Below the pieces are notes generated by a model. It searched no databases and was not told where the DNA came from. It worked only from the letters and a program-made list of their open reading frames with translations. Positions 1 to 64,000 of a DNA stretch of 64,000 bases are shown here, piece by piece. The stretch's first letter is position 1. Each line of letters opens with the position of its first letter. The stretch lies in the IMG/VR virus record IMGVR_UViG_3300042922_001018. One strand, given 5' to 3'. The position numbers and the translations under genes were made by a program. The DNA is from a virus. Taxonomy: Duplodnaviria > Heunggongvirae > Uroviricota > Caudoviricetes.

Positions 1-107
1 CGGCAGTCCGTCCGGTCCGAGGAGAATCTCGTACAGGTCCGAGAAGACGAGTAGCGTTCTGGTCACATCACTGAGCCTACCTCGTAGGTGTCCCGGAGAT
101 GAACGCG

Positions 108-434
108 CTATGCGGTCTCTGCGCCCAGCCCTGCTGTACGGGCAGCGTACAAAGTGACGGCGGTACCTGTCTCTTCGTCGAAGTCGCCAGCTCCGAAAGC
201 AGCGAGGATTTCACTCAGAGGCTTCCAGGTCGTGTCGAGGTTAGGGTCCAGGTCAGCTCGCGGCGCAGGCGCTAGCGCGATGAGGGAGCCGTCCGGCTCG
301 ATGTCCTCATTGAGTTCTGTCCCGGTGGCGTACCGGAAGACGATGGAGACCTCCGCCGCGCTATCGACGATGGGCAGCACGTTGGCCGTCAGGAACACAT
401 ATTCGTCGTCAGAGACGATGAGCAAACGGCTCAC
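108..434 (-). CDS. hypothetical protein (108 aa)
   Basis: Minus-strand ORF co-directional with neighbours; acidic; no recognisable motif. Confidence 0.4.
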   Translation of the reverse strand: MSRLLIVSDDEYVFLTANVLPIVDSAAEVSIVFRYATGTELNEDIEPDGSLIALAPAPRADLDPNLDTTWKPLSEILAAFGAGDFDEETGTAVTLYAARTAGLGAETA

Positions 435-561
435 AGGAACGACCTCACGTAGGTGATGGGAAGCTCGCCACGAAGCTCCTCAGACGGACGCCTAGGCTCT
501 GTCCGGAGCCAGTCGAAGAAGTTCTTGAAGTAACGCATCCCATCAGTATACCAGCCGGAAG

Positions 562-984
562 TCAGTAGCCTGCGGCCCGCAGGCGCTCCCCCAGCATCCG
601 AACTCCAGTGCTCGGGTAGCAGACACCGAAGCGGTGCACAGCCTCCTCACTGCTGGCCAGCTCCCGGATGTCTGAAACGCCCATGTCGTACTTGATTTCG
701 TCGATAATCTGTTCCACGGCCACATCGCCAAGCGGCTCGATGTAATCCCAGATGACGACACTCGCCGTTCCGAGAGTATCCGTGGGGAGCTTCATGTGCG
801 GGGGTAGCTCTTCCAGCCCGAGCAACGCCCAGACTGCGCTGGCGAGGACGACCGCGTCAGAGATGGTGCCACCGTGGTAGTTCACCATCTCGTAGAGGAA
901 AGACGCGGCATTCTTCTGGTCCAGAGTGTCCGGAGTCAGCGGCGTAAGAATGACAGCGGTCACCTGTTCCTGAAGCGAGACCAT
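562..984 (-). CDS. hypothetical protein (140 aa)
   Basis: ORF 7 nt downstream of the yqeY-like gene on the same strand; protein-like composition. Confidence 0.45.
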   Translation of the reverse strand: MVSLQEQVTAVILTPLTPDTLDQKNAASFLYEMVNYHGGTISDAVVLASAVWALLGLEELPPHMKLPTDTLGTASVVIWDYIEPLGDVAVEQIIDEIKYDMGVSDIRELASSEEAVHRFGVCYPSTGVRMLGERLRAAGY

Positions 985-990
985 GTTCCG

Positions 991-1446
991 TTAGCCCGCG
1001 AGCGCGGCCTTCACCAAGTCGCTGACCTTCTTGCCGTCGGCGGTGGGCGCAGCCGCCTTCACGACCTTCATCACGGCGCCCATCTCACGCATCGTCGTTG
1101 CCTTGACGGCTTCTACCGCTCGTCCGACCAAAGCCTCCAGCTCTGCATCGTTGGGCGGCGCGGGGAGGTACTCGTCGATGACAGCAGCCTCAGCCAGGAC
1201 GCGCTCGATGTGCTCGGTTGGAGCGCCCTTCTCGATGTAGTCTTCGGCGGCGCCACGGCGCTGCCGGGCCTCGGACACGAAAACCTGCATGACCTGAGTG
1301 TCGGAGAGAGACGTAACCGCGCCCTTGCCGTCCTTCTCGACGGCTTCAACGGCCGCGAGAAGCATACGGTTCACCGACAGGCGGAGCTTGTCCCCCGCCT
1401 TCAGCGCCGCAGTGATGTTCGTACGTACGGTGTCCTTCAGAGTCAT
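991..1446 (-). CDS. GatB/YqeY domain protein
   Basis: 151 aa; colinear with YqeY family: MTLKD..AALKAGDK.RLS..RMLLAAV......LSD..V..V....ARQRR.AAEDY...G......ERVLAEAAVIDEYLP..ELEALV..AV......MGAVMK.V......ADGK.VS.LVK. Confidence 0.8.
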   Translation of the reverse strand: MTLKDTVRTNITAALKAGDKLRLSVNRMLLAAVEAVEKDGKGAVTSLSDTQVMQVFVSEARQRRGAAEDYIEKGAPTEHIERVLAEAAVIDEYLPAPPNDAELEALVGRAVEAVKATTMREMGAVMKVVKAAAPTADGKKVSDLVKAALAG

Positions 1447-1450
1447 GCTT

Positions 1451-1657
1451 CTACCCTACCAGACCACGGGTTCCACCGTCAACTCGCGGAAACGCCTCTA
1501 CCGCGTACTCAACAGGGATACCTTCGCGCCATAGACCGGCGATAGCAGCGGCACCGAAGCCGTTGATGAACAGGGTAAGCGAGTAGTCCGGGTCCACGTC
1601 CCGGAGAGCCGACATCGGACCCGTCGCCGGATACGTGCTCGGGTCATACAGGTCCAT
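1451..1657 (-). CDS. mini-ORF consisting of one copy of the array C-terminal motif (REGIPVEYAVEAF)
   Basis: 68 aa; carries the G-I-P-V-E-Y-A motif that ends the large paralogue family; possible gene fragment or stand-alone module. Confidence 0.4.
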   Translation of the reverse strand: MDLYDPSTYPATGPMSALRDVDPDYSLTLFINGFGAAAIAGLWREGIPVEYAVEAFPRVDGGTRGLVG

Positions 1658-1688
1658 GCCCCGAGGGTACCGCGTCGCGCGCCGTCCG

Positions 1689-2378
1689 TCAAGCTACGGC
1701 GTATTCGACCGGAATCCTGTTCTGCCACAGCGAGATGATGCGCTTCGGCTTCATGCCGTAGTCACGCGGCCCGCGGGCGGCGTTTCCTGCCAGCGCCAAC
1801 GCATAATACGGGGGAACCCCAGCGGTGTGCAGAGCCGCTAGGTCATCGACAGAGCAGACGATACCCTTCGTGTCCCTCACGTACTCTGGAGGAACGCCGA
1901 GCGCGTGCATCTGCCCCACGTCCTGCTTCGACCATTCGCCACGACCGTGGGAGGAAGACATGCTGTTGTTCGCCGCCGCTACCAGCTCGGCGGGAATCCC
2001 TGCGGCATAGTAGTCGGCGGCGCGCATGATGTCATGCCACTCGTGGGCGCAGCGCCGGTATGCGACACGATGCAGGTAGCTGCCGGGAACTTTCAGCATG
2101 CGCTGGATTTCCTCAGGGAACGGAAGCCCGTAAGAATCGCTCTGGATGTGCGCAGCCACCATGTACGCGAAGAGCACCATGTCTGATGTGTCTATGACAG
2201 CGACCGTGCGTCGCGACTGATGGAGCGTCGCGCGGAATCGGGAATCGGAGAGACTCTCAGAACAGAGGTCGGTGACCAGCATGAGGAAGTCGGCGTTGGT
2301 CATCATGCGGGCACCAGTGCCAGGTCCGGGAGGTACGCTCTGACCAGCTTCTCCGCATCCGCTGTCACAGTCTTCCAC
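1689..2378 (-). CDS. G[VI]PxEY[AL]-motif family protein (229 aa)
   Basis: Contains GIPAELVAAA, GVPPEYVRDT, GVPPYYALALAG and a C-terminal RIPVEYAVA. Confidence 0.6.
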   Translation of the reverse strand: MEDCDSGCGEAGQSVPPGPGTGARMMTNADFLMLVTDLCSESLSDSRFRATLHQSRRTVAVIDTSDMVLFAYMVAAHIQSDSYGLPFPEEIQRMLKVPGSYLHRVAYRRCAHEWHDIMRAADYYAAGIPAELVAAANNSMSSSHGRGEWSKQDVGQMHALGVPPEYVRDTKGIVCSVDDLAALHTAGVPPYYALALAGNAARGPRDYGMKPKRIISLWQNRIPVEYAVA

Positions 2379-2704
2379 GAGTCGCAGAAGATGAACCCGT
2401 ATGTGCCCACATCATCGAGAGAGTCCTGAAGATTCTCGCGGGCCATCGGGTACAGCACGCCACCGAACTTCGTGAACTCGTCGAATACCTCATCTGGCGT
2501 TCGCAACCCGCGGATGTCGAGAACCGTGTCGTCATCCACCTTGACGACGACATGACACCAGTACCGCTCGTTCGGGTCTACACCGTTTTCGTCCGCGTAA
2601 CCAACGCCCAGCATCGGCAGGCCCGTCAGCTCGCTCACTGCAATCGCGAGCGCCCAGCAATCACCTTCGGTGTAGTGAACCAGCTTGCGCGTCGAGAACA
2701 GCAT
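2303..2704 (-). CDS. hypothetical protein (~134 aa, start trimmed)
   Basis: Track ORF 2303-3052 has an Arg/Ser-rich N-terminus (overlap artefact); internal ATG at 2704 gives MLFSTRKLVHYTEGDCWALAIAV... Confidence 0.45.
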   Translation of the reverse strand: MLFSTRKLVHYTEGDCWALAIAVSELTGLPMLGVGYADENGVDPNERYWCHVVVKVDDDTVLDIRGLRTPDEVFDEFTKFGGVLYPMARENLQDSLDDVGTYGFIFCDSWKTVTADAEKLVRAYLPDLALVPA

Positions 2705-2723
2705 GCGACGAGCGTAGCAGAGG

Positions 2724-3059
2724 TCAGCGAGCCTTCGCAAGAAGAGCCGCCTTGGAACGCGCCGCTCGGAGCAACTGCTCGTGCTCGCGCTTCCGCTCCT
2801 CGAACTCGATAGCCGCCTTCTGGAGCGCGAGGTTGACGGACACTGCGTCCACTTCCACATCACCAGAAAGCTGGACCTCGGTGTAGTTCTGGTTGACCGG
2901 CTCCCACCACAGGAACCCGCCCAGCCGTCGCTCTGTGACGATGTACACCGACGACGGTGACGCGACCGTCCTACGGTTTTCGCTGTCTCCCACTTCGACA
3001 GAGTGGCGGAGATGCAGCCGCGTCTTCTGGTCAGAGAGCGGTGGGTGGACAATGTTCAC
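2724..3059 (-). CDS. hypothetical protein (~111 aa, GTG start overlapping upstream stop)
   Basis: Track ORF 2724-3293 N-terminus is junk; GTG at 3059 overlaps the TGA of gene 3056-3361 (GTGTGA); C-terminus coiled-coil-like ...EFEERKREHEQLLRAARSKAALLAKAR. Confidence 0.4.
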   Translation of the reverse strand: MNIVHPPLSDQKTRLHLRHSVEVGDSENRRTVASPSSVYIVTERRLGGFLWWEPVNQNYTEVQLSGDVEVDAVSVNLALQKAAIEFEERKREHEQLLRAARSKAALLAKAR

Positions 3060-3361
3060 ACGAAGCCTGCCTGCGAAACTTCGGCCCGCCCCTTGCGCCG
3101 AGCGAAGTAGTTGGCCGCGACGGAGTCGATAGCTGCCTGAAGGCCAGCTTCCCCCTGACCCTCGCGCCAGTAGTCCACGCGAAAGACGGGGTACTCGGAG
3201 GACATGTAGTCCTCGGTGAACTCCCAGAAAAGGAACTTCGCCCGGCGTGCGACGCTGACCTTGAAGGTCAGGCCGCGGGGAGGCTCGGGCCATTCGTCAG
3301 GCTCATACTGCTTGACGCGGATGAAGTCTCCGCCTTCGAGTTCCGGAATCTGAAGTGCCAT
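3056..3361 (-). CDS. hypothetical protein (101 aa)
   Basis: First gene downstream of the iteron-bearing noncoding region; Trp/Tyr-rich. Confidence 0.5.
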   Translation of the reverse strand: MALQIPELEGGDFIRVKQYEPDEWPEPPRGLTFKVSVARRAKFLFWEFTEDYMSSEYPVFRVDYWREGQGEAGLQAAIDSVAANYFARRKGRAEVSQAGFV

Positions 3362-4063
3362 GCGCTGAGTCTACCACAGAGCCTCCGACATGGTTCAGAG
3401 CGCGGATGCATCCGCGGGGAACACCCCTATGTAAGAGCACCTTGTTCATTGCAACATAAAGACCGGTTTGTGTATGACCCGTACTGCAACCGGGACGCAG
3501 GACACATCCCCTATCTATCTATCAATTTTGACTCTCTATCAAGAGTAAGTAGTAGTAGGGAGAGGGCTTTCTTCCCCGTATTTCCGCGGTTTCTGCCCGG
3601 TATCGACAGGGGAGTTCGCTCCCAGCTTTCTCTCAGACTTCTGTGTCCGGCTGGGACGCACTTGGGACACGGCTCAGATAAAGCCCAGGTCGCAAGCGGA
3701 AAATCCGGGACACAGGCCTGGGGAGGGCGTTTTCAACTTCTGACCTGGGCTTTTTAGTTGTTGGACTCAGTCCAACAACCCGTAGGTGCGTCCCGACGTA
3801 TTTTCTGGACTGAGTCCAACAACGTTTCTGGACTCAGTCCAACAATGTCTACGGTTCTTGGACGCAGTCCAACAACTCCGATTTACTTCTTGGACGCAGT
3901 CCAACAAGTCGAGGCTCGGACGCACGTATCCGATGGGCTTGGCGTCATCACTAAGACCATCTGGACGAATCATGGCCTCTGGGATGGGCTATGAGAGTGG
4001 TCTCAGCCCGCACCGGAGACTGATTACGCGCCCCATCATCGACGATGCGGACGGCGTGACCTA
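3362..4063. promoter_or_regulatory. ~700 bp noncoding control region (AT-rich tract, palindromes, iterons); candidate origin/operator/promoter
   Basis: Only large noncoding gap in the minus-strand train; AT-rich 3470-3560 (tctatctatctatcaattttgactctctatcaagagtaagtagtag) in a 66% GC background; perfect 16-bp palindrome CGCGGATGCATCCGCG 3401-3416; 12-bp inverted repeat AAAGCCCAGGTC/GACCTGGGCTTT; five iterons 3757-3908. Confidence 0.55.
3757..3908. repeat. Array of 5 iteron-like repeats, core TGGAC[TG][CG]AGTCCAACAA[CGT]
   Basis: Copies at 3757-3779 (perfect 23-bp palindrome GTTGTTGGACTCAGTCCAACAAC), 3805-3823, 3826-3846, 3855-3876, 3887-3908; each holds the 13-bp palindrome TGGACNCAGTCCA; centre-to-centre spacings ~45/22/30/32 bp, roughly integral helical turns. 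Confidence 0.85.
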
Positions 4064-4711
4064 CTAGAACTCGCTGCCGACGAAGGTCGTGTCGTTCTCG
4101 TAACGTGCAGCGTTCGCCAAGTCTTCCTCGGTCTGCTCGACGCCACCCGTGTTGATGAGACGGAAGATTTCTGCCTCTTCGCCGACGGTCTTGACGTTCG
4201 CTTCCAGAGTCGAGAACGGACGATTGCTCCAGTGGCGCTGGCCGATGATGGATAGACCGCTGTACGCGACTTCCGGCTCCTCCGAGTCCGGCTCTTCCAG
4301 GAAGCGGTCCTCGAACCAGTGGCGCGGGACGGTGAACTCGTCTTTCTCCCAAGCGCGCAGGGTCTCGATGCGCTGCTTGCCGTCCACGACTGCATACGCC
4401 TTTTGAAGGTGGTAGCCGCGCTTGTTGATGACGACCGAACCGGTGGGCAGGCCCATCAGCATGGAACGGACAAGAGCCTGGCGACGCTCAACGTCCCAGA
4501 CCGAGCCGCGCTGGTACGGGGTCTCCAGGTCGAACTGGTCGCCACCATCACGCTCCATGGTGTAGTGCTGAACGGTGTGGTTGTACGCCTGAAGCGAGAG
4601 ACGTGGCAGCGGCGCCGGGCGCGTCGGCAGCTTGACCTCAGGGGATGCGCCGGTCTTCTCAGCGAACTTGCCGTCGGTCTTGCGGGGGTGGTCGGTCTCG
4701 TCGAAGCTCAT
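4064..4711 (-). CDS. N-terminal-leader family protein with DUF262/ParB-like (GmrS-like) nuclease-fold domain
   Basis: MSFDETDHPRKTDGKFAEKTGASPEVKLP leader; then YQRGSVW...VVDGKQRIETL, resembling the DGQQR motif of the DUF262/ParB-Srx fold; SD GGAG 4 nt upstream. Confidence 0.65.
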   Translation of the reverse strand: MSFDETDHPRKTDGKFAEKTGASPEVKLPTRPAPLPRLSLQAYNHTVQHYTMERDGGDQFDLETPYQRGSVWDVERRQALVRSMLMGLPTGSVVINKRGYHLQKAYAVVDGKQRIETLRAWEKDEFTVPRHWFEDRFLEEPDSEEPEVAYSGLSIIGQRHWSNRPFSTLEANVKTVGEEAEIFRLINTGGVEQTEEDLANAARYENDTTFVGSEF

Positions 4712-4719
4712 GCTCCGAC

Positions 4720-4728
4720 TGTAGGCGG
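4720..4728 (-). promoter_or_regulatory. CCGCCTACA element (minus strand) 8 nt upstream of ATG of gene 4064-4711
   Basis: tgcaCCGCCTACAGTcggagcATG; TACAGT fits a -10 hexamer TANNNT 6 nt before the start codon. Confidence 0.45.
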
Positions 4729-4747
4729 TGCAGCGCGGTACCGCAAC

Positions 4748-5077
4748 CTACATTTCGGTTTCGGACAACTCATGGGTGGTGATGGAGACGACAGGCGTAG
4801 TGTGCCGCGTCGTCCCTTCACCCGCGCTGAGGGGTTCCAGCGTCAGGATGAGTGGCAAGCCGACCCGGATGACATCGAACGAATCCGGAGACTTCACGCC
4901 GTGGAGCGTGACGATACGAACCCACTCGTCGTCGCAGCGCATCTCCATGAACCCGAACCCGCCATCGGCAGCAGCGCTGGGAGGGGAAGGGTTCAGACGC
5001 CGGACACGTGACAGGTCCGGCAGGAACTCGTAGATGGCGCCGGAGGCAGTCGTTGCCCGCGTCACCGTGATGTTCAC
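4748..5077 (-). CDS. hypothetical protein (109 aa), paralogue of 5074-5292
   Basis: N-terminus TVTRATTASGAIYEFLPDLSRVRR vs TLVKTRDGAQYEFTADKLHVRD in the next gene. Confidence 0.45.
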   Translation of the reverse strand: MNITVTRATTASGAIYEFLPDLSRVRRLNPSPPSAAADGGFGFMEMRCDDEWVRIVTLHGVKSPDSFDVIRVGLPLILTLEPLSAGEGTTRHTTPVVSITTHELSETEM

Positions 5078-5292
5078 GTCAGGTCCAGGATGTCAGTCAC
5101 ATTGCTCGTGTAGAAGGCTCCTCCGCCTTCGAGCACCTGGAACATACTGAAGCCCAGTTCAATGGAAGCGGGCGCTACCAGTTCGCTCCACGTCTTCTCT
5201 GACGCGTCGCGGACGTGGAGCTTGTCGGCGGTGAACTCGTACTGCGCACCATCGCGCGTCTTCACCAGGGTTGTCGGAGTCATGAGGGTCAT
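5074..5292 (-). CDS. hypothetical protein (72 aa), paralogue of 4748-5077
   Basis: ATGA overlap with neighbours; shared N-terminal motif. Confidence 0.45.
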   Translation of the reverse strand: MTLMTPTTLVKTRDGAQYEFTADKLHVRDASEKTWSELVAPASIELGFSMFQVLEGGGAFYTSNVTDILDLT

Positions 5293-5957
5293 GGTACCAC
5301 GGTTTCCTTCAGATAGTCAGGAGGGATTTCGTCCCTCCACCCTTGTAGGATGATGTCGATAGGCGCGAGGAACTCGTGGTGCGCGGAGTTGTCAAGGTCG
5401 AGTCCGTAGGACTGCGGCAACATGAACTGGCGCATGTACTCGGGGTCCACGCCCGCATCGTACACGCGGCAGTAGTCTTCCTCTTCGAAGAAGGGAACGC
5501 GCGCTGCGTACTCGGCCGGGATGCCACGGGCATAGACCCGGCTCAGCATGAAAGGCGTCGCGAATCGGTTCGTACCAACCAGGCGGAGCATGTAAGAGAC
5601 GGGAACGTCGCGCATGCCCCACCAGTTTCCCTGTGCGTCTACCACTCCGCGCAGGTTCGGGTTCTTCTCCAGACAGAGCCGCAGAAAGGCGAAGTGCAGG
5701 ATGCTGTCAGCGTCCGCACCGACATGCTCGGCGTGCCGCATCAGGTTCTCGAAGTCGGCCGGACCGCTTATGGATGTCACATGGCGTTGGACGGGGATGG
5801 GTGTGCCCTCGGCGAAGTGCCGTGCGTATTCCCACCTGTTCTCGGTCAGAATGTCGAAGAACTGGAGCACGTGGCCAGGTCCGCTGAACACGCTAGCCGC
5901 GTATTCGCGGACCTCTGGGTTCGTTCCCCAGCCGCCGTGCATTGCCAGACCGAACAT
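5289..5957 (-). CDS. G[VI]PxEY[AL]-motif family protein (222 aa)
   Basis: Contains RGIPAEYAARV and AGVDPEYMRQF. Confidence 0.55.
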   Translation of the reverse strand: MFGLAMHGGWGTNPEVREYAASVFSGPGHVLQFFDILTENRWEYARHFAEGTPIPVQRHVTSISGPADFENLMRHAEHVGADADSILHFAFLRLCLEKNPNLRGVVDAQGNWWGMRDVPVSYMLRLVGTNRFATPFMLSRVYARGIPAEYAARVPFFEEEDYCRVYDAGVDPEYMRQFMLPQSYGLDLDNSAHHEFLAPIDIILQGWRDEIPPDYLKETVVP

Positions 5958-6592
5958 CAGAGGTTCTTCTTCTCCAGAATCACGGCGTAGTCGGCGATGA
6001 GCAGGCGTTCCAGTTCGTCTACGAAGCTCATCGGGTCTTCTCGGTAGTCCGGGTCACTGGTGACGACATCCAGGAATTCGTCGCGAGTAACCACACGCGC
6101 CTCGCTGACGCCCGAACCGTACCTCCGGTAGTCCTCGGACACCTCTGCGAAACTCGTGAGTCCTGTGGCGTCCAGGACGGTGTGTGGGCCAGCTAGAACG
6201 GCCGCGTGGCCGCTCCATTCGCCATCCGCTTCCACATCGCGGCTGGTGAAGAGAACCAGCGGCAGGCCCGTACGGTCGTGAAGAGCGAGGGCGAGGAGCG
6301 TGCAGGCACCATGACGGAACAAGCTGATGGCTTCAGCGTCCAGCTCGCCGTATGTGACAGTCGCGCTCTGGGAGCCGATGTAGATGTCGAACTCTTTCAC
6401 GAAACGGCTGCTCGACTCGTACAGCTCATCGAGGCTCAGTTCCGGGTTCGCTTCAGCGACCCGTTCGAAGATGAGAGTGTGAAGAGCCGAGTTGCTCGGA
6501 AGTGTGCGCCAGTCCATGCGTCTATGGTACGCCGCAGCGCCCGGTGTGTCAACTATGCGGTCAGGTACTCGATGGCGATGCCCTGCTCCCAT
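5957..6592 (-). CDS. hypothetical protein (start uncertain)
   Basis: ORF with 1-nt overlap to the downstream gene; N-terminal ~25 aa Arg/His-rich, real start may be the internal Met (MDWRTLPSN). Confidence 0.4.
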   Translation of the reverse strand: MGAGHRHRVPDRIVDTPGAAAYHRRMDWRTLPSNSALHTLIFERVAEANPELSLDELYESSSRFVKEFDIYIGSQSATVTYGELDAEAISLFRHGACTLLALALHDRTGLPLVLFTSRDVEADGEWSGHAAVLAGPHTVLDATGLTSFAEVSEDYRRYGSGVSEARVVTRDEFLDVVTSDPDYREDPMSFVDELERLLIADYAVILEKKNL

Positions 6593-7332
6593 CCGGAGAC
6601 AATCGCCTCCACGGGTACCGAAGCGTTCCCGGCGGCGACGGCGTACTCAGCCGACACGCCAGCTTCGAACAGCGTGGGTATATCGGATGGGGTTACCCAC
6701 GGCGGATTCTCGTCGCGGGCGAACGCGTTGGCGTAGGTCCACGGGACACCGTTGTGGAAGAGCATGACGATGTCCGCTTCGATGTACCGCCTGCCATTCG
6801 TCGGTCCCCACCCTGCTTTTGCGCGAGCGGTCATGTCTACGACACCGTTCGTGATGTTCCGCGCGAAGTCGGCTGAGACACCCTGCGCATCGAACCGGAC
6901 CGCTCGGCGGAGAACGCGAGGGTCCACAGGGAGATTGGCGAACGCTTCTTCGAGGAATGGGAGGGAAGCGTGCTTGACCTTGGTCCACCCGCCGTCGTTC
7001 TCACCCGGCGTGTATTCGGGGTCGAACTGGAACCCGGCTTGTAGGTACGCGAAGACCGGCAGTTCCTCCCGCTGCACACGACTAGCGTACGCATCGGAGA
7101 AGGCGTCGCGGACGAGCTTCGTCTGAGGCATCCAACCCGCGGGGGTCGCCATCGGAAGTCCGGCGATGTATTCGGCGAACCCGTCCCGGCGCCCGCCGGA
7201 GAGTCGATGGATGCGGTCGAGGTAGGCGATGAACGAGCTGTAGTCATCGAACAGTCGTCTGACCGTCTTGCCTTCTTGGGTGTTCTTCAGGTGCCAACGG
7301 TCAAGGAGCTGTTCAAGGTCGTGGTCACTCAT
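6553..7332 (-). CDS. G[VI]PxEY[AL]-motif family protein (~259 aa, start trimmed)
   Basis: Track start 7458 overlaps the upstream gene by 134 nt; ATG at 7332 (MSDHDLEQLL) overlaps the upstream TGA (ATGAGTGA); C-terminus AGVSAEYAVAAG...GIAIEYLTA. Confidence 0.55.
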   Translation of the reverse strand: MSDHDLEQLLDRWHLKNTQEGKTVRRLFDDYSSFIAYLDRIHRLSGGRRDGFAEYIAGLPMATPAGWMPQTKLVRDAFSDAYASRVQREELPVFAYLQAGFQFDPEYTPGENDGGWTKVKHASLPFLEEAFANLPVDPRVLRRAVRFDAQGVSADFARNITNGVVDMTARAKAGWGPTNGRRYIEADIVMLFHNGVPWTYANAFARDENPPWVTPSDIPTLFEAGVSAEYAVAAGNASVPVEAIVSGWEQGIAIEYLTA

Positions 7333-8314
7333 GGTCACTCTCCACGGTTGCTGCAAGATACTCGATAGGTACACCGTCTCGCCAAGCATAGAGCACGTCC
7401 CGCCCGGCCAGGTTGATTCCTGCCGCTGCTCGGGCGTAGTCGAGCGAGACTCCCGCATGCCACATAGCGCACACCTCCACAGCCGAGGACATCAGCGAAT
7501 CAACTTCTGGGAAGGAGTGGCTGTTCTCCCATCGAAGCCCGGCCGCATAGGCGAGGGGCACCCCCTGGTGGTAGAGCATCACAACGTTCTGCCGTGTGTA
7601 GGAACCACAGGAGGGCGCGAACTCCATGTCGTCGGTGTCCCCTGGCCACCCGAGACCGGTTCGGAACCCATACAGAATATGAGCCAGTCCGCCGGGAATC
7701 GCACTGGCGTAGGAAGCGGGGACACCGTGCTCCGCGTAGAAAATAGCCGCGGTCAGCATCTCTGTCAAGAAGTCTTCGTCCTGCGCAGCGCACTCTTCGA
7801 GGTAACGGATGTCGGTCGCAAGTGTCTGTCGCCACAGCGCTCGGTCCTCCGTCGGCGCCGAACCCCGTTCCGCCAGTTCGGCCGAGAAGAGGGCGAAATG
7901 CCGAAGTTGGTCGCGTGTGACTCCGAGGTTGCAAGCCAATGTCAGAAGAGCATCTGCGTCGGCGACAAGAGGGCTGTGGTCGTCTTCGCGAGCGAAGAAC
8001 GCCCGGCACTTCTCCCGGAGCCAGTCGTCGCCCGCGCCCGTGTTTCCAGCAGGCTCCGGCAGTCGGAGGGTTCTCAGGAGATTCTCGAAGCGGCCGTCGA
8101 ACAGCTCGATGAACACAGGTCGATACCGCCGGGCGAACCCGTAGTGCTCGAATATCTTCTCCTGCTCCGGGTCAATGGAGAGTCGCGAGGTACTCAACGG
8201 GCACTCCCTTCTGGAAGCCGTCAAGAGCGTCGTGCACGGGAATGCCGAGAGCGGTGCATGCCCGCACATATTCAATAGCGGCGGGGTCGCTGAGCATCGA
8301 GAGGAGGAACTCAA
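7325..8314 (-). CDS. G[VI]PxEY[AL]-motif family protein (329 aa)
   Basis: Four motif copies: HGVPASYASAI, QGVPLAYAAGL, AGVSLDYARAA, DGVPIEYLAATV. Confidence 0.6.
   Translation of the reverse strand: MSSSSRCSATPPLLNMCGHAPLSAFPCTTLLTASRRECPLSTSRLSIDPEQEKIFEHYGFARRYRPVFIELFDGRFENLLRTLRLPEPAGNTGAGDDWLREKCRAFFAREDDHSPLVADADALLTLACNLGVTRDQLRHFALFSAELAERGSAPTEDRALWRQTLATDIRYLEECAAQDEDFLTEMLTAAIFYAEHGVPASYASAIPGGLAHILYGFRTGLGWPGDTDDMEFAPSCGSYTRQNVVMLYHQGVPLAYAAGLRWENSHSFPEVDSLMSSAVEVCAMWHAGVSLDYARAAAGINLAGRDVLYAWRDGVPIEYLAATVESDHE
8172..8297 (-). CDS. mini-ORF (41 aa), C-terminal motif module only (LGIPVHDALDGFQKGVPVEYLATLH)
   Basis: Track ORF 8172-8720 is Ser/Thr/Pro-rich junk except the last 41 aa; ATG at 8297; no obvious SD, low confidence. 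Confidence 0.3.
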   Translation of the reverse strand: MLSDPAAIEYVRACTALGIPVHDALDGFQKGVPVEYLATLH

Positions 8315-8355
8315 CGTTCGGTTCGTCCGAGGTCTCGTTACGTCTCGGTCGAGGG

Positions 8356-9171
8356 TTATACGAAGGCTGCGTACTCAATGGGAATCCCTTCGCGCCAAAC
8401 ATCCAGAATCCGATACGGATAGATGTGCTGCTTGATACAGCCGGTGACATACTCGATGGGCACTCCCGCCCGGTAGATGTCCACCACTGACTGCGAGGAC
8501 AGCGAGAACGTGCGTTCTGCCAGTCGAAGGTCTCTGGCGTACGCTGCGGGGATACCTTCGCGCTGGAGATGTTCGAGCTGGGAAATGCTGTACAGCATCG
8601 TGAAGACACCATGCTCCGAGTCGTCGGCTGCATCATGCAGGTAGTCGGCGGGGAACCGGAGGGCAGCCATCTTGTTGATGTAGGCGAGAATGTGAAGGTT
8701 GATACCCCGGTATCCGGCAAGCGCAGTGTCGAAGTAGTCGAGCGACCCCTCCTTCATCTTCTTCCACTCATCAGTGCTGTTGATGTAGTGGTAGTTGTCC
8801 ATCGCAGTGGACCGAATTCCCGGCGCCTTCATCGTCTCTAGGCACGCGGCAATGTAGAAGCTGTAGGGCCGCAGCTCGCTGCGTTGCACTACGAGGCTTG
8901 CTGCTACTCGGAGAACGGCCTGCATCTCGGTCTGGACCTTCCTCAGTTGAGAGTCCCGGACGATGCTCCAGTAGTCGTCGTGGTTCCGCGGGATGAACAC
9001 GCGCTTGTCAATCCCCGCTCGGAAGAGCACGAGGTTCACGAAATCTTCGAAGTTGGAAGCACTCCGGAAGAGTCTACGCGCCGCCCGGCCTTCGTCGGAG
9101 TTCATGCCGACGCCCCAGGAGCGCAATGCGACTGCAAGGTCCGGGTCACAATGATGGCGGGTGGCTGACAC
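8356..9171 (-). CDS. G[VI]PxEY[AL]-motif family protein (start 9171 GTG or 9105 ATG)
   Basis: C-terminus REGIPAAYARDL, RAGVPIEYVTGC, REGIPIEYAAFV. Confidence 0.55.
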   Translation of the reverse strand: MSATRHHCDPDLAVALRSWGVGMNSDEGRAARRLFRSASNFEDFVNLVLFRAGIDKRVFIPRNHDDYWSIVRDSQLRKVQTEMQAVLRVAASLVVQRSELRPYSFYIAACLETMKAPGIRSTAMDNYHYINSTDEWKKMKEGSLDYFDTALAGYRGINLHILAYINKMAALRFPADYLHDAADDSEHGVFTMLYSISQLEHLQREGIPAAYARDLRLAERTFSLSSQSVVDIYRAGVPIEYVTGCIKQHIYPYRILDVWREGIPIEYAAFV

Positions 9172-9199
9172 CCTCCCAGGTTATCAGCCACCCGCCATC
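9153..9199 (-). terminator. Intercistronic stem-loop (16-bp perfect inverted repeat, 15-nt loop)
   Basis: GATGGCGGGTGGCTGA...TCAGCCACCCGCCATC between the stop of gene 9232-10629 and the start region of 8356-9171; weak T-tract, so could be an attenuator or processing site rather than a terminator. Confidence 0.35.
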
Positions 9200-9231
9200 G
9201 GTGTCAAGCGTCAGCGACCGACGCGGTTGCG

Positions 9232-10629
9232 TCAGCGACCGATGCGGAACTCGACGTTCTTGTCGTGCCGGACGCCTGTGGTCGGCCAGCCGATGCCTTC
9301 GATTTCCAGCGTGTTCGGTCCGACCTGGGTAATCTTCAGGTCGTTCGAGCCAGGGTCGCTGTGGATGGGCGAGCTGCCGCGGTAGTTGGCGTTCAGCGCG
9401 GAGATGTCCACCTGAATCTTCCACGAGGTGAAGAACTTCGCTTCGGGAGCACTGACACGGTAGTTCGCGCTCCACGTCCACTCGCCCGGCTGCTGGCTGA
9501 GCTTCTCCACCGTTACGTTGCTGGTGACGGGCGGCTTCGGCGTGTTGTAGTTGCAGATACGCAGCGTCCGCTCCTGGCCGTTCGTCAGGGTCGAGAAGTT
9601 GTTCCACTCGTTGTGGTTCTGGCCGACAACCTTGATTTTGCCGTTCTGGAACTCGCCATCGAAACCGTAACCCCAGGTCGGGAACTGGTAGTCGCCCTTG
9701 TTGAAGCCGCTGTTGAACGGTGCGGTTGCCGCGTTCATGGTGAGGTACCAGTTGTTCACGTTGCCGCCCGTGCCGCGTACGGTCACATCCACGCACACCT
9801 GGAAGGCGGACATCTGGTTCCAGACGACGCTCTTGATTTCGTAGGCGCCGGGTCCAGCCTCGAAAGCGGGAACGACAGCTTCGACGGGCGGGGCGGAGCC
9901 AGTCGGGTTCGGCGACGGGGACACGGGCTGCGAAGGGACAGGTGCCGGAACGTTCGGCTCTTCCGGGAGCGGCGTGGTCGCGGCGGGGGCGTCCGGCGGG
10001 TAGACCTCGGGGTCCAGACCCCAGAGTGCGTCAACCCACTGCCATGCCATCTGGTATTCGTTCACACCGGCCGGGAAGCGGAGGGTGCTGCCGCCGCTTG
10101 TGGTCGTGGCGGAGCCACCTACGCCGTTGGACGCGAGAGCCTGGACGCTGCCCTTCGGTCGGATTTCGAAGTCGTCCCGGATGTCGCCGATTTCCACTTC
10201 GATGGTCTCAGTCGAGAGCGAGGTGCGGACATAATGGGCGCCGGAAGCGCTTTCGATGAGAGCGGCCCATCCGGCGGGGGAGGAGCGGATGACGAGGTTC
10301 ACACCGTCACTCGGAACGAAGCCAATAGGCTCGATGGAGAGCGCGTTGTTCTTCTTGTCGCTGAGTACCTTCTCGCCCCACGCGAGCGGGAGGAAGGTAT
10401 CGTTCTGGGTCAACGCGGCGGCTTGGGAGACAGCAACGCGGTCAAGGTCGGCCTTGGCGTTCAAGTTCTGGGCGTTGGCGATGAACCCGGCCACGGCGAA
10501 GGTACCGCCGACAAGCAGGATGAGCGTGATGGCGATACCCGAGATAATGAGGATAGGGTCGCCCGCACCTCGTTCATGTTGGGCAGCGCGCAGTGCGCGA
10601 ATCAAGCGAGAGAGCATTCCATAATCCAT
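9232..10629 (-). CDS. TadE/pseudopilin-like N-terminal signal-anchor protein with large variable ectodomain (465 aa)
   Basis: N-terminus ...HERGAGDPILIISGIAITLILLVGGTFAVAGFIANAQNLNAKADLDRVAV (charged-ERG-[AS]-x-x-[DE] then ~22 hydrophobic residues); Gly/Ser/Thr/Asn-rich C-terminal region. Confidence 0.65.
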   Translation of the reverse strand: MDYGMLSRLIRALRAAQHERGAGDPILIISGIAITLILLVGGTFAVAGFIANAQNLNAKADLDRVAVSQAAALTQNDTFLPLAWGEKVLSDKKNNALSIEPIGFVPSDGVNLVIRSSPAGWAALIESASGAHYVRTSLSTETIEVEIGDIRDDFEIRPKGSVQALASNGVGGSATTTSGGSTLRFPAGVNEYQMAWQWVDALWGLDPEVYPPDAPAATTPLPEEPNVPAPVPSQPVSPSPNPTGSAPPVEAVVPAFEAGPGAYEIKSVVWNQMSAFQVCVDVTVRGTGGNVNNWYLTMNAATAPFNSGFNKGDYQFPTWGYGFDGEFQNGKIKVVGQNHNEWNNFSTLTNGQERTLRICNYNTPKPPVTSNVTVEKLSQQPGEWTWSANYRVSAPEAKFFTSWKIQVDISALNANYRGSSPIHSDPGSNDLKITQVGPNTLEIEGIGWPTTGVRHDKNVEFRIGR

Positions 10630-10740
10630 TCAGTTCTCACCCTAGGATACCGGAGTCCATCCAAAAGGATGAATACGCGGTACTGAGTATGTACTGACTA
10701 GTAGGCTGCGACTAGCGGAATGCTCTCTCGCCCGGTGGTT

Positions 10741-12084
10741 TCAATTAAGCGACACCAGGATGTCCACCGTTTCCCCGTTCCGGATGAGCTTGTCTCCTGT
10801 GCACGGCGTGTACACATAGTGGTGGAAACCAGTGTAGGCGCCTCCGGTAAACCGCTCCAAGCGCGCGCCCGCAGTCTCGACCGTGACTGCGCTTTGCGAA
10901 CCGGTGTACCCGTTAAACAGTGGAGCCAGGTCAACACCCGCGGCGAGAGGGCAGATGGGAACCTGAGAAGTCGTCGTCACAGTGATAGTGGCGCGGCGGC
11001 TCGTTGGCGTGCTGGTGGGGTCGAAGGTAACGGTGTGCGAGACGCTAGGGTTATTGTTGTTGTCCGTGAGGCGCTGCATGTCGGCGGCGCAGACACGGAA
11101 GTCCCGTGTCTCGCCGGGGGCGAGACCAGGCCCGGTGATGACGGCCGCTGGCCGGTTGAAGCCGCTGTAGGTCACCATCTCCCAGTCGGTGATGGAATAG
11201 TCCGGCGAGACACTCAGCGGTCCCGCGAATGTCATCGGCTTGTACAGCGTGGCGTCCCCACCGCTGTCTACGACCATGCGGAGCTGAGCGTTGGCCCCGG
11301 TGCCTGTGACCGTGATGGTGCCGCAAGCCTCCATGTCGGTTGCCGAACCCCATACCTGCCAGTGAATCTCGTCGATGACGTAGTTCGAGCCATCAGCGGG
11401 GAAGAAGGGAGCGGAATACCCCTTACGGTTCCGGGGGTCCGCGGCGCCGCCGTTAGCCTGCGTCAGAACGAAGTCGTGGCGCAGGGCGGGGCGCAGGCGG
11501 TTGGTCGTGGCTTCTACCCATCGCTCGGCCATCAGTTCTTCGTTGATACCCTCAGGGTATCGAACTGTTGTGTCGCCACCAACATTTGTCGCGCTGGCAC
11601 CCGTAGCCAAGATGGTACCGTCCAGTGCGGGCATGACATAGTCGTCTACGCGGTCAAGGTCAACCTCGACGGTTGCAGAAGACGAAGATGTGCGGAGGAA
11701 GTGACTTCCGGAGGCAGACTCGACGACGGCTGCCCAACCGCTTGGGCTGGTTCGCACGACGATGGACGCGCCTTCGCTCGGGACGAATCCCAGGGAAGAC
11801 TCAGCAAGACTGTGGTCAATCTGCTCGGGGTGGATGGCTGGTCCGACAGCCAGCGGTAGGAACGAGTCCTGCGACCCGAGGGCTGCGGCCTCTGCGGTGG
11901 CAACACGGTCAAGGTCGCTTTTCGCATTCGTGTTCTGTGCGTTGCCGATGAAACCGGAAACCGCGAAGGTTCCTCCGACGATGAGGATGAGGGTAATCGC
12001 GATACCGGCGATAATCAGGATGGGGTCTGTAGCTCCGCGTTCTGCAACGAACGCGCGCCGGTCTGCAAGAGTACGAGTGCGCAT
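10741..12084 (-). CDS. TadE/pseudopilin-like N-terminal signal-anchor protein, paralogue (447 aa)
   Basis: ERGATDPILIIAGIAITLILIVGGTFAVSGFIGNAQNTNAKSDLDRVATA; same family as 9232-10629 and the four genes at 33831-38543. Confidence 0.65.
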   Translation of the reverse strand: MRTRTLADRRAFVAERGATDPILIIAGIAITLILIVGGTFAVSGFIGNAQNTNAKSDLDRVATAEAAALGSQDSFLPLAVGPAIHPEQIDHSLAESSLGFVPSEGASIVVRTSPSGWAAVVESASGSHFLRTSSSSATVEVDLDRVDDYVMPALDGTILATGASATNVGGDTTVRYPEGINEELMAERWVEATTNRLRPALRHDFVLTQANGGAADPRNRKGYSAPFFPADGSNYVIDEIHWQVWGSATDMEACGTITVTGTGANAQLRMVVDSGGDATLYKPMTFAGPLSVSPDYSITDWEMVTYSGFNRPAAVITGPGLAPGETRDFRVCAADMQRLTDNNNNPSVSHTVTFDPTSTPTSRRATITVTTTSQVPICPLAAGVDLAPLFNGYTGSQSAVTVETAGARLERFTGGAYTGFHHYVYTPCTGDKLIRNGETVDILVSLN

Positions 12085-12158
12085 ACCTCTATGGTAGCGG
12101 GGAAGCTAAGACACTTAGCCTACTAATTACCGAGGAAACTACTTAGGCCCACACTGAT

Positions 12159-12446
12159 TTAGGCGCCCAGCGGCACGATAGCGCATTCCTTGACGGGCGG
12201 CGTGTGGAGGCAACTCTTGTCAAAGACGATGGTGTCGCCCTTAGCCTCCGACTCCTGCCACATCCGGACGTAAAGGGTGTGCGGGCCGCACATGGTTTCG
12301 CTGCCGATTCCGCACGGGCACTTCAGCAGGGAGACGGCCGGAATCTCGCAGCCGGAGAACGAGCAGTCCACTCGCCCTTCCAGGTCATCGAGTTCCCGCA
12401 GGAGGTTCGGGTCGATGTCAACGTCATCGAGGACGGCACTGGACAT
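12159..12446 (-). CDS. Cys-rich small protein (95 aa), possible zinc-binding
   Basis: CSFSGCEIP...LKCPCGIGSETMCGPH...SCLH. Confidence 0.45.
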   Translation of the reverse strand: MSSAVLDDVDIDPNLLRELDDLEGRVDCSFSGCEIPAVSLLKCPCGIGSETMCGPHTLYVRMWQESEAKGDTIVFDKSCLHTPPVKECAIVPLGA

Positions 12447-12847
12447 CAGGCCACCAGCCCGTCGATGATGGCCCGAGCGTACTCGGCGTAGTAGTCCTCG
12501 TTGCCTTCGTACGCGGTCGGTTCCGGGTCGATTTCGCAGAGGCGTTTCGCGACGGCGGCGATGGCGGCTTCGCTGAGCGTCTCGCCAGCGATAGCGCGGG
12601 CCAGATACGTCTTCAGAACGAGACGCGGGTCGATGGTGTCCATGTCCCCAAGGCTACCACCGACTGTCAGGTGTGTCAATGCTCTACAGCACAAGGGTTC
12701 TCCTTGACGCGCATCGCCGATTCTGGTACCGTATCCGACATGGCTACCTCTCTGATTGACGGCGATTTCCAGACCGCGGTCGCGAACCTCGACAAGGCAC
12801 GTTCCGCGCTGTACGATGCAGGGTTCGAGAACATCGGCCCGCTTCAC
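12446..12847 (-). CDS. hypothetical protein (start uncertain; possibly only the last ~65 aa from MDTIDPRLV)
   Basis: ORF; N-terminal part unusual in composition. Confidence 0.35.
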   Translation of the reverse strand: MKRADVLEPCIVQRGTCLVEVRDRGLEIAVNQRGSHVGYGTRIGDARQGEPLCCRALTHLTVGGSLGDMDTIDPRLVLKTYLARAIAGETLSEAAIAAVAKRLCEIDPEPTAYEGNEDYYAEYARAIIDGLVA

Positions 12848-13144
12848 GCCGCGCTCGTCGCCGCCATGAGTGACGTGATGAACTTCATCCCGAACATCGT
12901 CACCGCCGTGGACATCTGGTACGAGGATGAGGAGGGCGCCGCCGAGTACCCCGGCTTCGAGGAGACGGGCATTGCCTATGAGGCCGCGGCAGCCGCCTCA
13001 TACATCGAGTTCCTGAACCTTCGCAACAGCCTCGACCGAGTCATGTCGTACGCGCACTACTACAACGAGTTCAGCAACTCGCTCAGCGACCTGACGACCT
13101 TCTGCGAGGGTTACGACTCCGACCGAGGAACTATCGTTCTGTGA
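12740..13144 (+). CDS. hypothetical protein (plus strand, ~134 aa)
   Basis: ATG 12740 (MATSLIDGDF...) inside track ORF 12671-13144; forms a 2-gene plus-strand insert with the GNAT gene. Confidence 0.45.
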   Translation: MATSLIDGDFQTAVANLDKARSALYDAGFENIGPLHAALVAAMSDVMNFIPNIVTAVDIWYEDEEGAAEYPGFEETGIAYEAAAAASYIEFLNLRNSLDRVMSYAHYYNEFSNSLSDLTTFCEGYDSDRGTIVL

Positions 13145-13542
13145 GCGAACCTATCTTGAAGCGTACCGATGAGGCGACCGGCGCCTGGGTGTCCGGCCGT
13201 CTGCTCGTCGGTGCGTTCACGGATGAGCATGCTGACGAGGCGTACTATTCGGACTTCGCGCCGTACGCGGACATCGTTTCCACCCGTGATGAGGAGCGTG
13301 TGCTGTTCGTTGCGGGCGTCTATGTCCCGACGGAGCATCGCGGACAAAGGCTCGGCCTGCGGCTTCTCGACGAACTAACCGAGGAGCTGGAAGCCGACAG
13401 AGATGTCCTGGTGGCACAAGAATTCGAGACGCCGTCCGCCTGGGTGCACCCCGCTCGTCTGGAGCTGTACTACTTCAACGCCGGGTTCCGACGCATCGGA
13501 TGGACGATGGAGCGGTGCCCGCTGATGCAGCGGGTTCACTGA
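13141..13542 (+). CDS. GNAT family N-acetyltransferase
   Basis: Motif A VYVPTEHRGQRLGLRLLDEL (R/Q-x-x-G-x-G/A); 133 aa. Confidence 0.6.
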   Translation: MSEPILKRTDEATGAWVSGRLLVGAFTDEHADEAYYSDFAPYADIVSTRDEERVLFVAGVYVPTEHRGQRLGLRLLDELTEELEADRDVLVAQEFETPSAWVHPARLELYYFNAGFRRIGWTMERCPLMQRVH

Positions 13543-14078
13543 CGCCAGGCGGAAATCTCGCGGGCAGCTTTCGCGGTCTTGCTCTCGATGGTGCCGATGT
13601 CGTAGCTACGTCGTTCGAAGCGGACGTTCTCTGAGTCGCCCAGGTCGTACCACACGTCTTCGTTGTCGAGCTGGACCGAGCGACCATCGGTCGCAGTGAC
13701 GTTCCCGGCGGTGTTCTCGTCGCCGACGTACACCGCGATGTCTTCCCCTTCGAGAGATGCGACGTAGCGGCGTGCGAACACATCGCCGGAGTGCTCTGGG
13801 GTGGTGTTCAAGGCGCAGTGCAGAGTGTCGCAGTCGCTACCGGAGTAGCCTTCGAGACCGGGCTGCCCCATGCCTACGTGGTAGTCGGCGATGTCCTCGA
13901 TGAAGTCCTGGTCGAGGTCATCGAGGAGATTGCCGAGCGCGATGGGGGTCGTCATCTTCTGCGCGCGGAGAGCCTCAATCATGGAGCTGTGGCTCAGGCG
14001 GACTTCGGGAACAGTGCCAGTCTTCTCAGCGAACTGTCCCGACTCATCACGCGGATGCTCCGACGGGTTGAAGCTCAT
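13536..14078 (-). CDS. N-terminal-leader family protein (variable C-terminal domain)
   Basis: MSFNPSEHPRDESGQFAEKTGTVPEVRLSH; ATG 14078 lies 2 nt after the upstream TGA (translational coupling); track GTG 14087 is alternative. Confidence 0.6.
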   Translation of the reverse strand: MSFNPSEHPRDESGQFAEKTGTVPEVRLSHSSMIEALRAQKMTTPIALGNLLDDLDQDFIEDIADYHVGMGQPGLEGYSGSDCDTLHCALNTTPEHSGDVFARRYVASLEGEDIAVYVGDENTAGNVTATDGRSVQLDNEDVWYDLGDSENVRFERRSYDIGTIESKTAKAAREISAWRQ

Positions 14079-14080
14079 GG

Positions 14081-14884
14081 TCACCACCGGTCCATTTCAG
14101 TGTTGCTCTCAACGACATCGACTCGGCCGTCCATGTAGTCGATGCGAGTGATACTTCCGCCGGAGGAGATGCGGTTGATAACGCCGGGTGCTCCGCCTTC
14201 AGTCGGTCGGACCACTTCGCCTTCCTTCAGCGAGGAGGCAGGCTCGGTGACCTGCTCGCGGTTGCGCACGGCGAACTGTGCGTACGCATCGTACAGTTCA
14301 CGTTCTTCGCCTGCCTCGTCGGAGGAGTACAGACCGGAGAGTGCGACCTCGTTGAACTCAGCGTCCTGGCCGAGGAACGGCAGCTTGGCGATAGCGGTAC
14401 GGACCGCGGCGCCCGCCGTCATGGGTTCCGCGGATGAAGACAGCCCGACGAAACGCCCGCGGTTGGCCCCGTAGAAACCGCCACGGGCGAGAAGCATCTC
14501 GTGTCGGTAGAGGCCGTCGGGCTGCCGAACGACAGACTTGACGACACCGACGATTCCCTGGTTCTCAACGAGCTTCTCGAAGTCCTCCGCACCCGGCGGG
14601 CGGAAAGTGTTGAGCGGACGCCCGGCGCCGACAGCGTTGCTGTCCGCGAGAGCATCCCACGCCCGCATACGGCGTCCGGCGACATCCTCACTCTGGAGCA
14701 TCCGCGCGACCTGTACCTGCGAGTAGCCGTTCAGACCGATTTCGTCGGACAGCGGTGGCCAGTGCTTCGAGAAGGTGCGCTCGGGGAAGTCCATCCTTTC
14801 GAGCACGACATCGGAAGAAAGACCGACCTTTTCGGCGAACTTGCCGTCGGTGGTGCGGGGGTGCTGCGCAGAGTCGAAAGTCAT
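14081..14884 (-). CDS. N-terminal-leader family protein (267 aa)
   Basis: MTFDSAQHPRTTDGKFAEKVGLSSDVVLE; preceded by caCCGCCTACAaccgggcATG. Confidence 0.65.
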   Translation of the reverse strand: MTFDSAQHPRTTDGKFAEKVGLSSDVVLERMDFPERTFSKHWPPLSDEIGLNGYSQVQVARMLQSEDVAGRRMRAWDALADSNAVGAGRPLNTFRPPGAEDFEKLVENQGIVGVVKSVVRQPDGLYRHEMLLARGGFYGANRGRFVGLSSSAEPMTAGAAVRTAIAKLPFLGQDAEFNEVALSGLYSSDEAGEERELYDAYAQFAVRNREQVTEPASSLKEGEVVRPTEGGAPGVINRISSGGSITRIDYMDGRVDVVESNTEMDRW

Positions 14885-15519
14885 GCCCGGTTGTAGGCGG
14901 TGTGCAGACGGGTGTAGAGCGTTTCCGCATCATCCTGCCCTACCCACACGTTCGAACCGTCAGGGTAGACCATCCTGAAGCGGCGTCCCCCGCCTGTCCT
15001 GAACTCTTCTCCGATACGACCGTTCGGGTCTCCGCCTCGGAGAGCTTCATGCAGCTCTTCATGGAGTTCATGGGCCTCGGTGGCGCTCAGCTCGCGGGCC
15101 TTGGAACGTGCGGTGCTGACGCGGATGTTTCCTGCGGCATCTGCGGCCTCGTGCGCTTCACAGATAGCGACAAGTTCTCTGGCGGTTGCGGCTGCGGCTC
15201 GCGCCTGCTCTCGACTGCCGGGGGTGGAGAACAATCGGCGCGCCTTAGCCTCGTGCGCTTCAGCGATGGCGGTGTAGCGTGAGCAACGTTCTCCATGCGA
15301 GCGCGCCCCGCGATAGGCATTCCGTAGCTCATCGAGCTGGGAAGTTCCTGCGCGCTGGATTCGATACTCCAGTTCGCTCTCTGCAAGGCGCTCGCGAAGA
15401 GAGTTGGGGAAAGTGGGGACACCCGCGGGTGTGGACAAGGTTACCTCCGGTGCGAGACCTTCCTTGAAGCCGAAGCGACCGTCCTGCTCGCGGCTTACCA
15501 GTGTCTCATCAAAAGCCAT
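14881..15519 (-). CDS. N-terminal-leader family protein, degenerate leader (212 aa)
   Basis: MAFDETLVSREQDGRFGFKEGLAPEVTLSTP; preceded by tcCGCCTACAcccgattATG. Confidence 0.6.
   Translation of the reverse strand: MAFDETLVSREQDGRFGFKEGLAPEVTLSTPAGVPTFPNSLRERLAESELEYRIQRAGTSQLDELRNAYRGARSHGERCSRYTAIAEAHEAKARRLFSTPGSREQARAAAATARELVAICEAHEAADAAGNIRVSTARSKARELSATEAHELHEELHEALRGGDPNGRIGEEFRTGGGRRFRMVYPDGSNVWVGQDDAETLYTRLHTAYNRA
14892..14900 (-). promoter_or_regulatory. CCGCCTACA element upstream of gene 14081-14884 (lies inside the 3' end of gene 14881-15519)
   Basis: ctgcacaCCGCCTACAaccgggcATG. Confidence 0.4.
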
Positions 15520-15526
15520 AATCGGG

Positions 15527-15535
15527 TGTAGGCGG
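15527..15535 (-). promoter_or_regulatory. CCGCCTACA element 7 nt upstream of ATG of gene 14881-15519
   Basis: Noncoding position between 15519 and 15545. Confidence 0.45.
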
Positions 15536-15544
15536 AGAGGACGT

Positions 15545-16324
15545 TCAGTCCAGGTAGTCGAACGGTGCGGCCGTGTACATGATGGCCGCGTACTCGCGCG
15601 TCAGCCCCGCTTCAGCGTATGCCTGGATGTCGTCTTCCAGCACGCTGTTCCGGGCAAGTTCGATTCCGAGCAAGTAGTCGTTCTCCACGCCAGTCCACTC
15701 GGCGATAGCGGCGAGGTACGTGTCCACTTCGGCGCCGACGGCGATGCCTTCCAGGCTCAGAACTTCGTCGAGGACACGGCGTCCGAACTCGTCCCGTGAC
15801 GAAGTCGAAATGAGGTAGCTCTCAACATGGTACCCCTGCGCCATGTCGCACACCGCACCGAGGTACGAGATGTCTTCACCATCGGTGAATGCTTCGGGTT
15901 CGGCAGGGAAGGCGTTCGCTCCAACCCGCTCGCAGAGCAGCTTCTCGTACTGTGGCGCAATCAGCCACATGTTTTCTGCGGCCGACTTTCCAGTTGCGTC
16001 CGCAAGTCTGATGGCGAAGTCGGTCTTAGCCTTGCGCGGCAGCAGCCAACCATGGATGTGCTTCACCTCCGCAGCGATGGCTTCCAGCACATCCGCATGC
16101 TGGACGTACGCTCGCGCACACGTCTCCGGCGAGACGACGGCGACCTTAGTCGGTGTCAGGCCGAACAAGTCGCGGTAGACTCCGGCGGAGAAACGCTGAG
16201 CGGCCTCAGGAGCAAGTAACTCCAGTGCGCTCTGCATGTCATCCCTCCGCGGCATCGCTGACGCGAAGGTGTTCGGGTCGAAAGGCATGATGCTAGCGTA
16301 CGCCGCGAAGCCGCACTGTGTCAA
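15545..16324 (-). CDS. Array subfamily B protein (259 aa)
   Basis: C-terminus EAGLTREYAAIMYTAAPFDYLD; last gene of the long paralogue operon. Confidence 0.6.
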   Translation of the reverse strand: MTQCGFAAYASIMPFDPNTFASAMPRRDDMQSALELLAPEAAQRFSAGVYRDLFGLTPTKVAVVSPETCARAYVQHADVLEAIAAEVKHIHGWLLPRKAKTDFAIRLADATGKSAAENMWLIAPQYEKLLCERVGANAFPAEPEAFTDGEDISYLGAVCDMAQGYHVESYLISTSSRDEFGRRVLDEVLSLEGIAVGAEVDTYLAAIAEWTGVENDYLLGIELARNSVLEDDIQAYAEAGLTREYAAIMYTAAPFDYLD

Positions 16325-17127
16325 GCAGAGACTTCGAGGAGGTACTCTAGCGGTACACCGTTCTTCGAGGCTTCGCTGATGGCCTCCGGGTCTGTCAGAC
16401 CCGCAGCCAGCGCAGCGACGGCGTACGGGGCGGGGACGCCAGTAATCAGACAGTCGAGCAGTAGACCGGCTGACTGCGGGTCTGACGCGTTACGAATGTG
16501 CTGCGGGTTGCATCCTGCTTTCAGCAGTGCGTACGCCTGCGGATGACCGAGGAAGTTCGAGCACAGCGTGTCGCGGGCTTCGCGCTCCGTCCATGACGCT
16601 CGCGGCGCGAGGAGGCCGAGATGCTTCCCGTCGGTCACAGACTTCAAGCCTTCGACGACGGAGGTTTCAATCGGTCCGATAATCAGCATGTTCAGGAGTG
16701 TCTGGGCGCCAGCAGGTCCAACCGAATCAGCGAGCGCAGAGTTGACGCCGTACACGAGGTGGAGCGGGTTCACTCTGCGCTCGGACGCGAGTTTCTCGAT
16801 GGTTTTCGCAGCGAGGTCGCGGTTCGAGTTCAGCGCCCAGTCATCTCGGAAATCCGCTCGCCCGGCATGGGCTAGCATCACCGGTCGAATCCAGGTGTCC
16901 ATCACCTTGAAGATGTGCTCGAACGTCTCCGGGTCTTCGTGGAACCGTGCGATGATGGCGCGGGCCGCACGCTCCGGCAGCTTGGTCCCACCCGGCTCCT
17001 GGAGAACATCCCGGTTCCAAGCCCAGTAGGCTCCAATACCGGTGAAGATGTACGGCAGCCGAGGTTCAATCTGTGCGAGCATAGCCGGGTTGGCGACTAG
17101 GTACACGCCTGCGTCGTAGTGGGTCAT
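16321..17127 (-). CDS. Array subfamily B protein (268 aa)
   Basis: ITGVPAPYAVAALAAGLTDPEAISEASKNGVPLEYLLEVSA; ATGA overlap. Confidence 0.6.
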   Translation of the reverse strand: MTHYDAGVYLVANPAMLAQIEPRLPYIFTGIGAYWAWNRDVLQEPGGTKLPERAARAIIARFHEDPETFEHIFKVMDTWIRPVMLAHAGRADFRDDWALNSNRDLAAKTIEKLASERRVNPLHLVYGVNSALADSVGPAGAQTLLNMLIIGPIETSVVEGLKSVTDGKHLGLLAPRASWTEREARDTLCSNFLGHPQAYALLKAGCNPQHIRNASDPQSAGLLLDCLITGVPAPYAVAALAAGLTDPEAISEASKNGVPLEYLLEVSA

Positions 17128-17131
17128 GGCG

Positions 17132-17986
17132 TCAATCCTTCACAATGCCGAGGGAGACGTACGCGTACTCCAGCGGAAGCCCGTCCTGGGAACAACGTAC
17201 GACATCGTCTACAGACATCCCGCGTGCGAGAGCTGCCGAAGCGTAAGGAGCATCCACGCCGCGAACGATGGCGTTCATCAGCTCGCGCTCACCGCCGATT
17301 CGGCTGGCCAGCGTGGTCAGGGCTTCTGTAGAGCACCCGGCTCGGAGGAGTTCGTAGCCGTAGTCCAACCTCGTGACCGTACGGCACAGTGAGTCGAACA
17401 CGTCCTTGTACCGCGCGCTGTCGAAGAGGAGGTTGCTCGGAACATCCGGTAGTGTCCCGTCGGAGGTCATTGACACGACCTTCTCCAGAATGTCCGGCTC
17501 CATCTTCATGAGGGAGCAGCCGAGGATGATGGACTCCGCTGTGTGCGGCGCCGTCGCCGATGCGAGGAACGGGGTCAGGCCGTAAAGGAGAGAGGCGAGA
17601 GGCATGTCTGCTCGGCGGGCTTCCGCACGGATAGCTTCCACGGGGTGTGGGTGCGCCAGCACTCGCTCGAAGATTTCCGGGTGTGCGACATACTGCCTGC
17701 TGATGGCCCGACCGATAGCCACGTCGAGGTGGCCCGTGTGAGCGTCGTTTCCGTCTGCTCTCGTCGAGAACGCCCCCGCCAATGCGGGTGACGTTTGGAA
17801 GAGGGTCAAGAAATGACCACGGACGATACGCTTCACAGGTCTAGCGTAGCTGTCGGAGCGGAACGTGTCAAGCTTGCGCCGTGCGTGACGGTGTAGACTG
17901 ACAGCATGAGCTACCGTACCGAAGAGCGCTTCGTCGGCGGGCTGGTTGCCGAGAAGCTTGCGGAGCTGCAAGAGCGCTACACTCAC
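17132..17986 (-). CDS. Array subfamily B protein (start 17986 ATG or 17836 GTG)
   Basis: RGVDAPYASAALARGMSVDDVVRCSQDGLPLEYAYV; alignment with paralogues favours the later GTG start (KRIVRGHFLTLF...). Confidence 0.55.
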   Translation of the reverse strand: MSVALLQLRKLLGNQPADEALFGTVAHAVSLHRHARRKLDTFRSDSYARPVKRIVRGHFLTLFQTSPALAGAFSTRADGNDAHTGHLDVAIGRAISRQYVAHPEIFERVLAHPHPVEAIRAEARRADMPLASLLYGLTPFLASATAPHTAESIILGCSLMKMEPDILEKVVSMTSDGTLPDVPSNLLFDSARYKDVFDSLCRTVTRLDYGYELLRAGCSTEALTTLASRIGGERELMNAIVRGVDAPYASAALARGMSVDDVVRCSQDGLPLEYAYVSLGIVKD

Positions 17987-18451
17987 GCTACGCAGTGTGC
18001 GGTGGACGAAGTCCCAGAAGCGTACGGTGGCATCGTCGAGACGTTGGTCTCGATGGTCGGCTTGTTCCCCGAGTGGCTGCGCCGCGGTGTCGAAGAAGAA
18101 GCTAAGCGTCGGACGTTCACGACGACGTGGAACATCACGGGCGAAGTGGACTCGCCTGAAGGTGCGCTCCTGTACCTTTACGCCGCGCTGTATGAACTCC
18201 GAGGCTACGCGACAGGCACGTGGTACATCCGCGATGTTGATGCGTGGCAGAAGCAGATTGAGCGCGTCTTCGAGGAGCCGGTCCGCGAAGCGGTGTCCTG
18301 GTGTTCAGCTCCCGGACTGAGCAACGGTGAGCAGGTACTCGACGGGGACTCCCGCAGCGTACGCGTCTATCACGATGGCCGCGCTGTCTGCTCCGCCAGC
18401 GAACGCTGCTACTGCGAAGGGAACTGGGACGGCTCGTGCAATGGTCTCTGA
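17906..18451 (+). CDS. hypothetical protein on the opposite strand inside the array (uncertain)
   Basis: High GC3 and protein-like composition for the first ~130 codons; the 3' 146 nt are antisense to the conserved C-terminus of gene 18305-19102. Confidence 0.3.
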   Translation: MSYRTEERFVGGLVAEKLAELQERYTHATQCAVDEVPEAYGGIVETLVSMVGLFPEWLRRGVEEEAKRRTFTTTWNITGEVDSPEGALLYLYAALYELRGYATGTWYIRDVDAWQKQIERVFEEPVREAVSWCSAPGLSNGEQVLDGDSRSVRVYHDGRAVCSASERCYCEGNWDGSCNGL

Positions 18452-19102
18452 GAGCGCTTGACCGCTGCTGACTGCGCTGTTCGGGTGCTTGTTCAGCGCG
18501 ACGACCTGCTCCATTGAGCATCCGGCACGGAGTATGTCATAGCCATCAGTTCGGTGCGTCAGCATTATCGCCCAGGCTCTACGGACGGCAAGTTCATCCG
18601 TTTCCATGAACCCTGGTGCGCGGAGGTGTTCCTGCCGGTTCCATCGCCGCAGCTCATCCAGGACATGTGTCTCTATGGAACCCAGTGCGAGAAGACCGCC
18701 GAGAGTCTCCCGGCTCGTGTACGTGATGCGGGACGCGACGTGCTCTGAAGCGTCGTACATCAACGTCGGGAAGGGCACTCCCAGCCGGATGGACTCACGT
18801 CGGATGACGCTCAGCGGGAAGGCATGGGAGAGCGCCTGCTCGAACAGCTCAGGACGCTGCTCCGATGACCGAATGATGCGCTCTGCGATAAACGTATCGA
18901 GTGCGGGTTGGGTGCTTGTCCATGAGCGGCCCTCCCCTGTCCCGTTGCGGAGAGCCTCAGGTATCCCGTCGATGAGCTGTGCATGTCGCCCAGGGTTGGT
19001 GTTCTGCTGAGGCGCCCGGCCGAAAGCGTCAGCCAGTCGAGAGTCATGCCTGTCGAGCACAGCGCCGTAACCGTGGAAGAAGACGTGCTCCTGGTCGAAC
19101 AC
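18305..19102 (-). CDS. Array subfamily B protein (265 aa)
   Basis: ARAVPVPFAVAAFAGGADSAAIVIDAYAAGVPVEYLLTVA. Confidence 0.6.
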   Translation of the reverse strand: MFDQEHVFFHGYGAVLDRHDSRLADAFGRAPQQNTNPGRHAQLIDGIPEALRNGTGEGRSWTSTQPALDTFIAERIIRSSEQRPELFEQALSHAFPLSVIRRESIRLGVPFPTLMYDASEHVASRITYTSRETLGGLLALGSIETHVLDELRRWNRQEHLRAPGFMETDELAVRRAWAIMLTHRTDGYDILRAGCSMEQVVALNKHPNSAVSSGQALSETIARAVPVPFAVAAFAGGADSAAIVIDAYAAGVPVEYLLTVAQSGS

Positions 19103-19830
19103 TACATCATCACCGCAGCGAGGTATTCCGGCGCGAGACCTGCGCGATAGGCGTCAGCAATGACACTAGGGTCGAAGACGCCCACGGACTTCATCACTTC
19201 AGCCGCGTAGACCGTCGTCGCGCCCAGTGCCGCAGCTTCAAGAGCTACTTCGGGGCGGACATCGCCGGACTTCAAGTCGGCCGCGTGGACACCACTGAGA
19301 AGGAGCGCGTATGTACCGCTGCTGCGACCGACGTAGTGCGCGCAGAACGCTTCGCGGGTTTCGTAGCTGCTCCAGTCGGGCTTCACGGAATGCAAGGTGG
19401 CGCGGAGGAGAAGCTTTTTGCCTTCGCTCTCGACGAGAGTGTCCAGGACGCTTCGCTCGATGTCGCCGAGAAGAAGCGCGATGAGCATAGCGTGGGGTCC
19501 GTCGAGGATGCACGTGTCCACGATGTCAGCGCTCAGGCCGTAGAGGAACGCCGCCGGGTGCGCGTACCCAGCGCGCCGGGCTTCGCGCTGAAGGGCTTGA
19601 ATCGGAACCTTCGAGCGGCAGATGCGTGCGAACGCCTCCGGGTGGACTTCTTTAGCCTGGCGGACGATGGCGTGCGCCATTGCCACGCCTGTGCTATCCA
19701 CGTTCGAGTGGGTGTTCGACCCGATGAGACTCTCCGGGCCGGGCTTCGCCCACGGGGTTTCCTTGCCGAAGAGGACAGCGAGACGGGGACTGTAAGCATC
19801 CAAGATGGCGTAGTCGGCAGCCCAAATCAT
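19102..19830 (-). CDS. Array subfamily B protein (~242 aa, start trimmed to MIWAADYAIL)
   Basis: Track N-terminus (94 aa Arg/Pro-rich) is an overlap artefact; ATG 19830 gives ATGA overlap with the upstream stop; C-terminus LGATTVYAAEV...RAGLAPEYLAAV. Confidence 0.55.
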   Translation of the reverse strand: MIWAADYAILDAYSPRLAVLFGKETPWAKPGPESLIGSNTHSNVDSTGVAMAHAIVRQAKEVHPEAFARICRSKVPIQALQREARRAGYAHPAAFLYGLSADIVDTCILDGPHAMLIALLLGDIERSVLDTLVESEGKKLLLRATLHSVKPDWSSYETREAFCAHYVGRSSGTYALLLSGVHAADLKSGDVRPEVALEAAALGATTVYAAEVMKSVGVFDPSVIADAYRAGLAPEYLAAVMM

Positions 19831-20519
19831 GAGGATGCTCCCACGTATTCGATGGGCACGCCGTCGCGTGACCCTGCCGCGACGATACGCGGGTCGAACT
19901 GGCTGTGCATGCTGTACACATTCAATGCGTACGAGGGGTGCGCGCCGAGCGCGATGCTTGCCCAGACCACGTCGTCGAGGGTACCTGCCCCGCGGAGAGA
20001 GTCGATGTCGGCCCCGGCGAGGAAGAGCGCGTACGCGTGGCTGGTCCCCAGAAGACGAGTCATCAGACGGTTCCGGATGCTGTACTCGGCGAAAGGGTCT
20101 CCGACATACCACTCCGCGAGAGAACGTTCGAGGAAGTGCGGCCCTTTCTCCCGCAGCAGACCGATGACTTCCGGTTCAACGGAACCCATCGTGATGATGC
20201 CGTAGAGGACGCGGCAGTCCGATGCGGCGCCGACAGCTTCGGCCACATACTGCGGGATGCCGTAGGCGAATGTGTAGAAGGGAAGGCCGAGGCTCATGGC
20301 CTCCTTGCGAAGCCCATCCGAGTCGTTCCCGTAGTCGCGCATCGCACGCTCGAACTGCTCGGGGTAGAGAGCGTGCTGCTGGATGAGACGTTCGGCGATA
20401 CCCACGCGAGCCGCCGTGTCCATCGCGGTGTCCACGTTGTAGACATCCTGACCGTACGCGAGAGCGAGCGGCCTGGAGACGGCAGCCAATGTGCCGTAGT
20501 CGCCGAAGTGGAAGTTCAC
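19827..20519 (-). CDS. Array subfamily B protein (230 aa)
   Basis: LGAHPSYALNVY...RDGVPIEYVGA. Confidence 0.6.
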   Translation of the reverse strand: MNFHFGDYGTLAAVSRPLALAYGQDVYNVDTAMDTAARVGIAERLIQQHALYPEQFERAMRDYGNDSDGLRKEAMSLGLPFYTFAYGIPQYVAEAVGAASDCRVLYGIITMGSVEPEVIGLLREKGPHFLERSLAEWYVGDPFAEYSIRNRLMTRLLGTSHAYALFLAGADIDSLRGAGTLDDVVWASIALGAHPSYALNVYSMHSQFDPRIVAAGSRDGVPIEYVGASS

Positions 20520-21211
20520 TGTCCGCCTTCTGTCAGCTCGGGAAGATACTCAGCCGGAATGCCCTCCCGATAGTACATGAGGGCAGCATCCGGGTCAAGG
20601 CCTAGGCGCAGTGCGGCGACCGCATAGTCGGGATGCACACCTAGGACGGTGCAAGCCGCGAGGTGCTCCGGATGCACAGCGAAGAGGTGACGATGTGTGA
20701 CTCCGGCACGTAGCATCGGATAGGCAAGAGCGTGCCCGATGATACGTGAGCAGAGTAGCGAGCGGGCTTCGAACTCCGTCGGTACCCTCGCGTACGTCCC
20801 CTCTGTGAAAATGACCGCAGACATTGGCCCGTCGTCATCGACTAACCCTTCTCGCAGGGTGGTGAGGATGTGCTCGTCGATATCGCCGAGCTGGCAGACG
20901 AACATCAGCTCTGCCATGTCGCCGATGAGGAAGGAGTCCGCGACATGCTTCGGCATACCGTACATCAGAGTGTAGACATGCTCGCCGTTCGCTGCGGCCC
21001 TTGCCGCGAGTCCTTCCAGGACATCGCTGCTCTCGAAGGCGCACTCGAAGTCAGCTTTCCTCTCGACATACCGTGAAGCGACCCGCTGTGCGACGTAGAT
21101 TTTCACGAAGGACGGCAAAGAGGGGTGTATCCCGTCCAGCGGCAGCATCGACGCGAGTCGTTCAGAGGCCGCGGTCAAGGTCTGCCGGTCGCCGCTCCAG
21201 AGGCTCGTCAT
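20516..21211 (-). CDS. Array subfamily B protein (231 aa)
   Basis: LGVHPDYAVAALRLGLDPDAALMYYREGIPAEYLPEL. Confidence 0.6.
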   Translation of the reverse strand: MTSLWSGDRQTLTAASERLASMLPLDGIHPSLPSFVKIYVAQRVASRYVERKADFECAFESSDVLEGLAARAAANGEHVYTLMYGMPKHVADSFLIGDMAELMFVCQLGDIDEHILTTLREGLVDDDGPMSAVIFTEGTYARVPTEFEARSLLCSRIIGHALAYPMLRAGVTHRHLFAVHPEHLAACTVLGVHPDYAVAALRLGLDPDAALMYYREGIPAEYLPELTEGGQ

Positions 21212-21879
21212 AGCGCCACCGAAACGTATTCCGGAGCGATACCGCTGTGGTAGGCGTCGGCGATGATGTGAGGGTCGATGTCGCGCTGTAGGAGTGCGCT
21301 CGCGTATCCCGGCGGGACTCCGAGGACCATGCAGGAAGTCAATGCGCCACTGTGCCGCTCTAGCATGATGTCTTCGAGAGTAGCTCCGCCGCGCATCATC
21401 GCATACGCGAACGGGGTGCCCATGACGTATTGCGCGAGGACGGACCGCGCCGCGTAGGCCGATGGCACACCCGTGAACTTACCCAGCCCGAACTTGTTCG
21501 GACCGAGCGGCTGCTTCTCGTTGCGGAGAACAAGCTGCGCCAGGACGTGTCGCTCCATGTCCCCGATTTGGATGACGCACATGAGCTGCTCGGGCGTCTG
21601 GATGTCTACCGCGTCGATGACGTACTGCGGGATACCGTAGACGAGCGTGTAGAGGTGAATCTCCTGCTCTTCGGCCGCAGTCTCTAGCGCGAGTGTCCAG
21701 CGCTCCTTGGCGAGCGCCGCATCGAAGACCTCCCGATACTTCCCGTACTGCTCGATGATGCGCTTCGCGATGTGGCGATGTATCCAGTCACCGCCGTAAT
21801 CGGTGGGTACGCCTAGCGTATCCGCGAGTACCTGGGCCGCGGGTTGCAGGGTCTTGGCATCGCCGTGCCAGAGCCTCAC
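21208..21879 (-). CDS. Array subfamily B protein (223 aa)
   Basis: LGVPPGYASALLQRDIDPHIIADAYHSGIAPEYVSVAL. Confidence 0.6.
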   Translation of the reverse strand: MRLWHGDAKTLQPAAQVLADTLGVPTDYGGDWIHRHIAKRIIEQYGKYREVFDAALAKERWTLALETAAEEQEIHLYTLVYGIPQYVIDAVDIQTPEQLMCVIQIGDMERHVLAQLVLRNEKQPLGPNKFGLGKFTGVPSAYAARSVLAQYVMGTPFAYAMMRGGATLEDIMLERHSGALTSCMVLGVPPGYASALLQRDIDPHIIADAYHSGIAPEYVSVAL

Positions 21880-22544
21880 TTCATCTCCATCAGGTACTCA
21901 ACGGGCACGCCCTCGCGGTACGCTTTGGCTACCAGCGGCGGGTCGATGTTGCCCTTCGTCTGGGCCGCGTACGCGGGGGACGCGCCGAGGATGATGCTGT
22001 CGATGACCTTCTGCGAATCCTTGTAGTCCGTCGCGGGGCGTATGCCCATCTGAAGCAGCGCATACGCGGAGTCGGCGCCGAGGAACGCAGAGCAGAAGTG
22101 CGCTCGGAGCGCGTACGCATCCGTCCACATCGCATCTCTGAACATCCCGGCGGCGAGAGGCTCGTAGTCGTTCTCTTCGCGCAGCATCTCCAGGACTTCG
22201 GGTTCGAACTCACCCGCCTTGATGAGCCACATCAGCTCATGCGGGGCTTTCACCTCGAAGGCGTCTGCCATAGCGCTCGGGACACCGTACGCCAGCTCGT
22301 AGAGGTGGATGCCCTGCTCTTTCGCAGCCTGGCGGAGGATGACTTCTTCCGGGAGCGACGAAGCCATCGCCGCATCGAAAACAGCCGTGTGTCTCCGATA
22401 CTGTTGCACGAGCTGGGCGGCAATGGGACCGCTGTAGATGGCGACGGCCCGCTGATGGTTCCCGAAGACTTCGGCGAACCGGTCCGAGATAGTCGAGAGA
22501 ATCTGGTCATTGCCCTTGAAGAAGAGCGGAAGGTTCTCAGGCAC
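21876..22544 (-). CDS. Array subfamily B protein (start GTG 22544 or ATG 22583)
   Basis: LGASPAYAAQTKGNIDPPLVAKAYREGVPVEYLMEMK. Confidence 0.55.
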   Translation of the reverse strand: MPENLPLFFKGNDQILSTISDRFAEVFGNHQRAVAIYSGPIAAQLVQQYRRHTAVFDAAMASSLPEEVILRQAAKEQGIHLYELAYGVPSAMADAFEVKAPHELMWLIKAGEFEPEVLEMLREENDYEPLAAGMFRDAMWTDAYALRAHFCSAFLGADSAYALLQMGIRPATDYKDSQKVIDSIILGASPAYAAQTKGNIDPPLVAKAYREGVPVEYLMEMK

Positions 22545-22773
22545 CGGCTGCCGCCCTGAAGTATTCGTTCGGTACGCCATCATGCTCGGAGATGTACACC
22601 TCGGTCGCCTCCCAGCGACGCTGCATGCCCGCCGCCGGACCAGTACCCGCCTCGTCCGACCAGCGGTTCAGCATGCGCCCGTCCGGAAGCTGTGCGATGC
22701 TCCAACCGTCGTAGACGCCGGGCAGCTCGATGAGGACTGCGGCTTCTGAGAACTGTTCGGACGATACGGCCAT
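22537..22773 (-). CDS. mini-ORF (78 aa) ending in DGVPNEYFRAAAGA
   Basis: Third short ORF carrying only one copy of the family motif; Trp-rich. Confidence 0.35.
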   Translation of the reverse strand: MAVSSEQFSEAAVLIELPGVYDGWSIAQLPDGRMLNRWSDEAGTGPAAGMQRRWEATEVYISEHDGVPNEYFRAAAGA

Positions 22774-22782
22774 GCGCTCAGT

Positions 22783-23607
22783 CTACGCGGCGGCGGACTG
22801 CTCTGTCAAGGCGAGAACGTATTCCAGGCTGATACCACTCGCCGCGTACTCGCGTACCTCAGACAGCGACACACCAGCGGTGGCTAGTTGAATCGCGGTG
22901 AGGACCGACTGGCGCGAACGGCCGAGCCAACGGTGAACCGTTTCGCGGTACGCGCCGCTGTCGGCGTAGTCGTCCTCCCACGATGGCCCGCCCAATCCGC
23001 CGTGGAGCCAGACGGTCGTCGCTTCCTGCTCGGTGTACTTCGCACGAGAGGAGCCGTTGATGGCGTACGCCAAGGCGAGACGTAGGAACTCGTCCACGGA
23101 GTCAGCCTTGACGAGAGCCGCGCGCGTGTTGAAAGTCCCGTCTCCGAGCGCGATAGCTTGCGACATGGCTTGAACTTGCTGGCTCGTTGTTGCCAGAGTG
23201 GTGCTAGGGGCCATAGCCGAAGGCGTGCGACGTGCGATGAAGGTCTCGAACGCGGGTGCGATATCAGTGCACACCGCAGCCCGGCTCTTCCTCGTCTTCT
23301 CAGAAGCGAGACGAATCGTCGTGTGCCGCGCCTCGTCCTCGTCATACGAATACTGTTGAGGTGCGTCGAATACAGCGGAGGCTGCCCACTCCAGCGCGGT
23401 GCCGTACTTCACATACGCTCGCGCCCAATCGACGGCTTCCGCCGGGTCCGGACGACGACCAGACGGCGGTTCGGCCGGACAGATGCGAACGTAGTCGCCT
23501 GAATCGAACCGACGCGACGCGCCCTTGTCGATGGCGGAAAGCTCTCGTTGCATGTCCGCTACCCACGGGATGTGCCGCAGGATAGTGTCGGCGCCGATGG
23601 AGAGCAT
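22783..23607 (-). CDS. Array subfamily C protein (start trimmed to MLSIGADTILRH)
   Basis: C-terminus AGVSLSEVREYAASGISLEYVLALTE; shares LRH[IV]P..A.MQ...A.D...RF..GEYR and WARAY motifs with 23639, 24427 and 54276. Confidence 0.5.
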   Translation of the reverse strand: MLSIGADTILRHIPWVADMQRELSAIDKGASRRFDSGDYVRICPAEPPSGRRPDPAEAVDWARAYVKYGTALEWAASAVFDAPQQYSYDEDEARHTTIRLASEKTRKSRAAVCTDIAPAFETFIARRTPSAMAPSTTLATTSQQVQAMSQAIALGDGTFNTRAALVKADSVDEFLRLALAYAINGSSRAKYTEQEATTVWLHGGLGGPSWEDDYADSGAYRETVHRWLGRSRQSVLTAIQLATAGVSLSEVREYAASGISLEYVLALTEQSAAA

Positions 23608-23638
23608 GGCGCCAGCGTATCGGGGAAACGGTCCGAGG

Positions 23639-24430
23639 TCAAGCGGATGGGGAATCCACCAGCGTGAGGGCATACTCCAGCTCGATGCCTGCCTCTCCGA
23701 ACTTCTTGACATCATCGAGAGGCACGTTCACGTCAGCCAGCTTCAAGGCCATGAGCATCGACTCGCGGCTCTCGCCGAACCATTCGAAGACCGCAGACTG
23801 ATAGCTGTCAACATCTTCACGAACGGTGAGCCATGCGTCAGTGTCTATCTGCGGGAACAATACGCTGGTCAGAGCGTAGAACAAGAACTCGTCCACGTTA
23901 GCCGACCGACGGAGAACGGCGATGCTCTGGAAGCGCATGTTGGAAGTCAAGTCCATGGCTCGCTCCATGAGCGCAACCTCAGAGTCCGTCTTCGCGAGCT
24001 GGGCGAGGAGCGGCATCTGGCCGGGGAAACGCCGTTCCATGAAGTCTTCGAAAGTGGGAATGATGCCGGTGCACACTCCGGCGCGCGACAGACCCGCGTG
24101 ACGTGCGGCCATCCCGAGCGCAGTGTGCTGGGCGTCGTAACCCGTGCGCGTGGGTACCGCGTAGGCTTCGCGCGCGCCATACTCCAGAACGTCCTGGTTC
24201 ACAATGTACGCTCGTGCCCAATCCGCGACCTCACCCTTCTGGCCGTATCCCTGGGCTACGGACGGGAACACCCGCCGGTACTCACCGTCGCTGAACCGCC
24301 CGAACGCTTCCAGGTCAACTGCCTGAAGACCGCTCTGCATCTGTGCGTACGACGGCACATGCCGTAGCAGAGTGTGAGGCGAAATGGTGACCATGACGCT
24401 AGTGTAGACGCGGGCAGCCCTTCCAGTCAA
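23639..24430 (-). CDS. Array subfamily C protein
   Basis: ...VNVPLDDVKKFGEAGIELEYALTLV. Confidence 0.5.
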   Translation of the reverse strand: MTGRAARVYTSVMVTISPHTLLRHVPSYAQMQSGLQAVDLEAFGRFSDGEYRRVFPSVAQGYGQKGEVADWARAYIVNQDVLEYGAREAYAVPTRTGYDAQHTALGMAARHAGLSRAGVCTGIIPTFEDFMERRFPGQMPLLAQLAKTDSEVALMERAMDLTSNMRFQSIAVLRRSANVDEFLFYALTSVLFPQIDTDAWLTVREDVDSYQSAVFEWFGESRESMLMALKLADVNVPLDDVKKFGEAGIELEYALTLVDSPSA

Positions 24431-25227
24431 GCGGTGACCGCAAGGACGTACTCCAGCGCCAGACCCTCGCGGTGGTACTCCGCGACCTGCTTGCGCGTCA
24501 CACCCATCTTCACGAGGCCCAGAGCAACTTCCCAGTCGGCGCGGCCGAGCCAGAGCTGCACCGCGTCGTGGTAGCTGTACCCATCCACCTCTTCCTGCTC
24601 AGTGCAATACAGGAGGAAGGTGAGAGTCTCACCGAAGTAGTGGCCGAGGCTCACAGCTTCGCAGACCGCGGTCCCATGATTGTAGACCCGAGTTCCTCGG
24701 AGGAGATTCGCCGCAAGATGGTACTGGTTCAGGAGGGCAATCTCTGCGGCCTCTGTTACAAGGCTCGCGTTCATGGGCGCGTCAGTACGGCCCAGTACGG
24801 TGAGGTACTTCTCGAAGATGGGAGAGATGTCTGTGGCAACGGCCGCTTCCGAAATCTGAGCTAGCCCTGCGGCGTACGAGAGGGTCTCGCCTGCGCTCTG
24901 CTCCGATAGTGGCGAGACGGAACTCAGCTTCTTGCCGAAGAAAAGCGTCGTTGACGCGGCCTTCTCCAGATGAGGCGCGTGCGCCAGGTACCCCCGTGCC
25001 CAGCTTGCGCTGCGGGCGGGATGTGTCCAGTAGTTCTCGTCAGGCCGGAAGTGCTCTCGATACTCGCCCCGCTCGAAACGGCCTGCGGCTTCTGGGTCCA
25101 GCCCGAGGAGCGCTTCGTGCATGCTGGAGTAGTTCGGCCGTGTACGAGCCAGCCCAGATTCGAGCTGGCTCGTCATGCCAACTCGCGAAGCATCAAGGCG
25201 TATTCCGGAGCGAGACCGTTGCGCCAT
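24427..25227 (-). CDS. Array subfamily C protein (start possibly 25176)
   Basis: ...MGVTRKQVAEYHREGLALEYVLAVTA. Confidence 0.5.
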   Translation of the reverse strand: MAQRSRSGIRLDASRVGMTSQLESGLARTRPNYSSMHEALLGLDPEAAGRFERGEYREHFRPDENYWTHPARSASWARGYLAHAPHLEKAASTTLFFGKKLSSVSPLSEQSAGETLSYAAGLAQISEAAVATDISPIFEKYLTVLGRTDAPMNASLVTEAAEIALLNQYHLAANLLRGTRVYNHGTAVCEAVSLGHYFGETLTFLLYCTEQEEVDGYSYHDAVQLWLGRADWEVALGLVKMGVTRKQVAEYHREGLALEYVLAVTA

Positions 25228-25667
25228 GCCGCGATGATGTCGTTCACCGGTATTGGTGTTCCGTTCGCTTCCGGGTGGTACGCGCGGAGGTAGTCGAGGG
25301 GAACACCCGCCTTGTAGAGTTTCCGCGCGCTCCGCAGCATCTCTTCCTGCTTTGCGATGCGGGCGTCACCGTCTCTCTTCCAGATGTGAGAGTAACGCCC
25401 GAAGAACTCACGGACCCAGTCCACGGTGTCTTCCTCAGCCGGGTCGGCGCCGAGCATGTATGGGAAGCGTAGGAGAACGCCGACGGGCGGGCGCTCAGGG
25501 CGGTACGGGTACCGTTCGCCTTCGAGGCTCACCTGGAAGATGGCAACGAAGAATCGGTCGAATACCGCGTAGTCGTTGTGGAAGCTGCGCTCGATGATGG
25601 TGTACTGCTTCGCCGAGAGACCGCTGAGCTGGTGCTGGATGAAATCGCGGAGCTTCTGGTCAGCCAT
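25173..25667 (-). CDS. Array subfamily A protein (164 aa)
   Basis: SFHNDYAVFDRF...AGVPLDYLRAYHPEANGTPIPVNDIIAAWRNGLAPEYALML. Confidence 0.6.
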   Translation of the reverse strand: MADQKLRDFIQHQLSGLSAKQYTIIERSFHNDYAVFDRFFVAIFQVSLEGERYPYRPERPPVGVLLRFPYMLGADPAEEDTVDWVREFFGRYSHIWKRDGDARIAKQEEMLRSARKLYKAGVPLDYLRAYHPEANGTPIPVNDIIAAWRNGLAPEYALMLRELA

Positions 25668-26187
25668 GCCCGTTCCTCAGGATGAGTGCGTATTCGACCG
25701 GGATACCCGCATTCCAGTAGCTCAGGATTTCGTCCACGGGAATGGCGGTCCGCGCTTCGGTGGGGTGGAATGCGCGAAGGTAGTGGAGGGGCACGCCGCC
25801 GTCGGCGAGGTGTTGCGCTTCGCTCAGGATGCGCGCAACCGGCGGACGGGGTTTCCCGAAGACGTGGGAGTACCTGTCAAGGAACTCGGTAGCCCATTCC
25901 CGAGCTTCGGCTTCGCGCGGTGACCGGCCGAAGACCACCGGAGCGTGAAGGAGGAACGCTGCACTCCATCGGTGACGCGGCTGCGGCCCGAACTTGGTGG
26001 CGGTCTCTTCGCGAGTCTGCCAGAACGGCCAGTCAGTGATGTCGATTTCCGTGACCGCCTTACTGAAGTCAGCAAGAACATCGAGGTCATGCTCGAAACT
26101 GGCCGCGATAGCCGCCTGGCGCTCGTCTGAGACGCCCAGACCACTCAGGTAGTAGTCCACGACGACTTCGATGGTTTCGGCCGTCAC
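25660..26187 (-). CDS. Array subfamily A protein (175 aa)
   Basis: SFEHDLDVLADF...GGVPLHYLRAFHPTEARTAIPVDEILSYWNAGIPVEYALIL. Confidence 0.6.
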   Translation of the reverse strand: MTAETIEVVVDYYLSGLGVSDERQAAIAASFEHDLDVLADFSKAVTEIDITDWPFWQTREETATKFGPQPRHRWSAAFLLHAPVVFGRSPREAEAREWATEFLDRYSHVFGKPRPPVARILSEAQHLADGGVPLHYLRAFHPTEARTAIPVDEILSYWNAGIPVEYALILRNGHG

Positions 26188-26687
26188 AGGGCGCTCCTAG
26201 CGGTCAGAAGGTACTCTACAGAGACGCCAGAGACCCACAACTCGCGCAGCTCCGCAACGTTCGTGATGCCAGCCCGCATCAGAGACTCGATGAACGTGCC
26301 GGAGACACGCTCTTCTATGAAGGTACGAGCTTGTCGCCGCGAAAGCAGCGCCTCAGACCCACGCAGTTCCCAGCCGTTCGTCGTCAAGCGACCCCACGCG
26401 GCTGCGTCCGGGGCAGACGCTCGCTGTCGCAGCATGAGAGGCGTCGCGATGATGCGGCCCACTCCGTCTGGAACGAATGTCGGAGCGGAATCCTTCCACA
26501 TCTCAGCGACCGTATCCGAACCGGTCACAGCAGTCAGGTACGAGTTCACGAGGTCTGGCTTGCCGTTGAAGCTTTCACGGATGTCCCGGACTTCTGTCGG
26601 TGTGGGCCGAAGCCCACGCTTCAGCCCCTTGCTGGGACTCCACGCCCAACGGCGTACATAGTCCTCGAAGGAGAGAAGCTCGGTCAC
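26184..26687 (-). CDS. Array family protein, divergent (167 aa)
   Basis: RAGITNVAELRELWVSGVSVEYLLTARSAL. Confidence 0.5.
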   Translation of the reverse strand: MTELLSFEDYVRRWAWSPSKGLKRGLRPTPTEVRDIRESFNGKPDLVNSYLTAVTGSDTVAEMWKDSAPTFVPDGVGRIIATPLMLRQRASAPDAAAWGRLTTNGWELRGSEALLSRRQARTFIEERVSGTFIESLMRAGITNVAELRELWVSGVSVEYLLTARSAL

Positions 26688-26718
26688 CTCATCAGACTAC
26701 AGCAGCGGCGGTCCTGAG

Positions 26719-27429
26719 TCAAGGTGTGTACGCGGCAGGAAGAACCACGCGCCACTGCAAGCTACCCTCGACCATGGTGAAGCCTTCAGCCTCGAACAGC
26801 TTCACCATGCCAGGCAGATGGGCCGCACCCCAGTACAGAACGTGGGCGGGTGCGCTGGAGAACATCACGCTGCTCACAGCGTATTCGTTCCGGCGGTGCA
26901 GAATGTTCTTGGACAAGTCGCCGCCGATGAAGAGGCTGAGGAACCCCGGCATGACGGGCAGTAGGCGAAGCATCGCGAGAACCGTGTCCGGAGACGACTT
27001 CAAGATGTCGAGGTCCATGCGCCCGAGCTTCTCCAGGCGCCGGACGGTACGCGGCTTTAGAGCGCGGGCGATGTCGAGAGCCGACATATCTACCGGAATC
27101 CAGCGGGCATCCGCAGCAGCGAAAGCGTCTTTCTGGTACACGAGGCCAGTGGTCTCAGCGAGCAGCTTGCTCACGTCGCCCAGGGTAGTGATGGTGTTCA
27201 GGCGCGCCTGCTCCTCGGCGGTCACCTTCTCGGAGACCGGGCGGACGCCTTCCAGGTGAATGGTCCGGCCTTCGGCTTCCCACCGCCTCAACATGGCGAT
27301 GTCATGGTCCCAGGAATCCTGCGTAGCGACATGCTGGACGGCGACGAGCGTTACCGTATGCCCGTACGAGTTCCGGAGGAGGACCGTGCCCATCTCCGAA
27401 CCGCGCGCGGTTCGACGAGTGTACTTCAT
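26719..27429 (-). CDS. Possible TraB/GumN (TIKI)-like family protein inserted in the array
   Basis: 236 aa; C-terminal LYWGAAHLPGMVKLFEAEGFTMVEG resembles the GumN [AV]GAAHL.G motif; weak assignment. Confidence 0.4.
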   Translation of the reverse strand: MKYTRRTARGSEMGTVLLRNSYGHTVTLVAVQHVATQDSWDHDIAMLRRWEAEGRTIHLEGVRPVSEKVTAEEQARLNTITTLGDVSKLLAETTGLVYQKDAFAAADARWIPVDMSALDIARALKPRTVRRLEKLGRMDLDILKSSPDTVLAMLRLLPVMPGFLSLFIGGDLSKNILHRRNEYAVSSVMFSSAPAHVLYWGAAHLPGMVKLFEAEGFTMVEGSLQWRVVLPAAYTP

Positions 27430-28019
27430 GCGTCCAAGACTAGCATGCCCTCCGCGAGGAGCGTCTGAGCGTATTCGTAGGCGATTCCCGTGCGATGCAA
27501 CGCGATGACTTCGTCGATGCTCTTCATCGTCATCGTGGGGCGATAGAACAGGGCGGCAAACTCAGGGGGTACTCCGCCTCGGTGGAAACGGCGAGCGGCG
27601 ATGACCGGACGAGACTTCAGGACGTATTCGCTGCGTTCACCAGCCTTGCCGAAGGGGAGAAAGAGCCGCGCCCAGATGGCCGCTTCTGGCTCCCGAGGGT
27701 CAAGACGAAGCATGAGCGGGAGCATCAGTGCGTCGTAGACTCGGCCGATTTGGCGAGTCGTACTTTCGGGGATGTAATGGTTTCGCTCGGACATGTGCAG
27801 CCAGGTGAGGCCCGATACGTCGGCGGTGGCGTATGCGTTCAGGTAGCCGTGCAGAACGTCGATGTCGTCATGGAAGCTGGCGTACAGCGCTGCGCGCTTT
27901 CTTCCCGGCGCGAGCGCATGCTCTGAGACCCAGAAGTCGATGAACGCGCGCAGCGCTTCTTTCGGGTCATCGGGCCGCTTCATGTCAAAACCGTACCACT
28001 TTCGGTACGGTTTTGACAA
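27426..28019 (-). CDS. Array subfamily A protein (197 aa)
   Basis: ASFHDDIDVLHGYL...DPREPEAAIWARLFLP...RGGVPPEFAALF...TGIAYEYAQTLL. Confidence 0.6.
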   Translation of the reverse strand: MSKPYRKWYGFDMKRPDDPKEALRAFIDFWVSEHALAPGRKRAALYASFHDDIDVLHGYLNAYATADVSGLTWLHMSERNHYIPESTTRQIGRVYDALMLPLMLRLDPREPEAAIWARLFLPFGKAGERSEYVLKSRPVIAARRFHRGGVPPEFAALFYRPTMTMKSIDEVIALHRTGIAYEYAQTLLAEGMLVLDA

Positions 28020-28020
28020 G

Positions 28021-28557
28021 TCACCAGCTCTCGCTGAGCGCGATGCGCACGTACTCGGGCGCGAGTCCCTCGTGGTATGCAGAGATGATGAGGCGCTGCG
28101 TTGGACCTTTCATCCCCCGCACGTAGTACGTGGCAGCGTACGCCGCAGGCACTCCAGCTCGATGGAAGCGTCGCGCTGCGATGACCGCTTGGGACTTCAC
28201 GGAACAGTCGGCGTATTCGTCCGTCGGGAGGAATAGGCGTGCCCACTCCGCCACCTCGTCTTCACGCGGGTCAAGGCCCAGCATCGAGGGGAGCATGATG
28301 GCTTCGGCGAGACGGCCGACCTGAGCAGTGACGGCACGCGAAGGATGCGGCATAACGCGTCCCGGCTCGAACCGTTGCCAGAGCAGCTCGCGTACGTCTA
28401 CTCCGACGTATCGGGCTAGGTAGCCGTAGAGGACTTCAACATCATGATGGAAGCTCGCACGGATGCGGTGGCGCTTCTCCGAAGCTGTCATGCTGTACCC
28501 GAGCCAATAGTCGGTCAACATGCGCAGCATCACTGAATGCTGCCGCGCTGTGTCCAT
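28021..28557 (-). CDS. Array subfamily A protein (178 aa)
   Basis: ASFHHDVEVLYGYL...DPREDEVAEWARLFLP...RAGVPAAYAATY...EGLAPEYVRIAL. Confidence 0.6.
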   Translation of the reverse strand: MDTARQHSVMLRMLTDYWLGYSMTASEKRHRIRASFHHDVEVLYGYLARYVGVDVRELLWQRFEPGRVMPHPSRAVTAQVGRLAEAIMLPSMLGLDPREDEVAEWARLFLPTDEYADCSVKSQAVIAARRFHRAGVPAAYAATYYVRGMKGPTQRLIISAYHEGLAPEYVRIALSESW

Positions 28558-28589
28558 GACAGAATCATCTCATTTCTGAGTCGTTTTTG

Positions 28590-29105
28590 TCAACCCGGAT
28601 AGATGGCGAGCCGAGCGTACTCCAGTGGCGTTCCCTCTTCGTACGCGGTAACCACAGCGTCTACGGGGATGTACGCGTGAAGCTGCGGCGGGTCGAACGC
28701 CTGGAAGTAGGAGAGGGGAACGCCGCTGTTGATAGCGTGCCGCACGGCATCAGAGGACCGGAATCTGGTCACTTCGTCGAAGCCGCCTCGCGCCGTCTGC
28801 GCGACACGGGAGGTGGCGAACTTCGCCCATTCGGCGGTCTCAGGGTCTCGCGGGTCCATCTTGTAGTCGTCAGGGAACGTCAGCGTTTCGACACGGTCCG
28901 CGATGAGGTCAGCGTCACGGATTTCCGGGATGTCGTTGTCCCACTCGATGTAGACGAAGGGGACTTCCTGCTCCCCGAACACTCGTCGCAGGTAGGTAAT
29001 GAGCGTCTCGTATTCACCGTAGAGCGTGAGGAGGGCGTCCTTCCGCTGAGGTACCCACGCTCCGAGAATCTCCTCCAGCGTATTGTCGATGCCTGAGCGG
29101 CTCAC
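28590..29105 (-). CDS. Array subfamily A protein (GTG start overlapping upstream stop, GTGA)
   Basis: DPRDPETAEWAKFA...SGVPLSYFQAFDPPQLHAYIPVDAVVTAYEEGTPLEYARLAI. Confidence 0.55.
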   Translation of the reverse strand: MSRSGIDNTLEEILGAWVPQRKDALLTLYGEYETLITYLRRVFGEQEVPFVYIEWDNDIPEIRDADLIADRVETLTFPDDYKMDPRDPETAEWAKFATSRVAQTARGGFDEVTRFRSSDAVRHAINSGVPLSYFQAFDPPQLHAYIPVDAVVTAYEEGTPLEYARLAIYPG

Positions 29106-29596
29106 AGCACGACGCTCAGGTAATCGGCGGGGACACCTTCGCGCCATCCTGCGATGACATCAGTGGTCGGGTACTCACCCCACGGCGCCGTGACGCTGTT
29201 CGCATAGCTCAGCGGTACGCCCGCATCGAGCAGCAGGAACATGTCGTCCGTATCCGGGAACCGCGGGAACGTCCGATACTTGCCGGTCTCCTCGTCGAAG
29301 ATGACCCGCTCGGCAGCAAACACAGCCCAAGCCGCGGTCTCTGCGTCACGCGGGTCCATCCCGCTGCGCACCGGGAAAAGGACGACATCCCCAGGAGTCG
29401 GCTGGTCGATTCCGTGGTTGCCGGTGAGCGCTTGGTCCGCCCAGTCGCCGTAGACGCGCGAGAAGTAGTCCTTGAACACCAGGGCGTCATGGTGGAAGGC
29501 TTCGAGTGTGCTCCACACGCTGACTCGGGGAACATGCTTCTCGACCAGCTCTCGCAGGTCGGTCTTATCGTCTATCAAGTCCAGTAGCTTCGTCAT
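29102..29596 (-). CDS. Array subfamily A protein (start trimmed to MTKLLDLIDD)
   Basis: EAFHHDALVFKDYF...GMDPRDAETAAWAVFA...AGVPLSYANSV...EGVPADYLSVVL. Confidence 0.55.
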   Translation of the reverse strand: MTKLLDLIDDKTDLRELVEKHVPRVSVWSTLEAFHHDALVFKDYFSRVYGDWADQALTGNHGIDQPTPGDVVLFPVRSGMDPRDAETAAWAVFAAERVIFDEETGKYRTFPRFPDTDDMFLLLDAGVPLSYANSVTAPWGEYPTTDVIAGWREGVPADYLSVVL

Positions 29597-30114
29597 GCTG
29601 ACCCTCCGTAGATGATTTCCTGCGCATACTCGACCGCCAGACCCTCTGCGTGTGCCTGGAAGATGCGCTCCAAGGGAAGCTTCTCGCCCCAGTAGGTAAC
29701 GTCGAGAGCCTTCACGTAAGCGAGTGAGACACCGCGCTCGCAGAGCTGCCGCGTGTTCCAGGCGGGAGCGTCGAAACGGCTGAGCGGCATGTAAGCATCC
29801 GGATGTATCTCGATGCTGCGGTGAATAGCGAACGCCGCCCACTCGCCGGTCTCTGGAGACCTGGGGTCCAGACCGCTGAGGAACGGGAATGTGAGGGCTT
29901 CCGGAAGGTCACCGATGGTGGCGAGAATCGCATCTGCCGAGTCGAAGCCGTCCATGACGAGTTTCGTGTTCTTCCCGTAGATGAGAGTCAGGTACTCGCG
30001 CAGCACGTCGAGGTCGTCATGGAAAGACTCCACGTAGGACGCCGTGCTGTTGTCCTTGACCCACCGGCCGATGATGTTGGTCACGGCGCTCGCGTGCTCG
30101 CCCCGTCGGCTCAT
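29593..30114 (-). CDS. Array subfamily A protein (173 aa)
   Basis: ESFHDDLDVLREYL...GLDPRSPETGEWAAFA...RGVSLAYVKAL...EGLAVEYAQEII. Confidence 0.6.
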   Translation of the reverse strand: MSRRGEHASAVTNIIGRWVKDNSTASYVESFHDDLDVLREYLTLIYGKNTKLVMDGFDSADAILATIGDLPEALTFPFLSGLDPRSPETGEWAAFAIHRSIEIHPDAYMPLSRFDAPAWNTRQLCERGVSLAYVKALDVTYWGEKLPLERIFQAHAEGLAVEYAQEIIYGGSA

Positions 30115-30665
30115 GTGCTCACTCCGTAGATAGCTTCGCGCGCGTACTCGACAGGGATGTCAGAGTTCCAGGCGTCGATGATGGCGTCCAATGGGAACAG
30201 GGGCGTCGGACCACAGTCGAGTGCTTTCAGGTAATCGAACGGGATGTCCGCAAGGCGAATACGTCGGTAGGCTTCGGCCGGGTCGCCGAACCGGCCCACG
30301 AACTGAATCTCGGGGTCCGGGAACACCGTATCCCAGCGGTGGCAGAGGAAGTGCGCCCATTCGCTTGTGGAAGGGTCACGCGGGTCCAACCCCGTGAGGG
30401 CAGGGAGCATCAAAGCTTCGCGGATGTCGGCGATGTAACGAGCGGGCTGCTTCTGAACGTCCGTATCGCAGTCCATGACGGCGTACGCCTGGCTGCCGTA
30501 GAGACCGAGGAGGTATCGGCGGAGCACCCAGTAGTCGCGGTCGTAGGTATCCAGGTGAGGTTCGATGTCCACGTCGGTAAGCCAGTGAGACAGCACCTCA
30601 AACAACTGCGCCTCGTTCGTCTCACCGGGGAGACGGGTCTCGGTGCGGAAGCCCTTATCGCTCAC
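30111..30665 (-). CDS. Array subfamily A protein (GTG start, GTGA overlap)
   Basis: GLDPRDPSTSEWAHFL...ADIPFDYLKALDCGPTPLFPLDAIIDAWNSDIPVEYAREAI. Confidence 0.55.
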   Translation of the reverse strand: MSDKGFRTETRLPGETNEAQLFEVLSHWLTDVDIEPHLDTYDRDYWVLRRYLLGLYGSQAYAVMDCDTDVQKQPARYIADIREALMLPALTGLDPRDPSTSEWAHFLCHRWDTVFPDPEIQFVGRFGDPAEAYRRIRLADIPFDYLKALDCGPTPLFPLDAIIDAWNSDIPVEYAREAIYGVST

Positions 30666-31240
30666 GGCTTCGCTCCGTACAGAAGCTCGCGCGCGTACTC
30701 CACGGCGATACCCGACTGGTACAGAGGGATGATGCGTCCGACCGGCATCTTCTTCCGCCACGAGTCGGTATCCAGCGCAAGGGCGTACTCCAGGGGAACA
30801 CCGGCCTTATAGAGCTGGACGACCTCCCCTTGCTCCGCACGCTGACGGTACTCGTAGGTGCCACCCGCGTGGTGCGGTACGAAAGCCTTCGCCCACCGGA
30901 CCGTCTCCGGGTCGCTCGGGTCCATGCCCATCCGTGAGGGGAATGCGAGTAGCGACGGCATGTCTTCCATAAGGGCGGCGCCCATCGGCTTGCCGTGTCG
31001 GTCCCAGATGGCTTGGTGAATGTTCCAGCCGGAGTGAGCAACGAGGTACGCGTCCAACGTGTCCGCATCCTTGAAGCTCGCGATGATGTCGTCGAACTCC
31101 GACGGGAACACTACCCCGGAGACGAGGGGAGGGTTTTGAGCCGCGTCCGCCTTCGGAGTGCACCAGAACTCGACGAGGTCGGAGACGCGCCGGTTAGCAG
31201 GCGGCGCCTCGCCCGGCATGAGGCGACGCGAGAATGGCAT
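30662..31240 (-). CDS. Array subfamily A protein (192 aa)
   Basis: GMDPSDPETVRWAKAF...AGVPLEYALALDTDSWRKKMPVGRIIPLYQSGIAVEYAREL. Confidence 0.6.
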   Translation of the reverse strand: MPFSRRLMPGEAPPANRRVSDLVEFWCTPKADAAQNPPLVSGVVFPSEFDDIIASFKDADTLDAYLVAHSGWNIHQAIWDRHGKPMGAALMEDMPSLLAFPSRMGMDPSDPETVRWAKAFVPHHAGGTYEYRQRAEQGEVVQLYKAGVPLEYALALDTDSWRKKMPVGRIIPLYQSGIAVEYARELLYGAKP

Positions 31241-31272
31241 ATCGCCATCGTACCCCGATGTCTATGCCGGTG

Positions 31273-31464
31273 TCAACCGCCGTTCAGCGCGTTGACGACG
31301 AACCCGATGAGGAGCACGACGCCGAACACTCCGAGTACGACGTACTGGATGCGGTTTGCGAGCAGGAACCGCTGGAAAGTCTTCTTCTGCGCTTCCTCTG
31401 TGACAGCGCGAGTATACTCGGTCGGTTCGGTGGAGTGGGGGTCGAAGTCCGCGGGGCGTTCCAT
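31273..31464 (-). CDS. small membrane protein (63 aa)
   Basis: C-terminal TM YVVLGVFGVVLLIGFVVNAL; divergent from the SPFH gene. Confidence 0.35.
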   Translation of the reverse strand: MERPADFDPHSTEPTEYTRAVTEEAQKKTFQRFLLANRIQYVVLGVFGVVLLIGFVVNALNGG

Positions 31465-31513
31465 CTCTACATCCTACCGGATGGTTTCGGGAAACATGCG
31501 ATAGACTGCCACC

Positions 31514-32500
31514 ATGACAGAAGAGACAGCTCCCGCAGTAGTGGTCATCGACCGCTCCGCCCGCCGCACCGAAGTCGAAGCGAAGGTTCGGGTCGCCGAG
31601 AAGTCGGCTCCGACTGTCGGCCAGGGGCCGACCATCATCGTGCTCATCCTCGCCTCGCTGGCGGGACTCTTCTCCATCTTCAAGGTGGGAGAGGGTATCG
31701 TCACCTCGTTCATCGCCTCGCAGACCTACGGCGCGGTGGCGCCGAGCCAGTCGTACTGGTGGTGGCTGGTCGTGTCCGTCGTCGCCTTTATTCTGCTCGG
31801 GTTCGTGAACTTCCAGCACCCGAACTCCGCCCGTGTGTTCACCCTCTTCGGCAACTACATCGGCACGGTCTCGAAGACCGGCCTCTACATGGTCCCTGTC
31901 CCTTTCCTCGCGAGCACCGCCCTCAGCCTGGCACAAGCAAACTTCGAGAGCGCCTCGCTGAAAATCAACGACAAGCGCGGCAACCCGCTTTCCGTCTCGG
32001 CCATCGTCGTCTATCGAGTGAACAACCCCGCGCAGGCCATCTTCAGCGTCGCGAACTACACCTCCTACCTCGCCACCCAGGTGGAGGCCGCGCTTCGTCA
32101 GGCTGTCGCTCAGCACCCGTACTCGTCGGCGAAGGAGGGCGAGTCTTCGCTCCTGCTGAACAGCGACGAAATCAACGACCAGCTCACGGCCGAAATCGCT
32201 GAGGCTGTGGTCGTCGCCGGAATCGAAATCGTCGAGGCCCGTATCAACAACCTCGCCTACAGTGTGGAGATTGCCCAGGCCATGCTCCAGGTTCAGGCGG
32301 CTGAGGCTATCCTCGAAGCCCGTGAAGTTCTCGTGGAAGGCAGCGTCGGCATCGTCGAGAAGGCGGTCGAGCGCCTGGAGGCGGGAACCGACGGGCACAA
32401 GCCCACCGTCTTCAACGATGAGCAGCGCGTGAAGCTGACGACCAACCTGCTGACAGTCCTCGTGGGCGAGCGCTCGGCTCAGCCGGTCATCGAACTGTAA
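31514..32500 (+). CDS. SPFH/band-7 (stomatin/prohibitin/flotillin-like) membrane protein
   Basis: 328 aa; N-terminal TMs then an SPFH-like core (...KINDKRGNPLSVSAIVVYRV...) and C-terminal Ala/Glu-rich coiled coil; the only plus-strand gene interrupting the array. Confidence 0.75.
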   Translation: MTEETAPAVVVIDRSARRTEVEAKVRVAEKSAPTVGQGPTIIVLILASLAGLFSIFKVGEGIVTSFIASQTYGAVAPSQSYWWWLVVSVVAFILLGFVNFQHPNSARVFTLFGNYIGTVSKTGLYMVPVPFLASTALSLAQANFESASLKINDKRGNPLSVSAIVVYRVNNPAQAIFSVANYTSYLATQVEAALRQAVAQHPYSSAKEGESSLLLNSDEINDQLTAEIAEAVVVAGIEIVEARINNLAYSVEIAQAMLQVQAAEAILEAREVLVEGSVGIVEKAVERLEAGTDGHKPTVFNDEQRVKLTTNLLTVLVGERSAQPVIEL

Positions 32501-32504
32501 GCCG

Positions 32505-32551
32505 AAACGAGAATGCCCCGACCGCATCGCGTGGTCGGGGCATTCTCGTTT
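32505..32551. terminator. Bidirectional rho-independent terminator (19-bp perfect stem, 9-nt loop, flanking A/T tracts)
   Basis: AAACGAGAATGCCCCGACC-gcatcgcgt-GGTCGGGGCATTCTCGTTT, 5 nt after the SPFH stop. Confidence 0.75.
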
Positions 32552-32553
32552 CG

Positions 32554-32694
32554 TTAGACGGTACCGGTTGGATAGACGGTCGCCTGGCCGTGGTCCAGGA
32601 CGATGACTGTCACGCTCTCGGAGAACGGGGCGCTCTGCGCTCGGAGTTCGGCGCCGACCGTCTCGGTCGGGCGTTCATGCTGAGAATCTTCCAT
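32554..32694 (-). CDS. possible small ORF (46 aa)
   Basis: MEDSQHERPTETVGAELRAQSAPFSESVTVIVLDHGQATVYPTGTV; not in the supplied track; weak. Confidence 0.2.
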   Translation of the reverse strand: MEDSQHERPTETVGAELRAQSAPFSESVTVIVLDHGQATVYPTGTV

Positions 32695-32721
32695 AGCCCT
32701 ACGCTAGCGCGGAGCAGTTCG

Positions 32722-33300
32722 TTACGCAAGCGCCCAGGCGTATTCGGGAGTGACGCCCTGCTGATACAGGTCGCGGACTGTCACTGCCGGGTATCTAGCG
32801 TCGGGACCAGGGTCGAGCGCGCGAAGGTAATCTAGGGGCACTCCCGCCTCTCGCAGCCACCGAAGTTCGACGAATGAGACACGCGGGCTGTAGTTCGGGG
32901 AGTGTCGCCCGTCTCGGTTCGGGAGCAGCCTGGGCGCGAAGAACGTCGCCCACCCTCGCGCCTCGTCCGGCTCCATTCCCACGGCTGCGGGGAACTGGAT
33001 GAGCGTCGGAATGTCGTCACGGAGGTCATTGACCATCCAGTACGATTTGAGGCTGGCAGGCGGGTCGTAGAGCGATACGAGAGAGTGCTTGTGGACGCGT
33101 CCGTCGGTCACGTCGGAGAGGAAGGAGAGGATGCTCGCGAGGTCATGGTCGAAGCTCTCCTTGACCAGTTCTTCGGTCTCCTCGACTGTCTGACCTACGG
33201 TGAGCCAGGAACGGCCAAGCCAGGTAGAGACGAAATCGTCAAGCAGCGGGTCGAGGTGCTGTTGCAGCTTCGTCCGCCGGTTGTGATTCCGCTTCGGCAA
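32722..33300 (-). CDS. Array subfamily A protein (192 aa), first member of the array
   Basis: ESFDHDLASILSFL...GMEPDEARGWATFF...EAGVPLDYLRALDPGPDARYPAVTVRDLYQQGVTPEYAWALA. Confidence 0.6.
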   Translation of the reverse strand: MPKRNHNRRTKLQQHLDPLLDDFVSTWLGRSWLTVGQTVEETEELVKESFDHDLASILSFLSDVTDGRVHKHSLVSLYDPPASLKSYWMVNDLRDDIPTLIQFPAAVGMEPDEARGWATFFAPRLLPNRDGRHSPNYSPRVSFVELRWLREAGVPLDYLRALDPGPDARYPAVTVRDLYQQGVTPEYAWALA

Positions 33301-33303
33301 TCG

Positions 33304-33771
33304 TCAGACAGCTTCCACGAGGGACTGGCCGTCGGCCGTGACCTGCACGCGCCCACCGGGGACGGTGATGACGATGGTGTTGTCCGCGAACTTCTCGACC
33401 TGCGGCTCGTAGCCCAGGCCTTCCAGGTGCGCGACGAAGGCCGACACGCTCGCGTCACGGTCGGTCATGTTCAGGGCGGTGTAGATGGCGTGACCGGATT
33501 CCTGCGCGTGCCACGGGGAGAGGGCGCGAAACTCCGGCGTAGCCGTCTCGACGATGCCTTCGCTGACCCAAGCGCCGCTGCGTGCGTCGTAGCGGAAGTG
33601 CTCACGCTTGCTCGTCCACCACTCGCTCGTGTTCTGTCCGAACTCTTCGAGGACGGACACCCAGGCCTGCGTGAACGAGTCCGCGAAGTGGACGACCTTG
33701 TCGCCGACCTTCAGGCCAGCGTACTGAGCGGGACGAAGCCCCTCGGCGGGGAAGACAGTGAGAGCGGTCAT
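33304..33771 (-). CDS. hypothetical protein (155 aa)
   Basis: ORF between the anchored-protein tandem and the array; Trp-rich. Confidence 0.5.
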   Translation of the reverse strand: MTALTVFPAEGLRPAQYAGLKVGDKVVHFADSFTQAWVSVLEEFGQNTSEWWTSKREHFRYDARSGAWVSEGIVETATPEFRALSPWHAQESGHAIYTALNMTDRDASVSAFVAHLEGLGYEPQVEKFADNTIVITVPGGRVQVTADGQSLVEAV

Positions 33772-33830
33772 GGTCGAATCCTTTGGTCAGGTGCGACCAG
33801 AGTATCAGGGCATGACCAGACGTGCAAGTC

Positions 33831-35036
33831 TTACGAGTAGATTTCCTGGAGGTCTTCAGCTACCTGCGCCCAGGTGATGCCGGAAGGAAGAACGAAACCG
33901 GAAGGCTGGTTCCCTGCATACCACGCGGAGCCACCCGTTGCCGGACGGGTGCGCATGACGGACGCCGAGTTGTCCGCCGGACCGACCCACGCATACTGGA
34001 CGGAAGGGTCCGAGGTCGTGGAGGAACCTGAGAAGAACGAGGCGTTCTCGCCCAGCTCGTAGGAAAGGTTCGTGACACGAGCGATGTCGTCGCCTGCGGC
34101 GAACCGCGCGCCTACCGTAACAAGCTGAGGGACATGAAGCTGATTGAAGTCGGTGAGCGTCTGGCGTGGCGTCAGCGTCACAGTGCGCTCAACACGCTGC
34201 CATCCAGATTCTCCGGTGAAGGTGAAGTTGTTCTGGTACGTGGTGCCGTTGGCGCCGTTGATGGGAAGCTCGACCCGCATTGTGGTACCCGCGAGCTGGG
34301 CGGGGAGCCAGATGTCCATGCCGAATGTGACCGTCTGCGACGTGGTCGCTGGGAGCGTGAGGACCGTGCCGCCGTTACCGCCGAGACGTGTTCGGAACGC
34401 CTGCGAAGAGCCATCAGATGAGGCCACTCGCAGCGACCCAGCATTCTCACCGTTCGGCCCAGCACCCGCCTCGAAGACGACGTTCGAGCTGTACCCGCCA
34501 GGGTTCTGGACGTAGTACGTGAGGCCACCCGGCGCCGCATTCGGGTTCGGAAGAAGGTTGCGGCGGGACTCCGCCCACGCACCATACGAGGAGGAACCGT
34601 TGAAGCCGGAAATCTCGAAGATGTCGCCACCTTCAGAACTCCGCGCGTAGACAGCGCCGCTGGCGCTCTTCGTTACAGCAACCCACCCCGCACCGGAAGA
34701 GCGTACGATGGTATTGGTTCCTTCGGACGGCGTGAACCCGATGGCTGCGTCCTGCAACTCAGTGTCCTGCGTGCCGACGTTCGGACCGTAGGACATCGTT
34801 CCGTAGCCGTCGTTCTGCACCATGTACGCGGCTTGCGCGGTCGCGATACGGTCGAGGTCACCCTTCGCGTTGAGGTTGTGTGCGTTCGAGATGAAGCCGG
34901 AGATGGCGAAGGAACCGCCCACGAGCAGGATGAGCGTGATAGCGATGCCCGCGATGATGAGAATGGGGTCAGTTGCGCCGCGCTCCTCGCGCAAACGCGC
35001 GATTTCGGCCTTGCGGGCCTTCAGCCGCTCCATCAT
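33831..35036 (-). CDS. TadE/pseudopilin-like signal-anchor protein, cassette 4 of 4 (401 aa)
   Basis: MMERLKARKAEIARLREERGATDPILIIAGIAITLILLVGGSFAISGFISNAHNLNAKGDLDRIATAQAAY...; conserved C-terminus LPSGITWAQVAEDLQEIYS. Confidence 0.65.
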   Translation of the reverse strand: MMERLKARKAEIARLREERGATDPILIIAGIAITLILLVGGSFAISGFISNAHNLNAKGDLDRIATAQAAYMVQNDGYGTMSYGPNVGTQDTELQDAAIGFTPSEGTNTIVRSSGAGWVAVTKSASGAVYARSSEGGDIFEISGFNGSSSYGAWAESRRNLLPNPNAAPGGLTYYVQNPGGYSSNVVFEAGAGPNGENAGSLRVASSDGSSQAFRTRLGGNGGTVLTLPATTSQTVTFGMDIWLPAQLAGTTMRVELPINGANGTTYQNNFTFTGESGWQRVERTVTLTPRQTLTDFNQLHVPQLVTVGARFAAGDDIARVTNLSYELGENASFFSGSSTTSDPSVQYAWVGPADNSASVMRTRPATGGSAWYAGNQPSGFVLPSGITWAQVAEDLQEIYS

Positions 35037-36235
35037 GAGTTCACATCCCGGAGGTCAGCGGAGACATCATCCCAGGAGATACCGGCGGGGAGGTTCAGGT
35101 CAGCGGGCTTCGCCGAAGGCAGCCACACCTGTCCGGCGCCGGGCAGAAGCGACCGCGTCTCGCGGACAGATGTCGAGCTGTTCTCCGCTCCAGTCCAGCG
35201 TGAACGCTCCGTGGCGGAGCCAGTGCTCGAACCGTCCATGTAAGCACCCTGAGTGCCTTCGAACAGACCCACGGAGTCCCACTTGATGCGGCTGGGCGAA
35301 CCTGCGGTGTCGCCGCCGTACAGGCGAATGGTGTTGTAACCGGTGAAGGCCGCAGGCGTAGTGAACGCGCCAGTGAGGGTGCGCGTGCCTGCCGTGTTCA
35401 CGCCCTGGAAGAGTCCGACCTGCGTGCCATTGAGGTGGACGAAGAGGGAGACCTTCTGTTCCAGACCGGTGGTAGCGCCTGCGGCGATAGAAGTGAACGG
35501 AGCGTCGAGCGTGTACGTGGCCGTGATGGTGTATGTCGTGGAAGGCTTCAGGGAGTTCGCTCCGGTGCCACCACGACCGCCTTCGACGGAACTGATGATG
35601 TCGGCGTATGCGTCTGTATTGGCGTCGGCAGTACGCGTCAAGGCCAGCGAGTAATCGCCGGAGGCTGCCCCCGCAGCCACTCGTGCGCCGGTCACGCGGT
35701 TGTAGCTGACGCCGCTGAGGTCGTTCTCGAAGGAAGGGTTCCGGATGAGGTTACGACGAGTCTCGGTCCACGCGGTGTAACCGTCCGGGTCCGGCCCCAT
35801 TTCGCCGTTCATCTCGAACGTCTTGGCGCTCTCCGATGTGCGAACGAAGACCTTGCCGGAGGCCGACTTCGTAGCCGCTACCCAGCCGTCAGCAGAAGTG
35901 CGGACGACCGTGGAGTTCCCGGCCGTCGGGGTGAAACCGATGGCTGAGTTCTGAAGCTCCGTATTCTGGGCCGCGACATTCGGACCGACGGCGAGCGCAC
36001 CGTACCGGTCGTTGGACGCGAGATACGCGGCCTGGGCGGTCGCGACACGGTCGAGGTCACCCTTCGCGTTCAGGTCATTCGCGTTCGCGATGAAACCGCT
36101 GATGGCGAAGGAACCACCGACGAGCAGGATGAGTGTGATTGCGATACCCGCGATGATGAGGATGGGGTCGGTCGCACCGCGCTCCTCGCGCAGGCGCGCG
36201 ATTTCGGCCTTACGGGCTTTGAGTCGTTCAAGCAT
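35033..36235 (-). CDS. TadE/pseudopilin-like signal-anchor protein, cassette 3 of 4 (400 aa)
   Basis: Near-identical first ~120 aa; C-terminus LPAGISWDDVSADLRDVNS; ATGA overlap with the upstream gene. Confidence 0.65.
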   Translation of the reverse strand: MLERLKARKAEIARLREERGATDPILIIAGIAITLILLVGGSFAISGFIANANDLNAKGDLDRVATAQAAYLASNDRYGALAVGPNVAAQNTELQNSAIGFTPTAGNSTVVRTSADGWVAATKSASGKVFVRTSESAKTFEMNGEMGPDPDGYTAWTETRRNLIRNPSFENDLSGVSYNRVTGARVAAGAASGDYSLALTRTADANTDAYADIISSVEGGRGGTGANSLKPSTTYTITATYTLDAPFTSIAAGATTGLEQKVSLFVHLNGTQVGLFQGVNTAGTRTLTGAFTTPAAFTGYNTIRLYGGDTAGSPSRIKWDSVGLFEGTQGAYMDGSSTGSATERSRWTGAENSSTSVRETRSLLPGAGQVWLPSAKPADLNLPAGISWDDVSADLRDVNS

Positions 36236-37377
36236 TACTGCACCTCCGCTGCGTCAGCGCCCACCTGTTGCCAGGTGATACCCGCGGGGAGCGTGAAGCC
36301 CGCTGGCTGATTCGCGATGATAGGACGGACGCTCTTGATAGAAGCGGAGTTGTTGACCGTTCCGGCCCAGGAGTAGACCGCGTCCGCTGTAGCGGGCGTA
36401 GACCCACTGAAGAAGTCGCGAGACGGGTCGTAGTCGCCGGGGTACAGGTCGATGGAAGAGATGTCCATGAACCAACCGGGAGTCTTGGAAGACGGCGTGG
36501 TGACGATACGTGCGTCGGAACCGCTCGCGGCATCACGGACGAATGTCGTCCATACCCGGACGGTCGTGCCAGCGGCAAGAGACCATGCCGATGAGTTCGA
36601 TGATGCTACGAGTGTCGAATCCCCGACCGTGCCGGAGAACCCCATCTGAGACATGTTCGTGGCGCCGGAGACTCGCACATCGTAGGCGATGGTGTAGCGC
36701 TCCCCGACAGGAGCCGCGGAGATGAGGGGACCAGTGTTACCCGAGCCGCTGCTCGCGACGGCGGTCCATGTAGCGCGGACTGCCGACCCACTCGGCGCCC
36801 ACGGCGCGGCGACAACCGACCGCTCATAGACGTTCCCAGCGTTACCTGCCCATCCACCGAAGGAGCTGCCGAGCGTAGCGTTCGAGTTCGGGAAAAGGTT
36901 CCGTGTGGCTTCGGCCGGTTCGCCGTACTGCGGATTGGACGAATCTGCTCCCAGCTTGAAGATTGTGCTGGAGGAGGACGAGCGGAGGAACACGTCGCCG
37001 GAGGCGCTCTTCGTCACGGCTGTCCATCCGCTTGGCGAAGTGCGCACCTTTACGTTGTTGCCCGCAGTCGGCGTGAACCCGATGGCCGCGTCAGCAAGCT
37101 CCGTGTTCTGAGTCGCAACATCAGGACCGACCGACAAGTTGCCGTAGCGGTCGTTGGTCGCGAGGAACGCGGCCTGGGCGGTAGCGATGCGGTCGAGGTC
37201 GCCCTTGGCGTTCAGGTCATTCGCGTTCGCGATGAAACCGGAGATAGCGAAGGAACCGCCAACGAGCAAGATGAGGGTAATCGCGATACCCGCGATGATG
37301 AGGATGGGGTCGGTGGCACCGCGCTCCTCGCGCAGGCGTGTGATTTCGGCCTTACGAGCCTTCAGTCGTTCAAGCAT
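36235..37377 (-). CDS. TadE/pseudopilin-like signal-anchor protein, cassette 2 of 4 (380 aa)
   Basis: SD GGAGG 7 nt upstream; TAATG overlap with the upstream gene; C-terminus LPAGITWQQVGADAAEVQ. Confidence 0.65.
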   Translation of the reverse strand: MLERLKARKAEITRLREERGATDPILIIAGIAITLILLVGGSFAISGFIANANDLNAKGDLDRIATAQAAFLATNDRYGNLSVGPDVATQNTELADAAIGFTPTAGNNVKVRTSPSGWTAVTKSASGDVFLRSSSSSTIFKLGADSSNPQYGEPAEATRNLFPNSNATLGSSFGGWAGNAGNVYERSVVAAPWAPSGSAVRATWTAVASSGSGNTGPLISAAPVGERYTIAYDVRVSGATNMSQMGFSGTVGDSTLVASSNSSAWSLAAGTTVRVWTTFVRDAASGSDARIVTTPSSKTPGWFMDISSIDLYPGDYDPSRDFFSGSTPATADAVYSWAGTVNNSASIKSVRPIIANQPAGFTLPAGITWQQVGADAAEVQ

Positions 37378-38543
37378 TACTGTACCTCCGCGGCATCAGT
37401 TCCTACCTGCTCCCAGGAGATGCCAGAAGGAAGCGAGACACCAGTCGGCATGTTCGCGATGATGGGACGGATGCTCTTGATGGAAGCCGAGCTGTTCGCG
37501 GGGCCAGCCCAGCCATAGTCGGTGCTGACCGTGTCGGCAGAAGCGCCGCTGAAGAAAGTACGTCCCGCCTGGTAGTCGCCCGCGTAAAGGTCGAAGTCAG
37601 AAGACTCGATGGACTGTCCCGAGATGACTCCGGTCAGGCCGCTGTGGAGGCGCATCGAGCTGACGGCAAGCGCAGCAGGAGTCCCGGTGGCCGTGAAGGT
37701 GACGTAGACCACGGTAGGCGTGTTCGCGGGGACAGCGCGGCTTCCGCTGCGCTCATGCACGGTAACTGTCATGCCCGTACCGGTCTGGTCGATGCTCGGC
37801 TGGTTCAGGTTGAAGGCGCGAGTCGAGAAGACCTTGAAGGCGAGAGTCATCTTCTCACCGAGAACGTAGCTGCCGCCCAGGTACGGCGTGGGTCCACCGA
37901 AGGTCGCGCCCACAGTCGTGTACGTCGCTCGAAGAGCGCGGCCGTTCGTGCTCCATGACACAGCCGGGTTGGACGTGGTGACGGTGGACGCGTTCGCCCA
38001 GTAGTTCATGTCCGTGGAGGTGGCAGCGTCCGGGTTGCGGTACAGGTTCCGGGTGTCTTCCTGAGCTGCACCGTACTGCGGGTTGTCGGCGTCAGTACCG
38101 AGCTGGTGAACCTGGGTGGACTGAGAGGTGCGGAGGAAGATGTCCCCAGAGGCGCTCTTCGTGACAGCCGTCCAGCCGCTCGGCGAGGTGCGGACCTTGA
38201 TGCTGTTGCCTGCGGTCGGCGTGAACCCAATCGCCGACTCTGCCAGCTCGTTCGATGCGCCGGAAACATTCGGACCGATGGCCAGGTTGCCGTACCGGTC
38301 GTTCGCTGCGAGGAACGCAGCCTGCGCCGTGGCGACTCGGTCGAGGTCACCCTTCGCGTTGAGGTTGTTCGCGTTCGCGATGAAGCCGGAGATGGCGAAA
38401 GAACCACCCACGAGCAGGATGAGGGTAATCGCGATACCCGCGATGATGAGGATGGGGTCGGTGGCACCGCGCTCTTCGCGGAGGCGGGTGATTTCCGCCT
38501 TCTTAGCTTTCAGGCGCGCAAGCATGGGGAGAGGCCGTGACAT
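37377..38543 (-). CDS. TadE/pseudopilin-like signal-anchor protein, cassette 1 of 4 (start 38543 or 38525)
   Basis: MSRPLPMLARLKAKKAEITRLREERGATDPILIIAGIAITLILLVGGSFAISGF...; C-terminus LPSGISWEQVGTDAAEVQ. Confidence 0.65.
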   Translation of the reverse strand: MSRPLPMLARLKAKKAEITRLREERGATDPILIIAGIAITLILLVGGSFAISGFIANANNLNAKGDLDRVATAQAAFLAANDRYGNLAIGPNVSGASNELAESAIGFTPTAGNSIKVRTSPSGWTAVTKSASGDIFLRTSQSTQVHQLGTDADNPQYGAAQEDTRNLYRNPDAATSTDMNYWANASTVTTSNPAVSWSTNGRALRATYTTVGATFGGPTPYLGGSYVLGEKMTLAFKVFSTRAFNLNQPSIDQTGTGMTVTVHERSGSRAVPANTPTVVYVTFTATGTPAALAVSSMRLHSGLTGVISGQSIESSDFDLYAGDYQAGRTFFSGASADTVSTDYGWAGPANSSASIKSIRPIIANMPTGVSLPSGISWEQVGTDAAEVQ

Positions 38544-38547
38544 GGTT

Positions 38548-38587
38548 CCAGTGTATCGTGCGATATACGGATGAATGGATACACTGG
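38548..38587. promoter_or_regulatory. 10-bp inverted repeat CCAGTGTATC-N20-GATACACTGG in the divergent intergenic region, with a nested near-palindrome ATCGTGCGAT
   Basis: Lies 5 bp from the start of gene 37377-38543 and ~110 bp upstream of plus-strand gene 38697; candidate operator. Confidence 0.4.
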
Positions 38588-38696
38588 TTAGGAAACGTCC
38601 GCCGAGAGGCTACGAAACTCGCGCGAGTTCCTTTATCGCCCGGCGCTCGTGAACCGGGCGTCCAGCGAAATCTCCCTGCTCGGCTAGACTCGCCTG

Positions 38697-39299
38697 GTGC
38701 CCAATACCGTAACTGCCGATGAGATTCTGAAGGCCATCCGTTTCCGCCACAACAAGGCTGCCATCGTCAGCGAAGTGGTTGTCACCGATGAGTTCGAGAT
38801 GGCGATTGCTCGGCGATACTGGGCGGACCGCCACCCTCGGTACACCGCGCGTGAGCTGGCGCGCTATGCCGAGAAAGGCGAGGTCGTTGCGGACTTCGTC
38901 CCGGAAGGCTGGGTGATGAACGACTCGAAGCTCATCCGGCGTATCGACGGACTGATGCTGGAAGGCGGCAAGTACACGGCCATCGAAATCAAGGTGAGCC
39001 GCGCCGACTTCAAGCGGGACACGGAAGAGAAGCGCCGGATGTGGCGTAGCATTACGCATCGCTTCGTCTACGCTGTGCCGAAAGGTCTCGTGGACCCGAG
39101 TGAACTCCCGCCGTACGCGGGTCTGTGGGAGTATGACCCGACGGCGCACTACAGCTCGCAGATTGCCAGTGCGAAACGTGCAGCGACGAACAAGCAGTGT
39201 GAGCCGATGCCGCAGCAAGTCGTCACCGCGATGTTCTACCGGAGCGCCCGCGCTGAACAGGCCAAGGTCGGCCGCGCGCGTCGTACTCGCACTCGTTAA
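38697..39299 (+). CDS. PD-(D/E)xK family nuclease (200 aa)
   Basis: RIDGLMLEG...TAIEIKVSRADFKRD matches the D...E.K catalytic signature of the restriction-endonuclease-like fold; basic C-terminal tail. Confidence 0.5.
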   Translation: MPNTVTADEILKAIRFRHNKAAIVSEVVVTDEFEMAIARRYWADRHPRYTARELARYAEKGEVVADFVPEGWVMNDSKLIRRIDGLMLEGGKYTAIEIKVSRADFKRDTEEKRRMWRSITHRFVYAVPKGLVDPSELPPYAGLWEYDPTAHYSSQIASAKRAATNKQCEPMPQQVVTAMFYRSARAEQAKVGRARRTRTR

Positions 39300-39571
39300 T
39301 CGGCGCTCCAGCTCGGCGCGACTACCGTGATGCCGTCGTCTTCTCGAACGTCTAAGGTCAACGTCTCGGGGTAATCTTCGCGTCCACCGTCCAACATCAC
39401 GGTGAACTGTAGCTCTTCACCGGGGTTCGCAGAAAGCTTGTCGTAGAACAGGGTGAAATCGCCGAGGGGAACGTCGAGGGTCAGCGGGACGTAGTCAGCA
39501 TTCGTCGCGGTGAACTCGAACACACCATCCGCCGACCAGGCTGGCGCCGAGAACAACCAGCCGTGTGTCAT
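39296..39571 (-). CDS. hypothetical protein (91 aa)
   Basis: ORF convergent with the nuclease gene; acidic. Confidence 0.4.
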   Translation of the reverse strand: MTHGWLFSAPAWSADGVFEFTATNADYVPLTLDVPLGDFTLFYDKLSANPGEELQFTVMLDGGREDYPETLTLDVREDDGITVVAPSWSAD

Positions 39572-39680
39572 ACGCTGAGTCTATCAGCGTGGTTGCATCG
39601 AACCCGGCGTCCATGTACACTGGAGATGTCAGCAAGGCACGCGACTCGCTCCGGCTGAGTCCTTCGAAAGGTTTCCCATC

Positions 39681-39845
39681 ATGTTCAGCACTGCTACCAA
39701 GTTCCGGCCCACGGCCAACCCGGCGTGGAGCCACGCCATGCACGAAAAGGGCCGGTCCAACTGCACGCAGCCTCACGACACGCGTCCGGGCCGTCAGCGT
39801 TCGCGTCAGGATGCGAAGCGAGCCGCCATCCGCGGCGGCTGGTGA
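39681..39845 (+). CDS. possible small basic protein (54 aa)
   Basis: MFSTATKFRPTANPAWSHAMHEKGRSNCTQPHDTRPGRQRSRQDAKRAAIRGGW; SD GAAAGG ~10 nt upstream; high GC3; not in the track (<60 aa). Confidence 0.3.
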   Translation: MFSTATKFRPTANPAWSHAMHEKGRSNCTQPHDTRPGRQRSRQDAKRAAIRGGW

Positions 39846-39848
39846 CAC

Positions 39849-40172
39849 TCAACCCTGGATGTGGACGACGATGTCCGCTTTGAATCCGGCGCCGTCCAAG
39901 ACGGTGAGCCGGATACGTGAAGTCTTCCGGTAGCGCTCCGGCTCGCGGCCGAGAGTGAACTCGATGATGACGGACTCTCCAGGGTTCGTCTGGAGAGGAG
40001 TGAGAGCACTCGCCGTCACGCCGTACCGTTCCTGATACGGAACGTGGTAAAGACTCGGCGGGTTCATGAGGAACACTGCCGGGCCACGACTGATGTTCTT
40101 GACCGTGAGCCGTACCGCTCGTCCTTCGCGCTCAACAGCGGCAACTTCCCACAACTTCGTCATGCTCTGCAT
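39849..40172 (-). CDS. hypothetical protein (start trimmed to MQSMTKLWEV)
   Basis: Track N-terminus is Ala/Ser-rich; internal ATG at 40172 or 40163. Confidence 0.4.
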   Translation of the reverse strand: MQSMTKLWEVAAVEREGRAVRLTVKNISRGPAVFLMNPPSLYHVPYQERYGVTASALTPLQTNPGESVIIEFTLGREPERYRKTSRIRLTVLDGAGFKADIVVHIQG

Positions 40173-40247
40173 CCTATCACGGGTGTCCAGGCCAGTAGGG
40201 TGTGACACGCCGCCGTACAAGGTGCACGGTGCTGGTAAGCTCAGAGC

Positions 40248-41064
40248 CATGAAGAAGACCCTTCGAATCTGCGCTACCTCTGTCGTCGCGGCGGCGCTCA
40301 TGCTCACGGCATCGGGCTGTTCTGTGGACGGCGCCAGCGCCAAGTACGAAGCCGCCCTCGAAGAGAACACGGTAGATTACAACAGCGTATCCAGCGGCGA
40401 GTTGAACGTCGGAGGCGAGACGCTCACCGTGGACATCTCCGAGCTGACCAAGAGCAACATCGAGGGCACTCTGGATGCAACCGCAGACAGCGAAGGGCTG
40501 ACGGTCTACGTCACGTACGAGCCGTCCCCGGACACGATGCTGACCTACCTCACGCCGCTGGCGCCGGATGACCGTGAGGCCATCATCCATTCAGTCGAAC
40601 GGTTCAGTGCGTATGAGGGCAGTATCGAGTCGTTCACGGCTATCTTCGCGCCGACGGCCGTCAGTGACGACGAGGACGCGGTTGCCGGTGAGTTCGACTC
40701 GGCATCGCTCCGTTACGTCCTGGCGAACACGACGCCAGCTTCCGAAGCGGAGATGTTCGTTCACGGTTCTGTCAAGCAGGCGGTTTCATACGATGTGACG
40801 ACTGAGTGGAAGAACACGAGCTATGTCGCGAACGGCGCTGACCTGAAGGTGCCGGTTACGGAGCAGGAGGTCGCCTGCAACGTCGTCGCGGGTCTCGCGC
40901 TCCAGGAGAAGTACGGTGCTCAGTACACTCGCGGCACCGTCCTCGCCTTCGGGCCGGAGAATATGCTGGACTCGGGTTACGACACCGCGTTGAACGTGGA
41001 GTCGGACAGCCCGAAGCCGGAGTCGCTTGACCTTCCCTGCGACCTCGACGTGACCTGGGGCTAG
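40248..41064 (+). CDS. lipoprotein (271 aa)
   Basis: MKKTLRICATSVVAAALMLTASGC, signal peptide plus lipobox; ATG 40248 inside track ORF 40066-41064. Confidence 0.6.
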
Positions 41065-42461
41065 TCCCCGACGACCGTCTCCAGCACATCGGCGATGTAC
41101 GCGTCTGAGTCCATCGCGTAGCTGACGTTACGGACCATCAGATTGTCGATGAAGAACACGCTCGTCCGGAACTCGACAGTAGCCTCGGCATCCACGAACG
41201 AGTCCACACCGTTGCCGCTATAGACATCGACCTTCTCACAGAGGACACCATCATCCTGCGCGACGCAAGGAACGCCTGAAGCGTCCAGTTCTGCGACCGC
41301 TTCGCGAACCGCGTCGGGGCTGAGAGATGCAACGTTGGTGAAAACGTGCCCGGTGTCACTGCCGCCGCCCGCATCTGTCCAGACGCATGACACCCACTCA
41401 CGGCTACCGTACGGCTCGGGGAAGAAACTCTCGGGCGAGAAGACCCAATTCTCCGCGTTGTCGCCGCGAATGGCCGGGTCGGCGCTGCTTGCCTCCGTCA
41501 GGTAGTTCGCCAGCTCCCCACGGTAGCTGCCCTCCGTCAACTCGCCGCACGTCATCGGAACGTCTCGCTTCTGGCCGAAGGTGAGCCGCGGCGGGGCTTC
41601 CCAGGTCGCCATCCATTCCGCTAGCTCCTCGCGGCCCGTCTCGGCATCCGAGAAGTACGAGTTGTGCGGGCCACCGTTGAACGCGATGCCAGGCAGCCAC
41701 GCGGGGCCGGGTGCGCAGAAGTTGTCTCCGTCGATGCAGTAAGCGAAAGTGTCCGCCTCGGCGTACACGGCCTCAGTGGGAAGCGTTCGGTCGTCCTGTG
41801 TGAAAGAGGTCATCCCAGCCCAGTAGTTGAAGATGCCGTTGTGGTCTGCGCCAGACCCACGGACAACGTCATGCTGAGTCTGCGTCAGGTCGCCGATGAC
41901 CATGACCTTCCCGAAGAAATCAGGAATCAGGTCGTACGCGATACGCGATGCTACCGCGCCCTGACTGAACCCGAAGATACCGTACTCGGCGGATGCGCAC
42001 CCCGACTGGGCTTCCGCACCGCGGTCAGTTGCCAGCTTACGCGCAGTAGCCGCGGCACCTCGCGCACCCGAGTCGTAGATGTGCCAGAGCGCTCGCGAGA
42101 CGTGCCCACCTTTCACCATGCCATCGAGATAGCCGCCCGCAACGCCCTCTAGGGGACTGATTGCTTCGTAACCCAGGTCGGGACTCATCGCCGTGACCTT
42201 CGTTCGGGTCACGAGCGCTTCGTCTTCCTCAATGACCTCCGTAGCGCGGGCGAGAATCTCGCCTTCCCACCCATCGGAAAGCTCGGATTTCTCTACCTGT
42301 GCTTCCCCGCTCCCCCGGAGGAAGTAGAGGCTGTACGCCGCGCAGTCGCCTACGAGAACTTCAGGTACTTCGGGAGCTGTGCTCGCCGTAGCAGGCGACG
42401 CCGCGACAACCGAGACGGCCAGCGAGACGGCCGCAACCGCTGCCAGAGTAAACCGCTTCAT
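41061..42461 (-). CDS. secreted serine esterase, cutinase/alpha-beta-hydrolase-like (466 aa)
   Basis: Signal peptide MKRFTLAAVAAVSLAVSVVAASPATA; nucleophile-elbow GFSQGA (G-x-S-x-G, cutinase/PE-PPE-like). Confidence 0.55.
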   Translation of the reverse strand: MKRFTLAAVAAVSLAVSVVAASPATASTAPEVPEVLVGDCAAYSLYFLRGSGEAQVEKSELSDGWEGEILARATEVIEEDEALVTRTKVTAMSPDLGYEAISPLEGVAGGYLDGMVKGGHVSRALWHIYDSGARGAAATARKLATDRGAEAQSGCASAEYGIFGFSQGAVASRIAYDLIPDFFGKVMVIGDLTQTQHDVVRGSGADHNGIFNYWAGMTSFTQDDRTLPTEAVYAEADTFAYCIDGDNFCAPGPAWLPGIAFNGGPHNSYFSDAETGREELAEWMATWEAPPRLTFGQKRDVPMTCGELTEGSYRGELANYLTEASSADPAIRGDNAENWVFSPESFFPEPYGSREWVSCVWTDAGGGSDTGHVFTNVASLSPDAVREAVAELDASGVPCVAQDDGVLCEKVDVYSGNGVDSFVDAEATVEFRTSVFFIDNLMVRNVSYAMDSDAYIADVLETVVGD

Positions 42462-43270
42462 TTCTTGTCCCGCTTCCGACGAATGAGTACGGCTGCCGTG
42501 ATGATGCCGCCCACGACCAGGAGCGAGCCGACTGCGGCGAAGATGATGACTAAGCCGTCGGGCGGCGCCGTCACGGTCAAGGGCAGCTCCGTTGCGGAGC
42601 CATCAGTTGCGACCAGCAGGACGGCGTAGTCACCGGACTCGATGTCCGCGGGCAAGGATAGCGACCATGTACCGTCTCCCGTGAATGGACCGAACTCGCC
42701 CATGCTCTCAGCCGACGACCATGGGTCGGCGCTTGCGGGGACAATCATGACCAGCAGGCTAGCGTCTACGGCCAGAGGCCCAGAGACTGTTACCTCTTCC
42801 CCTGGCGATGCGGACTCCGGGGCCAGCGAGTACCCCTCGGCGATACGCGCGCCGTCCTCAGGCGAGGAAGGCGGTCCGAGAACTTCAACCCCAGGGATGA
42901 CGGTCTCGGCTGTCGTCTCAGCGATGCGGCCGAACCCGTCTTCTACCTGGAGGCGGACGGGGTACGTACCTGCTTCCTCGAAGCGATGCTCACCGATACC
43001 GGTGTCGTTCTCTTCGTCCCACACGCCGTCCGCGTCGTAGTCGAAACGGTAGGTCATGTCCACCGGGTAGCCGTGGTTACTGCACATCCCGCTGAACAGT
43101 GTGGGCAATGAGGCCGGGGCTTCAACGACATCGAGCACGGCGTTCATCGTCTCGGACTTGTACGCAGCCGGGTCGATACAGGACTCGTCCTCCGCCGCGG
43201 CGTTAGCAGCAGACGGGAACAGGAGAGAGCCGATGAGCGCGAGCGCGGCGACAGCAGGGAGAGCCTTCAC
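42458..43270 (-). CDS. surface protein with PKD-like domain and C-terminal TM anchor (270 aa)
   Basis: Signal peptide ...PSAANAA; YDADGVWDEENDTGIGEHRFEEAGTYPVRLQVEDGFG (PKD-like); C-terminal LVIIFAAVGSLLVVGGIITAAVLIRRKRDKK. Confidence 0.55.
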   Translation of the reverse strand: MKALPAVAALALIGSLLFPSAANAAAEDESCIDPAAYKSETMNAVLDVVEAPASLPTLFSGMCSNHGYPVDMTYRFDYDADGVWDEENDTGIGEHRFEEAGTYPVRLQVEDGFGRIAETTAETVIPGVEVLGPPSSPEDGARIAEGYSLAPESASPGEEVTVSGPLAVDASLLVMIVPASADPWSSAESMGEFGPFTGDGTWSLSLPADIESGDYAVLLVATDGSATELPLTVTAPPDGLVIIFAAVGSLLVVGGIITAAVLIRRKRDKK

Positions 43271-43282
43271 GTGTCCAGCGTA

Positions 43283-43996
43283 TCAGGTACACACAGGTCG
43301 CGCAAGGGCAGCGGTCCACCGTCTGTGCTTCAACCGGAACATAGGTTCGTACCGTTCATCCTCCAGCGGCGACGCGAACTCGCCGATACTGCGGGGTAGA
43401 CAATCGTAACGCCCGAGCGGGTTCCCATCGTCCGGTAGCTTGTCGCGGTATCCGGCCTTCGTGATGAGGTCGTCTTCCTCTTTCGTGATGACCGCGAATC
43501 GTGGACCGGTGTGAGCATCGCGAAGGTGATGGAGCATGGCTGCACCATCCGGTATCTCCCCGTCCCGGTAGGCGGTGAAGAGCCGGTCTACGATGAGCCT
43601 CTGCGGCATGACGTGTTCGAGGCGGAGCCGGTGGCTGATGTTCTCCCCCGTGAGCAACAACTCGCGCGCATCCGGCGACCAGGGCAAGCCCGCTGCGAAC
43701 TGACCGGAGCCACCATGCTTCGGGCCTGGTAGCCGGGGATGCTGCCAGTCCTCAGCAATCTGATGACGGGCTGTCTTCTTCAGAACACCACGCGCAGCCC
43801 GGCGTTCCCAGACTACGAGGTACTCGAACAAGTCCTCTGCGTCCTGGCCATCGACCGGAAGTTCGATGAGCTGCTGTGCCTGAGGGTCCGTCCAATGAGC
43901 AGGCGCTTCCACGAGCGACAGCTCCGGCGCGGACCCCACCTTCTCTGCGAAGCGCCCCTCCGTATCACGGCGGACATCGGTCTCGGAAAAGGTCAT
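43283..43996 (-). CDS. N-terminal-leader family protein (237 aa)
   Basis: MTFSETDVRRDTEGRFAEKVGSAPELSLVE; internal echo of the leader HPRLPGPKHGGSGQFAAG. Confidence 0.6.
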   Translation of the reverse strand: MTFSETDVRRDTEGRFAEKVGSAPELSLVEAPAHWTDPQAQQLIELPVDGQDAEDLFEYLVVWERRAARGVLKKTARHQIAEDWQHPRLPGPKHGGSGQFAAGLPWSPDARELLLTGENISHRLRLEHVMPQRLIVDRLFTAYRDGEIPDGAAMLHHLRDAHTGPRFAVITKEEDDLITKAGYRDKLPDDGNPLGRYDCLPRSIGEFASPLEDERYEPMFRLKHRRWTAALARPVCT

Positions 43997-44031
43997 GGCC
44001 CCTGGTAGGCGGTCTACCAGGGGCCATGACC
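43991..44031 (-). terminator. 18-bp perfect hairpin (5-nt loop) plus T-tract immediately after res; the stem includes the CCGCCTACC element and start codon of gene 43283-43996
   Basis: GGTCATGGCCCCTGGTAG-gcggt-CTACCAGGGGCCATGACC; on the minus strand followed by TTTTCC, which encodes codons 3-4 (F-S) of the leader. Confidence 0.5.
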
Positions 44032-44037
44032 TATGAA

Positions 44038-46662
44038 TCAGTCTGCGAGACCCTCGGCGCGCAGCCAGTCATCAAACTGAGTCTCGACCCCGTGTTCGTC
44101 TACGACCTTGATAACGCCGAGCGGCTGCCGCTTCGCGTCCGTCACACCGAACATGTTCACGATTGCGCCGTGGACGTGGACATCAGACCGTCCCGACTGC
44201 TCCTGGACGAACTGTGCCAGAGCCTTCGCCTTCGCAGAGATTTCTTCCGGCTGTTCACGGTGCCATGTGTACGACTTCGTCTCGACGATGGCGAAGTGGA
44301 TACCGTCCTCCTTCTCGAAGTACAGGAACCAGTCCGGGTAGAAGAGATGGATGCGAGCACCGAGCTGGTACGGGATGGCCAACGATTCGAGACCACGGCC
44401 TTCGGACTTGAAGTATGCCACAAGAGGAGCGTCCATATCCTCGACGATTCGGCCAACAACGTCAGGGAAATGCCCCTCCTTCTTGCTGTCGAGAGCTGCC
44501 TTGCTGGGGCGTTTGGCGTAGAGGTATAGCCCACCGCCGACCTCGGCGTCACCGTCAACGCGGTGAGTCTCAGGAACCTGCCAGTCCTCAGCGGCCTCAG
44601 GTGCAAACCACTCAGCAGGAAGCTCGCGCTTCCCCACGGGGGAAGCCATGCCCGCTGCCCAGATATGGTTCAATCGGTCTCCGTTGTTGCGAGTAGCGGA
44701 GACGAGAGCGTAGATGCGCTCATCCTCCCAGCCGAAATTTTCGGCCAGCCCGGAAATGGCCGACATCAGTGACTTCCGTGAACGGGACGCATTCAGCTTG
44801 TTGGCGAGCAGGACAAAGGTAACGACGGCTGCTGCGTCCACAGTGTAGTTGGGCTTCAGGCCCGCGATTTCGACACGTTCGATGTTCGCCGCAGCGCTAT
44901 CAGCGCCGTCGCGAAGTTCCCCGACCATGGCGTACTCATTACGCTCGAACGCCAGGTCGAAACCGAGCGCGACCATGAGGTCTCCAAGGTCCGAATAGTC
45001 CTGGAAGGCGTTCGGGAGGACGCGCTTGATTCCAGCGTTGAAGATGCGGCGAGCCTTCGTCGCATTGACATCGTTCTGGCTCTGGCGCTTGTGGTAGAAG
45101 TTTGGGAACCGCAGCGGGCGAATCCTCTCGAAGATGCCGCCTTCCTTGCGATGCGCCGTAGCCGGGAATACGTCGATAGCCTCCTGAATGGCGCCGCCGC
45201 TCTTCTTGATGGCATCAGCAACCAGCTCGCTGGCGGAGAAGACGTAGGCCGCGTTCAGGGATGCATCCTTGTAGTGCCGAAGCTCCGGCATACGTGTTGC
45301 TCGACCGATGACCTGGAGCGCGAACGACCGGCTCTGCACGTTGCGCAGAAGCGCGAGGGTGGATAGCCGGGGTGCGTCGTATCCGACAGCCACTGCCTGC
45401 TTAAAAATGAGCACCTTCGAGGGGTTGGAGTGGTCCTTGAAGACGTTCTCTCCAGCCTCATCGAGGAGGTTCTCTTTCCGGGTCGCAGTCCAGATTGAAA
45501 CCCGCCCGTTCTCCACAGTCCAGCCGAACAGCTTGTCCAACACGAGGAGGGTGTTCTCCAGAGCGGGTTCGGCCTTCCCCAGCTTCGCAAAAGCCCGCTC
45601 GTTCTTTGCCTCGACTTCGAGAGCGTTCTCCTTGACGAGACCGTTCGCGTCGATGACATTGCGGCTGTCAGGGAGCTGGATTCCGGCAGCGAGGTTCAGC
45701 TCGATTCCGGGCACTTCCGCTTCGAGCGAAGCCTGGAGCTGGTTCAACCACCGAATCGACGCGTAGATGTACACGGCGTTGTTGTGCTCGTTCGCTGCCT
45801 CCAGACCCTCGCGGTCCTCATCGGACATCTCTGCGAGAAGCGCGTTGTACTCCGCCGCACATGCGTCGAGTTCGAGATTGACGTATGTGGTATCTACGAT
45901 GATACCTTCCGAACGGACGTGCTCGCGCGGAACATCAAACCAGAAGCGCTGTTCCGGCGCGAGGCTCTTCTCCTTGCCATGAGGGGTTGCCGTTACAGCA
46001 ATCTGGACATCAGGGGCAATCGACTCGATGTACGCCTTCTGATTGGCTACGCCATCCAGGTGAATGTGCGCTTCGTCAATGATGGCAACGATACGGTAGC
46101 CGCGAGCGCGTGTGTTCCGGAGGATGGAGGCCAGGGTCACACCCCGCTCGCCCTCTGCGATAAGGTCATTCCCCTCCTTATTGATAGAGGACCAGTTGAG
46201 CAGGAGGACGGTCTCAGCGTCGAGGCCGTCCGGGTATCGCAAGACCTCCTTGCCGACGATGAGGTCTCGGCCGATGCCAAGGCCGTACCGTCGAAATGCA
46301 GACTCAGCCTGAATGTGGAGGGTGTTCGGGGCGATAACGACATAGACGACCCCCTTGAACGGAGCCTTGTCATTGTCTTGGCCGGTCTTCTCGATGGTAT
46401 TGCGGACATCTTCGCTCGTCTCGTCGATGAGCGCTGCCAGCATCGCCGTCTTACCCGAGCCGGTCGGCGCCGAGATGAGAAGCTTCGCGAAGTCATACTC
46501 GCCGAGCTTGGCCGGGGGCATCCCTGGCTTCGCATACGTCCAGGTAAGGATGTTTCCCTGGCAGATAGCCGACTTCACGCCGTTGACCAGCTTGCGCTGG
46601 TACCCGTAGAGGGGAATCATGAGGCTCATTATGCTCCAGAGTTTGAGATGGCTGCCCGCCAC
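44038..46662 (-). CDS. res: Type III restriction enzyme Res subunit (SF2 DEAH helicase-nuclease, 874 aa)
   Basis: Walker A LISAPTGSGKT; motif II IIDEAH; motif III VTATP; motif VI QVIGRATR; directly downstream of and overlapping the mod gene. Confidence 0.8.
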   Translation of the reverse strand: MAGSHLKLWSIMSLMIPLYGYQRKLVNGVKSAICQGNILTWTYAKPGMPPAKLGEYDFAKLLISAPTGSGKTAMLAALIDETSEDVRNTIEKTGQDNDKAPFKGVVYVVIAPNTLHIQAESAFRRYGLGIGRDLIVGKEVLRYPDGLDAETVLLLNWSSINKEGNDLIAEGERGVTLASILRNTRARGYRIVAIIDEAHIHLDGVANQKAYIESIAPDVQIAVTATPHGKEKSLAPEQRFWFDVPREHVRSEGIIVDTTYVNLELDACAAEYNALLAEMSDEDREGLEAANEHNNAVYIYASIRWLNQLQASLEAEVPGIELNLAAGIQLPDSRNVIDANGLVKENALEVEAKNERAFAKLGKAEPALENTLLVLDKLFGWTVENGRVSIWTATRKENLLDEAGENVFKDHSNPSKVLIFKQAVAVGYDAPRLSTLALLRNVQSRSFALQVIGRATRMPELRHYKDASLNAAYVFSASELVADAIKKSGGAIQEAIDVFPATAHRKEGGIFERIRPLRFPNFYHKRQSQNDVNATKARRIFNAGIKRVLPNAFQDYSDLGDLMVALGFDLAFERNEYAMVGELRDGADSAAANIERVEIAGLKPNYTVDAAAVVTFVLLANKLNASRSRKSLMSAISGLAENFGWEDERIYALVSATRNNGDRLNHIWAAGMASPVGKRELPAEWFAPEAAEDWQVPETHRVDGDAEVGGGLYLYAKRPSKAALDSKKEGHFPDVVGRIVEDMDAPLVAYFKSEGRGLESLAIPYQLGARIHLFYPDWFLYFEKEDGIHFAIVETKSYTWHREQPEEISAKAKALAQFVQEQSGRSDVHVHGAIVNMFGVTDAKRQPLGVIKVVDEHGVETQFDDWLRAEGLAD

Positions 46663-48512
46663 TCTCCCACCAGCTTAGCAGCCAGTGGGTCGTTCGTGCA
46701 AATCAAGCCCAAACGCTCCTCCCAGTCGTAGGCTGTGTCGTCTTCAGAGACCACTACAGCGCTCGAAACATCGCCGAGCGACGAGATAGCCACTCTGAGG
46801 CTCTCGAAGACATCTTCGTCGTCATCGAGAGCCTCAGAGTCATGTGCGACGATGACAGCACGTGAGTCGTGCGAAACCGCCAGGCTGAACTCAGCAGTTT
46901 CCAGAACTGGCACTGCGTTGTGGGCGATGAGAGCTGCCGCGAAGAGATAGGGGCGAAGCTCGCGGTACAGCTCAGCGTCCTTCTTCGGCTCTGTGCCCTT
47001 GCCGTAGACTGCACCATCTACGTTGTACTTCACGACCTCGCGCTTACGAGAGGGAAGCAGGCCCATCTCGAAGACCTGGAGACCCTGGCCGAGTGACGGG
47101 TGAGGCTTGCCATCAGCCCAGTCCTCCCCAGTCAAGACGCGGCGCAAACGCTCACGGGTGATGTCCTGCGCGATGTTGACGGCCCGAGCGCGCTGCTTAT
47201 CGGTCGTGGCGGCGGACGGGCCAGCCTCGGATGCCAAACCGGCGTCCGTCACGAGGATAGCCTGCCGAGTGCCACCGTCCTCGGTATTCAGCTCGGCTAC
47301 AGCCTGGCCGGTCGTCCCGGAGCCAGCGAAGAAATCGAGCACGATGTCATCCTCAGCGGTAGCGATGCGCACGAGGTGCTTGATGAGTTCGACCGGCTTC
47401 GGGAACGAGAACTTGTCAGACCCGAGTACGACTTTGAGGTTCCCCTTCCCAGTCTGCGACCGCCCGAACCGCTCGTCGGTGAGCAACGTGCGAGGCTGCT
47501 GCGCGTCTTTTTCGTAGTTCTTGGTATAGACCTTGCCATCCTTGAAAACGAGGTCGTCCTTGTACGCTGCAACGTTCGCCTGACTCCAGCGCCAGCATAC
47601 CTTTTGTCCCGGTACTCGGATTTCGGGGAGGTATGTCTCACCATCCGGACCGACAATAGGAAAATCGAGAGTGGGCGCGTAGCGGAGACTGGTCTTGTCT
47701 AGACGAATGAGCGTGTAGTTCCCATTTTCGTCCTGAAGAGGGTAGCTCTCTCCTGCCACAGCCACGGAATCGAGGTAGAATGTCGGCTTGACGAGCGGGG
47801 AGGCTCCGAAAGTGAGGACGTACTCGTGGTCGGTCGTGATGCCGTGAGCATCGTTACCGCCGCCCGCCTTCTTCTTCCAAATCTGGTTCGCGACGAAGGC
47901 ATCCTCGCCGAAGATGGCGTCCATCAGGAGCCAGAGGTGCCTCAGCTCGCTATCGTCGATGTGGACGTAGATGATGCCGTCCTTCTGGAGAAGACGCTTG
48001 GCGGCGATGAGGCGTGCGGCCATGAGCGTGAGCCAGAACGAGTGCGAGAAGCGGTCGCGGAACGTCATCTCGTCGCTGTTGCTGACGTAAGGCGGGTCAA
48101 TAAGTACCAGCTTCACGCTGCCCTTGTGCGTCGCGGCGAGAGCCACGAGGGCCAGCAGGTTGTCGCCCTGGATGAGTGAGTGAGCAACTCCGCCGTCGGG
48201 AGTTACCACATCAGCGTCCGGGATGCGCTTGAAGAACGGGAGGTGGGTCCGCAGCTCGCTTGCGAAGTGGTCCTCCTCGGGAACCCAGCGCAGCCCCAAT
48301 GCCTGAGACTGCTTCTCCGCGTCGTCGAGAAGTACGCCGATACGGCCGACATTCTCAATCACCTTGCGCGTGATGTCAGAGTCGCGGGTCAGCGAATCAC
48401 GGTCCACGCTGTTCTGGATGTCTACGGCGAGGGCGCGGAGGTCTGAGTAGATGGTCACCAGAGGACTATACCACGAAACTGGCGAGGTGTAAAACACCAA
48501 AGGGCTTGACAT
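46629..48512 (-). CDS. mod: Type III R-M Mod subunit, beta-class N6-adenine (or N4-cytosine) DNA methyltransferase (~627 aa, start trimmed)
   Basis: Motif IV LIDPPYVSN followed by motif I DFFAGSGTTGQA (beta order); track ORF extends to 49037 but its first ~175 aa are antisense to the LRV genes; ATG 48512 (MSSPLVFYTSPV). Confidence 0.8.
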   Translation of the reverse strand: MSSPLVFYTSPVSWYSPLVTIYSDLRALAVDIQNSVDRDSLTRDSDITRKVIENVGRIGVLLDDAEKQSQALGLRWVPEEDHFASELRTHLPFFKRIPDADVVTPDGGVAHSLIQGDNLLALVALAATHKGSVKLVLIDPPYVSNSDEMTFRDRFSHSFWLTLMAARLIAAKRLLQKDGIIYVHIDDSELRHLWLLMDAIFGEDAFVANQIWKKKAGGGNDAHGITTDHEYVLTFGASPLVKPTFYLDSVAVAGESYPLQDENGNYTLIRLDKTSLRYAPTLDFPIVGPDGETYLPEIRVPGQKVCWRWSQANVAAYKDDLVFKDGKVYTKNYEKDAQQPRTLLTDERFGRSQTGKGNLKVVLGSDKFSFPKPVELIKHLVRIATAEDDIVLDFFAGSGTTGQAVAELNTEDGGTRQAILVTDAGLASEAGPSAATTDKQRARAVNIAQDITRERLRRVLTGEDWADGKPHPSLGQGLQVFEMGLLPSRKREVVKYNVDGAVYGKGTEPKKDAELYRELRPYLFAAALIAHNAVPVLETAEFSLAVSHDSRAVIVAHDSEALDDDEDVFESLRVAISSLGDVSSAVVVSEDDTAYDWEERLGLICTNDPLAAKLVGEWRAAISNSGA

Positions 48513-48525
48513 CTCGGTCCCAGCA

Positions 48526-48535
48526 CGCCTACAGT
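48526..48535 (+). promoter_or_regulatory. CGCCTACAGT element (plus strand) upstream of the LRV-repeat operon, divergent from mod
   Basis: cagcaCGCCTACAGTaagaATG...gaaaggacacctcATG; TACAGT fits -10 TANNNT. Confidence 0.4.
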
Positions 48536-48539
48536 AAGA

Positions 48540-48986
48540 ATGTCGAAAGGACACCTCATGAACAAGCTTTCCCTCGCTTCCGCGAAGAACCTCACGCCCA
48601 TCCAGGTCGGCCACCTCGCCGCCGATGAGAACCCCGAGGTCCGCCAGGCTCTCGCCACCAACCCGAGCACGACCCCCGCCATCCTCTCCTACCTCGCCGA
48701 AGACGCGGACCGGAACGTTCGCATCGCGGTCCTCCGCAACGCTCGCACCCCGTTCAACGTTCGAGTCGCGGCCGTCGAATCCGGCGACCTCGAAGCGGCT
48801 ACCGTCGCCTACAACAAGGCGTCGGACTACCAGAAGGCCCAGCTCCAGCCGCGCCTCGTGCAGAACGATGACGAGACCCTCACCGACTTCGTGAGCCGGG
48901 TGCGCGGCGACGCCCGCCGCCGGGCGTTCGAGAAGATGGGTGCGGCCCTCGGAGCGGAAGACGCCGAACTCGTCGAGACGTGGTGA
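48540..48986 (+). CDS. LRV/HEAT-like repeat protein 1 (start 48540 or 48558)
   Basis: Repeats of the type AADENPEVRQALATNPSTTPAILSYLAEDADRNVRIAVLRNARTP (leucine-rich-repeat-variant / PBS-lyase HEAT-like); SD GAAAGGA before ATG 48558. Confidence 0.6.
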   Translation: MSKGHLMNKLSLASAKNLTPIQVGHLAADENPEVRQALATNPSTTPAILSYLAEDADRNVRIAVLRNARTPFNVRVAAVESGDLEAATVAYNKASDYQKAQLQPRLVQNDDETLTDFVSRVRGDARRRAFEKMGAALGAEDAELVETW

Positions 48987-49432
48987 GCCGGATGGAGGCA
49001 AACGCAGTGCGCCTCCGGAACGCAGCGGACCCCGCAACTGCGGTGACGCGCCTCCGTGAGTACGCTGGTGATGCCTTGCCGCGGGTACGAGCGGCAGTGG
49101 CTCGGAACGCTTCTACACCGCTCGCGCTCCTCATGGAACTCATCGCTGACGACCAGCTCGGCGTGGCGATGGCAGCGATGGAGAACCCGGCCGTCCCCTA
49201 CGAAGTGCGCCGCGCCGTCATCGAGACCGCCAAGGACACGAACCTGATGATGGCTGCCACCCGCAGCGAGGACGGAGCGGAGTCGCAGGTTCTACGGAAG
49301 CTCGCTGACTCCATCCGGTCTGCACGACGGAAACGTGGGCCTGAGTCGAAGCATGACATTCGGCGCCGGGCGCTGGACAAGATGGGTGCCGCCCTCGGAG
49401 CGGAAGACGCCGACCTCATCGAGGCATGGTGA
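48980..49432 (+). CDS. LRV/HEAT-like repeat protein 2 (150 aa)
   Basis: ...DALPRVRAAVARNASTPLALLMELIADDQLGVAMAAMENPAVPYEV...; the C-terminal 18 aa DKMGAALGAEDADLIEAW duplicate the end of protein 1. Confidence 0.55.
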   Translation: MVSRMEANAVRLRNAADPATAVTRLREYAGDALPRVRAAVARNASTPLALLMELIADDQLGVAMAAMENPAVPYEVRRAVIETAKDTNLMMAATRSEDGAESQVLRKLADSIRSARRKRGPESKHDIRRRALDKMGAALGAEDADLIEAW

Positions 49433-49433
49433 G

Positions 49434-50384
49434 ATGTCTCGGGTAGAGGCCATCAAGCGCCGCAGGACGGCGGAACGCAGCGAAGACGACACGGTGCTCC
49501 GCACGCTCGCCGATGATGAAAGCCCCATCGTGCGCTCCGGCGTGGCCCGGAACGAGAGGACTCCCGGTGACGTACTCACCCGCCTCGCTCTGGACCGAAG
49601 CCGACCAGTCGTGTTCGCGGCGCTGGGGAACCCCAGCCTGCCGGTGACCGTTCGGTACACATTCGCGCAGAAGACGCTTGACCCGGAGTACGCGAGCGCC
49701 GCGGAGGCGGGAGCGCCAGAAGTTCACCGCGCTGCGCTGCACGCGCTCATCGTCGAGCGCAAGGCTGACTTCAGAGCTGCGAACCAGACGCAGTCCCAGA
49801 AGCAGAAGCGCCTGACGGCTGAGCTGGCGCTTGCCAAAGACCCGGCGCTGACGCCCGAGCAGCTCAACCAGCTCGCGCTGTCAGCGAGCACACCCGTGCG
49901 AGTCGCTGTAGCCAGAAACCCGCAGACGCCTGAGTACGCGCTGTACCGGCTCGTTTCCGACCCTGACCGACTTGTCCGCAACAGCGTCTCTATCAACCCC
50001 AGCATCCCGTTAGCGATGCGACGGCGTATCGTCTCAACGGAGAGCGATGTGAACATCGTCGGCCAGCTCATCGCCACCTCCCCGGAGAAGCACCGAGAGG
50101 AACTGGCCGCGTTGGCCCGGAAGTCTCCTCATGAAATCGTCCGCTCGTTCTGGGCTGCACGGGCCGCGAAGCAGAAGAAGGAGACCGCGGTCCAGCGTAA
50201 AGCCGCGGCTGCCGCGAAGCAGTGCCCCACCCCTTCGAAGAAGAAATACCCCACCGAAAGCATCGCGCTCGGTAAGAGCGGGTGGGCATCGAAAGTGTTC
50301 GAGGGCAAGCCGGTGGGAGTCTACCCTTGCCGGTGCGGTTCATGGCACATGACGACGAAAGTCAAGAAGCCGAAACGGACTTGA
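49434..50384 (+). CDS. LRV/HEAT-like repeat protein 3 with Lys-rich tail and Cys-x2-Cys/Cys-x-Cys..H zinc-ribbon-like C-terminus (316 aa)
   Basis: DDESPIVRSGVARNERTP..., NPQTPEYALYRLVSDPDRLVRNSVSINPSIP; C-terminus KQCPTPSKKKYP...YPCRCGSWHMTTK; ATG 49434 with SD GAGG. Confidence 0.55.
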   Translation: MSRVEAIKRRRTAERSEDDTVLRTLADDESPIVRSGVARNERTPGDVLTRLALDRSRPVVFAALGNPSLPVTVRYTFAQKTLDPEYASAAEAGAPEVHRAALHALIVERKADFRAANQTQSQKQKRLTAELALAKDPALTPEQLNQLALSASTPVRVAVARNPQTPEYALYRLVSDPDRLVRNSVSINPSIPLAMRRRIVSTESDVNIVGQLIATSPEKHREELAALARKSPHEIVRSFWAARAAKQKKETAVQRKAAAAAKQCPTPSKKKYPTESIALGKSGWASKVFEGKPVGVYPCRCGSWHMTTKVKKPKRT

Positions 50385-50409
50385 CACGCGGCGGAGCCGT
50401 CGGTAATGT
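50381..50409 (+). promoter_or_regulatory. Sigma70-like promoter TTGACA-N17-TAATGT, 7 nt before ATG 50417 (leaderless-type)
   Basis: The TTGACA overlaps the TGA stop of gene 49434-50384. Confidence 0.45.
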
Positions 50410-50416
50410 TGTCCTC

Positions 50417-50704
50417 ATGAGCACGGACATCAACCCCGCAGAGACCATCGACCAGGCCATCAACGCGCTGCCTTTCGTGCGCCGTGGCCACGACGACCGG
50501 GCCGCGTACGACGAAGCGTACGACACTCTCGTGGAGCAGTTCAAGGATGCCCTCTACGCAGAGAGCGGCGAGGGACTCACCCCCGCCCAGGCGGAGCACA
50601 TCTACCAGTTCGCCTACCGCGAAGGCCACGCCTCCGGCTGGTACGACATCCGGAACCAGTACATCGACCTCGCGGACTTCGCCCGCACCATCCTCGCTTC
50701 CTGA
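50417..50704 (+). CDS. hypothetical protein (95 aa); leaderless homologue of the C-terminal domain of gene 63476-63946
   Basis: PAQAEHIYQFAYREGHASGWYDIRNQYIDLADFARTI vs EQHAKLFDRAWEQGHSSGYYSVESEYEDLAEFVETF. Confidence 0.5.
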   Translation: MSTDINPAETIDQAINALPFVRRGHDDRAAYDEAYDTLVEQFKDALYAESGEGLTPAQAEHIYQFAYREGHASGWYDIRNQYIDLADFARTILAS

Positions 50705-50714
50705 CCATCGACAA

Positions 50715-50756
50715 GCGGCCCCAGCCATCCACGGCTGGGGCCGCTTGTGGTTTCTG
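50715..50756 (+). terminator. Rho-independent terminator (12-bp perfect stem GCGGCCCCAGCC, 6-nt loop, T-rich tail)
   Basis: GCGGCCCCAGCC-atccac-GGCTGGGGCCGC-TTGTGGTTTCTG, 10 nt after the stop of gene 50417-50704. Confidence 0.65.
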
Positions 50757-50779
50757 CCGGTCTCCGATACGCTGACATC

Positions 50780-51085
50780 ATGGACATCCTCGAATACCTC
50801 GCCAGTTGCCTCGAAGAGGCCGCGCTCCAGGCCTCCGACGGCAGCCGCCCGTTCACTGGCAACGAGGCTACCGCCATCGCGGAGAGCCTGCTGGCCGACG
50901 AGAAGCTGACCTTCCGCAAGCGCGCGTGGGGCATCATGAGTATCGACGGCCAGGTGTACCTTCACAAGGCGGTCCAGCAGGCTGCCGCAGCAGCCGGACG
51001 GACACTGAGCCTGGATGACGTGAAGGGCATCACCGGGTTCCTCCTGTGGTACGGGGAGAACCTCGGCATCATCTACGTGCCCTGA
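50780..51085 (+). CDS. hypothetical protein (start 50780 ATG or 50747 GTG)
   Basis: MDILEYLASCLEEAALQ... Confidence 0.4.
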   Translation: MDILEYLASCLEEAALQASDGSRPFTGNEATAIAESLLADEKLTFRKRAWGIMSIDGQVYLHKAVQQAAAAAGRTLSLDDVKGITGFLLWYGENLGIIYVP

Positions 51086-51124
51086 CAGGTTGCGCCGACG
51101 GCGATAGCGCGGTACCATGGGGTC

Positions 51125-51325
51125 ATGGCACGTTACGCTGACATCAAGCCGGGGCGCCGAGTCCACGTCCTTCACCTGACCGACAAGGGGTTCCAGGCGA
51201 AGGAGTTCACCGTGCTCAGCAAGGACTCGAAGCGTGTACTTCTCGAAGACCTGAACGGTGAGCGTGTGCCGCTGAAGCGCGCCATCGTCGAGACCTCCAA
51301 GGTCCAGCTCGTCGCGGAAGTGTGA
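51125..51325 (+). CDS. hypothetical small protein (66 aa)
   Basis: Lys/Val-rich. Confidence 0.4.
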   Translation: MARYADIKPGRRVHVLHLTDKGFQAKEFTVLSKDSKRVLLEDLNGERVPLKRAIVETSKVQLVAEV

Positions 51326-51552
51326 GCGTGTCCAAGAACGTTGTGCGTATCCGCCGTCGCGTCATCGACGAGGACTACGGCTACTACGTCTTGGTGACGC
51401 TTATTCGCGGGCGTATCTTCAAGCGGACACTCGCGAAGCGCACACGATATGTGCCCATCGAAGGGGACGCTCGCGAAGCTCTGACCCTCGCCTTTCAGGA
51501 GGCTGCGGGCTTCGCCGAAGAGCTGCGACGGTTAGCGACCATGTACCGGTAA
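51322..51552 (+). CDS. hypothetical small protein (76 aa)
   Basis: ATGA overlap with the upstream gene. Confidence 0.4.
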   Translation: MSVSKNVVRIRRRVIDEDYGYYVLVTLIRGRIFKRTLAKRTRYVPIEGDAREALTLAFQEAAGFAEELRRLATMYR

Positions 51553-51573
51553 GCCACCGTGTAGGCTAGGTGC

Positions 51574-51909
51574 ATGAAGACGCCTGCGGATAGCGCCATC
51601 GCGCAGCTTGCGACCATGACGGTGGTGCCCATGGACCCGACGAAGTTTCAGAAGCGGTACAAGGGGCTGTGGAAAGACTTCGAGCGAGCGCTTCGCAGCG
51701 ACTACGGCCGCGGCATCAGCCGTACTCTCCATGGCGCCATCTACTCGTTCTCTCACGAGAAGGGCTACGACAGCTTCGAGAAGGTCGAGTCGGAGTACAT
51801 CGCGAACATCGAAGTCGCATTGCTCGGCGCAGAATCGTTCGAAGGGCACCGGCTCCAGGACGTTCCCGAAGTCATGCGACTGCTGAACGAACGCCACAAG
51901 TCTTCCTAG
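51574..51909 (+). CDS. hypothetical protein (111 aa)
   Basis: ORF, same strand as neighbours. Confidence 0.45.
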   Translation: MKTPADSAIAQLATMTVVPMDPTKFQKRYKGLWKDFERALRSDYGRGISRTLHGAIYSFSHEKGYDSFEKVESEYIANIEVALLGAESFEGHRLQDVPEVMRLLNERHKSS

Positions 51910-51948
51910 CGCTGCGGTACGAGAACCGCCGGGTGGTACACTCGGTGT

Positions 51949-52278
51949 ATGACCACCCCGGCGGGGATTGCTACCGCCGCTCTAGGGCAGGGCGGCGTTA
52001 GTGAAGAGCGCATCCTAGAGACTTTCGAGGAGAACCTGCGCGTTTTCTACGCTGGCGGGATGGCCCTCTCCCTTCATGGCCCTGTTCTTCACTCCGCCTA
52101 TCTGTACGCCTACGATGAGAACAATCTCTTCCAGGTGCAGGAGAACTACATCCGTCTCGTTGCTGTTGCGCGGGAGGCGCTCGGCGAGCGTCGGTTCATC
52201 CGGCCCGCAAGGAACAGCGTACGCGTATTCGTCCGTGCCGCTCGAAAGACCCTCGGCCCATGGCCGGTGACGCTGTGA
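51949..52278 (+). CDS. hypothetical protein (109 aa)
   Basis: ORF. Confidence 0.45.
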   Translation: MTTPAGIATAALGQGGVSEERILETFEENLRVFYAGGMALSLHGPVLHSAYLYAYDENNLFQVQENYIRLVAVAREALGERRFIRPARNSVRVFVRAARKTLGPWPVTL

Positions 52279-52289
52279 TGCTTGCTGGT

Positions 52290-52298
52290 CCGCCTACA
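52290..52298 (+). promoter_or_regulatory. CCGCCTACA element 7 nt upstream of ATG 52306
   Basis: ggtCCGCCTACAcgagggcATG, in the 27-nt intergenic gap. Confidence 0.45.
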
Positions 52299-52305
52299 CG
52301 AGGGC

Positions 52306-52833
52306 ATGACTTTCAACCCCTCCGACCATCCGCGCGAAGCCAGCGGCCAGTTCACTGAGAAGGCGGGCGAGGCGCCCGAAATCACGCTCGAACGCGTCAA
52401 GGAAGTTCTCAGCACGCCCGACTCTCGCGGTGGCCGCTACGGCTCGTTCGGAGGGCACCCTGTCTACATCCCCGGTGCGCCTCGCGTGCACGCAGACCTC
52501 GACGAGCTACGGAAAGGCGTGGACCGAGCCACGTGGTCGTTCGTTGAGCAAGCGCTTCAGAACACGCGGAACACCTTCCGCGAAGACGAAGCGGAGTTCC
52601 TCCACAGTCTGACGAAGAGCGCCCGTGACAACACGTACTACGCAGAGCGACTGAACGGTGTCATCGACAAGTACATCAGCGGTCTGAAAGGCAAGCACAT
52701 CCGCGTCACGGACGACGAAGATGACGACACCTACACCATGCGTATCGAAGACACGCGGCCCGGCGGCGAAGTCCTTATCGGCGGTCGGTGGGAGAAGCTG
52801 AACAGTCAGCACGAGTGGGGTATCATCGGGTGA
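52306..52833 (+). CDS. N-terminal-leader family protein (175 aa)
   Basis: MTFNPSDHPREASGQFTEKAGEAPEITLE; the track's TTG start at 52282 is an upstream extension. Confidence 0.6.
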   Translation: MTFNPSDHPREASGQFTEKAGEAPEITLERVKEVLSTPDSRGGRYGSFGGHPVYIPGAPRVHADLDELRKGVDRATWSFVEQALQNTRNTFREDEAEFLHSLTKSARDNTYYAERLNGVIDKYISGLKGKHIRVTDDEDDDTYTMRIEDTRPGGEVLIGGRWEKLNSQHEWGIIG

Positions 52834-53027
52834 TGAGCTTGTCATCCCACGAACACGACCCCGAGCCGTACCTTCTCGTCATGCCGGACGGCTCGTACAC
52901 GTGGTCTCGCTACCGCACCGCTGAAGTTCCCGGCCGGAGCACCGTTCTGCGGCCTCGCTTCGAATACTGCCAGGACCAGGAGCACTACTCCGCGGCTCGA
53001 TTGGACATCGCGGCTTCAATACTGTAA
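52833..53027 (+). CDS. hypothetical small protein (64 aa)
   Basis: TGATG overlap; MSLSSHEHDPEPYLLVMPDGSYTWSRY... Confidence 0.4.
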   Translation: MSLSSHEHDPEPYLLVMPDGSYTWSRYRTAEVPGRSTVLRPRFEYCQDQEHYSAARLDIAASIL

Positions 53028-53063
53028 GGTGAGCAGTCCTGGGGGCAGGATTGGGTAATCATC

Positions 53064-53792
53064 ATGCAGTATGCTGCAAAAACGCTGGCCGTCTTGTTGG
53101 CGACCGTTCTTCTGACGGGTTGCGCCACGACAGTTGAAGTCGCATCGCCGACAGTCACCGCGACGGCGAAGCCTTCTCCGGAACCGTCGCGGACAGCCAC
53201 ACCCACACCAGCCCCGGAGGTCGTGACCCCGCCTCCGGCGCCGGTGGCAGTCGGCGAGAACCTCACTGGACACCCGACCACCGACATTCAGAAAGCGCTT
53301 GGCGCTGCGGAGAACGGTGTCCTCGATGCGGAGACGACACGTCTGCTCAAAGAGTGGCAGTCATCTCACGGACTCGAACCGGATGGAGTCTTCGGACCTC
53401 GCTCCGCGTCCGTCATGTTCCCGCCGCCGGGTTACGAGGAGTGCATCAACCGCGTGGACCCTGCGCGGACAGCCCCGTGGGTCATCGGCCCGGCGCCGCA
53501 CTACGGGATGGTCGAAGACCTGGGTGGCGGCGCGATGAACGTCACGCTCGGCACCCACGTGCCCGAAGACCTTCGGTGCAGTGTGGTCGTCCACGAGTGG
53601 ATTCACATTCTGCAAATCCGGCAGATGGGAGGCCTGCGGCGCACCATGGACATCGTCGGCGGGCGCGGCGAGATGGAAGCCATCGCTGATTGTGGCGCTC
53701 TCGTGCTCGGTGCGACCTGGACCAACTACGGGTGCAACACAGACGGTCAGCGCGACTACGCAGCTCGGCTGCTCGCTGGTGAACGCTGGTAG
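53064..53792 (+). CDS. lipoprotein with PG_binding_1-like domain and HExxH metallopeptidase motif
   Basis: Lipobox LLTGC; TTRLLKEWQSSHGLEPDGVFGPRS (peptidoglycan-binding-like); VVHEWIHILQ (HExxH). Confidence 0.55.
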   Translation: MQYAAKTLAVLLATVLLTGCATTVEVASPTVTATAKPSPEPSRTATPTPAPEVVTPPPAPVAVGENLTGHPTTDIQKALGAAENGVLDAETTRLLKEWQSSHGLEPDGVFGPRSASVMFPPPGYEECINRVDPARTAPWVIGPAPHYGMVEDLGGGAMNVTLGTHVPEDLRCSVVVHEWIHILQIRQMGGLRRTMDIVGGRGEMEAIADCGALVLGATWTNYGCNTDGQRDYAARLLAGERW

Positions 53793-53793
53793 G

Positions 53794-54279
53794 TCAGTTG
53801 ACCCAGACCTGAGTCTCCTGGAGGTAGATTTGGCCTGTGCGGAGCCGTCGGCCGACACGGAGAGACAGCGGGTAGCTGCCCGTCATGACAAGCGCACCGT
53901 CCGGGTCTTCGTCAAGGAGGCGGCTCACGAGGTCGCTGACACGCACGGAGCCGTAGACGGAACGGGGGCGGTTTGCGATGTACTCATGTTTCGGCAGGAT
54001 GGTCAACCCGGTCTCGGGGTTCCAGGAGCCACCGGTTGCGGTCCAGACGTGCTCAATAGTGCCCGGCAAGAACTTCTGCCGTGCCACGTCTGAGGCATCC
54101 CACTGACCGACGCTGAGCTGCCAGACCGGCTGCGAACCCTCCACCATGGGGTTGTCCTGCTGGTACCAGAGCTGCGCGCGCTCATCCGGCGCATGACCCA
54201 GCAGCGCAAGGATGAGTTCGCGGACGGTGACCGACTTCGCTTCAAGCATGGGGCCATCGTACGCGCGACCGCACGTCAT
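53794..54279 (-). CDS. hypothetical protein (161 aa)
   Basis: Converges on the previous gene with a 1-nt gap. Confidence 0.45.
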   Translation of the reverse strand: MTCGRAYDGPMLEAKSVTVRELILALLGHAPDERAQLWYQQDNPMVEGSQPVWQLSVGQWDASDVARQKFLPGTIEHVWTATGGSWNPETGLTILPKHEYIANRPRSVYGSVRVSDLVSRLLDEDPDGALVMTGSYPLSLRVGRRLRTGQIYLQETQVWVN

Positions 54280-54989
54280 GTCAAGGCGAGCGCGTACTCC
54301 AAAGCGATGCCTTGTTCAGCGAACTGCTCTAAAGTCCCGATGGTGTAGCGTGCGTGCAGCATGGCTGCGTCTTCGGCGCGAGCGCCGGGCGACATTGCGC
54401 GGGCTGCCTGCATGAACCGCGACGCCATCCTTGGGCTGCCGGGGATGCGCAACGCCTCGAACAGCAAAGTATCGAAGTCGTCTGCCCGTTTCCAAACGGC
54501 CGGAGCCACGATGAGGTCCATGACTCGGGAGGTCTCAACGCCCGATGAGTTCAACGAGACGAACGCCGATTCGAGGCGGTCCAGGCGGTCGCCTTCAGTC
54601 AGGAAAGACAGACCCGGCCCGAAGGTGCACAGCCCATCGAACAGCGAGATGATGCGGAACTCGTCGTCGTCGCTCATCCCGACGAGCATGTTCGCGGGTG
54701 ACGGGTACGTCTGACCGGCGAACAGGCGACCGGTCTGGACGTTGTTCATCACACGGGTGAGCTGGTTCGCGCTCTCGGCGGCTTGGTCCAGCTCAGTCTT
54801 GTTCGCGAGGTACGCCTTCGCCCAGTACGGCGCGTACATGTCCGAGTTCGAGTATCGCGCTTCGGGAAGGAAGTGCCGGAGGTAGGACGCAGCGCTGCCG
54901 CGCTCCGATTCAGGGAGCGCGGCAGCGAGGGCGTCACGAGTCGGGGCGGAACCGGCGACCGTGGCGAGGTCGAAGCTGACGATAGGCAC
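54276..54989 (-). CDS. Array subfamily C-like protein, distant copy (237 aa)
   Basis: ...YWAKAYLANKTELDQAAE...EQFAEQGIALEYALALT; related to 22783/23639/24427. Confidence 0.5.
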   Translation of the reverse strand: MPIVSFDLATVAGSAPTRDALAAALPESERGSAASYLRHFLPEARYSNSDMYAPYWAKAYLANKTELDQAAESANQLTRVMNNVQTGRLFAGQTYPSPANMLVGMSDDDEFRIISLFDGLCTFGPGLSFLTEGDRLDRLESAFVSLNSSGVETSRVMDLIVAPAVWKRADDFDTLLFEALRIPGSPRMASRFMQAARAMSPGARAEDAAMLHARYTIGTLEQFAEQGIALEYALALT

Positions 54990-55008
54990 GTCGTCAGCTT
55001 ACAGGATG

Positions 55009-55536
55009 TCAGGCGGAAGCGCCACCCATGCTCGGCTGGAACGCCGGGCGCTCGGAGGCGGGGACCGGGGCGGCGACGGGAGCCGGGGCTTCCGAGAGCG
55101 TGCCGTCCTCGTTCCGGAAGGGCAGTCGCTTCCCGCTCGCGATGAGTTCTTCGAGCGCGGCCGTGGTGTTGTTCGGGATGATGCACGCGAACCGGTTGAA
55201 GGCACGTACGTTGTCCCGGAAGTCTTCGAGCTTCCCGACGTTGTTCAGCTCAGCGACCACACGTGCAGCGTGGAAAGCGTCAGCCCGGTCGAAATACTCC
55301 GCGGCGATGAGGATGGCTGTCGCGAACCGGTCGTTCTCAGGAATGTCGTACGCCGGAGCGGGCGAGAACTCCTGAAGGTCGAGGATGAGTCGGCCGAGAA
55401 CCTCTCCGCGAGGCTTGGCCTTGTCCTTGACAAGAGCGCGAACGACAGCTCGCGCAGTCTGCTGCTTGATGTCCGCGTTCTTCGTCTCGTCATCGACAAG
55501 AGCCTTCGCGGCCTTCTCCCAAAGTTCGTCTGTCAT
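55009..55536 (-). CDS. hypothetical protein (175 aa)
   Basis: Helical, Ala/Lys-rich. Confidence 0.45.
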   Translation of the reverse strand: MTDELWEKAAKALVDDETKNADIKQQTARAVVRALVKDKAKPRGEVLGRLILDLQEFSPAPAYDIPENDRFATAILIAAEYFDRADAFHAARVVAELNNVGKLEDFRDNVRAFNRFACIIPNNTTAALEELIASGKRLPFRNEDGTLSEAPAPVAAPVPASERPAFQPSMGGASA

Positions 55537-55541
55537 GTCGG

Positions 55542-56150
55542 TTAGCCTACCACGCGAACCGCTTCAGACCGACGGATAAGCGAGGGTGGGTCAAGGAGCC
55601 GAGCTGCTTCCCGATTCATCCGGTCCGCGCGGCTCTCCATGTCTTTCACGCGCGCGGCGCGCTGCGTCGTCAGGCGGACAGGTGTGTAGTCCGGGCCGGA
55701 GTGGATGGTTCGCCAGACCTCATGACGCAACTCGACTGCGTCATGTACGAGCTGCGCAGCCACCCAGTCTGCCGTATCCGTAGCATCCTCACTCCGGTAC
55801 ATGTTGCTCAGCAGGTAGGCTTCGCGTGTGTAATCCTTCGTGGCGTTTCTCAGACGTTCCCGAGCGCCGCTGCGAGCAGCGTAGAAGAACGCGATGCCCG
55901 CGAGCGGGCCGACGAAAATCGAGCCAAGCAGCGCAAGGCCTGCCCATCCTCCGTTGTTGGGGGAGACGAGAGATGCCATCAGCACCACCGTCGCGATTTC
56001 TACAGTGAACCCGAGAACGAATGCTGCTTTCACGAAGAGTCCCAGCTTACGCTCATACTTCGCGTCGGCGGATTTCACGATGTCGGTAGCACCGGGCTTG
56101 ACAGCGTGCAGAGAGACCGTCCCGTAGTCTGTTGGCAGATTCAGCAGCAT
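55542..56150 (-). CDS. membrane protein (2 TM), paralogue of 56610-57164
   Basis: MLLNLPTDYGTVSLHAVKPG vs MLLDLPTPSGFVVMHAVEPG; two TM helices. Confidence 0.5.
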   Translation of the reverse strand: MLLNLPTDYGTVSLHAVKPGATDIVKSADAKYERKLGLFVKAAFVLGFTVEIATVVLMASLVSPNNGGWAGLALLGSIFVGPLAGIAFFYAARSGARERLRNATKDYTREAYLLSNMYRSEDATDTADWVAAQLVHDAVELRHEVWRTIHSGPDYTPVRLTTQRAARVKDMESRADRMNREAARLLDPPSLIRRSEAVRVVG

Positions 56151-56187
56151 GCCGCCATCCTACCACCAGTTGAGATGAGAAGCTCAA

Positions 56188-56613
56188 TCAGTCGTGAGGA
56201 GCGTAAACCTGGAGGAACTGCGGGGTTCCCGAACCGTCAAGCTGGACGGTTCCCCGTACCGTCTGGTCGTCCAACGTCACGAAATCGGCTTCACGGCCGA
56301 GACGGATTTCACGGGTAGGGATGACCCGGTAGCGAAGGAACACTTCGTCCTGGAGTCGCTCCGTGAGGCGGGCCACAAGCCGTGCGTCGTACATGTCCCG
56401 CTTGGTGGCCGAACGGAGCGCGAGCAGCGCGAGGATGGCGGATGCGGCGAACATCCCGACAGCGTAGACAGACACCACGACCATGAACACAGCGCCGATG
56501 AACGCGCCGAAGGTCGCTACGAGGAGCGTCCCGGCCCCAAGCTGGAGACTGACGAAACGGACACGCTCATCCTCGGTGAGAAGAGACCGGAGGGTGAGAA
56601 GCTCAGGAGTCAT
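56188..56613 (-). CDS. membrane protein, possible bacterial PH (bPH_2/YdbS-like) domain
   Basis: Two N-terminal TMs then ~80-aa beta-rich domain RYRVIPTREIRLGREADFVTLDDQTVRGTV. Confidence 0.4.
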   Translation of the reverse strand: MTPELLTLRSLLTEDERVRFVSLQLGAGTLLVATFGAFIGAVFMVVVSVYAVGMFAASAILALLALRSATKRDMYDARLVARLTERLQDEVFLRYRVIPTREIRLGREADFVTLDDQTVRGTVQLDGSGTPQFLQVYAPHD

Positions 56614-57164
56614 CGGGCGAGCGCTTCCTCTGTGAGAACGAGACGTTCCGCTTCCTCACCCAGAGCGTCCGCGTGGTCATGCATCGCTTCCCGCTCAGTT
56701 TCGGGGATGGAGCCTTCCATCTCATCGGCACGGTCTTCGAGGTCCATGGCTTCCTTGTACAGGTTCGCGGCTGCCCAGTGCTCCTGGTCCGTGCTGTCCG
56801 GCCGCACGCCGCTTCGGAACGGCGTCGCGATGCAGACGTGCCCAGCGATGGCCTCTCCGAACTTCCGGCGAGCAGCGGTCTCCTGACGCTGGAGGAAAGC
56901 GAATCCGCAGAAGATGATGAGGAACGCGGGGATGATGGAGAAGACAACGACGGCGCCCGTCTCATGCCCGGCGCCCACTGCAAGGAGGCCACTTGCGGAG
57001 GAGATGACTCCGGCGGCGACGAACCAGCCGATTGTCCCCCAGCGCTTCGCCGTAGCAGTACGCTTCTCGAACTCATCTGCACGCGTTCGGACATACTCGA
57101 CGCTGCCCGGTTCGACGGCATGCATGACCACGAAACCGGATGGAGTGGGAAGGTCCAGAAGCAT
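56610..57164 (-). CDS. membrane protein (2 TM), paralogue of 55542-56150
   Basis: Shared N-terminus and topology. Confidence 0.5.
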   Translation of the reverse strand: MLLDLPTPSGFVVMHAVEPGSVEYVRTRADEFEKRTATAKRWGTIGWFVAAGVISSASGLLAVGAGHETGAVVVFSIIPAFLIIFCGFAFLQRQETAARRKFGEAIAGHVCIATPFRSGVRPDSTDQEHWAAANLYKEAMDLEDRADEMEGSIPETEREAMHDHADALGEEAERLVLTEEALAR

Positions 57165-57229
57165 GGGTTCACCCTACCATACGGGGAGACGCCCCACCCG
57201 GAGCCAGGTGGGGCGTCTCATGGAGAAGG

Positions 57230-57730
57230 TCAGTTCGGGAAGATGACGTACTTGTACGCCGCGCCCTCCGGCAGGTTAGCCGGGTCCGACTCAATCATGA
57301 TGTTGTACTCGGTCTTGGCCGCGGCGACCATCACGTCGCCACCCGAGATGATGAAGCCGTTCGCCTCGAAGACCGGGATGAGATTCATCACGTCTTCAGG
57401 GGTGCCGGAGAACGCGATTTCCATGCCACCGTCAACGGGAGCGTAGGTCTCGACGAGCGCGTTGTCACCGTAGACCGGGATGCCCGCCGGGAAGTCGGCG
57501 GGCAGGTTCGACATGCCATCGCCCGAGATGGAGATGGCCGGGTCCATCGCGGCGGGGTCCGTGGCGCCAGGGTCGGTCGTGCCGCCGACTTCACCCGTGT
57601 CGGTGGGCATGGTTTCGGGCTGGGTGACCCCCGGTTCGGTGGCGGCGGGTTCCTCGGCTGCGGGAGTGCAACCAGCGAAAAGCAGGGCGGCGGCAAGAGC
57701 CGCGGGTGCGATGAGAAGTTTCTTGTTCAT
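57230..57730 (-). CDS. small lipoprotein (166 aa)
   Basis: MNKKLLIAPAALAAALLFAGC lipobox. Confidence 0.55.
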   Translation of the reverse strand: MNKKLLIAPAALAAALLFAGCTPAAEEPAATEPGVTQPETMPTDTGEVGGTTDPGATDPAAMDPAISISGDGMSNLPADFPAGIPVYGDNALVETYAPVDGGMEIAFSGTPEDVMNLIPVFEANGFIISGGDVMVAAAKTEYNIMIESDPANLPEGAAYKYVIFPN

Positions 57731-57774
57731 GGGTCTATCCTACACCTGTTCGGCCCGCGATGAGGACGGACCAG

Positions 57775-58236
57775 TCAGCGCTTCACGATGACGGCGGTGT
57801 AGCCAGCACCCGACGGGTCGCCCGTCACCGGGTAGAACGCGACGCGGTAGTTCTCATTCTCAGCGTAGTGGACCTCGCCTTCCGTGGGTACCACGTACCC
57901 GACTTCTTCGAGACCCGCTACAGCCGTTTTCGGGTCGGCGCTGACTTCCCAACCGTCGGTCTCCATCGCGGAGAGCACACGTTCAGGTACGTCCGCAATG
58001 TCACCCTTGAACAGGACCGTGTACCCGATGTCGGTCTTCTCATAGGTCTCCGGAAGGATGTTCTCAGTGATGAGCGGCACCTCGACGGGGAGGTCAAGCC
58101 CTTCGGCCGGGTTCGGTGCGACCGTCTCTGCCGGAGCCGTCGGCGCCATCTCGGTTTCGGTCGGCGCCGTGCAGCCCGTGAGGGCAAGGCCCGCGGCCAG
58201 GATGAGGGCGGGTACGAGAAGAAGCTTCTTGGTCAT
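57775..58236 (-). CDS. small lipoprotein (153 aa), paralogue of 57230-57730
   Basis: MTKKLLLVPALILAAGLALTGC lipobox. Confidence 0.55.
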   Translation of the reverse strand: MTKKLLLVPALILAAGLALTGCTAPTETEMAPTAPAETVAPNPAEGLDLPVEVPLITENILPETYEKTDIGYTVLFKGDIADVPERVLSAMETDGWEVSADPKTAVAGLEEVGYVVPTEGEVHYAENENYRVAFYPVTGDPSGAGYTAVIVKR

Positions 58237-58252
58237 GATGCCATCATACCAG

Positions 58253-59341
58253 TCACGCTAGCTGACGGAACTGCGTCGTCATCGGGCAAGAGAACGGGTC
58301 GCTGTCCCGCAGGCCAACACGGTTGAGGTACTTCATCACGATGTTGTACGACTCGAACAGACCCGTCTCGACATACGAAATGTTGTGCTCTGCGCAGAAC
58401 TCTCGGACGATTGCCTGCGCCTTCCGGAGACTCGGTCGCGGCATCGACGGGAAGAGGTGATGCTCAATCTGATAGTTCAGGCCACCCATGAGGTTGTCCA
58501 CCAGCCAGTTCGAGCGGATGTCGCGTGAGGTGAGAACCTGACGACGCAGGTAGTCCACCTTCAAGTCCTTCGGGATGATGGGCATGCCCTTGTGGTTCGG
58601 AGCGAACGCGCCGCCCATGAACAGGCCAGTGACCGCCATCTGGATGAGCACGAACCCGACGGCGATGAACGGGTTGAATAGGAACAGCAACGCAGCGAGC
58701 GGGACGAAGATGCGAAGGGCGATGAGACCCAGTTCCAGCCAGCGGCTGTCCAGCTTGGCGCTCTTCGAGAGCAAGCTCCGCACAGAGTTCGCCAGCAAGT
58801 CGAACATGGTGAACAGCAGAAGGAACGGGAACAGGTAGCCCTGGTGGCGGGTGAGGAAACCCATCACAGGGCCGCGCGCCTTCGCGTCGTAGTCATCCGA
58901 CGTGAACGCGAGGACAGGGATAGTGATGTCCGGGTCTCGGCCGACAGTGTTCGGGTTCGCATGGTGCAGGCTGTGCTTCTTCTTGTCCCACCAGCCGTAC
59001 GAAAGTCCCACGAACAGGTTCGCGGTGATGAGAGCGAACCACTTGTTCGCCTTGTTCGAGTTGAAGACCTGCTTGTGCGCGGACTCGTGCGCGAGGAACC
59101 CGTACTGCGCCGTGAGGATGCCGATGACCGGCGCGAGCAGTAGCGCCCAGGGCGTACCGGCGAGAAGGAGCACTCCCGCCCACGTGATGAGCGAGAGAAC
59201 GGTCACGCCGATGAACTTCCGCATGTAGAACGGGACGTTCTTCTTCAGCAGACCAGCGTCGCGGATACGAGTGGACAGGTCGGCGTAGATACTCTTGACG
59301 CGTTCGGTATCCGCGGTCGGGCGAGTTGAGATGATGGTCAT
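58253..59341 (-). CDS. membrane fatty-acid desaturase
   Basis: Three His boxes HESAH, HSLHH, QIEHH; multiple TMs; 362 aa. Confidence 0.8.
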   Translation of the reverse strand: MTIISTRPTADTERVKSIYADLSTRIRDAGLLKKNVPFYMRKFIGVTVLSLITWAGVLLLAGTPWALLLAPVIGILTAQYGFLAHESAHKQVFNSNKANKWFALITANLFVGLSYGWWDKKKHSLHHANPNTVGRDPDITIPVLAFTSDDYDAKARGPVMGFLTRHQGYLFPFLLLFTMFDLLANSVRSLLSKSAKLDSRWLELGLIALRIFVPLAALLFLFNPFIAVGFVLIQMAVTGLFMGGAFAPNHKGMPIIPKDLKVDYLRRQVLTSRDIRSNWLVDNLMGGLNYQIEHHLFPSMPRPSLRKAQAIVREFCAEHNISYVETGLFESYNIVMKYLNRVGLRDSDPFSCPMTTQFRQLA

Positions 59342-59463
59342 GCAGAAAGGCTCCAGGTCGTGCGACGCACGAGGGGTGCCGCTGTCCTCAGTCTAGCGTA
59401 CGAGCTTCATGTATGTCGGCATCAACATGTGACAACGGTCTACGAAGGTGGTAGACTGGCGCC

Positions 59464-59910
59464 ATGACGAACACGACGACTCCGCTCACGTTCTCGCTCG
59501 ATGCCATCATCTCCCACCCGGAGAACAAGACCGCCTGGGGCTGGGAGCTGGAGAATGCGTGGGGCATCGTCGGTCTCCCGCGTACGACTGACGGGGAGAA
59601 GCCCGCGGATGGTGAGTACGTCACTCCCTGGACCATCGACTTCAGCTCCACCGTCACCATCGAGTTTGACGAGGAGCGCGGAGAAGTCACGCTCTCCGTC
59701 ACCCACCTGGATGAGTCTGTGGAGGACGAGAGCGACGATGAGCGCTGGCGTTGCCTCGGCGGCAGCCTCGCGCTGTACACCGGCAGCAATGCTCTCCCCG
59801 AGAAGGGTGACGAGCTGTTCTTCTTCGGGAAGGCGGAGTGGCTCGCGGTGAAGAGCTTCGTGCACCAGGGTACGGTCTTCTACGCCGCGCTATCCGGCTA
59901 CGAGGACTGA
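59464..59910 (+). CDS. hypothetical protein (148 aa)
   Basis: ORF, acidic. Confidence 0.45.
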   Translation: MTNTTTPLTFSLDAIISHPENKTAWGWELENAWGIVGLPRTTDGEKPADGEYVTPWTIDFSSTVTIEFDEERGEVTLSVTHLDESVEDESDDERWRCLGGSLALYTGSNALPEKGDELFFFGKAEWLAVKSFVHQGTVFYAALSGYED

Positions 59911-59914
59911 CACC

Positions 59915-60244
59915 ATGACTACCGCCATCCAGGAAGCGCAGGCCCGCGCTGAGTATCTGCTCACCGACTCAACGAGTCTAATGGGAACGATGGCGCAGCG
60001 GTTCGCCGAAGAGTTCGCCGCCAACCCTGACGACCAGAAGGCGCACGCCCGAGCGGCCCGCACCGAGCAGATGTACAGGGCGGCTTGCTACCTTCGACTG
60101 AGACGGGACGCTATCCTGGACATCACGACGCAGGCCGAGGCGACAGCGCTCCGTGCGACCTTCGACTACGAGGACACGGAGACGCTCGACCTCATCTGGC
60201 GAGGATACGTCCACGAAGCGTTCTCCAAGCTCCCCGTCGCCTGA
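59915..60244 (+). CDS. hypothetical protein (109 aa)
   Basis: ORF. Confidence 0.45.
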   Translation: MTTAIQEAQARAEYLLTDSTSLMGTMAQRFAEEFAANPDDQKAHARAARTEQMYRAACYLRLRRDAILDITTQAEATALRATFDYEDTETLDLIWRGYVHEAFSKLPVA

Positions 60245-60291
60245 CGACTCTACCGCTTGCGTGGTGAAGTCTGCCCGTGTACACTGGGGAC

Positions 60292-60711
60292 ATGACTTTC
60301 AACGAAGCAGAAACCGCACGCGACACCGAGGGTAAGTTCGCCCCGAAGACCGGCGCTGCCGCAGAGGTCGCGCTCGACGACGACGAGGTGGCGTTCTACC
60401 GGCGCGAGGTAGCGGAATCGTTCGAGCGCGGCATCATCACCCTCACCGACATGGTTGAGACCGCCAAGGAGCGTACCGCCCACCCTACGCGCCTCATCGG
60501 CAAGCGCGACGGCCTGGTCAAGGTCTGGGAGCGCCAGGGCGACCGCATCCAGAACGCGAAGAGCCTGCATGATGTCGCCGCCATCATCGGCTTCATCCGC
60601 CTGGAATCGCCCTCGGAGCCGGACGCCGCCGAAGGCGAGAAGGAAGGCGAAGAACTCGCCATCAGCTACCTGCGTGGTCTCGCGCGTCACCTTCCTGACG
60701 ACGGGAAGTGA
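60292..60711 (+). CDS. N-terminal-leader family protein, degenerate leader (139 aa)
   Basis: MTFNEAETARDTEGKFAPKTGAAAEVALDDDE; the track's GTG 60277 is an upstream extension. Confidence 0.55.
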   Translation: MTFNEAETARDTEGKFAPKTGAAAEVALDDDEVAFYRREVAESFERGIITLTDMVETAKERTAHPTRLIGKRDGLVKVWERQGDRIQNAKSLHDVAAIIGFIRLESPSEPDAAEGEKEGEELAISYLRGLARHLPDDGK

Positions 60712-60766
60712 GACAACGAGAAGCGGCCCACCTCAACGCGAGGTGGGCCGCTTCTCTGTGGGCGGG

Positions 60767-61036
60767 TCAGCTCGCGGCGTTCGCCTTCTCGATGACGAGG
60801 TCGGCTGCCGTCTGTGCGAGGTCAACGGCCTTCTGAAGCTGGATGGCAAGAGAAGCCCCGATGATGCGGTCCGAGATGGACTGCGCGAGGTCAGCGGCCT
60901 GCTGGACAGACTCGCCGAGGGTGGACGCGGACGGCGCTGGCGCGGGGGTTGCCGCCATCGCGGGCGAAGCGCCACCGAGCGTAAGAACGCCCGCGACGAG
61001 GAGGGAGGCGGGGACGAGTGCAAGCTTCTTGTTCAT
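60767..61036 (-). CDS. small secreted protein (~89 aa)
   Basis: MNKKLALVPASLLVAGVLTLGGASPAMA signal peptide; Ala/Gln-rich helical. Confidence 0.45.
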   Translation of the reverse strand: MNKKLALVPASLLVAGVLTLGGASPAMAATPAPAPSASTLGESVQQAADLAQSISDRIIGASLAIQLQKAVDLAQTAADLVIEKANAAS

Positions 61037-61046
61037 GTTCAGCAGT

Positions 61047-61631
61047 CTACACGGAGGTATCCGGATAGGCGGCGGCGTAGGCCGCGAACCGTGGTCCGCC
61101 ACGCATGAGCTGGTCGTGGAGATGACCGAAGTCCACGGAGAGACCGCGCGCGTGAATCTCCGACACGATGCGCTCAGCGGTCCACCGCTCCGAACGCATG
61201 ATGTTGTCGTAGTCGTCGTAGTCCTGGCTGGCTGCGCGGTCGTGGAGGGCGTTGACCTTGTGGCAGACGGCGTCTTCCTCCGCGTAGACGAGACCCCACT
61301 CCTTGTCCTCTACCGGCTCCAGCAGACGAGGGATGACCGCGAGGTCAACCAGAATCGGGAACTCCCCAAGCTCGACGCTGAGGCGGCGCCAGGTCTCACC
61401 GCGGCTCACCTCGAACACGAGAGCGCCCATGCCACGCAGCAAGGTCATCAGCTCCAGCGTCGCCTCGTCGAGCTTCCCGTCCTCCAGCGTGTTGGCCGCG
61501 AAGTCGAGGTCTACATGCGGCCGGTTGACGAGACCATGCGCTCGGAGCGCGAACCCGCCGTTGAGAGCGAAACCGTACGGGTTCAGGGTCTTACCTGCGG
61601 TGAGCGCGAGCGTCTGGAACTCGGTGAACAT
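61047..61631 (-). CDS. nucleotidyltransferase, AbiEii/DUF1814-like (194 aa)
   Basis: GGFALRAHGLVNRPHVDLDF (GG.AL..G..R.T.DLD polymerase-beta-like NTase motif); no obvious AbiEi partner. Confidence 0.5.
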   Translation of the reverse strand: MFTEFQTLALTAGKTLNPYGFALNGGFALRAHGLVNRPHVDLDFAANTLEDGKLDEATLELMTLLRGMGALVFEVSRGETWRRLSVELGEFPILVDLAVIPRLLEPVEDKEWGLVYAEEDAVCHKVNALHDRAASQDYDDYDNIMRSERWTAERIVSEIHARGLSVDFGHLHDQLMRGGPRFAAYAAAYPDTSV

Positions 61632-61667
61632 GTCCCGAGTCTAACATGCGCCGGAGCCGAATCACCG

Positions 61668-61988
61668 TCAGGGCGTGAGACGAGCGATGAGCGACTTCTC
61701 GGACTGCATTTCGGTGATGAACTCGTCAAGCCCGTTGACCCTCCCCTCAAAGGACACGGAGTAGACTTTGCGCGCCGTGTACGGGTCGGTGTAGCTGCGG
61801 TCCTGACCGGTAATGCCCTGCTCGGCGAGGAACGCAAGAACGCGGGTGACCTCGCGGAGGTTCTTCAGGTCCGGTGTGAAGCGCTCACGTGGTGCGGGAC
61901 TCCAGGAGGCAATGAACCAGACGACCGTGAGAACGGCGGCAATAACGACTCCGGTAAGGAAGAACTGCTGGATGGCTTCGCTGGTCAT
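61668..61988 (-). CDS. small membrane protein (106 aa)
   Basis: N-terminal TM LTGVVIAAVLTVVWFIASW. Confidence 0.4.
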   Translation of the reverse strand: MTSEAIQQFFLTGVVIAAVLTVVWFIASWSPAPRERFTPDLKNLREVTRVLAFLAEQGITGQDRSYTDPYTARKVYSVSFEGRVNGLDEFITEMQSEKSLIARLTP

Positions 61989-62028
61989 GACATCATGCTA
62001 ACGCCATCCGGCTGCGAGTGTCAACTCG

Positions 62029-62301
62029 TCAGAGGTACTTCTCGTACCGCTCTTGGAACTCGGCCGGGAGCTGCTCGATGAGCGGTCGCGCCATCTCGCG
62101 GAGCTTAGCGTCCACGCGGGTTCCGATGGCCTCACCGTTGATGAACATGTTGGTGTCCGGCTGGAACTCTCTGACGCACTCGTCGATGAAATCCTGACCG
62201 TACTCCGGCTGGATGAGAAGCTCGATGATGGCGAAGTTCACGGCGTGCAAGGAAGCCTGCTCGTGAGTCGCGAGTTCGGTCGGCGTTGCGGTCATGGGCA
62301 C
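62029..62301 (-). CDS. hypothetical protein (90 aa)
   Basis: ORF. Confidence 0.4.
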   Translation of the reverse strand: MPMTATPTELATHEQASLHAVNFAIIELLIQPEYGQDFIDECVREFQPDTNMFINGEAIGTRVDAKLREMARPLIEQLPAEFQERYEKYL

Positions 62302-62372
62302 ACTCTACCACGCGGCGAGATGACTGGTCAACTGAGTTGACGGCGCCGTGACGTCTGCGCTACGCTATCTCC

Positions 62373-62552
62373 ATGCTCACGACGAACGTCCCGCTGGCCC
62401 GCGCACACGGGGTCATCTACTCGTACGACGAGGAGACCTGCGACATCTCGCTGCCCGATGGCTCCGCCGGTCTCCGGCTTCGAGGACTGTTCAACGGCGA
62501 GACGTTCGACTTCCCGAAGGGCGAGGTCGTCATCGTCTCGATGACTCCCTGA
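62373..62552 (+). CDS. possible small protein (59 aa)
   Basis: MLTTNVPLARAHGVIYSYDEETCDISLPDGSAGLRLRGLFNGETFDFPKGEVVIVSMTP; very high GC3; not in the track. Confidence 0.35.
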   Translation: MLTTNVPLARAHGVIYSYDEETCDISLPDGSAGLRLRGLFNGETFDFPKGEVVIVSMTP

Positions 62553-62574
62553 AAACGCGTGGTAGGCTCGAACC

Positions 62575-63132
62575 ATGTCTGAACCGACCCACGAAATCGT
62601 CATCGGCGTCTACCAGGACTCTTTCGTCCGTGGCATCCGATGCCTGCACACGGAGCGCGGAGAGGTCTGTGCGCCGGACGCAGAGACGCAGGCACACCCG
62701 GACTTCGCAGAGACCGTCTACGAACTCTGCTGGAATCCCGAGCAGCCGACTGCGGGTCAGTGCTTCTGGGAGGACTACTTCTTCGGGATGAGTGACTTCT
62801 ACGCGGACAACGGGGACGCCCCCGAGTCGCTGACACTCTTCACGACGCCGGTCACCGTCGTCACCGAGCACCCGCTCGTCGTCCGAGAAGACCCCAACGG
62901 GAAGTCCACCTTCGCCATCCGGGGCGAGAACGGTGACCACATCGGGATGGAGCTGGACGGCAAGTACATCTCCGACATCGAACTTCCGCTGGAGTTCCTG
63001 GTCGTTCACCCGGTCATCTGGACCGTGGAACAGGTCCAGGAAATCCTCTGGACGACCGAAGGCGAGAAGCGGACTCTCCACCCCGGCGATACTCAGTGGG
63101 ACAAGTACGCCGCTCTGGTCACGACTGCGTAG
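62575..63132 (+). CDS. hypothetical protein (185 aa)
   Basis: Protein-like ORF, Trp/Cys-containing. Confidence 0.5.
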   Translation: MSEPTHEIVIGVYQDSFVRGIRCLHTERGEVCAPDAETQAHPDFAETVYELCWNPEQPTAGQCFWEDYFFGMSDFYADNGDAPESLTLFTTPVTVVTEHPLVVREDPNGKSTFAIRGENGDHIGMELDGKYISDIELPLEFLVVHPVIWTVEQVQEILWTTEGEKRTLHPGDTQWDKYAALVTTA

Positions 63133-63135
63133 CGG

Positions 63136-63417
63136 TCAGTACCGCGGCTCGAACATCTCGTCATCGTCGTAGATGCGCCAGCCATCCTCTGAGCTGGTTA
63201 CACGTCGCTCATGCCTGCGGCGGCGTGGTTCAGCGACTAGCGCCGGTTCGACCTCCGGTGAGAAACGCGCGCTGCCGAGGAGTCGCTCGACTACCTGAAC
63301 GTCATGCGCCATCGCGATGAGCGGATTGTCCCAGATGGGAGCCGGGTTCGCGGGAGTCACAACACGGCCATCAGCCAGGCGGTACGGTCTCGGCGCTGTC
63401 ATCCCCATGGACTTCAT
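63136..63417 (-). CDS. hypothetical protein (~93 aa, start trimmed to MKSMGMTAPRPYR)
   Basis: Track N-terminus (74 aa) is Arg/Ser/Cys-rich junk. Confidence 0.4.
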   Translation of the reverse strand: MKSMGMTAPRPYRLADGRVVTPANPAPIWDNPLIAMAHDVQVVERLLGSARFSPEVEPALVAEPRRRRHERRVTSSEDGWRIYDDDEMFEPRY

Positions 63418-63441
63418 CGTACCAGTCTGGTAGCGTTGTAT

Positions 63442-63450
63442 CCGCCTACA
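63442..63450 (+). promoter_or_regulatory. CCGCCTACA element 25 nt upstream of ATG 63476 (with SD AGAAAGG)
   Basis: tatCCGCCTACAgccgattactacagaaaggctacccATG. Confidence 0.4.
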
Positions 63451-63475
63451 GCCGATTACTACAGAAAGGCTACCC

Positions 63476-63946
63476 ATGACTACGTTCGACGAGACCGAAC
63501 ATCCTCGTGCCACCGACGGCAAGTTCGCTGAGAAGACCGGCTCCGAGCCGGAGGTCGGCCTGCCGCAGGCGAAGCGCCTCACGGCCGAAGAGTTGGCTGG
63601 CCTGTCCGACGAGGAGCGTCGCGCCGTCGCGCAGCACAACTTCGACTTCTTCCAGGCTCAGGGCGGCACCATCCACCAATCCGCCCAGGATGCGAACAAC
63701 GCCGCTATCTACCCGCGCACGAAGGAGGAGAAGCAGTATTGGCTCGCTCACCGGAAGTACGAGGGAGACGTGAAGAAGGTGTTCGGTGAGGCGCTCCGCG
63801 AAGCGTACGTCTTCAGCGACATCACCGACGAGCAGCACGCGAAGCTCTTCGACCGCGCGTGGGAGCAGGGTCACTCTTCCGGTTACTACTCCGTCGAGAG
63901 CGAGTACGAAGACCTCGCCGAGTTCGTGGAGACGTTCCGCAACTGA
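63476..63946 (+). CDS. N-terminal-leader family protein, best-conserved leader (156 aa)
   Basis: MTTFDETEHPRATDGKFAEKTGSEPEVGLPQ; C-terminal domain homologous to leaderless gene 50417-50704. Confidence 0.6.
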   Translation: MTTFDETEHPRATDGKFAEKTGSEPEVGLPQAKRLTAEELAGLSDEERRAVAQHNFDFFQAQGGTIHQSAQDANNAAIYPRTKEEKQYWLAHRKYEGDVKKVFGEALREAYVFSDITDEQHAKLFDRAWEQGHSSGYYSVESEYEDLAEFVETFRN

Positions 63947-64000
63947 CGACTGACCGAAGGCCGTGGCTCCGACTGGGGTCACGGCCTTCGTCGTACGGTA

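Follow-up and report, generated by a model that had tools for sequence, protein, structure and literature searches.

A nine-base motif as the probable core of a compact, non-housekeeping promoter class in actinobacterial mobile elements

In actinobacteria, mycobacterial start-site maps place the −10 box (TANNNT) of leaderless sigma-A promoters about 6 to 7 nt before an A/GTG serving as start site and start codon at once. Alternative sigma factors can use a long composite −10 element, an example being FliA/WhiG sigma-28, with the consensus TAAA-N15-GCCGATAA. The SAS of Cluster K mycobacteriophages (GGGATAGGAGCCC) contains an AGGAG Shine-Dalgarno (SD) core, and a translational role has been proposed for it (PMC3203893). 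A 34-bp motif overlaps the −10 of 19 promoters of pMP7017 (PMC10832533), and EGeRS1 and EGeRS2 are the establishment-gene regulatory sequences of the pLS20-family plasmids (PMC8708921). The late promoters of the non-virion RNA polymerase of jumbo phage AR9 have a nontemplate AACA at −11 to −8, followed by N6 and TA, the A being +1 (PMC9209446).

Here we describe the motif CCGCCTACA, found in a window of 64,000 nt (the whole stretch of DNA analyzed). The source element looks like a giant actinobacterial plasmid, and the motif-bearing elements in general look like conjugative plasmids or integrative and conjugative elements (ICEs). We propose that the motif probably forms the −16 to −8 core of a compact non-housekeeping promoter class confined to a group of actinobacterial mobile elements. 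It most likely sets the transcription start, itself a predicted position, mostly for leaderless mRNAs.

Motif copies and leader-family genes in the window

An exact search of both strands of the window for CCGCCTACM (the 9-mer CCGCCTAC[AC]) returned 7 sites; dinucleotide-shuffled sequences gave 0.91 ± 0.88, with a maximum of 3. This bears out the enrichment claimed in a preliminary description, and the sequences and coordinates quoted there for six start-proximal copies proved correct. These six are upstream of, and co-oriented with, ATG codons; distances are counted from the last motif base.

4720..4728, minus strand: CCGCCTACA, 8 nt before ATG 4711
14892..14900, minus strand: CCGCCTACA, 7 nt before ATG 14884
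15527..15535, minus strand: CCGCCTACA, 7 nt before ATG 15519
44004..44012, minus strand: CCGCCTACC, 7 nt before ATG 43996
52290..52298, plus strand: CCGCCTACA, 7 nt before ATG 52306
63442..63450, plus strand: CCGCCTACA, 25 nt before ATG 63476
43567..43575, minus strand: CCGCCTACC, exact, within ORF 43283-43996 in codons T-A-Y

The last of these has no start codon after it and is probably a chance occurrence. The copy at 14892..14900 does lie, as had been described, inside the 3′ coding end of the upstream paralogue: it falls within the last codons (T-A-Y-N-R-A-stop) of gene 14881-15519, with an ATGA start/stop overlap, and is retained at two orthologous sites (L016_2134 and L011_2483). The copy at 15527..15535 starts 9 nt beyond the preceding gene's TGA stop. 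That at 44004..44012 is contained in a perfect 19-nt inverted repeat (43990-44008/44014-44032), with five of the motif bases in one arm and four in the loop, and a helicase stop is directly upstream of the repeat. For the copy at 63442..63450, the start site is predicted at the A at 63458, giving an 18-nt leader that would include the SD GAAAGG (63464-63469). When the six upstream regions are aligned, the motif is invariant and the DNA 5′ of it is unalignable, with a mean column identity of 56% over the aligned stretch, leader coding DNA included; thus, the motif was not merely carried along by recent duplication.

The genes downstream belong to a family of eight members in the window that have a common N-terminal leader, M[ST]F.E..HPR..DGKFAEK.G..PEV.L. 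Two of them (ATG 14078, minus strand, and ATG 60292, plus strand) were not on the earlier list.

4064..4711, minus strand: leader-family gene, 215 aa, leader plus GmrSD_N/DUF262 domain
13536..14078, minus strand: leader-family gene without the motif, SD-like GGTGGTGA
14081..14884, minus strand: leader-family gene, 267 aa
14881..15519, minus strand: leader-family gene, 212 aa
43283..43996, minus strand: leader-family gene, 237 aa
52306..52833, plus strand: leader-family gene, 175 aa
60257..60291, plus strand: variant promoter of ATG 60292, TTGCGT (60257-60262)-N17-TACACT (60280-60285)-N6-ATG, canonical
60275..60283, plus strand: degenerate motif CCGTGTACA within the promoter of ATG 60292
60292..60711, plus strand: leader-family gene with variant promoter, 139 aa
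63476..63946, plus strand: leader-family gene, leadered, 156 aa

Gene 13536..14078 overlaps its upstream paralogue by 7 nt, and the upstream TGA stop ends 2 nt before ATG 14078. A position weight matrix scan of the window found no non-family gene start with the motif. Because this promoter class is used in the window by the leader family alone, the family is most likely a regulon apart from the neighboring genes, which use canonical TANNNT-N6-start promoters.

With genes called by a crude GC3-based caller, 28 of the 95 predicted genes of the window have a TANNNT box ending 6 nt (in two cases, 7 nt) before the start codon, where about 2.6 would be expected by chance by our own estimate from base frequencies. 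Nine sigma-70-type promoters were also found (2.9 expected). Predicted leaderless architecture is the window's own habit, and since genuine TANNNT boxes serve these 28 genes elsewhere in the window, the motif would represent a second, distinct promoter class, differing from the first in both register and sequence. The copy at 4720..4728, upstream of which lies an imperfect inverted copy (TGTAGG..CGG), reads also as TACAGT-N6-ATG and is therefore compatible with both classes.

The preliminary description had read the embedded hexamer as an actinobacterial TANNN[TC] −10 box. This reading does not hold, and a housekeeping TANNNT type was rejected for the motif: T is depleted at the sixth hexamer position (A12/C24/G13/T3 in 52 independent sites), the hexamer is 1 nt out of register (5 nt from the ATG, not 6), 28 genuine TANNNT genes are nearby, and the T of TACA is replaced in sister lineages. 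There is also no −35 signal among the 52 sites of the window's lineage, which, with the depletion of T at position 6, makes it unlikely that host sigma-A alone uses the motif. The sequence CGCCTACAGT at 48526, once taken for a related element, belongs instead to the promoter listed below; in the gene downstream, AAAGGA lies 6 nt ahead of a second ATG in frame.

48506..48535, plus strand: ordinary sigma-70-type promoter TTGACA-N18-TACAGT containing CGCCTACA, outside the motif class

Spacing and conservation across the family and its sister lineages

Public loci were fetched by the coding pattern of the leader, not by the motif, and members were then called by a leader hidden Markov model. Among 99 members, 62 have the motif 7 to 9 nt from the ATG, 6 have it farther away, and 31 are without it. 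The window and related GC-rich loci hold 65 distinct motif sites in 230 kb, with the ATG exactly 7 nt after the motif in 50 to 52 of them (two tallies) and 8 nt after it in 5. SD-like matches (at least 4 nt) are present at 7/62 proximal, 5/6 far, and 16/31 motif-less sites (Fisher P = 2e-6): proximal-motif members are mostly without an SD, and distant or motif-less ones usually have one.

All five far sites before family genes (window 63442, L006_70, L017_12482, L018_12513, and L033_689) have A at motif+8, pointing to an event at a set distance that does not depend on the ATG. Position −1 is C in 45/52 proximal sites, which fits the usual pyrimidine(−1)/purine(+1) start-site rule, and positions −4 to −2 are G-rich. 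The N7-N8 spacing is kept in N-terminally extended variants (MTTSPIPLS.., MLLEQPR.., and MTNLAFDE..), so that the spacing, as read from these variants, tracks the ATG and not the leader codons. About half of the copies start ≤12 nt from an upstream stop codon or inside an upstream ORF, a point against the promoter reading, which would then require one promoter per gene of a tandem array. Copies are also found directly 3′ of hairpins visible in the flanks (L023_168, L006_70, and L033_689) and 2 nt after a tRNA 3′ end (L039_19978 and L041_19975).

Sister lineages have another base in place of the T of TACA, reading CACA in Curtobacterium, Arthrobacter, and Glaciihabitans and AACA in Varibaculum. 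The spacing from motif to start also changes from one lineage to another (motif+7, +8, or +9), a second point against the promoter reading. The Varibaculum variant is CCGCCAACA; in Varibaculum cambriense, CCCCGCCAACA plus 9 nt plus ATG precedes six leader genes, one of them an ArdA fusion. Megaplasmids of the other three genera have the variant CCGC[ACG]CACA, with CCGC[ACG]CACA-N7/8-ATG at 6 to 9 copies per 40 kb on those of Curtobacterium and Arthrobacter and a CCGCACAC variant before six leader genes in Glaciihabitans. On one Arthrobacter plasmid, the motif occurs 27 times per 40 kb, with 24 copies sharing a strand, and the bipartite consensus is GGTGA-N15-tgCCGCACACAtaggg, in which GGTGA is a −35-like partner. 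Eight of its copies precede an ATG at N7-9, and several others are visibly before an SD and a later ATG; here the motif appears to serve leadered and leaderless genes alike. On the Arthrobacter and Curtobacterium plasmids, the motif also precedes genes with no leader at the N terminus. One copy on Curtobacterium pS16 is 61 nt upstream of a tRNA-Thr/Lys/Gly/Gly cluster, with no ATG within the next 28 nt and no annotated coding sequence before 23428.

Proposed mechanism and alternative explanations

We propose that a factor other than plain housekeeping sigma-A would direct RNA polymerase to the motif, that the DNA would be opened around the invariant A at −10, and that transcription would start at a purine lying 8 nt past the motif, or 9 nt in some lineages. 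For most copies, this purine would be the A of the ATG, giving a leaderless mRNA with no need of an SD; where the motif is farther upstream, a short leader with an SD would be transcribed. In silico support comes from position, spacing, conservation, the anticorrelation with SDs, the occurrence in sister plasmids ahead of leadered genes and of a tRNA cluster, and the distinctness from the sigma-A class. The comparative evidence likewise favors the preliminary description's leaderless transcripts with 5′ ends on the A of the ATG and its co-regulated gene set, and a dedicated factor is probably needed. A dedicated sigma or activator may read the motif, although the window yielded no gene for a sigma or regulator. 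A FliA/WhiG-like sigma, encoded on related Micrococcales megaplasmids, is only a lead as the reader: neither the window nor the metagenomic loci examined yielded one, and the plasmid sigmas are no closer to one another than to chromosomal FliA/WhiG-like sigmas. The regulon may serve establishment or anti-defense after transfer. Site-specific RNA cleavage at a fixed distance would leave a sequence signature identical to that of initiation.

An explanation that overlaps this one, differing solely in what reads the motif, is that the invariant 9-mer chiefly binds a repressor or activator encoded by the element and overlaps a weak host-type −10 (xACAnn), the genes being off in the donor and expressed for a short time following transfer. 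We consider this unlikely. Conservation of CCGC does exceed that of any part of a normal −10, inverted partial copies (TGTAGG) are 10 to 30 nt upstream in 4/54 sites (0.2 expected), GTAG occurs in 13/62 sites (4.2 expected), and the perfect palindrome holds window site 44004; precedents are the repressor-controlled establishment promoters of p576/pLS20 clade II (PMC8708921) and the pMP7017 motif overlapping the −10 (PMC10832533). However, the site is asymmetric and single in about 80 to 90% of cases, an operator could work without being exactly 7 nt from the start point, the residual hexamer is without T6 and off register for sigma-A, and the Arthrobacter partner element is at −35 spacing and is not an inverted repeat.

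Less probable still is an RNA-level signal in polycistronic mRNAs, whether an SAS-like start-associated translation enhancer or an endoribonuclease site cut 7 to 8 nt downstream to yield leaderless mRNAs. The motif stands where a ribosome-binding site would be, many copies belong to tight co-oriented arrays and directly follow or lie within an upstream ORF, the −4 to −2 positions are G-rich, SAS sets a precedent for conserved asymmetric words 3 to 7 bp before an ATG (PMC3203893), and cleavage at a fixed distance would account for the A at motif+8. However, the motif is not complementary to the 16S 3′ end, and just 1 to 2 nt separate the G-run from the ATG. Far copies precede a normal SD and an ATG 25 to 64 nt away, so the ribosome site can do without the motif. 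A copy before a tRNA cluster and copies directly after hairpins also argue against an RNA signal, for which the conserved Arthrobacter partner at −35 spacing would be meaningless. A nonregulatory repeat (a cassette boundary, a recombination core site, or a remnant copied with the leader in gene duplication) was already disfavored and is very improbable. It would suit a motif located at the 5′ edge of an arrayed, polymorphic gene family and exclusive to that family within the window, but the 9-mer is invariant beside unalignable upstream flanks, is kept in orthologous loci with 55 to 76% amino acid identity, is in several cases inside upstream coding sequence, has strict ATG spacing, and on Arthrobacter/Curtobacterium plasmids also precedes genes without the leader.

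Comparison with known systems

The promoter class proposed here resembles sigma-A leaderless promoters, of which its own window has 28 genuine examples, in position, orientation, absence of an SD, the invariant A at the second hexamer position, the pyrimidine at −1, and the A at +1. It differs in the depletion of T at hexamer position 6 (3/52), a register 1 nt closer to the start, an invariant CCGC(C) extension upstream, and a first hexamer base that is lineage dependent (T, C, or A). With FliA/WhiG sigma-28 promoters it has in common a long, highly conserved −10 region starting (G)CCG, a −35 that is dispensable or lineage specific, and a regulon-defining role, but it lacks both the GCCGATAA sequence and the TAAA.

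Like SAS, the motif is short and asymmetric and lies in a single orientation a few base pairs upstream of the ATGs of a subset of genes, private to one actinobacterial mobile-element group and with upstream inverted repeats in a subset (PMC3203893). Unlike SAS, it is without SD complementarity, is anticorrelated with SDs, and is also found far from ATGs and before a tRNA cluster. The AR9 late promoters are alike in xACA at −11 to −8, six free positions, a pyrimidine(−1)-A(+1) start, and no −35. However, AR9 needs uracil DNA and a phage multisubunit RNA polymerase that has its own specificity subunit and reads the template strand, whereas no RNA polymerase subunit genes were seen in the window and the present elements look like conjugative plasmids or ICEs.

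The pMP7017 and pLS20 motifs are likewise repeated regulatory sequences private to a plasmid family, fronting many operons enriched in defense, anti-restriction, and unknown genes, and the actinobacterial megaplasmids, like pMP7017, have tRNA arrays and a tmRNA. Those sequences are 34 to 600 bp long, around canonical −10 boxes or promoterless, and before leadered genes, whereas the present motif is 9 bp and invariant, with a noncanonical −10 and transcripts that are predicted to be mostly leaderless.

Occurrence of the element and the leader family

The motif CCGCCTAC[AC] occurs seven times in the 64-kb window, compared with 0.91 +/- 0.88 in dinucleotide-preserving shuffles, and six of the seven copies are co-oriented with an ATG 7 to 8 nt downstream (once 25 nt), which bears out the conserved element that the preliminary description placed before the leader-family starts. 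The seventh copy, at 43567, is intragenic. Motif genes are present on both strands, and a PWM scan of the window found the CCGCCTACA class with the leader family only.

Leader-family genes of the window (motif 7 to 8 nt upstream of the motif-linked ATGs; 25 nt upstream in one plus-strand case)
4064-4711, minus strand, motif-linked ATG at 4711
13536-14078, ATG at 14078, motif absent
14081-14884, minus strand, motif-linked ATG at 14884
14881-15519, minus strand, motif-linked ATG at 15519
43283-43996, minus strand, motif-linked ATG at 43996
52306-52833, plus strand, motif-linked ATG at 52306
60292-60711, ATG at 60292, degenerate motif
63476-63946, plus strand, motif-linked ATG at 63476
L003:874-1668, further locus from public DNA listed with these paralogues

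The eight paralogues have only an N-terminal leader of ~30 aa in common (M[ST]F[DN]E..HPR..DGKFAEK.G..PEV.L as given for the six motif genes). Their C-termini are unrelated, one being a GmrSD_N/DUF262 domain, and the group resembles a polymorphic family of tagged effectors or anti-defence proteins. Two members were added to it: the gene starting at 14078, which has a 7-nt overlap with an upstream gene whose TGA ends 2 nt before the ATG, and the gene starting at 60292, which combines its degenerate motif with a textbook TTGCGT-N17-TACACT-N6-ATG. When the six upstream regions are aligned, the 9-mer is invariant and the DNA upstream of it is unalignable, with a mean column identity of 56% over an aligned stretch that includes leader coding DNA, so that the motif must be under selection of its own.

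For a sample independent of the motif, public DNA was searched with degenerate leader-peptide patterns only, the motif being no part of the query. This search yielded three genes on the Varibaculum cambriense chromosome, plus 43 matches spread over 32 loci of metagenomic or viral origin. A leader HMM, applied in six-frame translation to the window, the Varibaculum loci, and every GC-rich locus, then gave 99 distinct family members, with the motif 7 to 9 nt from the ATG in 62, at 13 to 64 nt in 6, and absent in 31. Among 65 distinct CCGCCTAC[AC] sites in 230 kb, the ATG follows at exactly 7 nt in 50 to 52 (two tallies) and at 8 nt in 5. Three of the contigs found are syntenic with the window at 55 to 76% protein identity and keep the motif at orthologous sites.

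Other searches were less productive. With 24 kb as query, near-identity DNA searches of phage and plasmid collections gave nothing useful, and helicase tblastn against the same collections gave distant matches only. The 44-aa leader alignment used as a protein-homologue query and a full-length family member searched against viral contigs gave no matches, an Rfam scan of the window found no family, and literature searches on CCGCCTACA and CCGCACACA turned up nothing beyond unrelated primer or eukaryotic matches. Viral matches to the leader coding pattern proved to be an unrelated low-GC protein with an ordinary Shine-Dalgarno (SD) sequence. The peptide HPR..DGKF[AST]EK is also found in unrelated lower-GC organisms (Christensenella, Planctomycetaceae, and viral contigs; L001 6570-6605, L002 5695-5730, L013, L029, L031, L036, and L037). 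It is internal in L002, and in the sequences inspected for the last five loci CCGCCTACA is missing and the ATG follows an ordinary SD, which indicates that the peptide motif is much more widespread than the promoter motif. In two metagenomic loci (L011 2378-2483, minus strand; L018 12513-12586, plus strand), the motif lies 64 to 90 nt before an SD-bearing family gene; in L011, N7 after the motif, an ATG opens a leader-like start, MTFSEADRV. This arrangement looks like a decayed leader ahead of a newer one.

Anatomy of the element and a probable coexisting sigma-A class

The information profile consists of the block CCGCCTACA (-16 to -8), three free positions, G-G-G-C (-4 to -1), and the ATG, with zero conservation from -66 to -18 in the window's lineage, in which neither information content nor k-mer position revealed a -35 element. 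C occupies -1 in 45 of 52 sites, as pyrimidine(-1)/purine(+1) initiation predicts. SD-like sequences accompany 7 of 62 proximal sites (leaving 55 without), 5 of 6 distant sites, and 16 of 31 motif-less sites (Fisher p=2e-6). Each of the five distant copies that precede family genes carries an A exactly 8 nt past the motif, with no ATG there, which argues that the motif fixes an event at that A independently of translation. In family variants with longer N termini, it is the distance from motif to ATG that is constant and not that from motif to HPR. Several copies follow hairpins visible in the flanks inspected, and copies on Curtobacterium plasmids lie 2 nt past the 3' end of a tRNA gene. Across lineages, variants of the motif have CT, AC, GC, or CA at positions 5 and 6 and a spacing of +7, +8, or +9.

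A perfect 19-nt inverted repeat with a 5-nt loop (AGGTCATGGCCCCTGGTAG / CTACCAGGGGCCATGACCT; 43990-44032) is located between the helicase stop (44038) and gene 43996. Of the motif, five bases fall in one arm and four in the loop; the start codon is covered by the arm at 43990-44008. Terminator, operator, and translational hairpin are all possible roles for this repeat.

The hexamer TACANN within the motif had been read as a fit to TANNN[TC], and this reading is not supported. Its sixth position (the -7 equivalent) is A12/C24/G13/T3 in 52 sites and is thus depleted in T, and the hexamer ends 5 nt before the ATG, whereas 26 of the 28 genuine TANNNT boxes of the window end 6 nt from the start codon. 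All lineages (TACA, CACA, AACA) have an A at position 2 (the -11 equivalent). In sister lineages C or A takes the place of the first base, T, and what does not vary is CCGC and ACA.

In 28 of 95 predicted window genes (for example, 59464+, 61988-, 22773-, 31240-, and 39571-), a TANNNT box of the canonical kind ends 6 nt from the start codon (7 nt in two of them), compared with ~2.6 such genes expected as estimated from base frequencies. The boxes typically read gGTAGACT, often with TTGACA 17 to 18 nt upstream, and a consensus scan found 9 sigma-70-type promoters against 2.9 expected. This suggests that leaderless transcription is the norm on the element and that two promoter classes coexist; canonical leaderless transcription appears to be the default. 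The motif class occupies the same place as sigma-A leaderless promoters but uses a different code. Divergent sigma-70-type promoters are also found at 48465-48535, between a DNA methylase gene and the LRV-repeat operon (minus strand, TTTACA-N17-TATAGT with TG; plus strand, TTGACA-N18-TACAGT), and thus the minus-strand ORF 46629-49037 probably starts near 48.4 to 48.5 kb.

Sister lineages and the nature of the signal

In Varibaculum, CCCCGCCAACA is followed by exactly 9 nt and then ATG, and it precedes six leader genes, one of them a leader-ArdA fusion; the neighbourhood encodes ArdA, two DNA methylases, a PD-(D/E)XK nuclease, and a T-Q ester adhesin. Leader tblastn against PLSDB matched plasmids of 150 to 600 kb in Curtobacterium, Arthrobacter, and Glaciihabitans. 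In the first two, CCGC[ACG]CACA-N7/8-ATG occurs 6 to 9 times per 40 kb, both before leader-like genes and before genes without the leader at their N terminus, while in Glaciihabitans a CCGCACAC variant is upstream of six leader genes. The Arthrobacter sp. zg-Y1110 plasmid (L040) carries 27 copies of CCGCACACA in 40 kb, 24 of them on one strand, with the bipartite consensus GGTGA-N15-tgCCGCACACAtaggg, which puts GGTGA at about -36 to -32; besides this -35-spaced GGTGA, its sites have TAGGG downstream of CCGCACACA. ATG follows eight copies at N7-9, and several others visibly stand before an SD and a later ATG. CCGCACACA thus appears to be a frequent promoter in the sampled L040 region. On pS16 of Curtobacterium sp. 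MCSS17_016, one copy is 61 nt upstream of a tRNA-Thr/Lys/Gly/Gly cluster; the 28 nt inspected downstream of the copy contain no ATG, and the annotation has no CDS before 23428.

The -35-spaced partner, the variable leaders, and the tRNA target are properties of a promoter and argue against a ribosome-binding signal. Actinobacterial 16S contains GUAGGCGG, the complement of CCGCCUAC, but possible pairing with it was set aside because this segment is base-paired inside the ribosome and the variants CCGCACACA and CCGCCAACA break the pairing. The main alternative is a weak promoter whose 9-mer is bound by a regulator. The upstream inverted half-copy at some sites and the 19-nt palindrome at 43990-44032 are compatible with such a regulator. 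An inverted-repeat operator is limited to a minority of sites, and no candidate repressor was found. Overall, strong comparative evidence supports the promoter, leaderless, and regulon reading of the preliminary description, and with good if incomplete confidence we regard the motif, on sequence grounds, as a probable promoter, mostly for leaderless mRNAs, of a leader-family regulon.

The reader of this promoter could be a dedicated sigma factor. No sigma family was found among the 78 window proteins (Pfam/PHROG). On the L040 plasmid, a divergent FliA/WhiG-like sigma gene (25444-26283) adjoins an Lsr2 gene, and FliA/WhiG-like sigmas are present on seven Micrococcales megaplasmids, including all three leader-family Curtobacterium plasmids. 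Chromosomal FliA/WhiG-like sigmas resemble these plasmid sigmas (WP_227934363.1 and its orthologues) as closely as the latter resemble each other, and no homologue was found in the window or in the fetched metagenomic loci of its lineage. The FliA/WhiG (sigma-28) promoter consensus has GCCGATAA at -10 and TAAA at -35, which the motif does not match, its consensus being CCGCCTACA or CCGCACACA with a -35 that is absent or GGTGA. A dedicated FliA/WhiG-like sigma is only a lead.

Genomic context, possible role, and known systems

The window comes from a 450-kb contig (Ga0456364_0000048) with few recognisable genes (methylase, helicase, AbiEii, GmrSD_N, SPFH, and desaturase). No phage structural or terminase families were found among the 78 window proteins (Pfam/PHROG), and thus a phage origin of the window is not supported. 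Related loci encode VirB4-like AAA_10 ATPases, M23 peptidase, sortase, PARP, RtcB, RNA ligases, and PLD-like nucleases, and the cultured relatives are circular megaplasmids with 35 to 39 tRNAs and a tmRNA.

Near-complete tRNA sets (35-39 genes) with tmRNA on Curtobacterium/Arthrobacter megaplasmids of 400-608 kb
L039, 11694-23748
L041, 10090-26078
L040, 846-24241

In these three loci, the tRNA genes are interspersed with small ORFs and genes for RNA ligase, RtcB, DNA ligase, WhiB, and Lsr2. The window also contains arrays of genes with no Pfam match. Four tandem genes at 33831-38543 (minus strand; 380 to 401 aa) have an unusually high second-position GC of 0.54 to 0.58; the two tested by tblastn (36235-37377 and 37377-38543) match the same region of L026, a related locus, and so are probably paralogues. 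The arrays at 15545-17986 and 21208-25227 (minus strand) consist of genes of roughly 220 to 285 aa. Five of these (15545-16324, 17132-17986, 21208-21879, 23639-24430, and 24427-25227) match the same regions of the related loci L016/L011, which suggests that the arrays are a second expanded paralogue family.

Given the ArdA and DUF262 fusions, the regulon may serve establishment or anti-defence. A broader reading, which we advance tentatively and consider rather unlikely, is that large actinobacterial conjugative elements, from Actinomycetaceae ICEs to Micrococcales megaplasmids of 150 to 600 kb, have a private transcription code. A CCGC-NN-ACA promoter and a specificity factor supplied by the element would drive mostly leaderless mRNAs of the HPR..DGKF-tagged family, including the ArdA and DUF262 fusions, as an establishment or anti-defence programme uncoupled from host sigma-A. 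In a more extreme version, the -35-less xACA(-11..-8)-N6-YA may reflect template-strand or single-strand recognition, with expression from incoming conjugative ssDNA. If the main promoter reading is confirmed, the motif would define a second, non-housekeeping promoter class in Actinomycetota mobile elements, with only 9 invariant bases placed for leaderless mRNAs, and would offer a sequence handle by which an entire regulon can be traced in megaplasmids and ICEs whose annotation is poor. That regulon would be tied to the polymorphic family with the N-terminal tag, among whose domains are anti-restriction (ArdA) and nuclease-like ones. It would become testable how giant plasmids keep an early or establishment programme apart from host transcription, and in Micrococcales and Actinomycetales the motif would serve as a compact, orthogonal expression signal.

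Among known systems, Frpo-type ssDNA leading-region promoters use a long hairpin to restore -35/-10 on the transferred strand, and their genes have a single orientation relative to oriT. An Frpo-type promoter or conserved upstream hairpin is not supported for the motif, which has no conserved upstream sequence and genes on both strands; folding z-scores are only slightly below controls (mean, -0.62 versus -0.13). The SAS of Cluster K phages is a 13-bp GGGATAGGAGCCC with an AGGAG SD core inside, 3 to 7 bp before the ATG, and is proposed to act in translation (PMC3203893). It resembles the motif in look and position, but the motif is unrelated in sequence and has no SD core. The AR9 nvRNAP promoter, AACA(-11..-8)-N6-TA (PMC9209446), belongs to a system with a phage multisubunit RNAP and uracil-containing DNA and is similar to the motif class in geometry only; no RNAP subunit families are among the Pfam/PHROG matches of the 78 window proteins. 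Besides sigma-A leaderless promoters, the SAS, and (in geometry) the AR9 promoter, the closest kinds include the long composite -10 promoters of alternative sigmas and the plasmid-private regulon motifs on pMP7017 (PMC10832533) and pLS20-family plasmids (PMC8708921).

What the first reader, a model, noticed from the sequence alone, without database searches (positions are those of the whole stretch)
15545..33300. Array of at least 30 tandem paralogues sharing a bipartite C-terminal motif G-[VI]-P-x-E-Y-[AL]
Nearly every gene from 33300 down to 15545 belongs to one superfamily, with further copies at 1689, 5289, 6553, 7325, 8356 and 54276. Subfamily A (11 genes, 25173-33300, ~170-200 aa) shares SFHxDx[DE]VLxxYL, a [GM][LM]DPR[DS]PE[TS]xxWAxF box, and a C-terminus of the type AGVPLxYLxALD...[IP]xxxIIxAWxxGIxVEYAxxL. 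Subfamily B (9 genes, 15545-22544, ~225-330 aa) shares W.GD..TL, YG[IM]P.YV, [LIV]G[DE][MI][ED].HVL..L, LG[VA].P.YA and ...GIPAEY. Subfamily C (22783-25227 plus 54276) shares LRH[IV]P, GEYR and WARAY. The genes are linked by ATGA/GTGA overlaps in one operon about 18 kb long. The terminal double repeat resembles a degenerate helix-turn-helix (compare sigma-70 region 4 GIPxGTV) but matches no family I can name. Thirty diversified copies of one fold in tandem is the signature of an arms-race repertoire, such as immunity or anti-defence proteins, host-takeover modules or decoys. It may be the partner set for the leader-bearing effectors.
Basis: seen in the sequence. Interest (0 to 1): 0.85.

Follow-up and report, generated by a model that had tools for sequence, protein, structure and literature searches.

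The report
Arrays of GVPxEY helical-repeat proteins
About 32 genes in this window, and at least 18 more just outside it, encode small acidic all-helical proteins ending in an undescribed ~28-residue repeat that also occurs in the outward-facing tails of many bacterial sensor proteases; what they do is unknown, and they most likely bind other proteins.

Summary
The motif G[VIL][PAST]x[ED..][YF] occurs 46 times on the minus strand and twice on the plus strand. Profile searches define subfamilies A (11 genes), B (8), D (5) and C (5), plus three mini-genes, about 32 in all. A, B and D are homologous over most of their length (hhalign 93-97%). C is linked only through its terminal unit.

The "bipartite motif" is 1-4 copies of a helix-Gly-helix repeat. 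The repeat is not private to this contig: its profile finds 1042 protein clusters, mainly Peptidase_M56 (BlaR1-like) membrane proteins and signal-peptide proteins with 5-14 copies. The reverse profile recovers the window family. No Pfam, NCBIfam, PHROG, PADLOC or PDB entry covers it.

Orthologues on a related contig keep gene order at 39-67% identity, while paralogues share about 25%. The array is therefore old and stable, not a recent amplification.

The host contig is 450 kb, high-GC and mostly ORFans. My best guess, inferred only, is a repertoire of soluble protein-binding modulators.

The parts
32722..33300 (-). Subfamily A member (192 aa), two terminal units (GVPLDY, GVTPEY)
30662..31219 (-). 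Subfamily A member (185 aa); the protein modelled with AlphaFold (pLDDT 77, 13 helices)
30111..30665 (-). Subfamily A member (184 aa)
29593..30114 (-). Subfamily A member (173 aa)
29102..29596 (-). Subfamily A member (164 aa)
28590..29105 (-). Subfamily A member (171 aa)
28021..28521 (-). Subfamily A member (166 aa)
27426..27983 (-). Subfamily A member (185 aa)
26184..26687 (-). Divergent subfamily A member (167 aa), one clear terminal unit
25660..26187 (-). Subfamily A member (175 aa)
25173..25667 (-). Subfamily A member (164 aa)
24427..25176 (-). Subfamily C member (249 aa), terminal unit GLALEY; no orthologue in L002
23639..24340 (-). Subfamily C member (233 aa); orthologue in L002 at 41% identity
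22783..23607 (-). Subfamily C member (274 aa); orthologue in L002 at 39% identity
22537..22773 (-). 78-aa mini-member ending in DGVPNEY; conserved in L002
21876..22544 (-). Subfamily B member (222 aa); orthologue in L002 at 67% identity
21208..21879 (-). Subfamily B member (223 aa); AlphaFold model with pLDDT 90.9 and 17 helices; orthologue at 57% identity
20516..21211 (-). Subfamily B member (231 aa); orthologue at 47% identity
19827..20519 (-). Subfamily B member (230 aa); orthologue at 39% identity
19102..19830 (-). Subfamily B member (242 aa); orthologue at 41% identity
18305..19102 (-). Subfamily B member (265 aa), not called by the metagenome annotation
17132..17782 (-). Subfamily B member (216 aa from a TTG start; the ORF extends to 17986)
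16321..17127 (-). Subfamily B member (268 aa)
15545..16288 (-).
54276..54989 (-). Outlying subfamily C member (237 aa), terminal unit GIALEY
8356..9105 (-). Subfamily D member (249 aa) with 3-4 units
8172..8297 (-). Uncalled 41-aa ORF made of a double unit only (…GIPVHDA…GVPVEYLATLH)
7325..8269 (-). Subfamily D member (314 aa as called) with 4 units
6553..7332 (-). Subfamily D member (259 aa) with 4 units
5289..5957 (-). Subfamily D member (222 aa) with 2-3 units
1689..2306 (-). Subfamily D member (205 aa) with 4 units
1451..1657 (-). 68-aa mini-member with one unit (LWREGIPVEYAVEAF)
31247..31276 (-). Promoter-like site (TTGACA-18-TACGAT) just upstream of the first gene of the main A run
   Evidence: a consensus match only
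26719..27429 (-). Non-member (236 aa, one hydrophobic segment) embedded in the A run and coupled by an ATGA overlap

Best explanation
**What it is (shown).** This is a very large lineage-specific multigene family of small proteins (41-314 aa).
- The proteins appear soluble: none has an N-terminal hydrophobic segment. Most are acidic.
- The AlphaFold models of one A and one B member are all-helical.
- Each protein ends, at its extreme C-terminus, in 1-4 copies of a 24-30-residue helix-Gly-helix unit: h..h..L..G-[VI]-P-x-E-Y-[AVL]..h.
- The conserved residues sit where a Gly turn, a helix start and a buried aromatic would lie. I read them as fold determinants, not a catalytic or ligand-binding site.
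- The unit belongs to a widespread but uncurated bacterial repeat. That repeat otherwise forms long arrays with a 28-29-residue period in the C-terminal tails of Peptidase_M56 (BlaR1-like) membrane proteins and in signal-peptide proteins.

**Arrangement (shown).**
- On this 450-kb, high-GC, ORFan-rich contig the genes lie in co-directional runs, and many are linked by 4-nt start/stop overlaps.
- There are about 32 copies in the window and at least 18 more 5-16 kb beyond its right end.
- The contig is probably a huge phage or megaplasmid. An Actinomycetota host is a weak hint only.
- Orthologues on related elements keep their order and are more alike than paralogues. Each copy is therefore an old gene kept by selection.

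**How it works (inferred, not shown).** The proteins act by binding other proteins. The helical hairpins would form a short solenoid or UBA-like bundle surface, and each paralogue would recognise a different host or element partner. The arrays would then be a repertoire of non-enzymatic modulators (host takeover, anti-defence or regulation), produced together from host-type promoters.
For: **The family is real and far from chance.**
- Motif count is 46 on the minus strand against 2 on the plus strand.
- phmmer blocks define the subfamilies.
- hhalign probabilities are A-B 92.7%, A-D 96.9% and B-D 94.4%.
- The unit HMM hits no non-family ORF.

**The proteins are helical, soluble and non-enzymatic by every test run.**
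- The models have pLDDT 77 and pTM 0.76 (13 helices), and pLDDT 90.9 and pTM 0.83 (17 helices).
- No member has an N-terminal hydrophobic segment.
- Most members have pI 4.4-5.9.
- There are no Pfam, PHROG, PADLOC or NCBIfam hits.

**The repeat is widespread.**
- The double-unit profile finds 1042 clusters, 257 of them at E <= 1e-10. Many of the top hits are M56 proteins with 7-14 units.
- A profile built only from those long proteins ranks 21 window members above every other window ORF.
- Conserved positions fall in the same register.

**The copies are old and conserved.**
- Orthologues share 39-67% identity in the same order, while the best paralogues share 25-35%.
- No DNA repeat is longer than 58 nt.

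**Similar arrays exist elsewhere.**
- L014 has 18 members and L004 has 21-22 of 32 genes.
- L006 has 10 and L011 has 9-10, the latter with the same Type III mod-res neighbours.

**Expression signals.** 11 four-nucleotide and two eight-nucleotide overlaps link neighbouring genes, and a TTGACA-18-TACGAT site lies upstream of the A run.
Against: - There is no direct evidence of any binding partner or phenotype.
- The pattern expected of an adaptor family, a conserved docking tail with a variable head, is weak. Orthologues are equally conserved in head and tail, and paralogues are only slightly more alike in the last 55 residues (34% against 29%).
- The UBA-like similarity is below any significance threshold.
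- The element type is unresolved. It is absent from IMG/VR, INPHARED and PLSDB. Only one clear phage-family hit (phrog_5429, E 1.6e-35) and one weak endolysin hit were found nearby.
- In M56 proteins the repeat is presumably extracytoplasmic, so its role there may differ from its role in these cytoplasmic proteins.
Confidence: 0.45

Rival explanations
1. The genes are a repertoire of immunity (antitoxin) proteins. Tandem non-identical paralogues would neutralise polymorphic toxins, possibly the proteins with the MTFDETDHPRxxDGKFAEKTG leader. This would resemble strings of esaG/DUF600 or polyimmunity loci.
For: - The genes are small and soluble, and form tandem non-identical paralogue arrays on a mobile-looking element.
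- Three leader-bearing genes (14881, 14081, 13536) follow the array on the same strand.
- One leader protein carries a GmrSD_N nuclease-type domain.
- Strings of non-identical immunity paralogues are a known arrangement (PMC9484751, listed).
Against: - No toxin gene is interleaved with or immediately upstream of the runs.
- At least 50 repeat genes stand against about 9 leader proteins.
- No member hits any Pfam immunity family.
- There are no recombination or near-identical DNA tracts between copies.
- Paralogues are ancient and kept one-to-one between elements.
Confidence: 0.12
2. The proteins are cargo. The terminal repeats would act as a shared recognition domain for a translocation or packaging machine (a conjugative T4SS, a T7SS or the virion), and the proteins would be delivered into a recipient or host cell.
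For: - The conserved module is always at the extreme C-terminus, where T4SS signals and domains such as XVIPCD lie (from my own knowledge).
- The window also encodes six pilin-like paralogues and secreted proteins.
- The family is large and diversified.
Against: - The same unit occurs internally, in 5-14 copies, in Sec-dependent and membrane proteins. It is therefore a structural repeat and not a signal in itself.
- No secretion-system ATPase or coupling protein was seen in the roughly 90 kb examined.
- There are no PHROG structural hits.
Confidence: 0.12
3. The proteins are DNA-binding regulators or nucleoid proteins. The terminal double unit would be a degenerate HTH or (HhH)2 module.
For: - The helix-Gly-helix geometry and the G-to-G spacing of 26-30 residues recall the (HhH)2 domain.
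- Distant relatives give sub-threshold hits to HHH_5, HTH_68 and HTH_7: 1-3 of 106 proteins each.
Against: - No window member gives an HTH, HHH or sigma Pfam hit at E <= 1.
- Most members have net charge -5 to -21.
- The hairpin reads G-[VI]-P, not G-h-G.
- The repeat sits in the presumably extracytoplasmic tails of M56 and secreted proteins.
Confidence: 0.04
4. The proteins are structural self-assembly components. The paralogues would hetero-oligomerise through their repeats into a scaffold, inner body or compartment of a huge phage.
For: - Many co-expressed acidic paralogues would fit this role.
- Repeat units resembling small oligomerisation motifs: 1 of 106 relatives gives a SHOCT-like hit.
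- Huge phages are known to carry paralogous inner-body families (from my own knowledge).
Against: - There are no PHROG structural hits.
- No capsid, portal or terminase gene was seen in the sequence examined.
- The arrays lie beside defence-type and early-type genes rather than morphogenesis genes.
Confidence: 0.08

Closest known systems
Uncurated 28-29-residue 'L..L+.HGV[TS]PEY[VI]' repeats in the C-terminal tails of Peptidase_M56 (BlaR1-like) membrane proteins and of 330-600-aa signal-peptide proteins
   Same: - The conserved positions are in the same register: -7 h, -4 L, 0 G, +1 V, +2/3 P, +4 E/D, +5 Y/F, +6 A/V, +9 h.
- The profile matches are reciprocal.
- Both are predicted helix-turn-helix hairpins.
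   Different: - Window proteins are short, cytoplasmic-looking and acidic. They have no protease, TM or signal segment.
- They carry 1-4 units with an irregular 24-30-residue spacing, against 5-14 units with a strict period.
- They have a subfamily-specific helical N-terminal part.
- They occur in arrays of tens of genes.
Multigene families of helical-repeat proteins in large DNA viruses (poxvirus ankyrin/PRANC proteins, ASFV MGF360/505). This comparison rests on my own knowledge.
   Same: Both have tens of diversified paralogues of a non-enzymatic repeat protein, clustered in co-directional arrays on a large, fast-evolving element. Both families are presumed to act by protein binding.
   Different: - The repeat is unrelated.
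- The setting is prokaryotic.
- No evidence exists for a C-terminal adaptor that recruits host machinery.
- Function has not been tested.
Strings of non-identical T7SS immunity genes (esaG/DUF600; PMC9484751) and polyimmunity loci of polymorphic toxin systems (PMC3482391)
   Same: Both are tandem, non-identical small paralogues.
   Different: - There is no adjacent toxin.
- There is no homology to known immunity families.
- There are no DNA-level recombination tracts.
- Copies are conserved one-to-one between elements.
UBA-like three-helix bundles (UBA, CUE, EF-Ts N-terminal domain)
   Same: - There is a local structural match over 40-45 residues at rmsd 2.0-2.7 A.
- One B member gives a weak Pfam Ubiq-assoc hit of 13.4 bits.
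   Different: - The Pfam score is below the 27-bit cut-off.
- The turn reads G-[VI]-P rather than M-G-[FY].
- The units are tandemly repeated.
SHOCT / Nif11-leader type helix-Gly-helix motifs
   Same: Both have the short pattern 'helix-G-h-x-[ST/P]-x-E-[EY]-h helix'. A few distant relatives give sub-threshold hits: Frankia_peptide 7, Nif11 2 and SHOCT-like 1, each of 106 proteins.
   Different: No window member hits these models. The aromatic residue is in a different register, and those motifs are not tandemly repeated.

Membership tests
M56-associated GV[TS]PEY repeat (uncurated; defined here by profile) | Reciprocal profile similarity of the unit | tested here: met
   The window-derived profile finds 1042 clusters. 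A profile built only from long M56 and signal-peptide proteins ranks 21 window members first, with E from 1e-9 to 0.08.
M56-associated GV[TS]PEY repeat (uncurated; defined here by profile) | Long tandem array (5 or more units) with a strict 28-29-residue period | tested here: not met
   Window proteins have 1-4 units with spacings of 24-30 residues.
M56-associated GV[TS]PEY repeat (uncurated; defined here by profile) | Attachment to an N-terminal signal peptide or to an M56 transmembrane protease | tested here: not met
   No member has an N-terminal hydrophobic segment or an HExxH motif.
Sigma-70 region 4 / HTH DNA-binding domains | Match to an HTH or Sigma70_r4 profile | tested here: not met
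   Pfam gave no such hit for 10 members at E <= 1.
Sigma-70 region 4 / HTH DNA-binding domains | Structural match to HTH proteins and a basic DNA-binding surface | tested here: not met
   [not shown]
(HhH)2 domain | G-h-G hairpin and a match to an HHH profile | tested here: not met
   The turn reads G-[VI]-P. No window member has an HHH hit, and only 2 of 106 distant relatives do, below threshold.
UBA-like superfamily | Compact three-helix bundle of about 40 residues superposable on UBA/CUE/TS-N domains | tested here: inconclusive
   [not shown]
UBA-like superfamily | Profile match above the curated threshold | tested here: not met
   Ubiq-assoc scores 13.4 bits against a 27-bit cut-off, in one member only.
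SHOCT domain | Match to a SHOCT profile | tested here: not met
   No window member has such a hit. One of 106 distant relatives matches a SHOCT-like model.
Polyimmunity / esaG-like immunity strings | A cognate toxin gene adjacent to the string | tested here: not met
   No toxin-domain gene lies upstream of or within the runs. The only nearby candidates are three leader proteins downstream.
Polyimmunity / esaG-like immunity strings | Homology to known immunity families, or recombination tracts between copies | tested here: not met
   There are no Pfam or PADLOC hits. DNA repeats are at most 58 nt at 60-86% identity.
Viral multigene families of repeat proteins | Tens of diversified tandem paralogues of a repeat protein on a large mobile genome | tested here: met
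   About 32 copies lie in the window and 18 in L014. Similar arrays occur on L004, L006 and L011.
Viral multigene families of repeat proteins | The element is a virus, and the proteins modulate host functions | not testable with these tools
   Only about 90 kb of the 450-kb contig could be read, and no capsid or terminase gene was seen. The contig is absent from IMG/VR.

The most novel reading that the evidence does not exclude
The GVPxEY unit is a previously undescribed, widespread bacterial helical repeat. A clade of giant high-GC (probably actinobacterial) mobile elements has expanded a cytoplasmic short form of it into arrays of 50 or more genes. These would serve as a diversified protein-binder repertoire for host takeover or anti-defence, a prokaryotic counterpart of the ankyrin host-range families of poxviruses and giant viruses.
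Probability: 0.25. Interest if true: 0.75.

Novelty: new variant of a known kind. Interest (0 to 1): 0.55.

Why it matters
- **A new repeat family.** The result defines a repeat found in more than 1000 protein clusters, including many BlaR1-like sensor proteases. No curated library or solved structure covers it, so it is a concrete target for a new domain model and a first structure.
- **An unusually large investment.** One uncultivated 450-kb element devotes at least 30 kb to this single family, and at least five related contigs carry similar arrays. If the proteins are binders that reprogramme the host, they would be a large source of new modulators and possibly anti-defence proteins.
- **If they turn out to be structural or cargo proteins,** they would instead reveal an unknown part of the biology of these giant elements.

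Tried and rejected
**Searches of known collections that found nothing**
- Megablast and tblastn of the region and of members against INPHARED phages and PLSDB plasmids gave no match.
- Three IMG/VR scans with members found no relative.
- Pfam, PHROGs, PADLOC and NCBIfam gave nothing for members.
- A PDB sequence search with the repeat profile gave only chance hits.
- Foldseek against BFVD gave nothing at E <= 0.001.
- A literature search for a description of the M56 tail repeats found none.

**Tool failures and limits**
- The AlphaFold-database library was not available.
- The word-indexed protein search with the short double-unit alignment returned nothing, although the same profile works. 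I treat this as a limit of the tool.
- The search for related loci with the B alignment failed because no stretch was conserved enough.
- A two-motif degenerate DNA pattern was too strict even for the window, so I did not use it on collections.

**Host and element type**
- The Type III methylase gave no taxonomic signal.
- The pilin-like family gave a single 7-kb contig from a 'Microbacterium' MAG. This is a weak hint only.

**Ideas rejected on the evidence**
- Chance or overlapping-frame artefact. The strand asymmetry, the orthologues and the confident models all argue against it.
- Recent amplification or gene conversion.
- HTH or sigma-like DNA binding.

Full report
**1. Where the window comes from**

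A subfamily B protein (21208-21879) is identical to a gene on JGI metagenome contig 3300042934|Ga0456364_0000048, which is 450,372 bp long. The window is record positions 78,260-142,259 of that contig. G+C is about 62% throughout and there are no tRNA genes.

Very few genes have any Pfam hit. The window and its flanks hold:
- a Type III restriction-modification pair (mod 46629-48458, res 44038-46629)
- a fatty-acid desaturase and a Band_7 protein
- a PKD-domain protein and LRV-repeat proteins
- a GmrSD_N protein and a YqeY protein
- beyond the right end, Fic and a NAD-dependent DNA ligase

The region matches nothing in INPHARED, PLSDB or IMG/VR. One neighbouring gene matches phage family phrog_5429 strongly, and another matches an endolysin family weakly. 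I could read only about 90 kb of the contig. Whether it is a huge phage or a megaplasmid is therefore not settled.

The one taxonomic hint comes from the invariant N-terminus of the six pilin-like paralogues. It recurs at 65% identity on a 7-kb contig binned as 'uncultured Microbacterium sp.'.

**2. Checking the observation**

The motif is far from chance.

An all-vs-all phmmer comparison resolves four blocks:
- A: 11 genes, 25173-33300
- B: 8 genes, 16321-22544
- C: 15545, 22783, 23639, 24427 and 54276
- D: 1689, 5289, 6553, 7325 and 8356

Profile-profile comparison shows that A, B and D are homologous over most of their length, not only at the tail:
- A-B: 92.7% over 137 columns
- A-D: 96.9%
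- B-D: 94.4%

C is weaker, at 5-47%. What links C is its last unit. With a unit HMM trained without any C sequence, three C members score 16.6, 12.9 and 10.4 bits. The best non-family ORF among 340 scores 4.6 bits, apart from the 78-aa mini-gene counted here as a member (6.2 bits). The unit is always at the extreme C-terminus. The other two C members score at noise level, but they are clear paralogues of the first three.

Three mini-genes also carry the unit:
- 1451-1657 (68 aa)
- 22537-22773 (78 aa), which is conserved on a related contig
- 8172-8297, an uncalled 41-aa ORF that is nothing but a double unit

The total in the window is about 32: 24 with strong support, 5 in C and 3 mini-genes.

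- 15545 belongs to C, not B.
- 26719-27429 and 33304-33771 are not members.
- A plus-strand Band_7 gene splits the run, so it is not a single 18-kb operon.
- 11 junctions are ATGA/GTGA overlaps and two more are 8-nt overlaps.
- Six of the seven promoter-like sites found lie on the minus strand. One is a perfect -35 box just upstream of the first gene of the main A run. These are consensus matches only.

**3. What the motif is**

The 'bipartite' motif is two copies of one unit. D proteins have 3-4 copies, A has 2, B has 2 or more, and C has 1 clear copy.

In both AlphaFold models the unit is helix, then a Gly turn, then helix. The whole proteins are helical:
- A member: pLDDT 77, pTM 0.76, 13 helices
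- B member: pLDDT 90.9, pTM 0.83, 17 helices

**4. The repeat is widespread but uncurated**

A 57-position profile of the double unit was searched against 1.84 billion representative proteins. It found 1042 clusters at E <= 0.001 and 257 at E <= 1e-10, most with 3-10 matched stretches.

The top 150 hits fall into three classes:
- 44 have an HExxH motif and are 585-1188 aa long. All five that I scanned match Peptidase_M56 (BlaR1-like) and carry 7-14 units in the C-terminal tail.
- 72 others are longer than 300 aa (mostly 330-600 aa). Most have an N-terminal hydrophobic signal followed by repeats.
- 34 are short (300 aa or less) and lack a signal, like the window proteins.

The match is reciprocal. 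A profile built only from 188 double units of the long proteins ranks 21 window members above every other window ORF.

The period is a strict 28-29 residues in the long proteins and 24-30 in the window family. Conserved positions are in the same register.

No Pfam or NCBIfam model covers the repeat. Only sub-threshold hits to small helical motifs appear: HHH_5, HTH_68, DUF433, Frankia_peptide/Nif11 and SHOCT-like. No PDB chain contains it by sequence.

**5. Fold comparison**

**6. Properties that bear on function**

- No member has an N-terminal hydrophobic segment. Three B members have a moderately hydrophobic internal helix.
- Most members are acidic: pI 4.4-5.9, net charge -5 to -21.
- The repeat also sits in the tails of M56 membrane proteins and in signal-peptide proteins. 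I take those tails to be extracytoplasmic by analogy with BlaR1. With the acidity and the lack of HTH or sigma hits, this argues against the DNA-binding (HTH) idea.
- No catalytic motif or enzyme family was detected.

**7. Evolution**

A 6.6-kb Logan contig (L002) carries the same gene order: A, C, C, the 78-aa gene, then five B genes. Orthology is one-to-one at 39-67% identity, whereas the best paralogue matches are 25-35%. One C copy present in the window is absent there.

Within the window, median pairwise identity inside a subfamily is 23-26%. DNA-level repeats are at most 58 nt and are simply the conserved motifs. The array is therefore ancient, and each copy is maintained. There is no sign of recent amplification or gene conversion.

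Head and tail are equally conserved between orthologues. Between paralogues the last 55 residues are only slightly more alike than the rest, 34% against 29%. The family is not a constant docking tail with hypervariable heads.

**8. More arrays**

Arrays on other contigs:

| Locus | Source | Members found |
|---|---|---|
| L014 | same 450-kb contig | 18 (10-kb run) |
| L004 | 63.5-kb contig | 21-22 of 32 genes |
| L006 | 55-kb contig | 10 |
| L011 | 24.9-kb contig | 9-10 A-like genes |

- The L014 run starts 5-16 kb beyond the window's right end and lies next to the DNA ligase.
- On L011 the A-like genes are followed by two genes of C-like size (258 and 244 aa; their identity was not tested). 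The run lies downstream of the same LRV, Type III mod and res genes.
- L008 and L012 look similar.

This is a recurrent feature of a clade of high-GC, ORFan-rich elements.

**9. Interpretation**

*Shown.* This is a real, very large, old multigene family of small proteins. They look soluble and are mostly acidic, the two modelled members are all-helical, and they are built around a widespread but undescribed helical repeat.

*Inferred.* The conserved residues look like fold determinants (Gly turn, helix start, buried aromatic). No enzyme, membrane or nucleic-acid signature is present. The most economical mechanism is therefore protein binding, with each paralogue recognising a different partner. 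The setting would fit a host-takeover, anti-defence or regulatory repertoire: co-directional coupled genes behind host-type promoters on a giant mobile element next to a restriction-modification system. I put this at about 0.45.

*Rivals.*
- Immunity strings (0.12)
- Translocated or packaged cargo, with the tail as recognition domain (0.12)
- Self-assembling structural components (0.08)
- DNA binding (0.04)

**10. Novelty and score**

Tandem multigene families of repeat proteins on large mobile genomes are a known kind of thing. The repeat, the family and the element clade are not described in any library I could search. I rate it a new variant of a known kind, with interest 0.55. The size of the expansion and the link to M56 sensor tails are the notable points. 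The function remains open.

Noticed in passing
L014:9956-20315 (record ~147.8-158.2 kb of the same 450-kb contig, outside the window): A second run of 18 genes of the same family lies next to a NAD-dependent DNA ligase. The contig therefore carries at least 50 copies.
   Followed up: partly
window 4064-4711(-), 13536-14078(-), 14081-14884(-), 14881-15519(-), 43283-43996(-), 52282-52833(+), 60277-60711(+), 63476-63946(+): These proteins share the N-terminal leader MTFDETDHPRxxDGKFAEKTG…[AS]PE-V, followed by unrelated C-terminal parts; one is a GmrSD_N nuclease-type domain. The leader ends in A/S-P-E, which recalls prohead-protease cleavage sites (from memory, untested). There is no match in deposited phages.
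   Followed up: partly
window 9232-10629, 10741-12084, 33831-35036, 35033-36235, 36235-37377, 37377-38543 (all -): Six pilin-like paralogues of 380-465 aa share an invariant N-terminus (ERGATDPILIIAGIAITLILLVGG) and have variable C-terminal halves. The only relative in GTDB genomes is a 7-kb contig of an 'uncultured Microbacterium sp.' MAG (65% identity over residues 1-157).
   Followed up: partly
window 44038-46629(-) and 46629-48458(-): A Type III restriction-modification pair (res, mod). The same pair, with LRV-repeat genes on one side and the A-type array on the other, is conserved on a 24.9-kb Logan contig (L011).
   Followed up: partly
window 48540-48986, 48992-49432, 49434-50384 (+): Three adjacent paralogues with weak or faint LRV (leucine-rich variant) repeat hits. 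This is a second helical-repeat family on the element.
   Followed up: no
window 18305-19102(-) versus 17906-18451(+): The metagenome gene caller missed a clear subfamily B member. It called an overlapping plus-strand ORF instead.
   Followed up: yes
window 8172-8297(-): An uncalled 41-aa ORF consists only of a double repeat unit. It lies between two D genes and overlaps the called start of 7325-8269, whose true start may be the TTG near 8197.
   Followed up: partly
window 26719-27429(-): A 236-aa non-member with one strongly hydrophobic segment is embedded in the A run and joined to its upstream neighbour by an ATGA overlap. It has no family hit.
   Followed up: no
window 41061-42461(-) and 42458-43270(-): A 466-aa protein with a signal peptide and a GFSQGA serine-hydrolase-like motif is coupled to a PKD-domain protein. 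They look like secreted or surface proteins, lying between the pilin-like genes and the restriction system.
   Followed up: no
window 38697-39299(+) and 53064-53792(+): The first matches phage family phrog_5429 ('DNA repair protein', E 1.6e-35). The second matches an endolysin family weakly (E 1e-5). These are the only phage-family hits found apart from the helicase and methylase.
   Followed up: no
window 2303-3052/5957-6592, 55542-56150/56610-57164, 57230-57730/57775-58236, 51574-51909/51949-52278: Several further small paralogue pairs appear in the all-vs-all BLASTP. Gene duplication is pervasive on this element.
   Followed up: no
The word-indexed protein search returned nothing for the double-unit alignment. 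The same profile scores 44-77 bits on members and finds 1042 clusters in the exhaustive search. A negative from the indexed search with a short alignment should not be trusted.
   Followed up: yes
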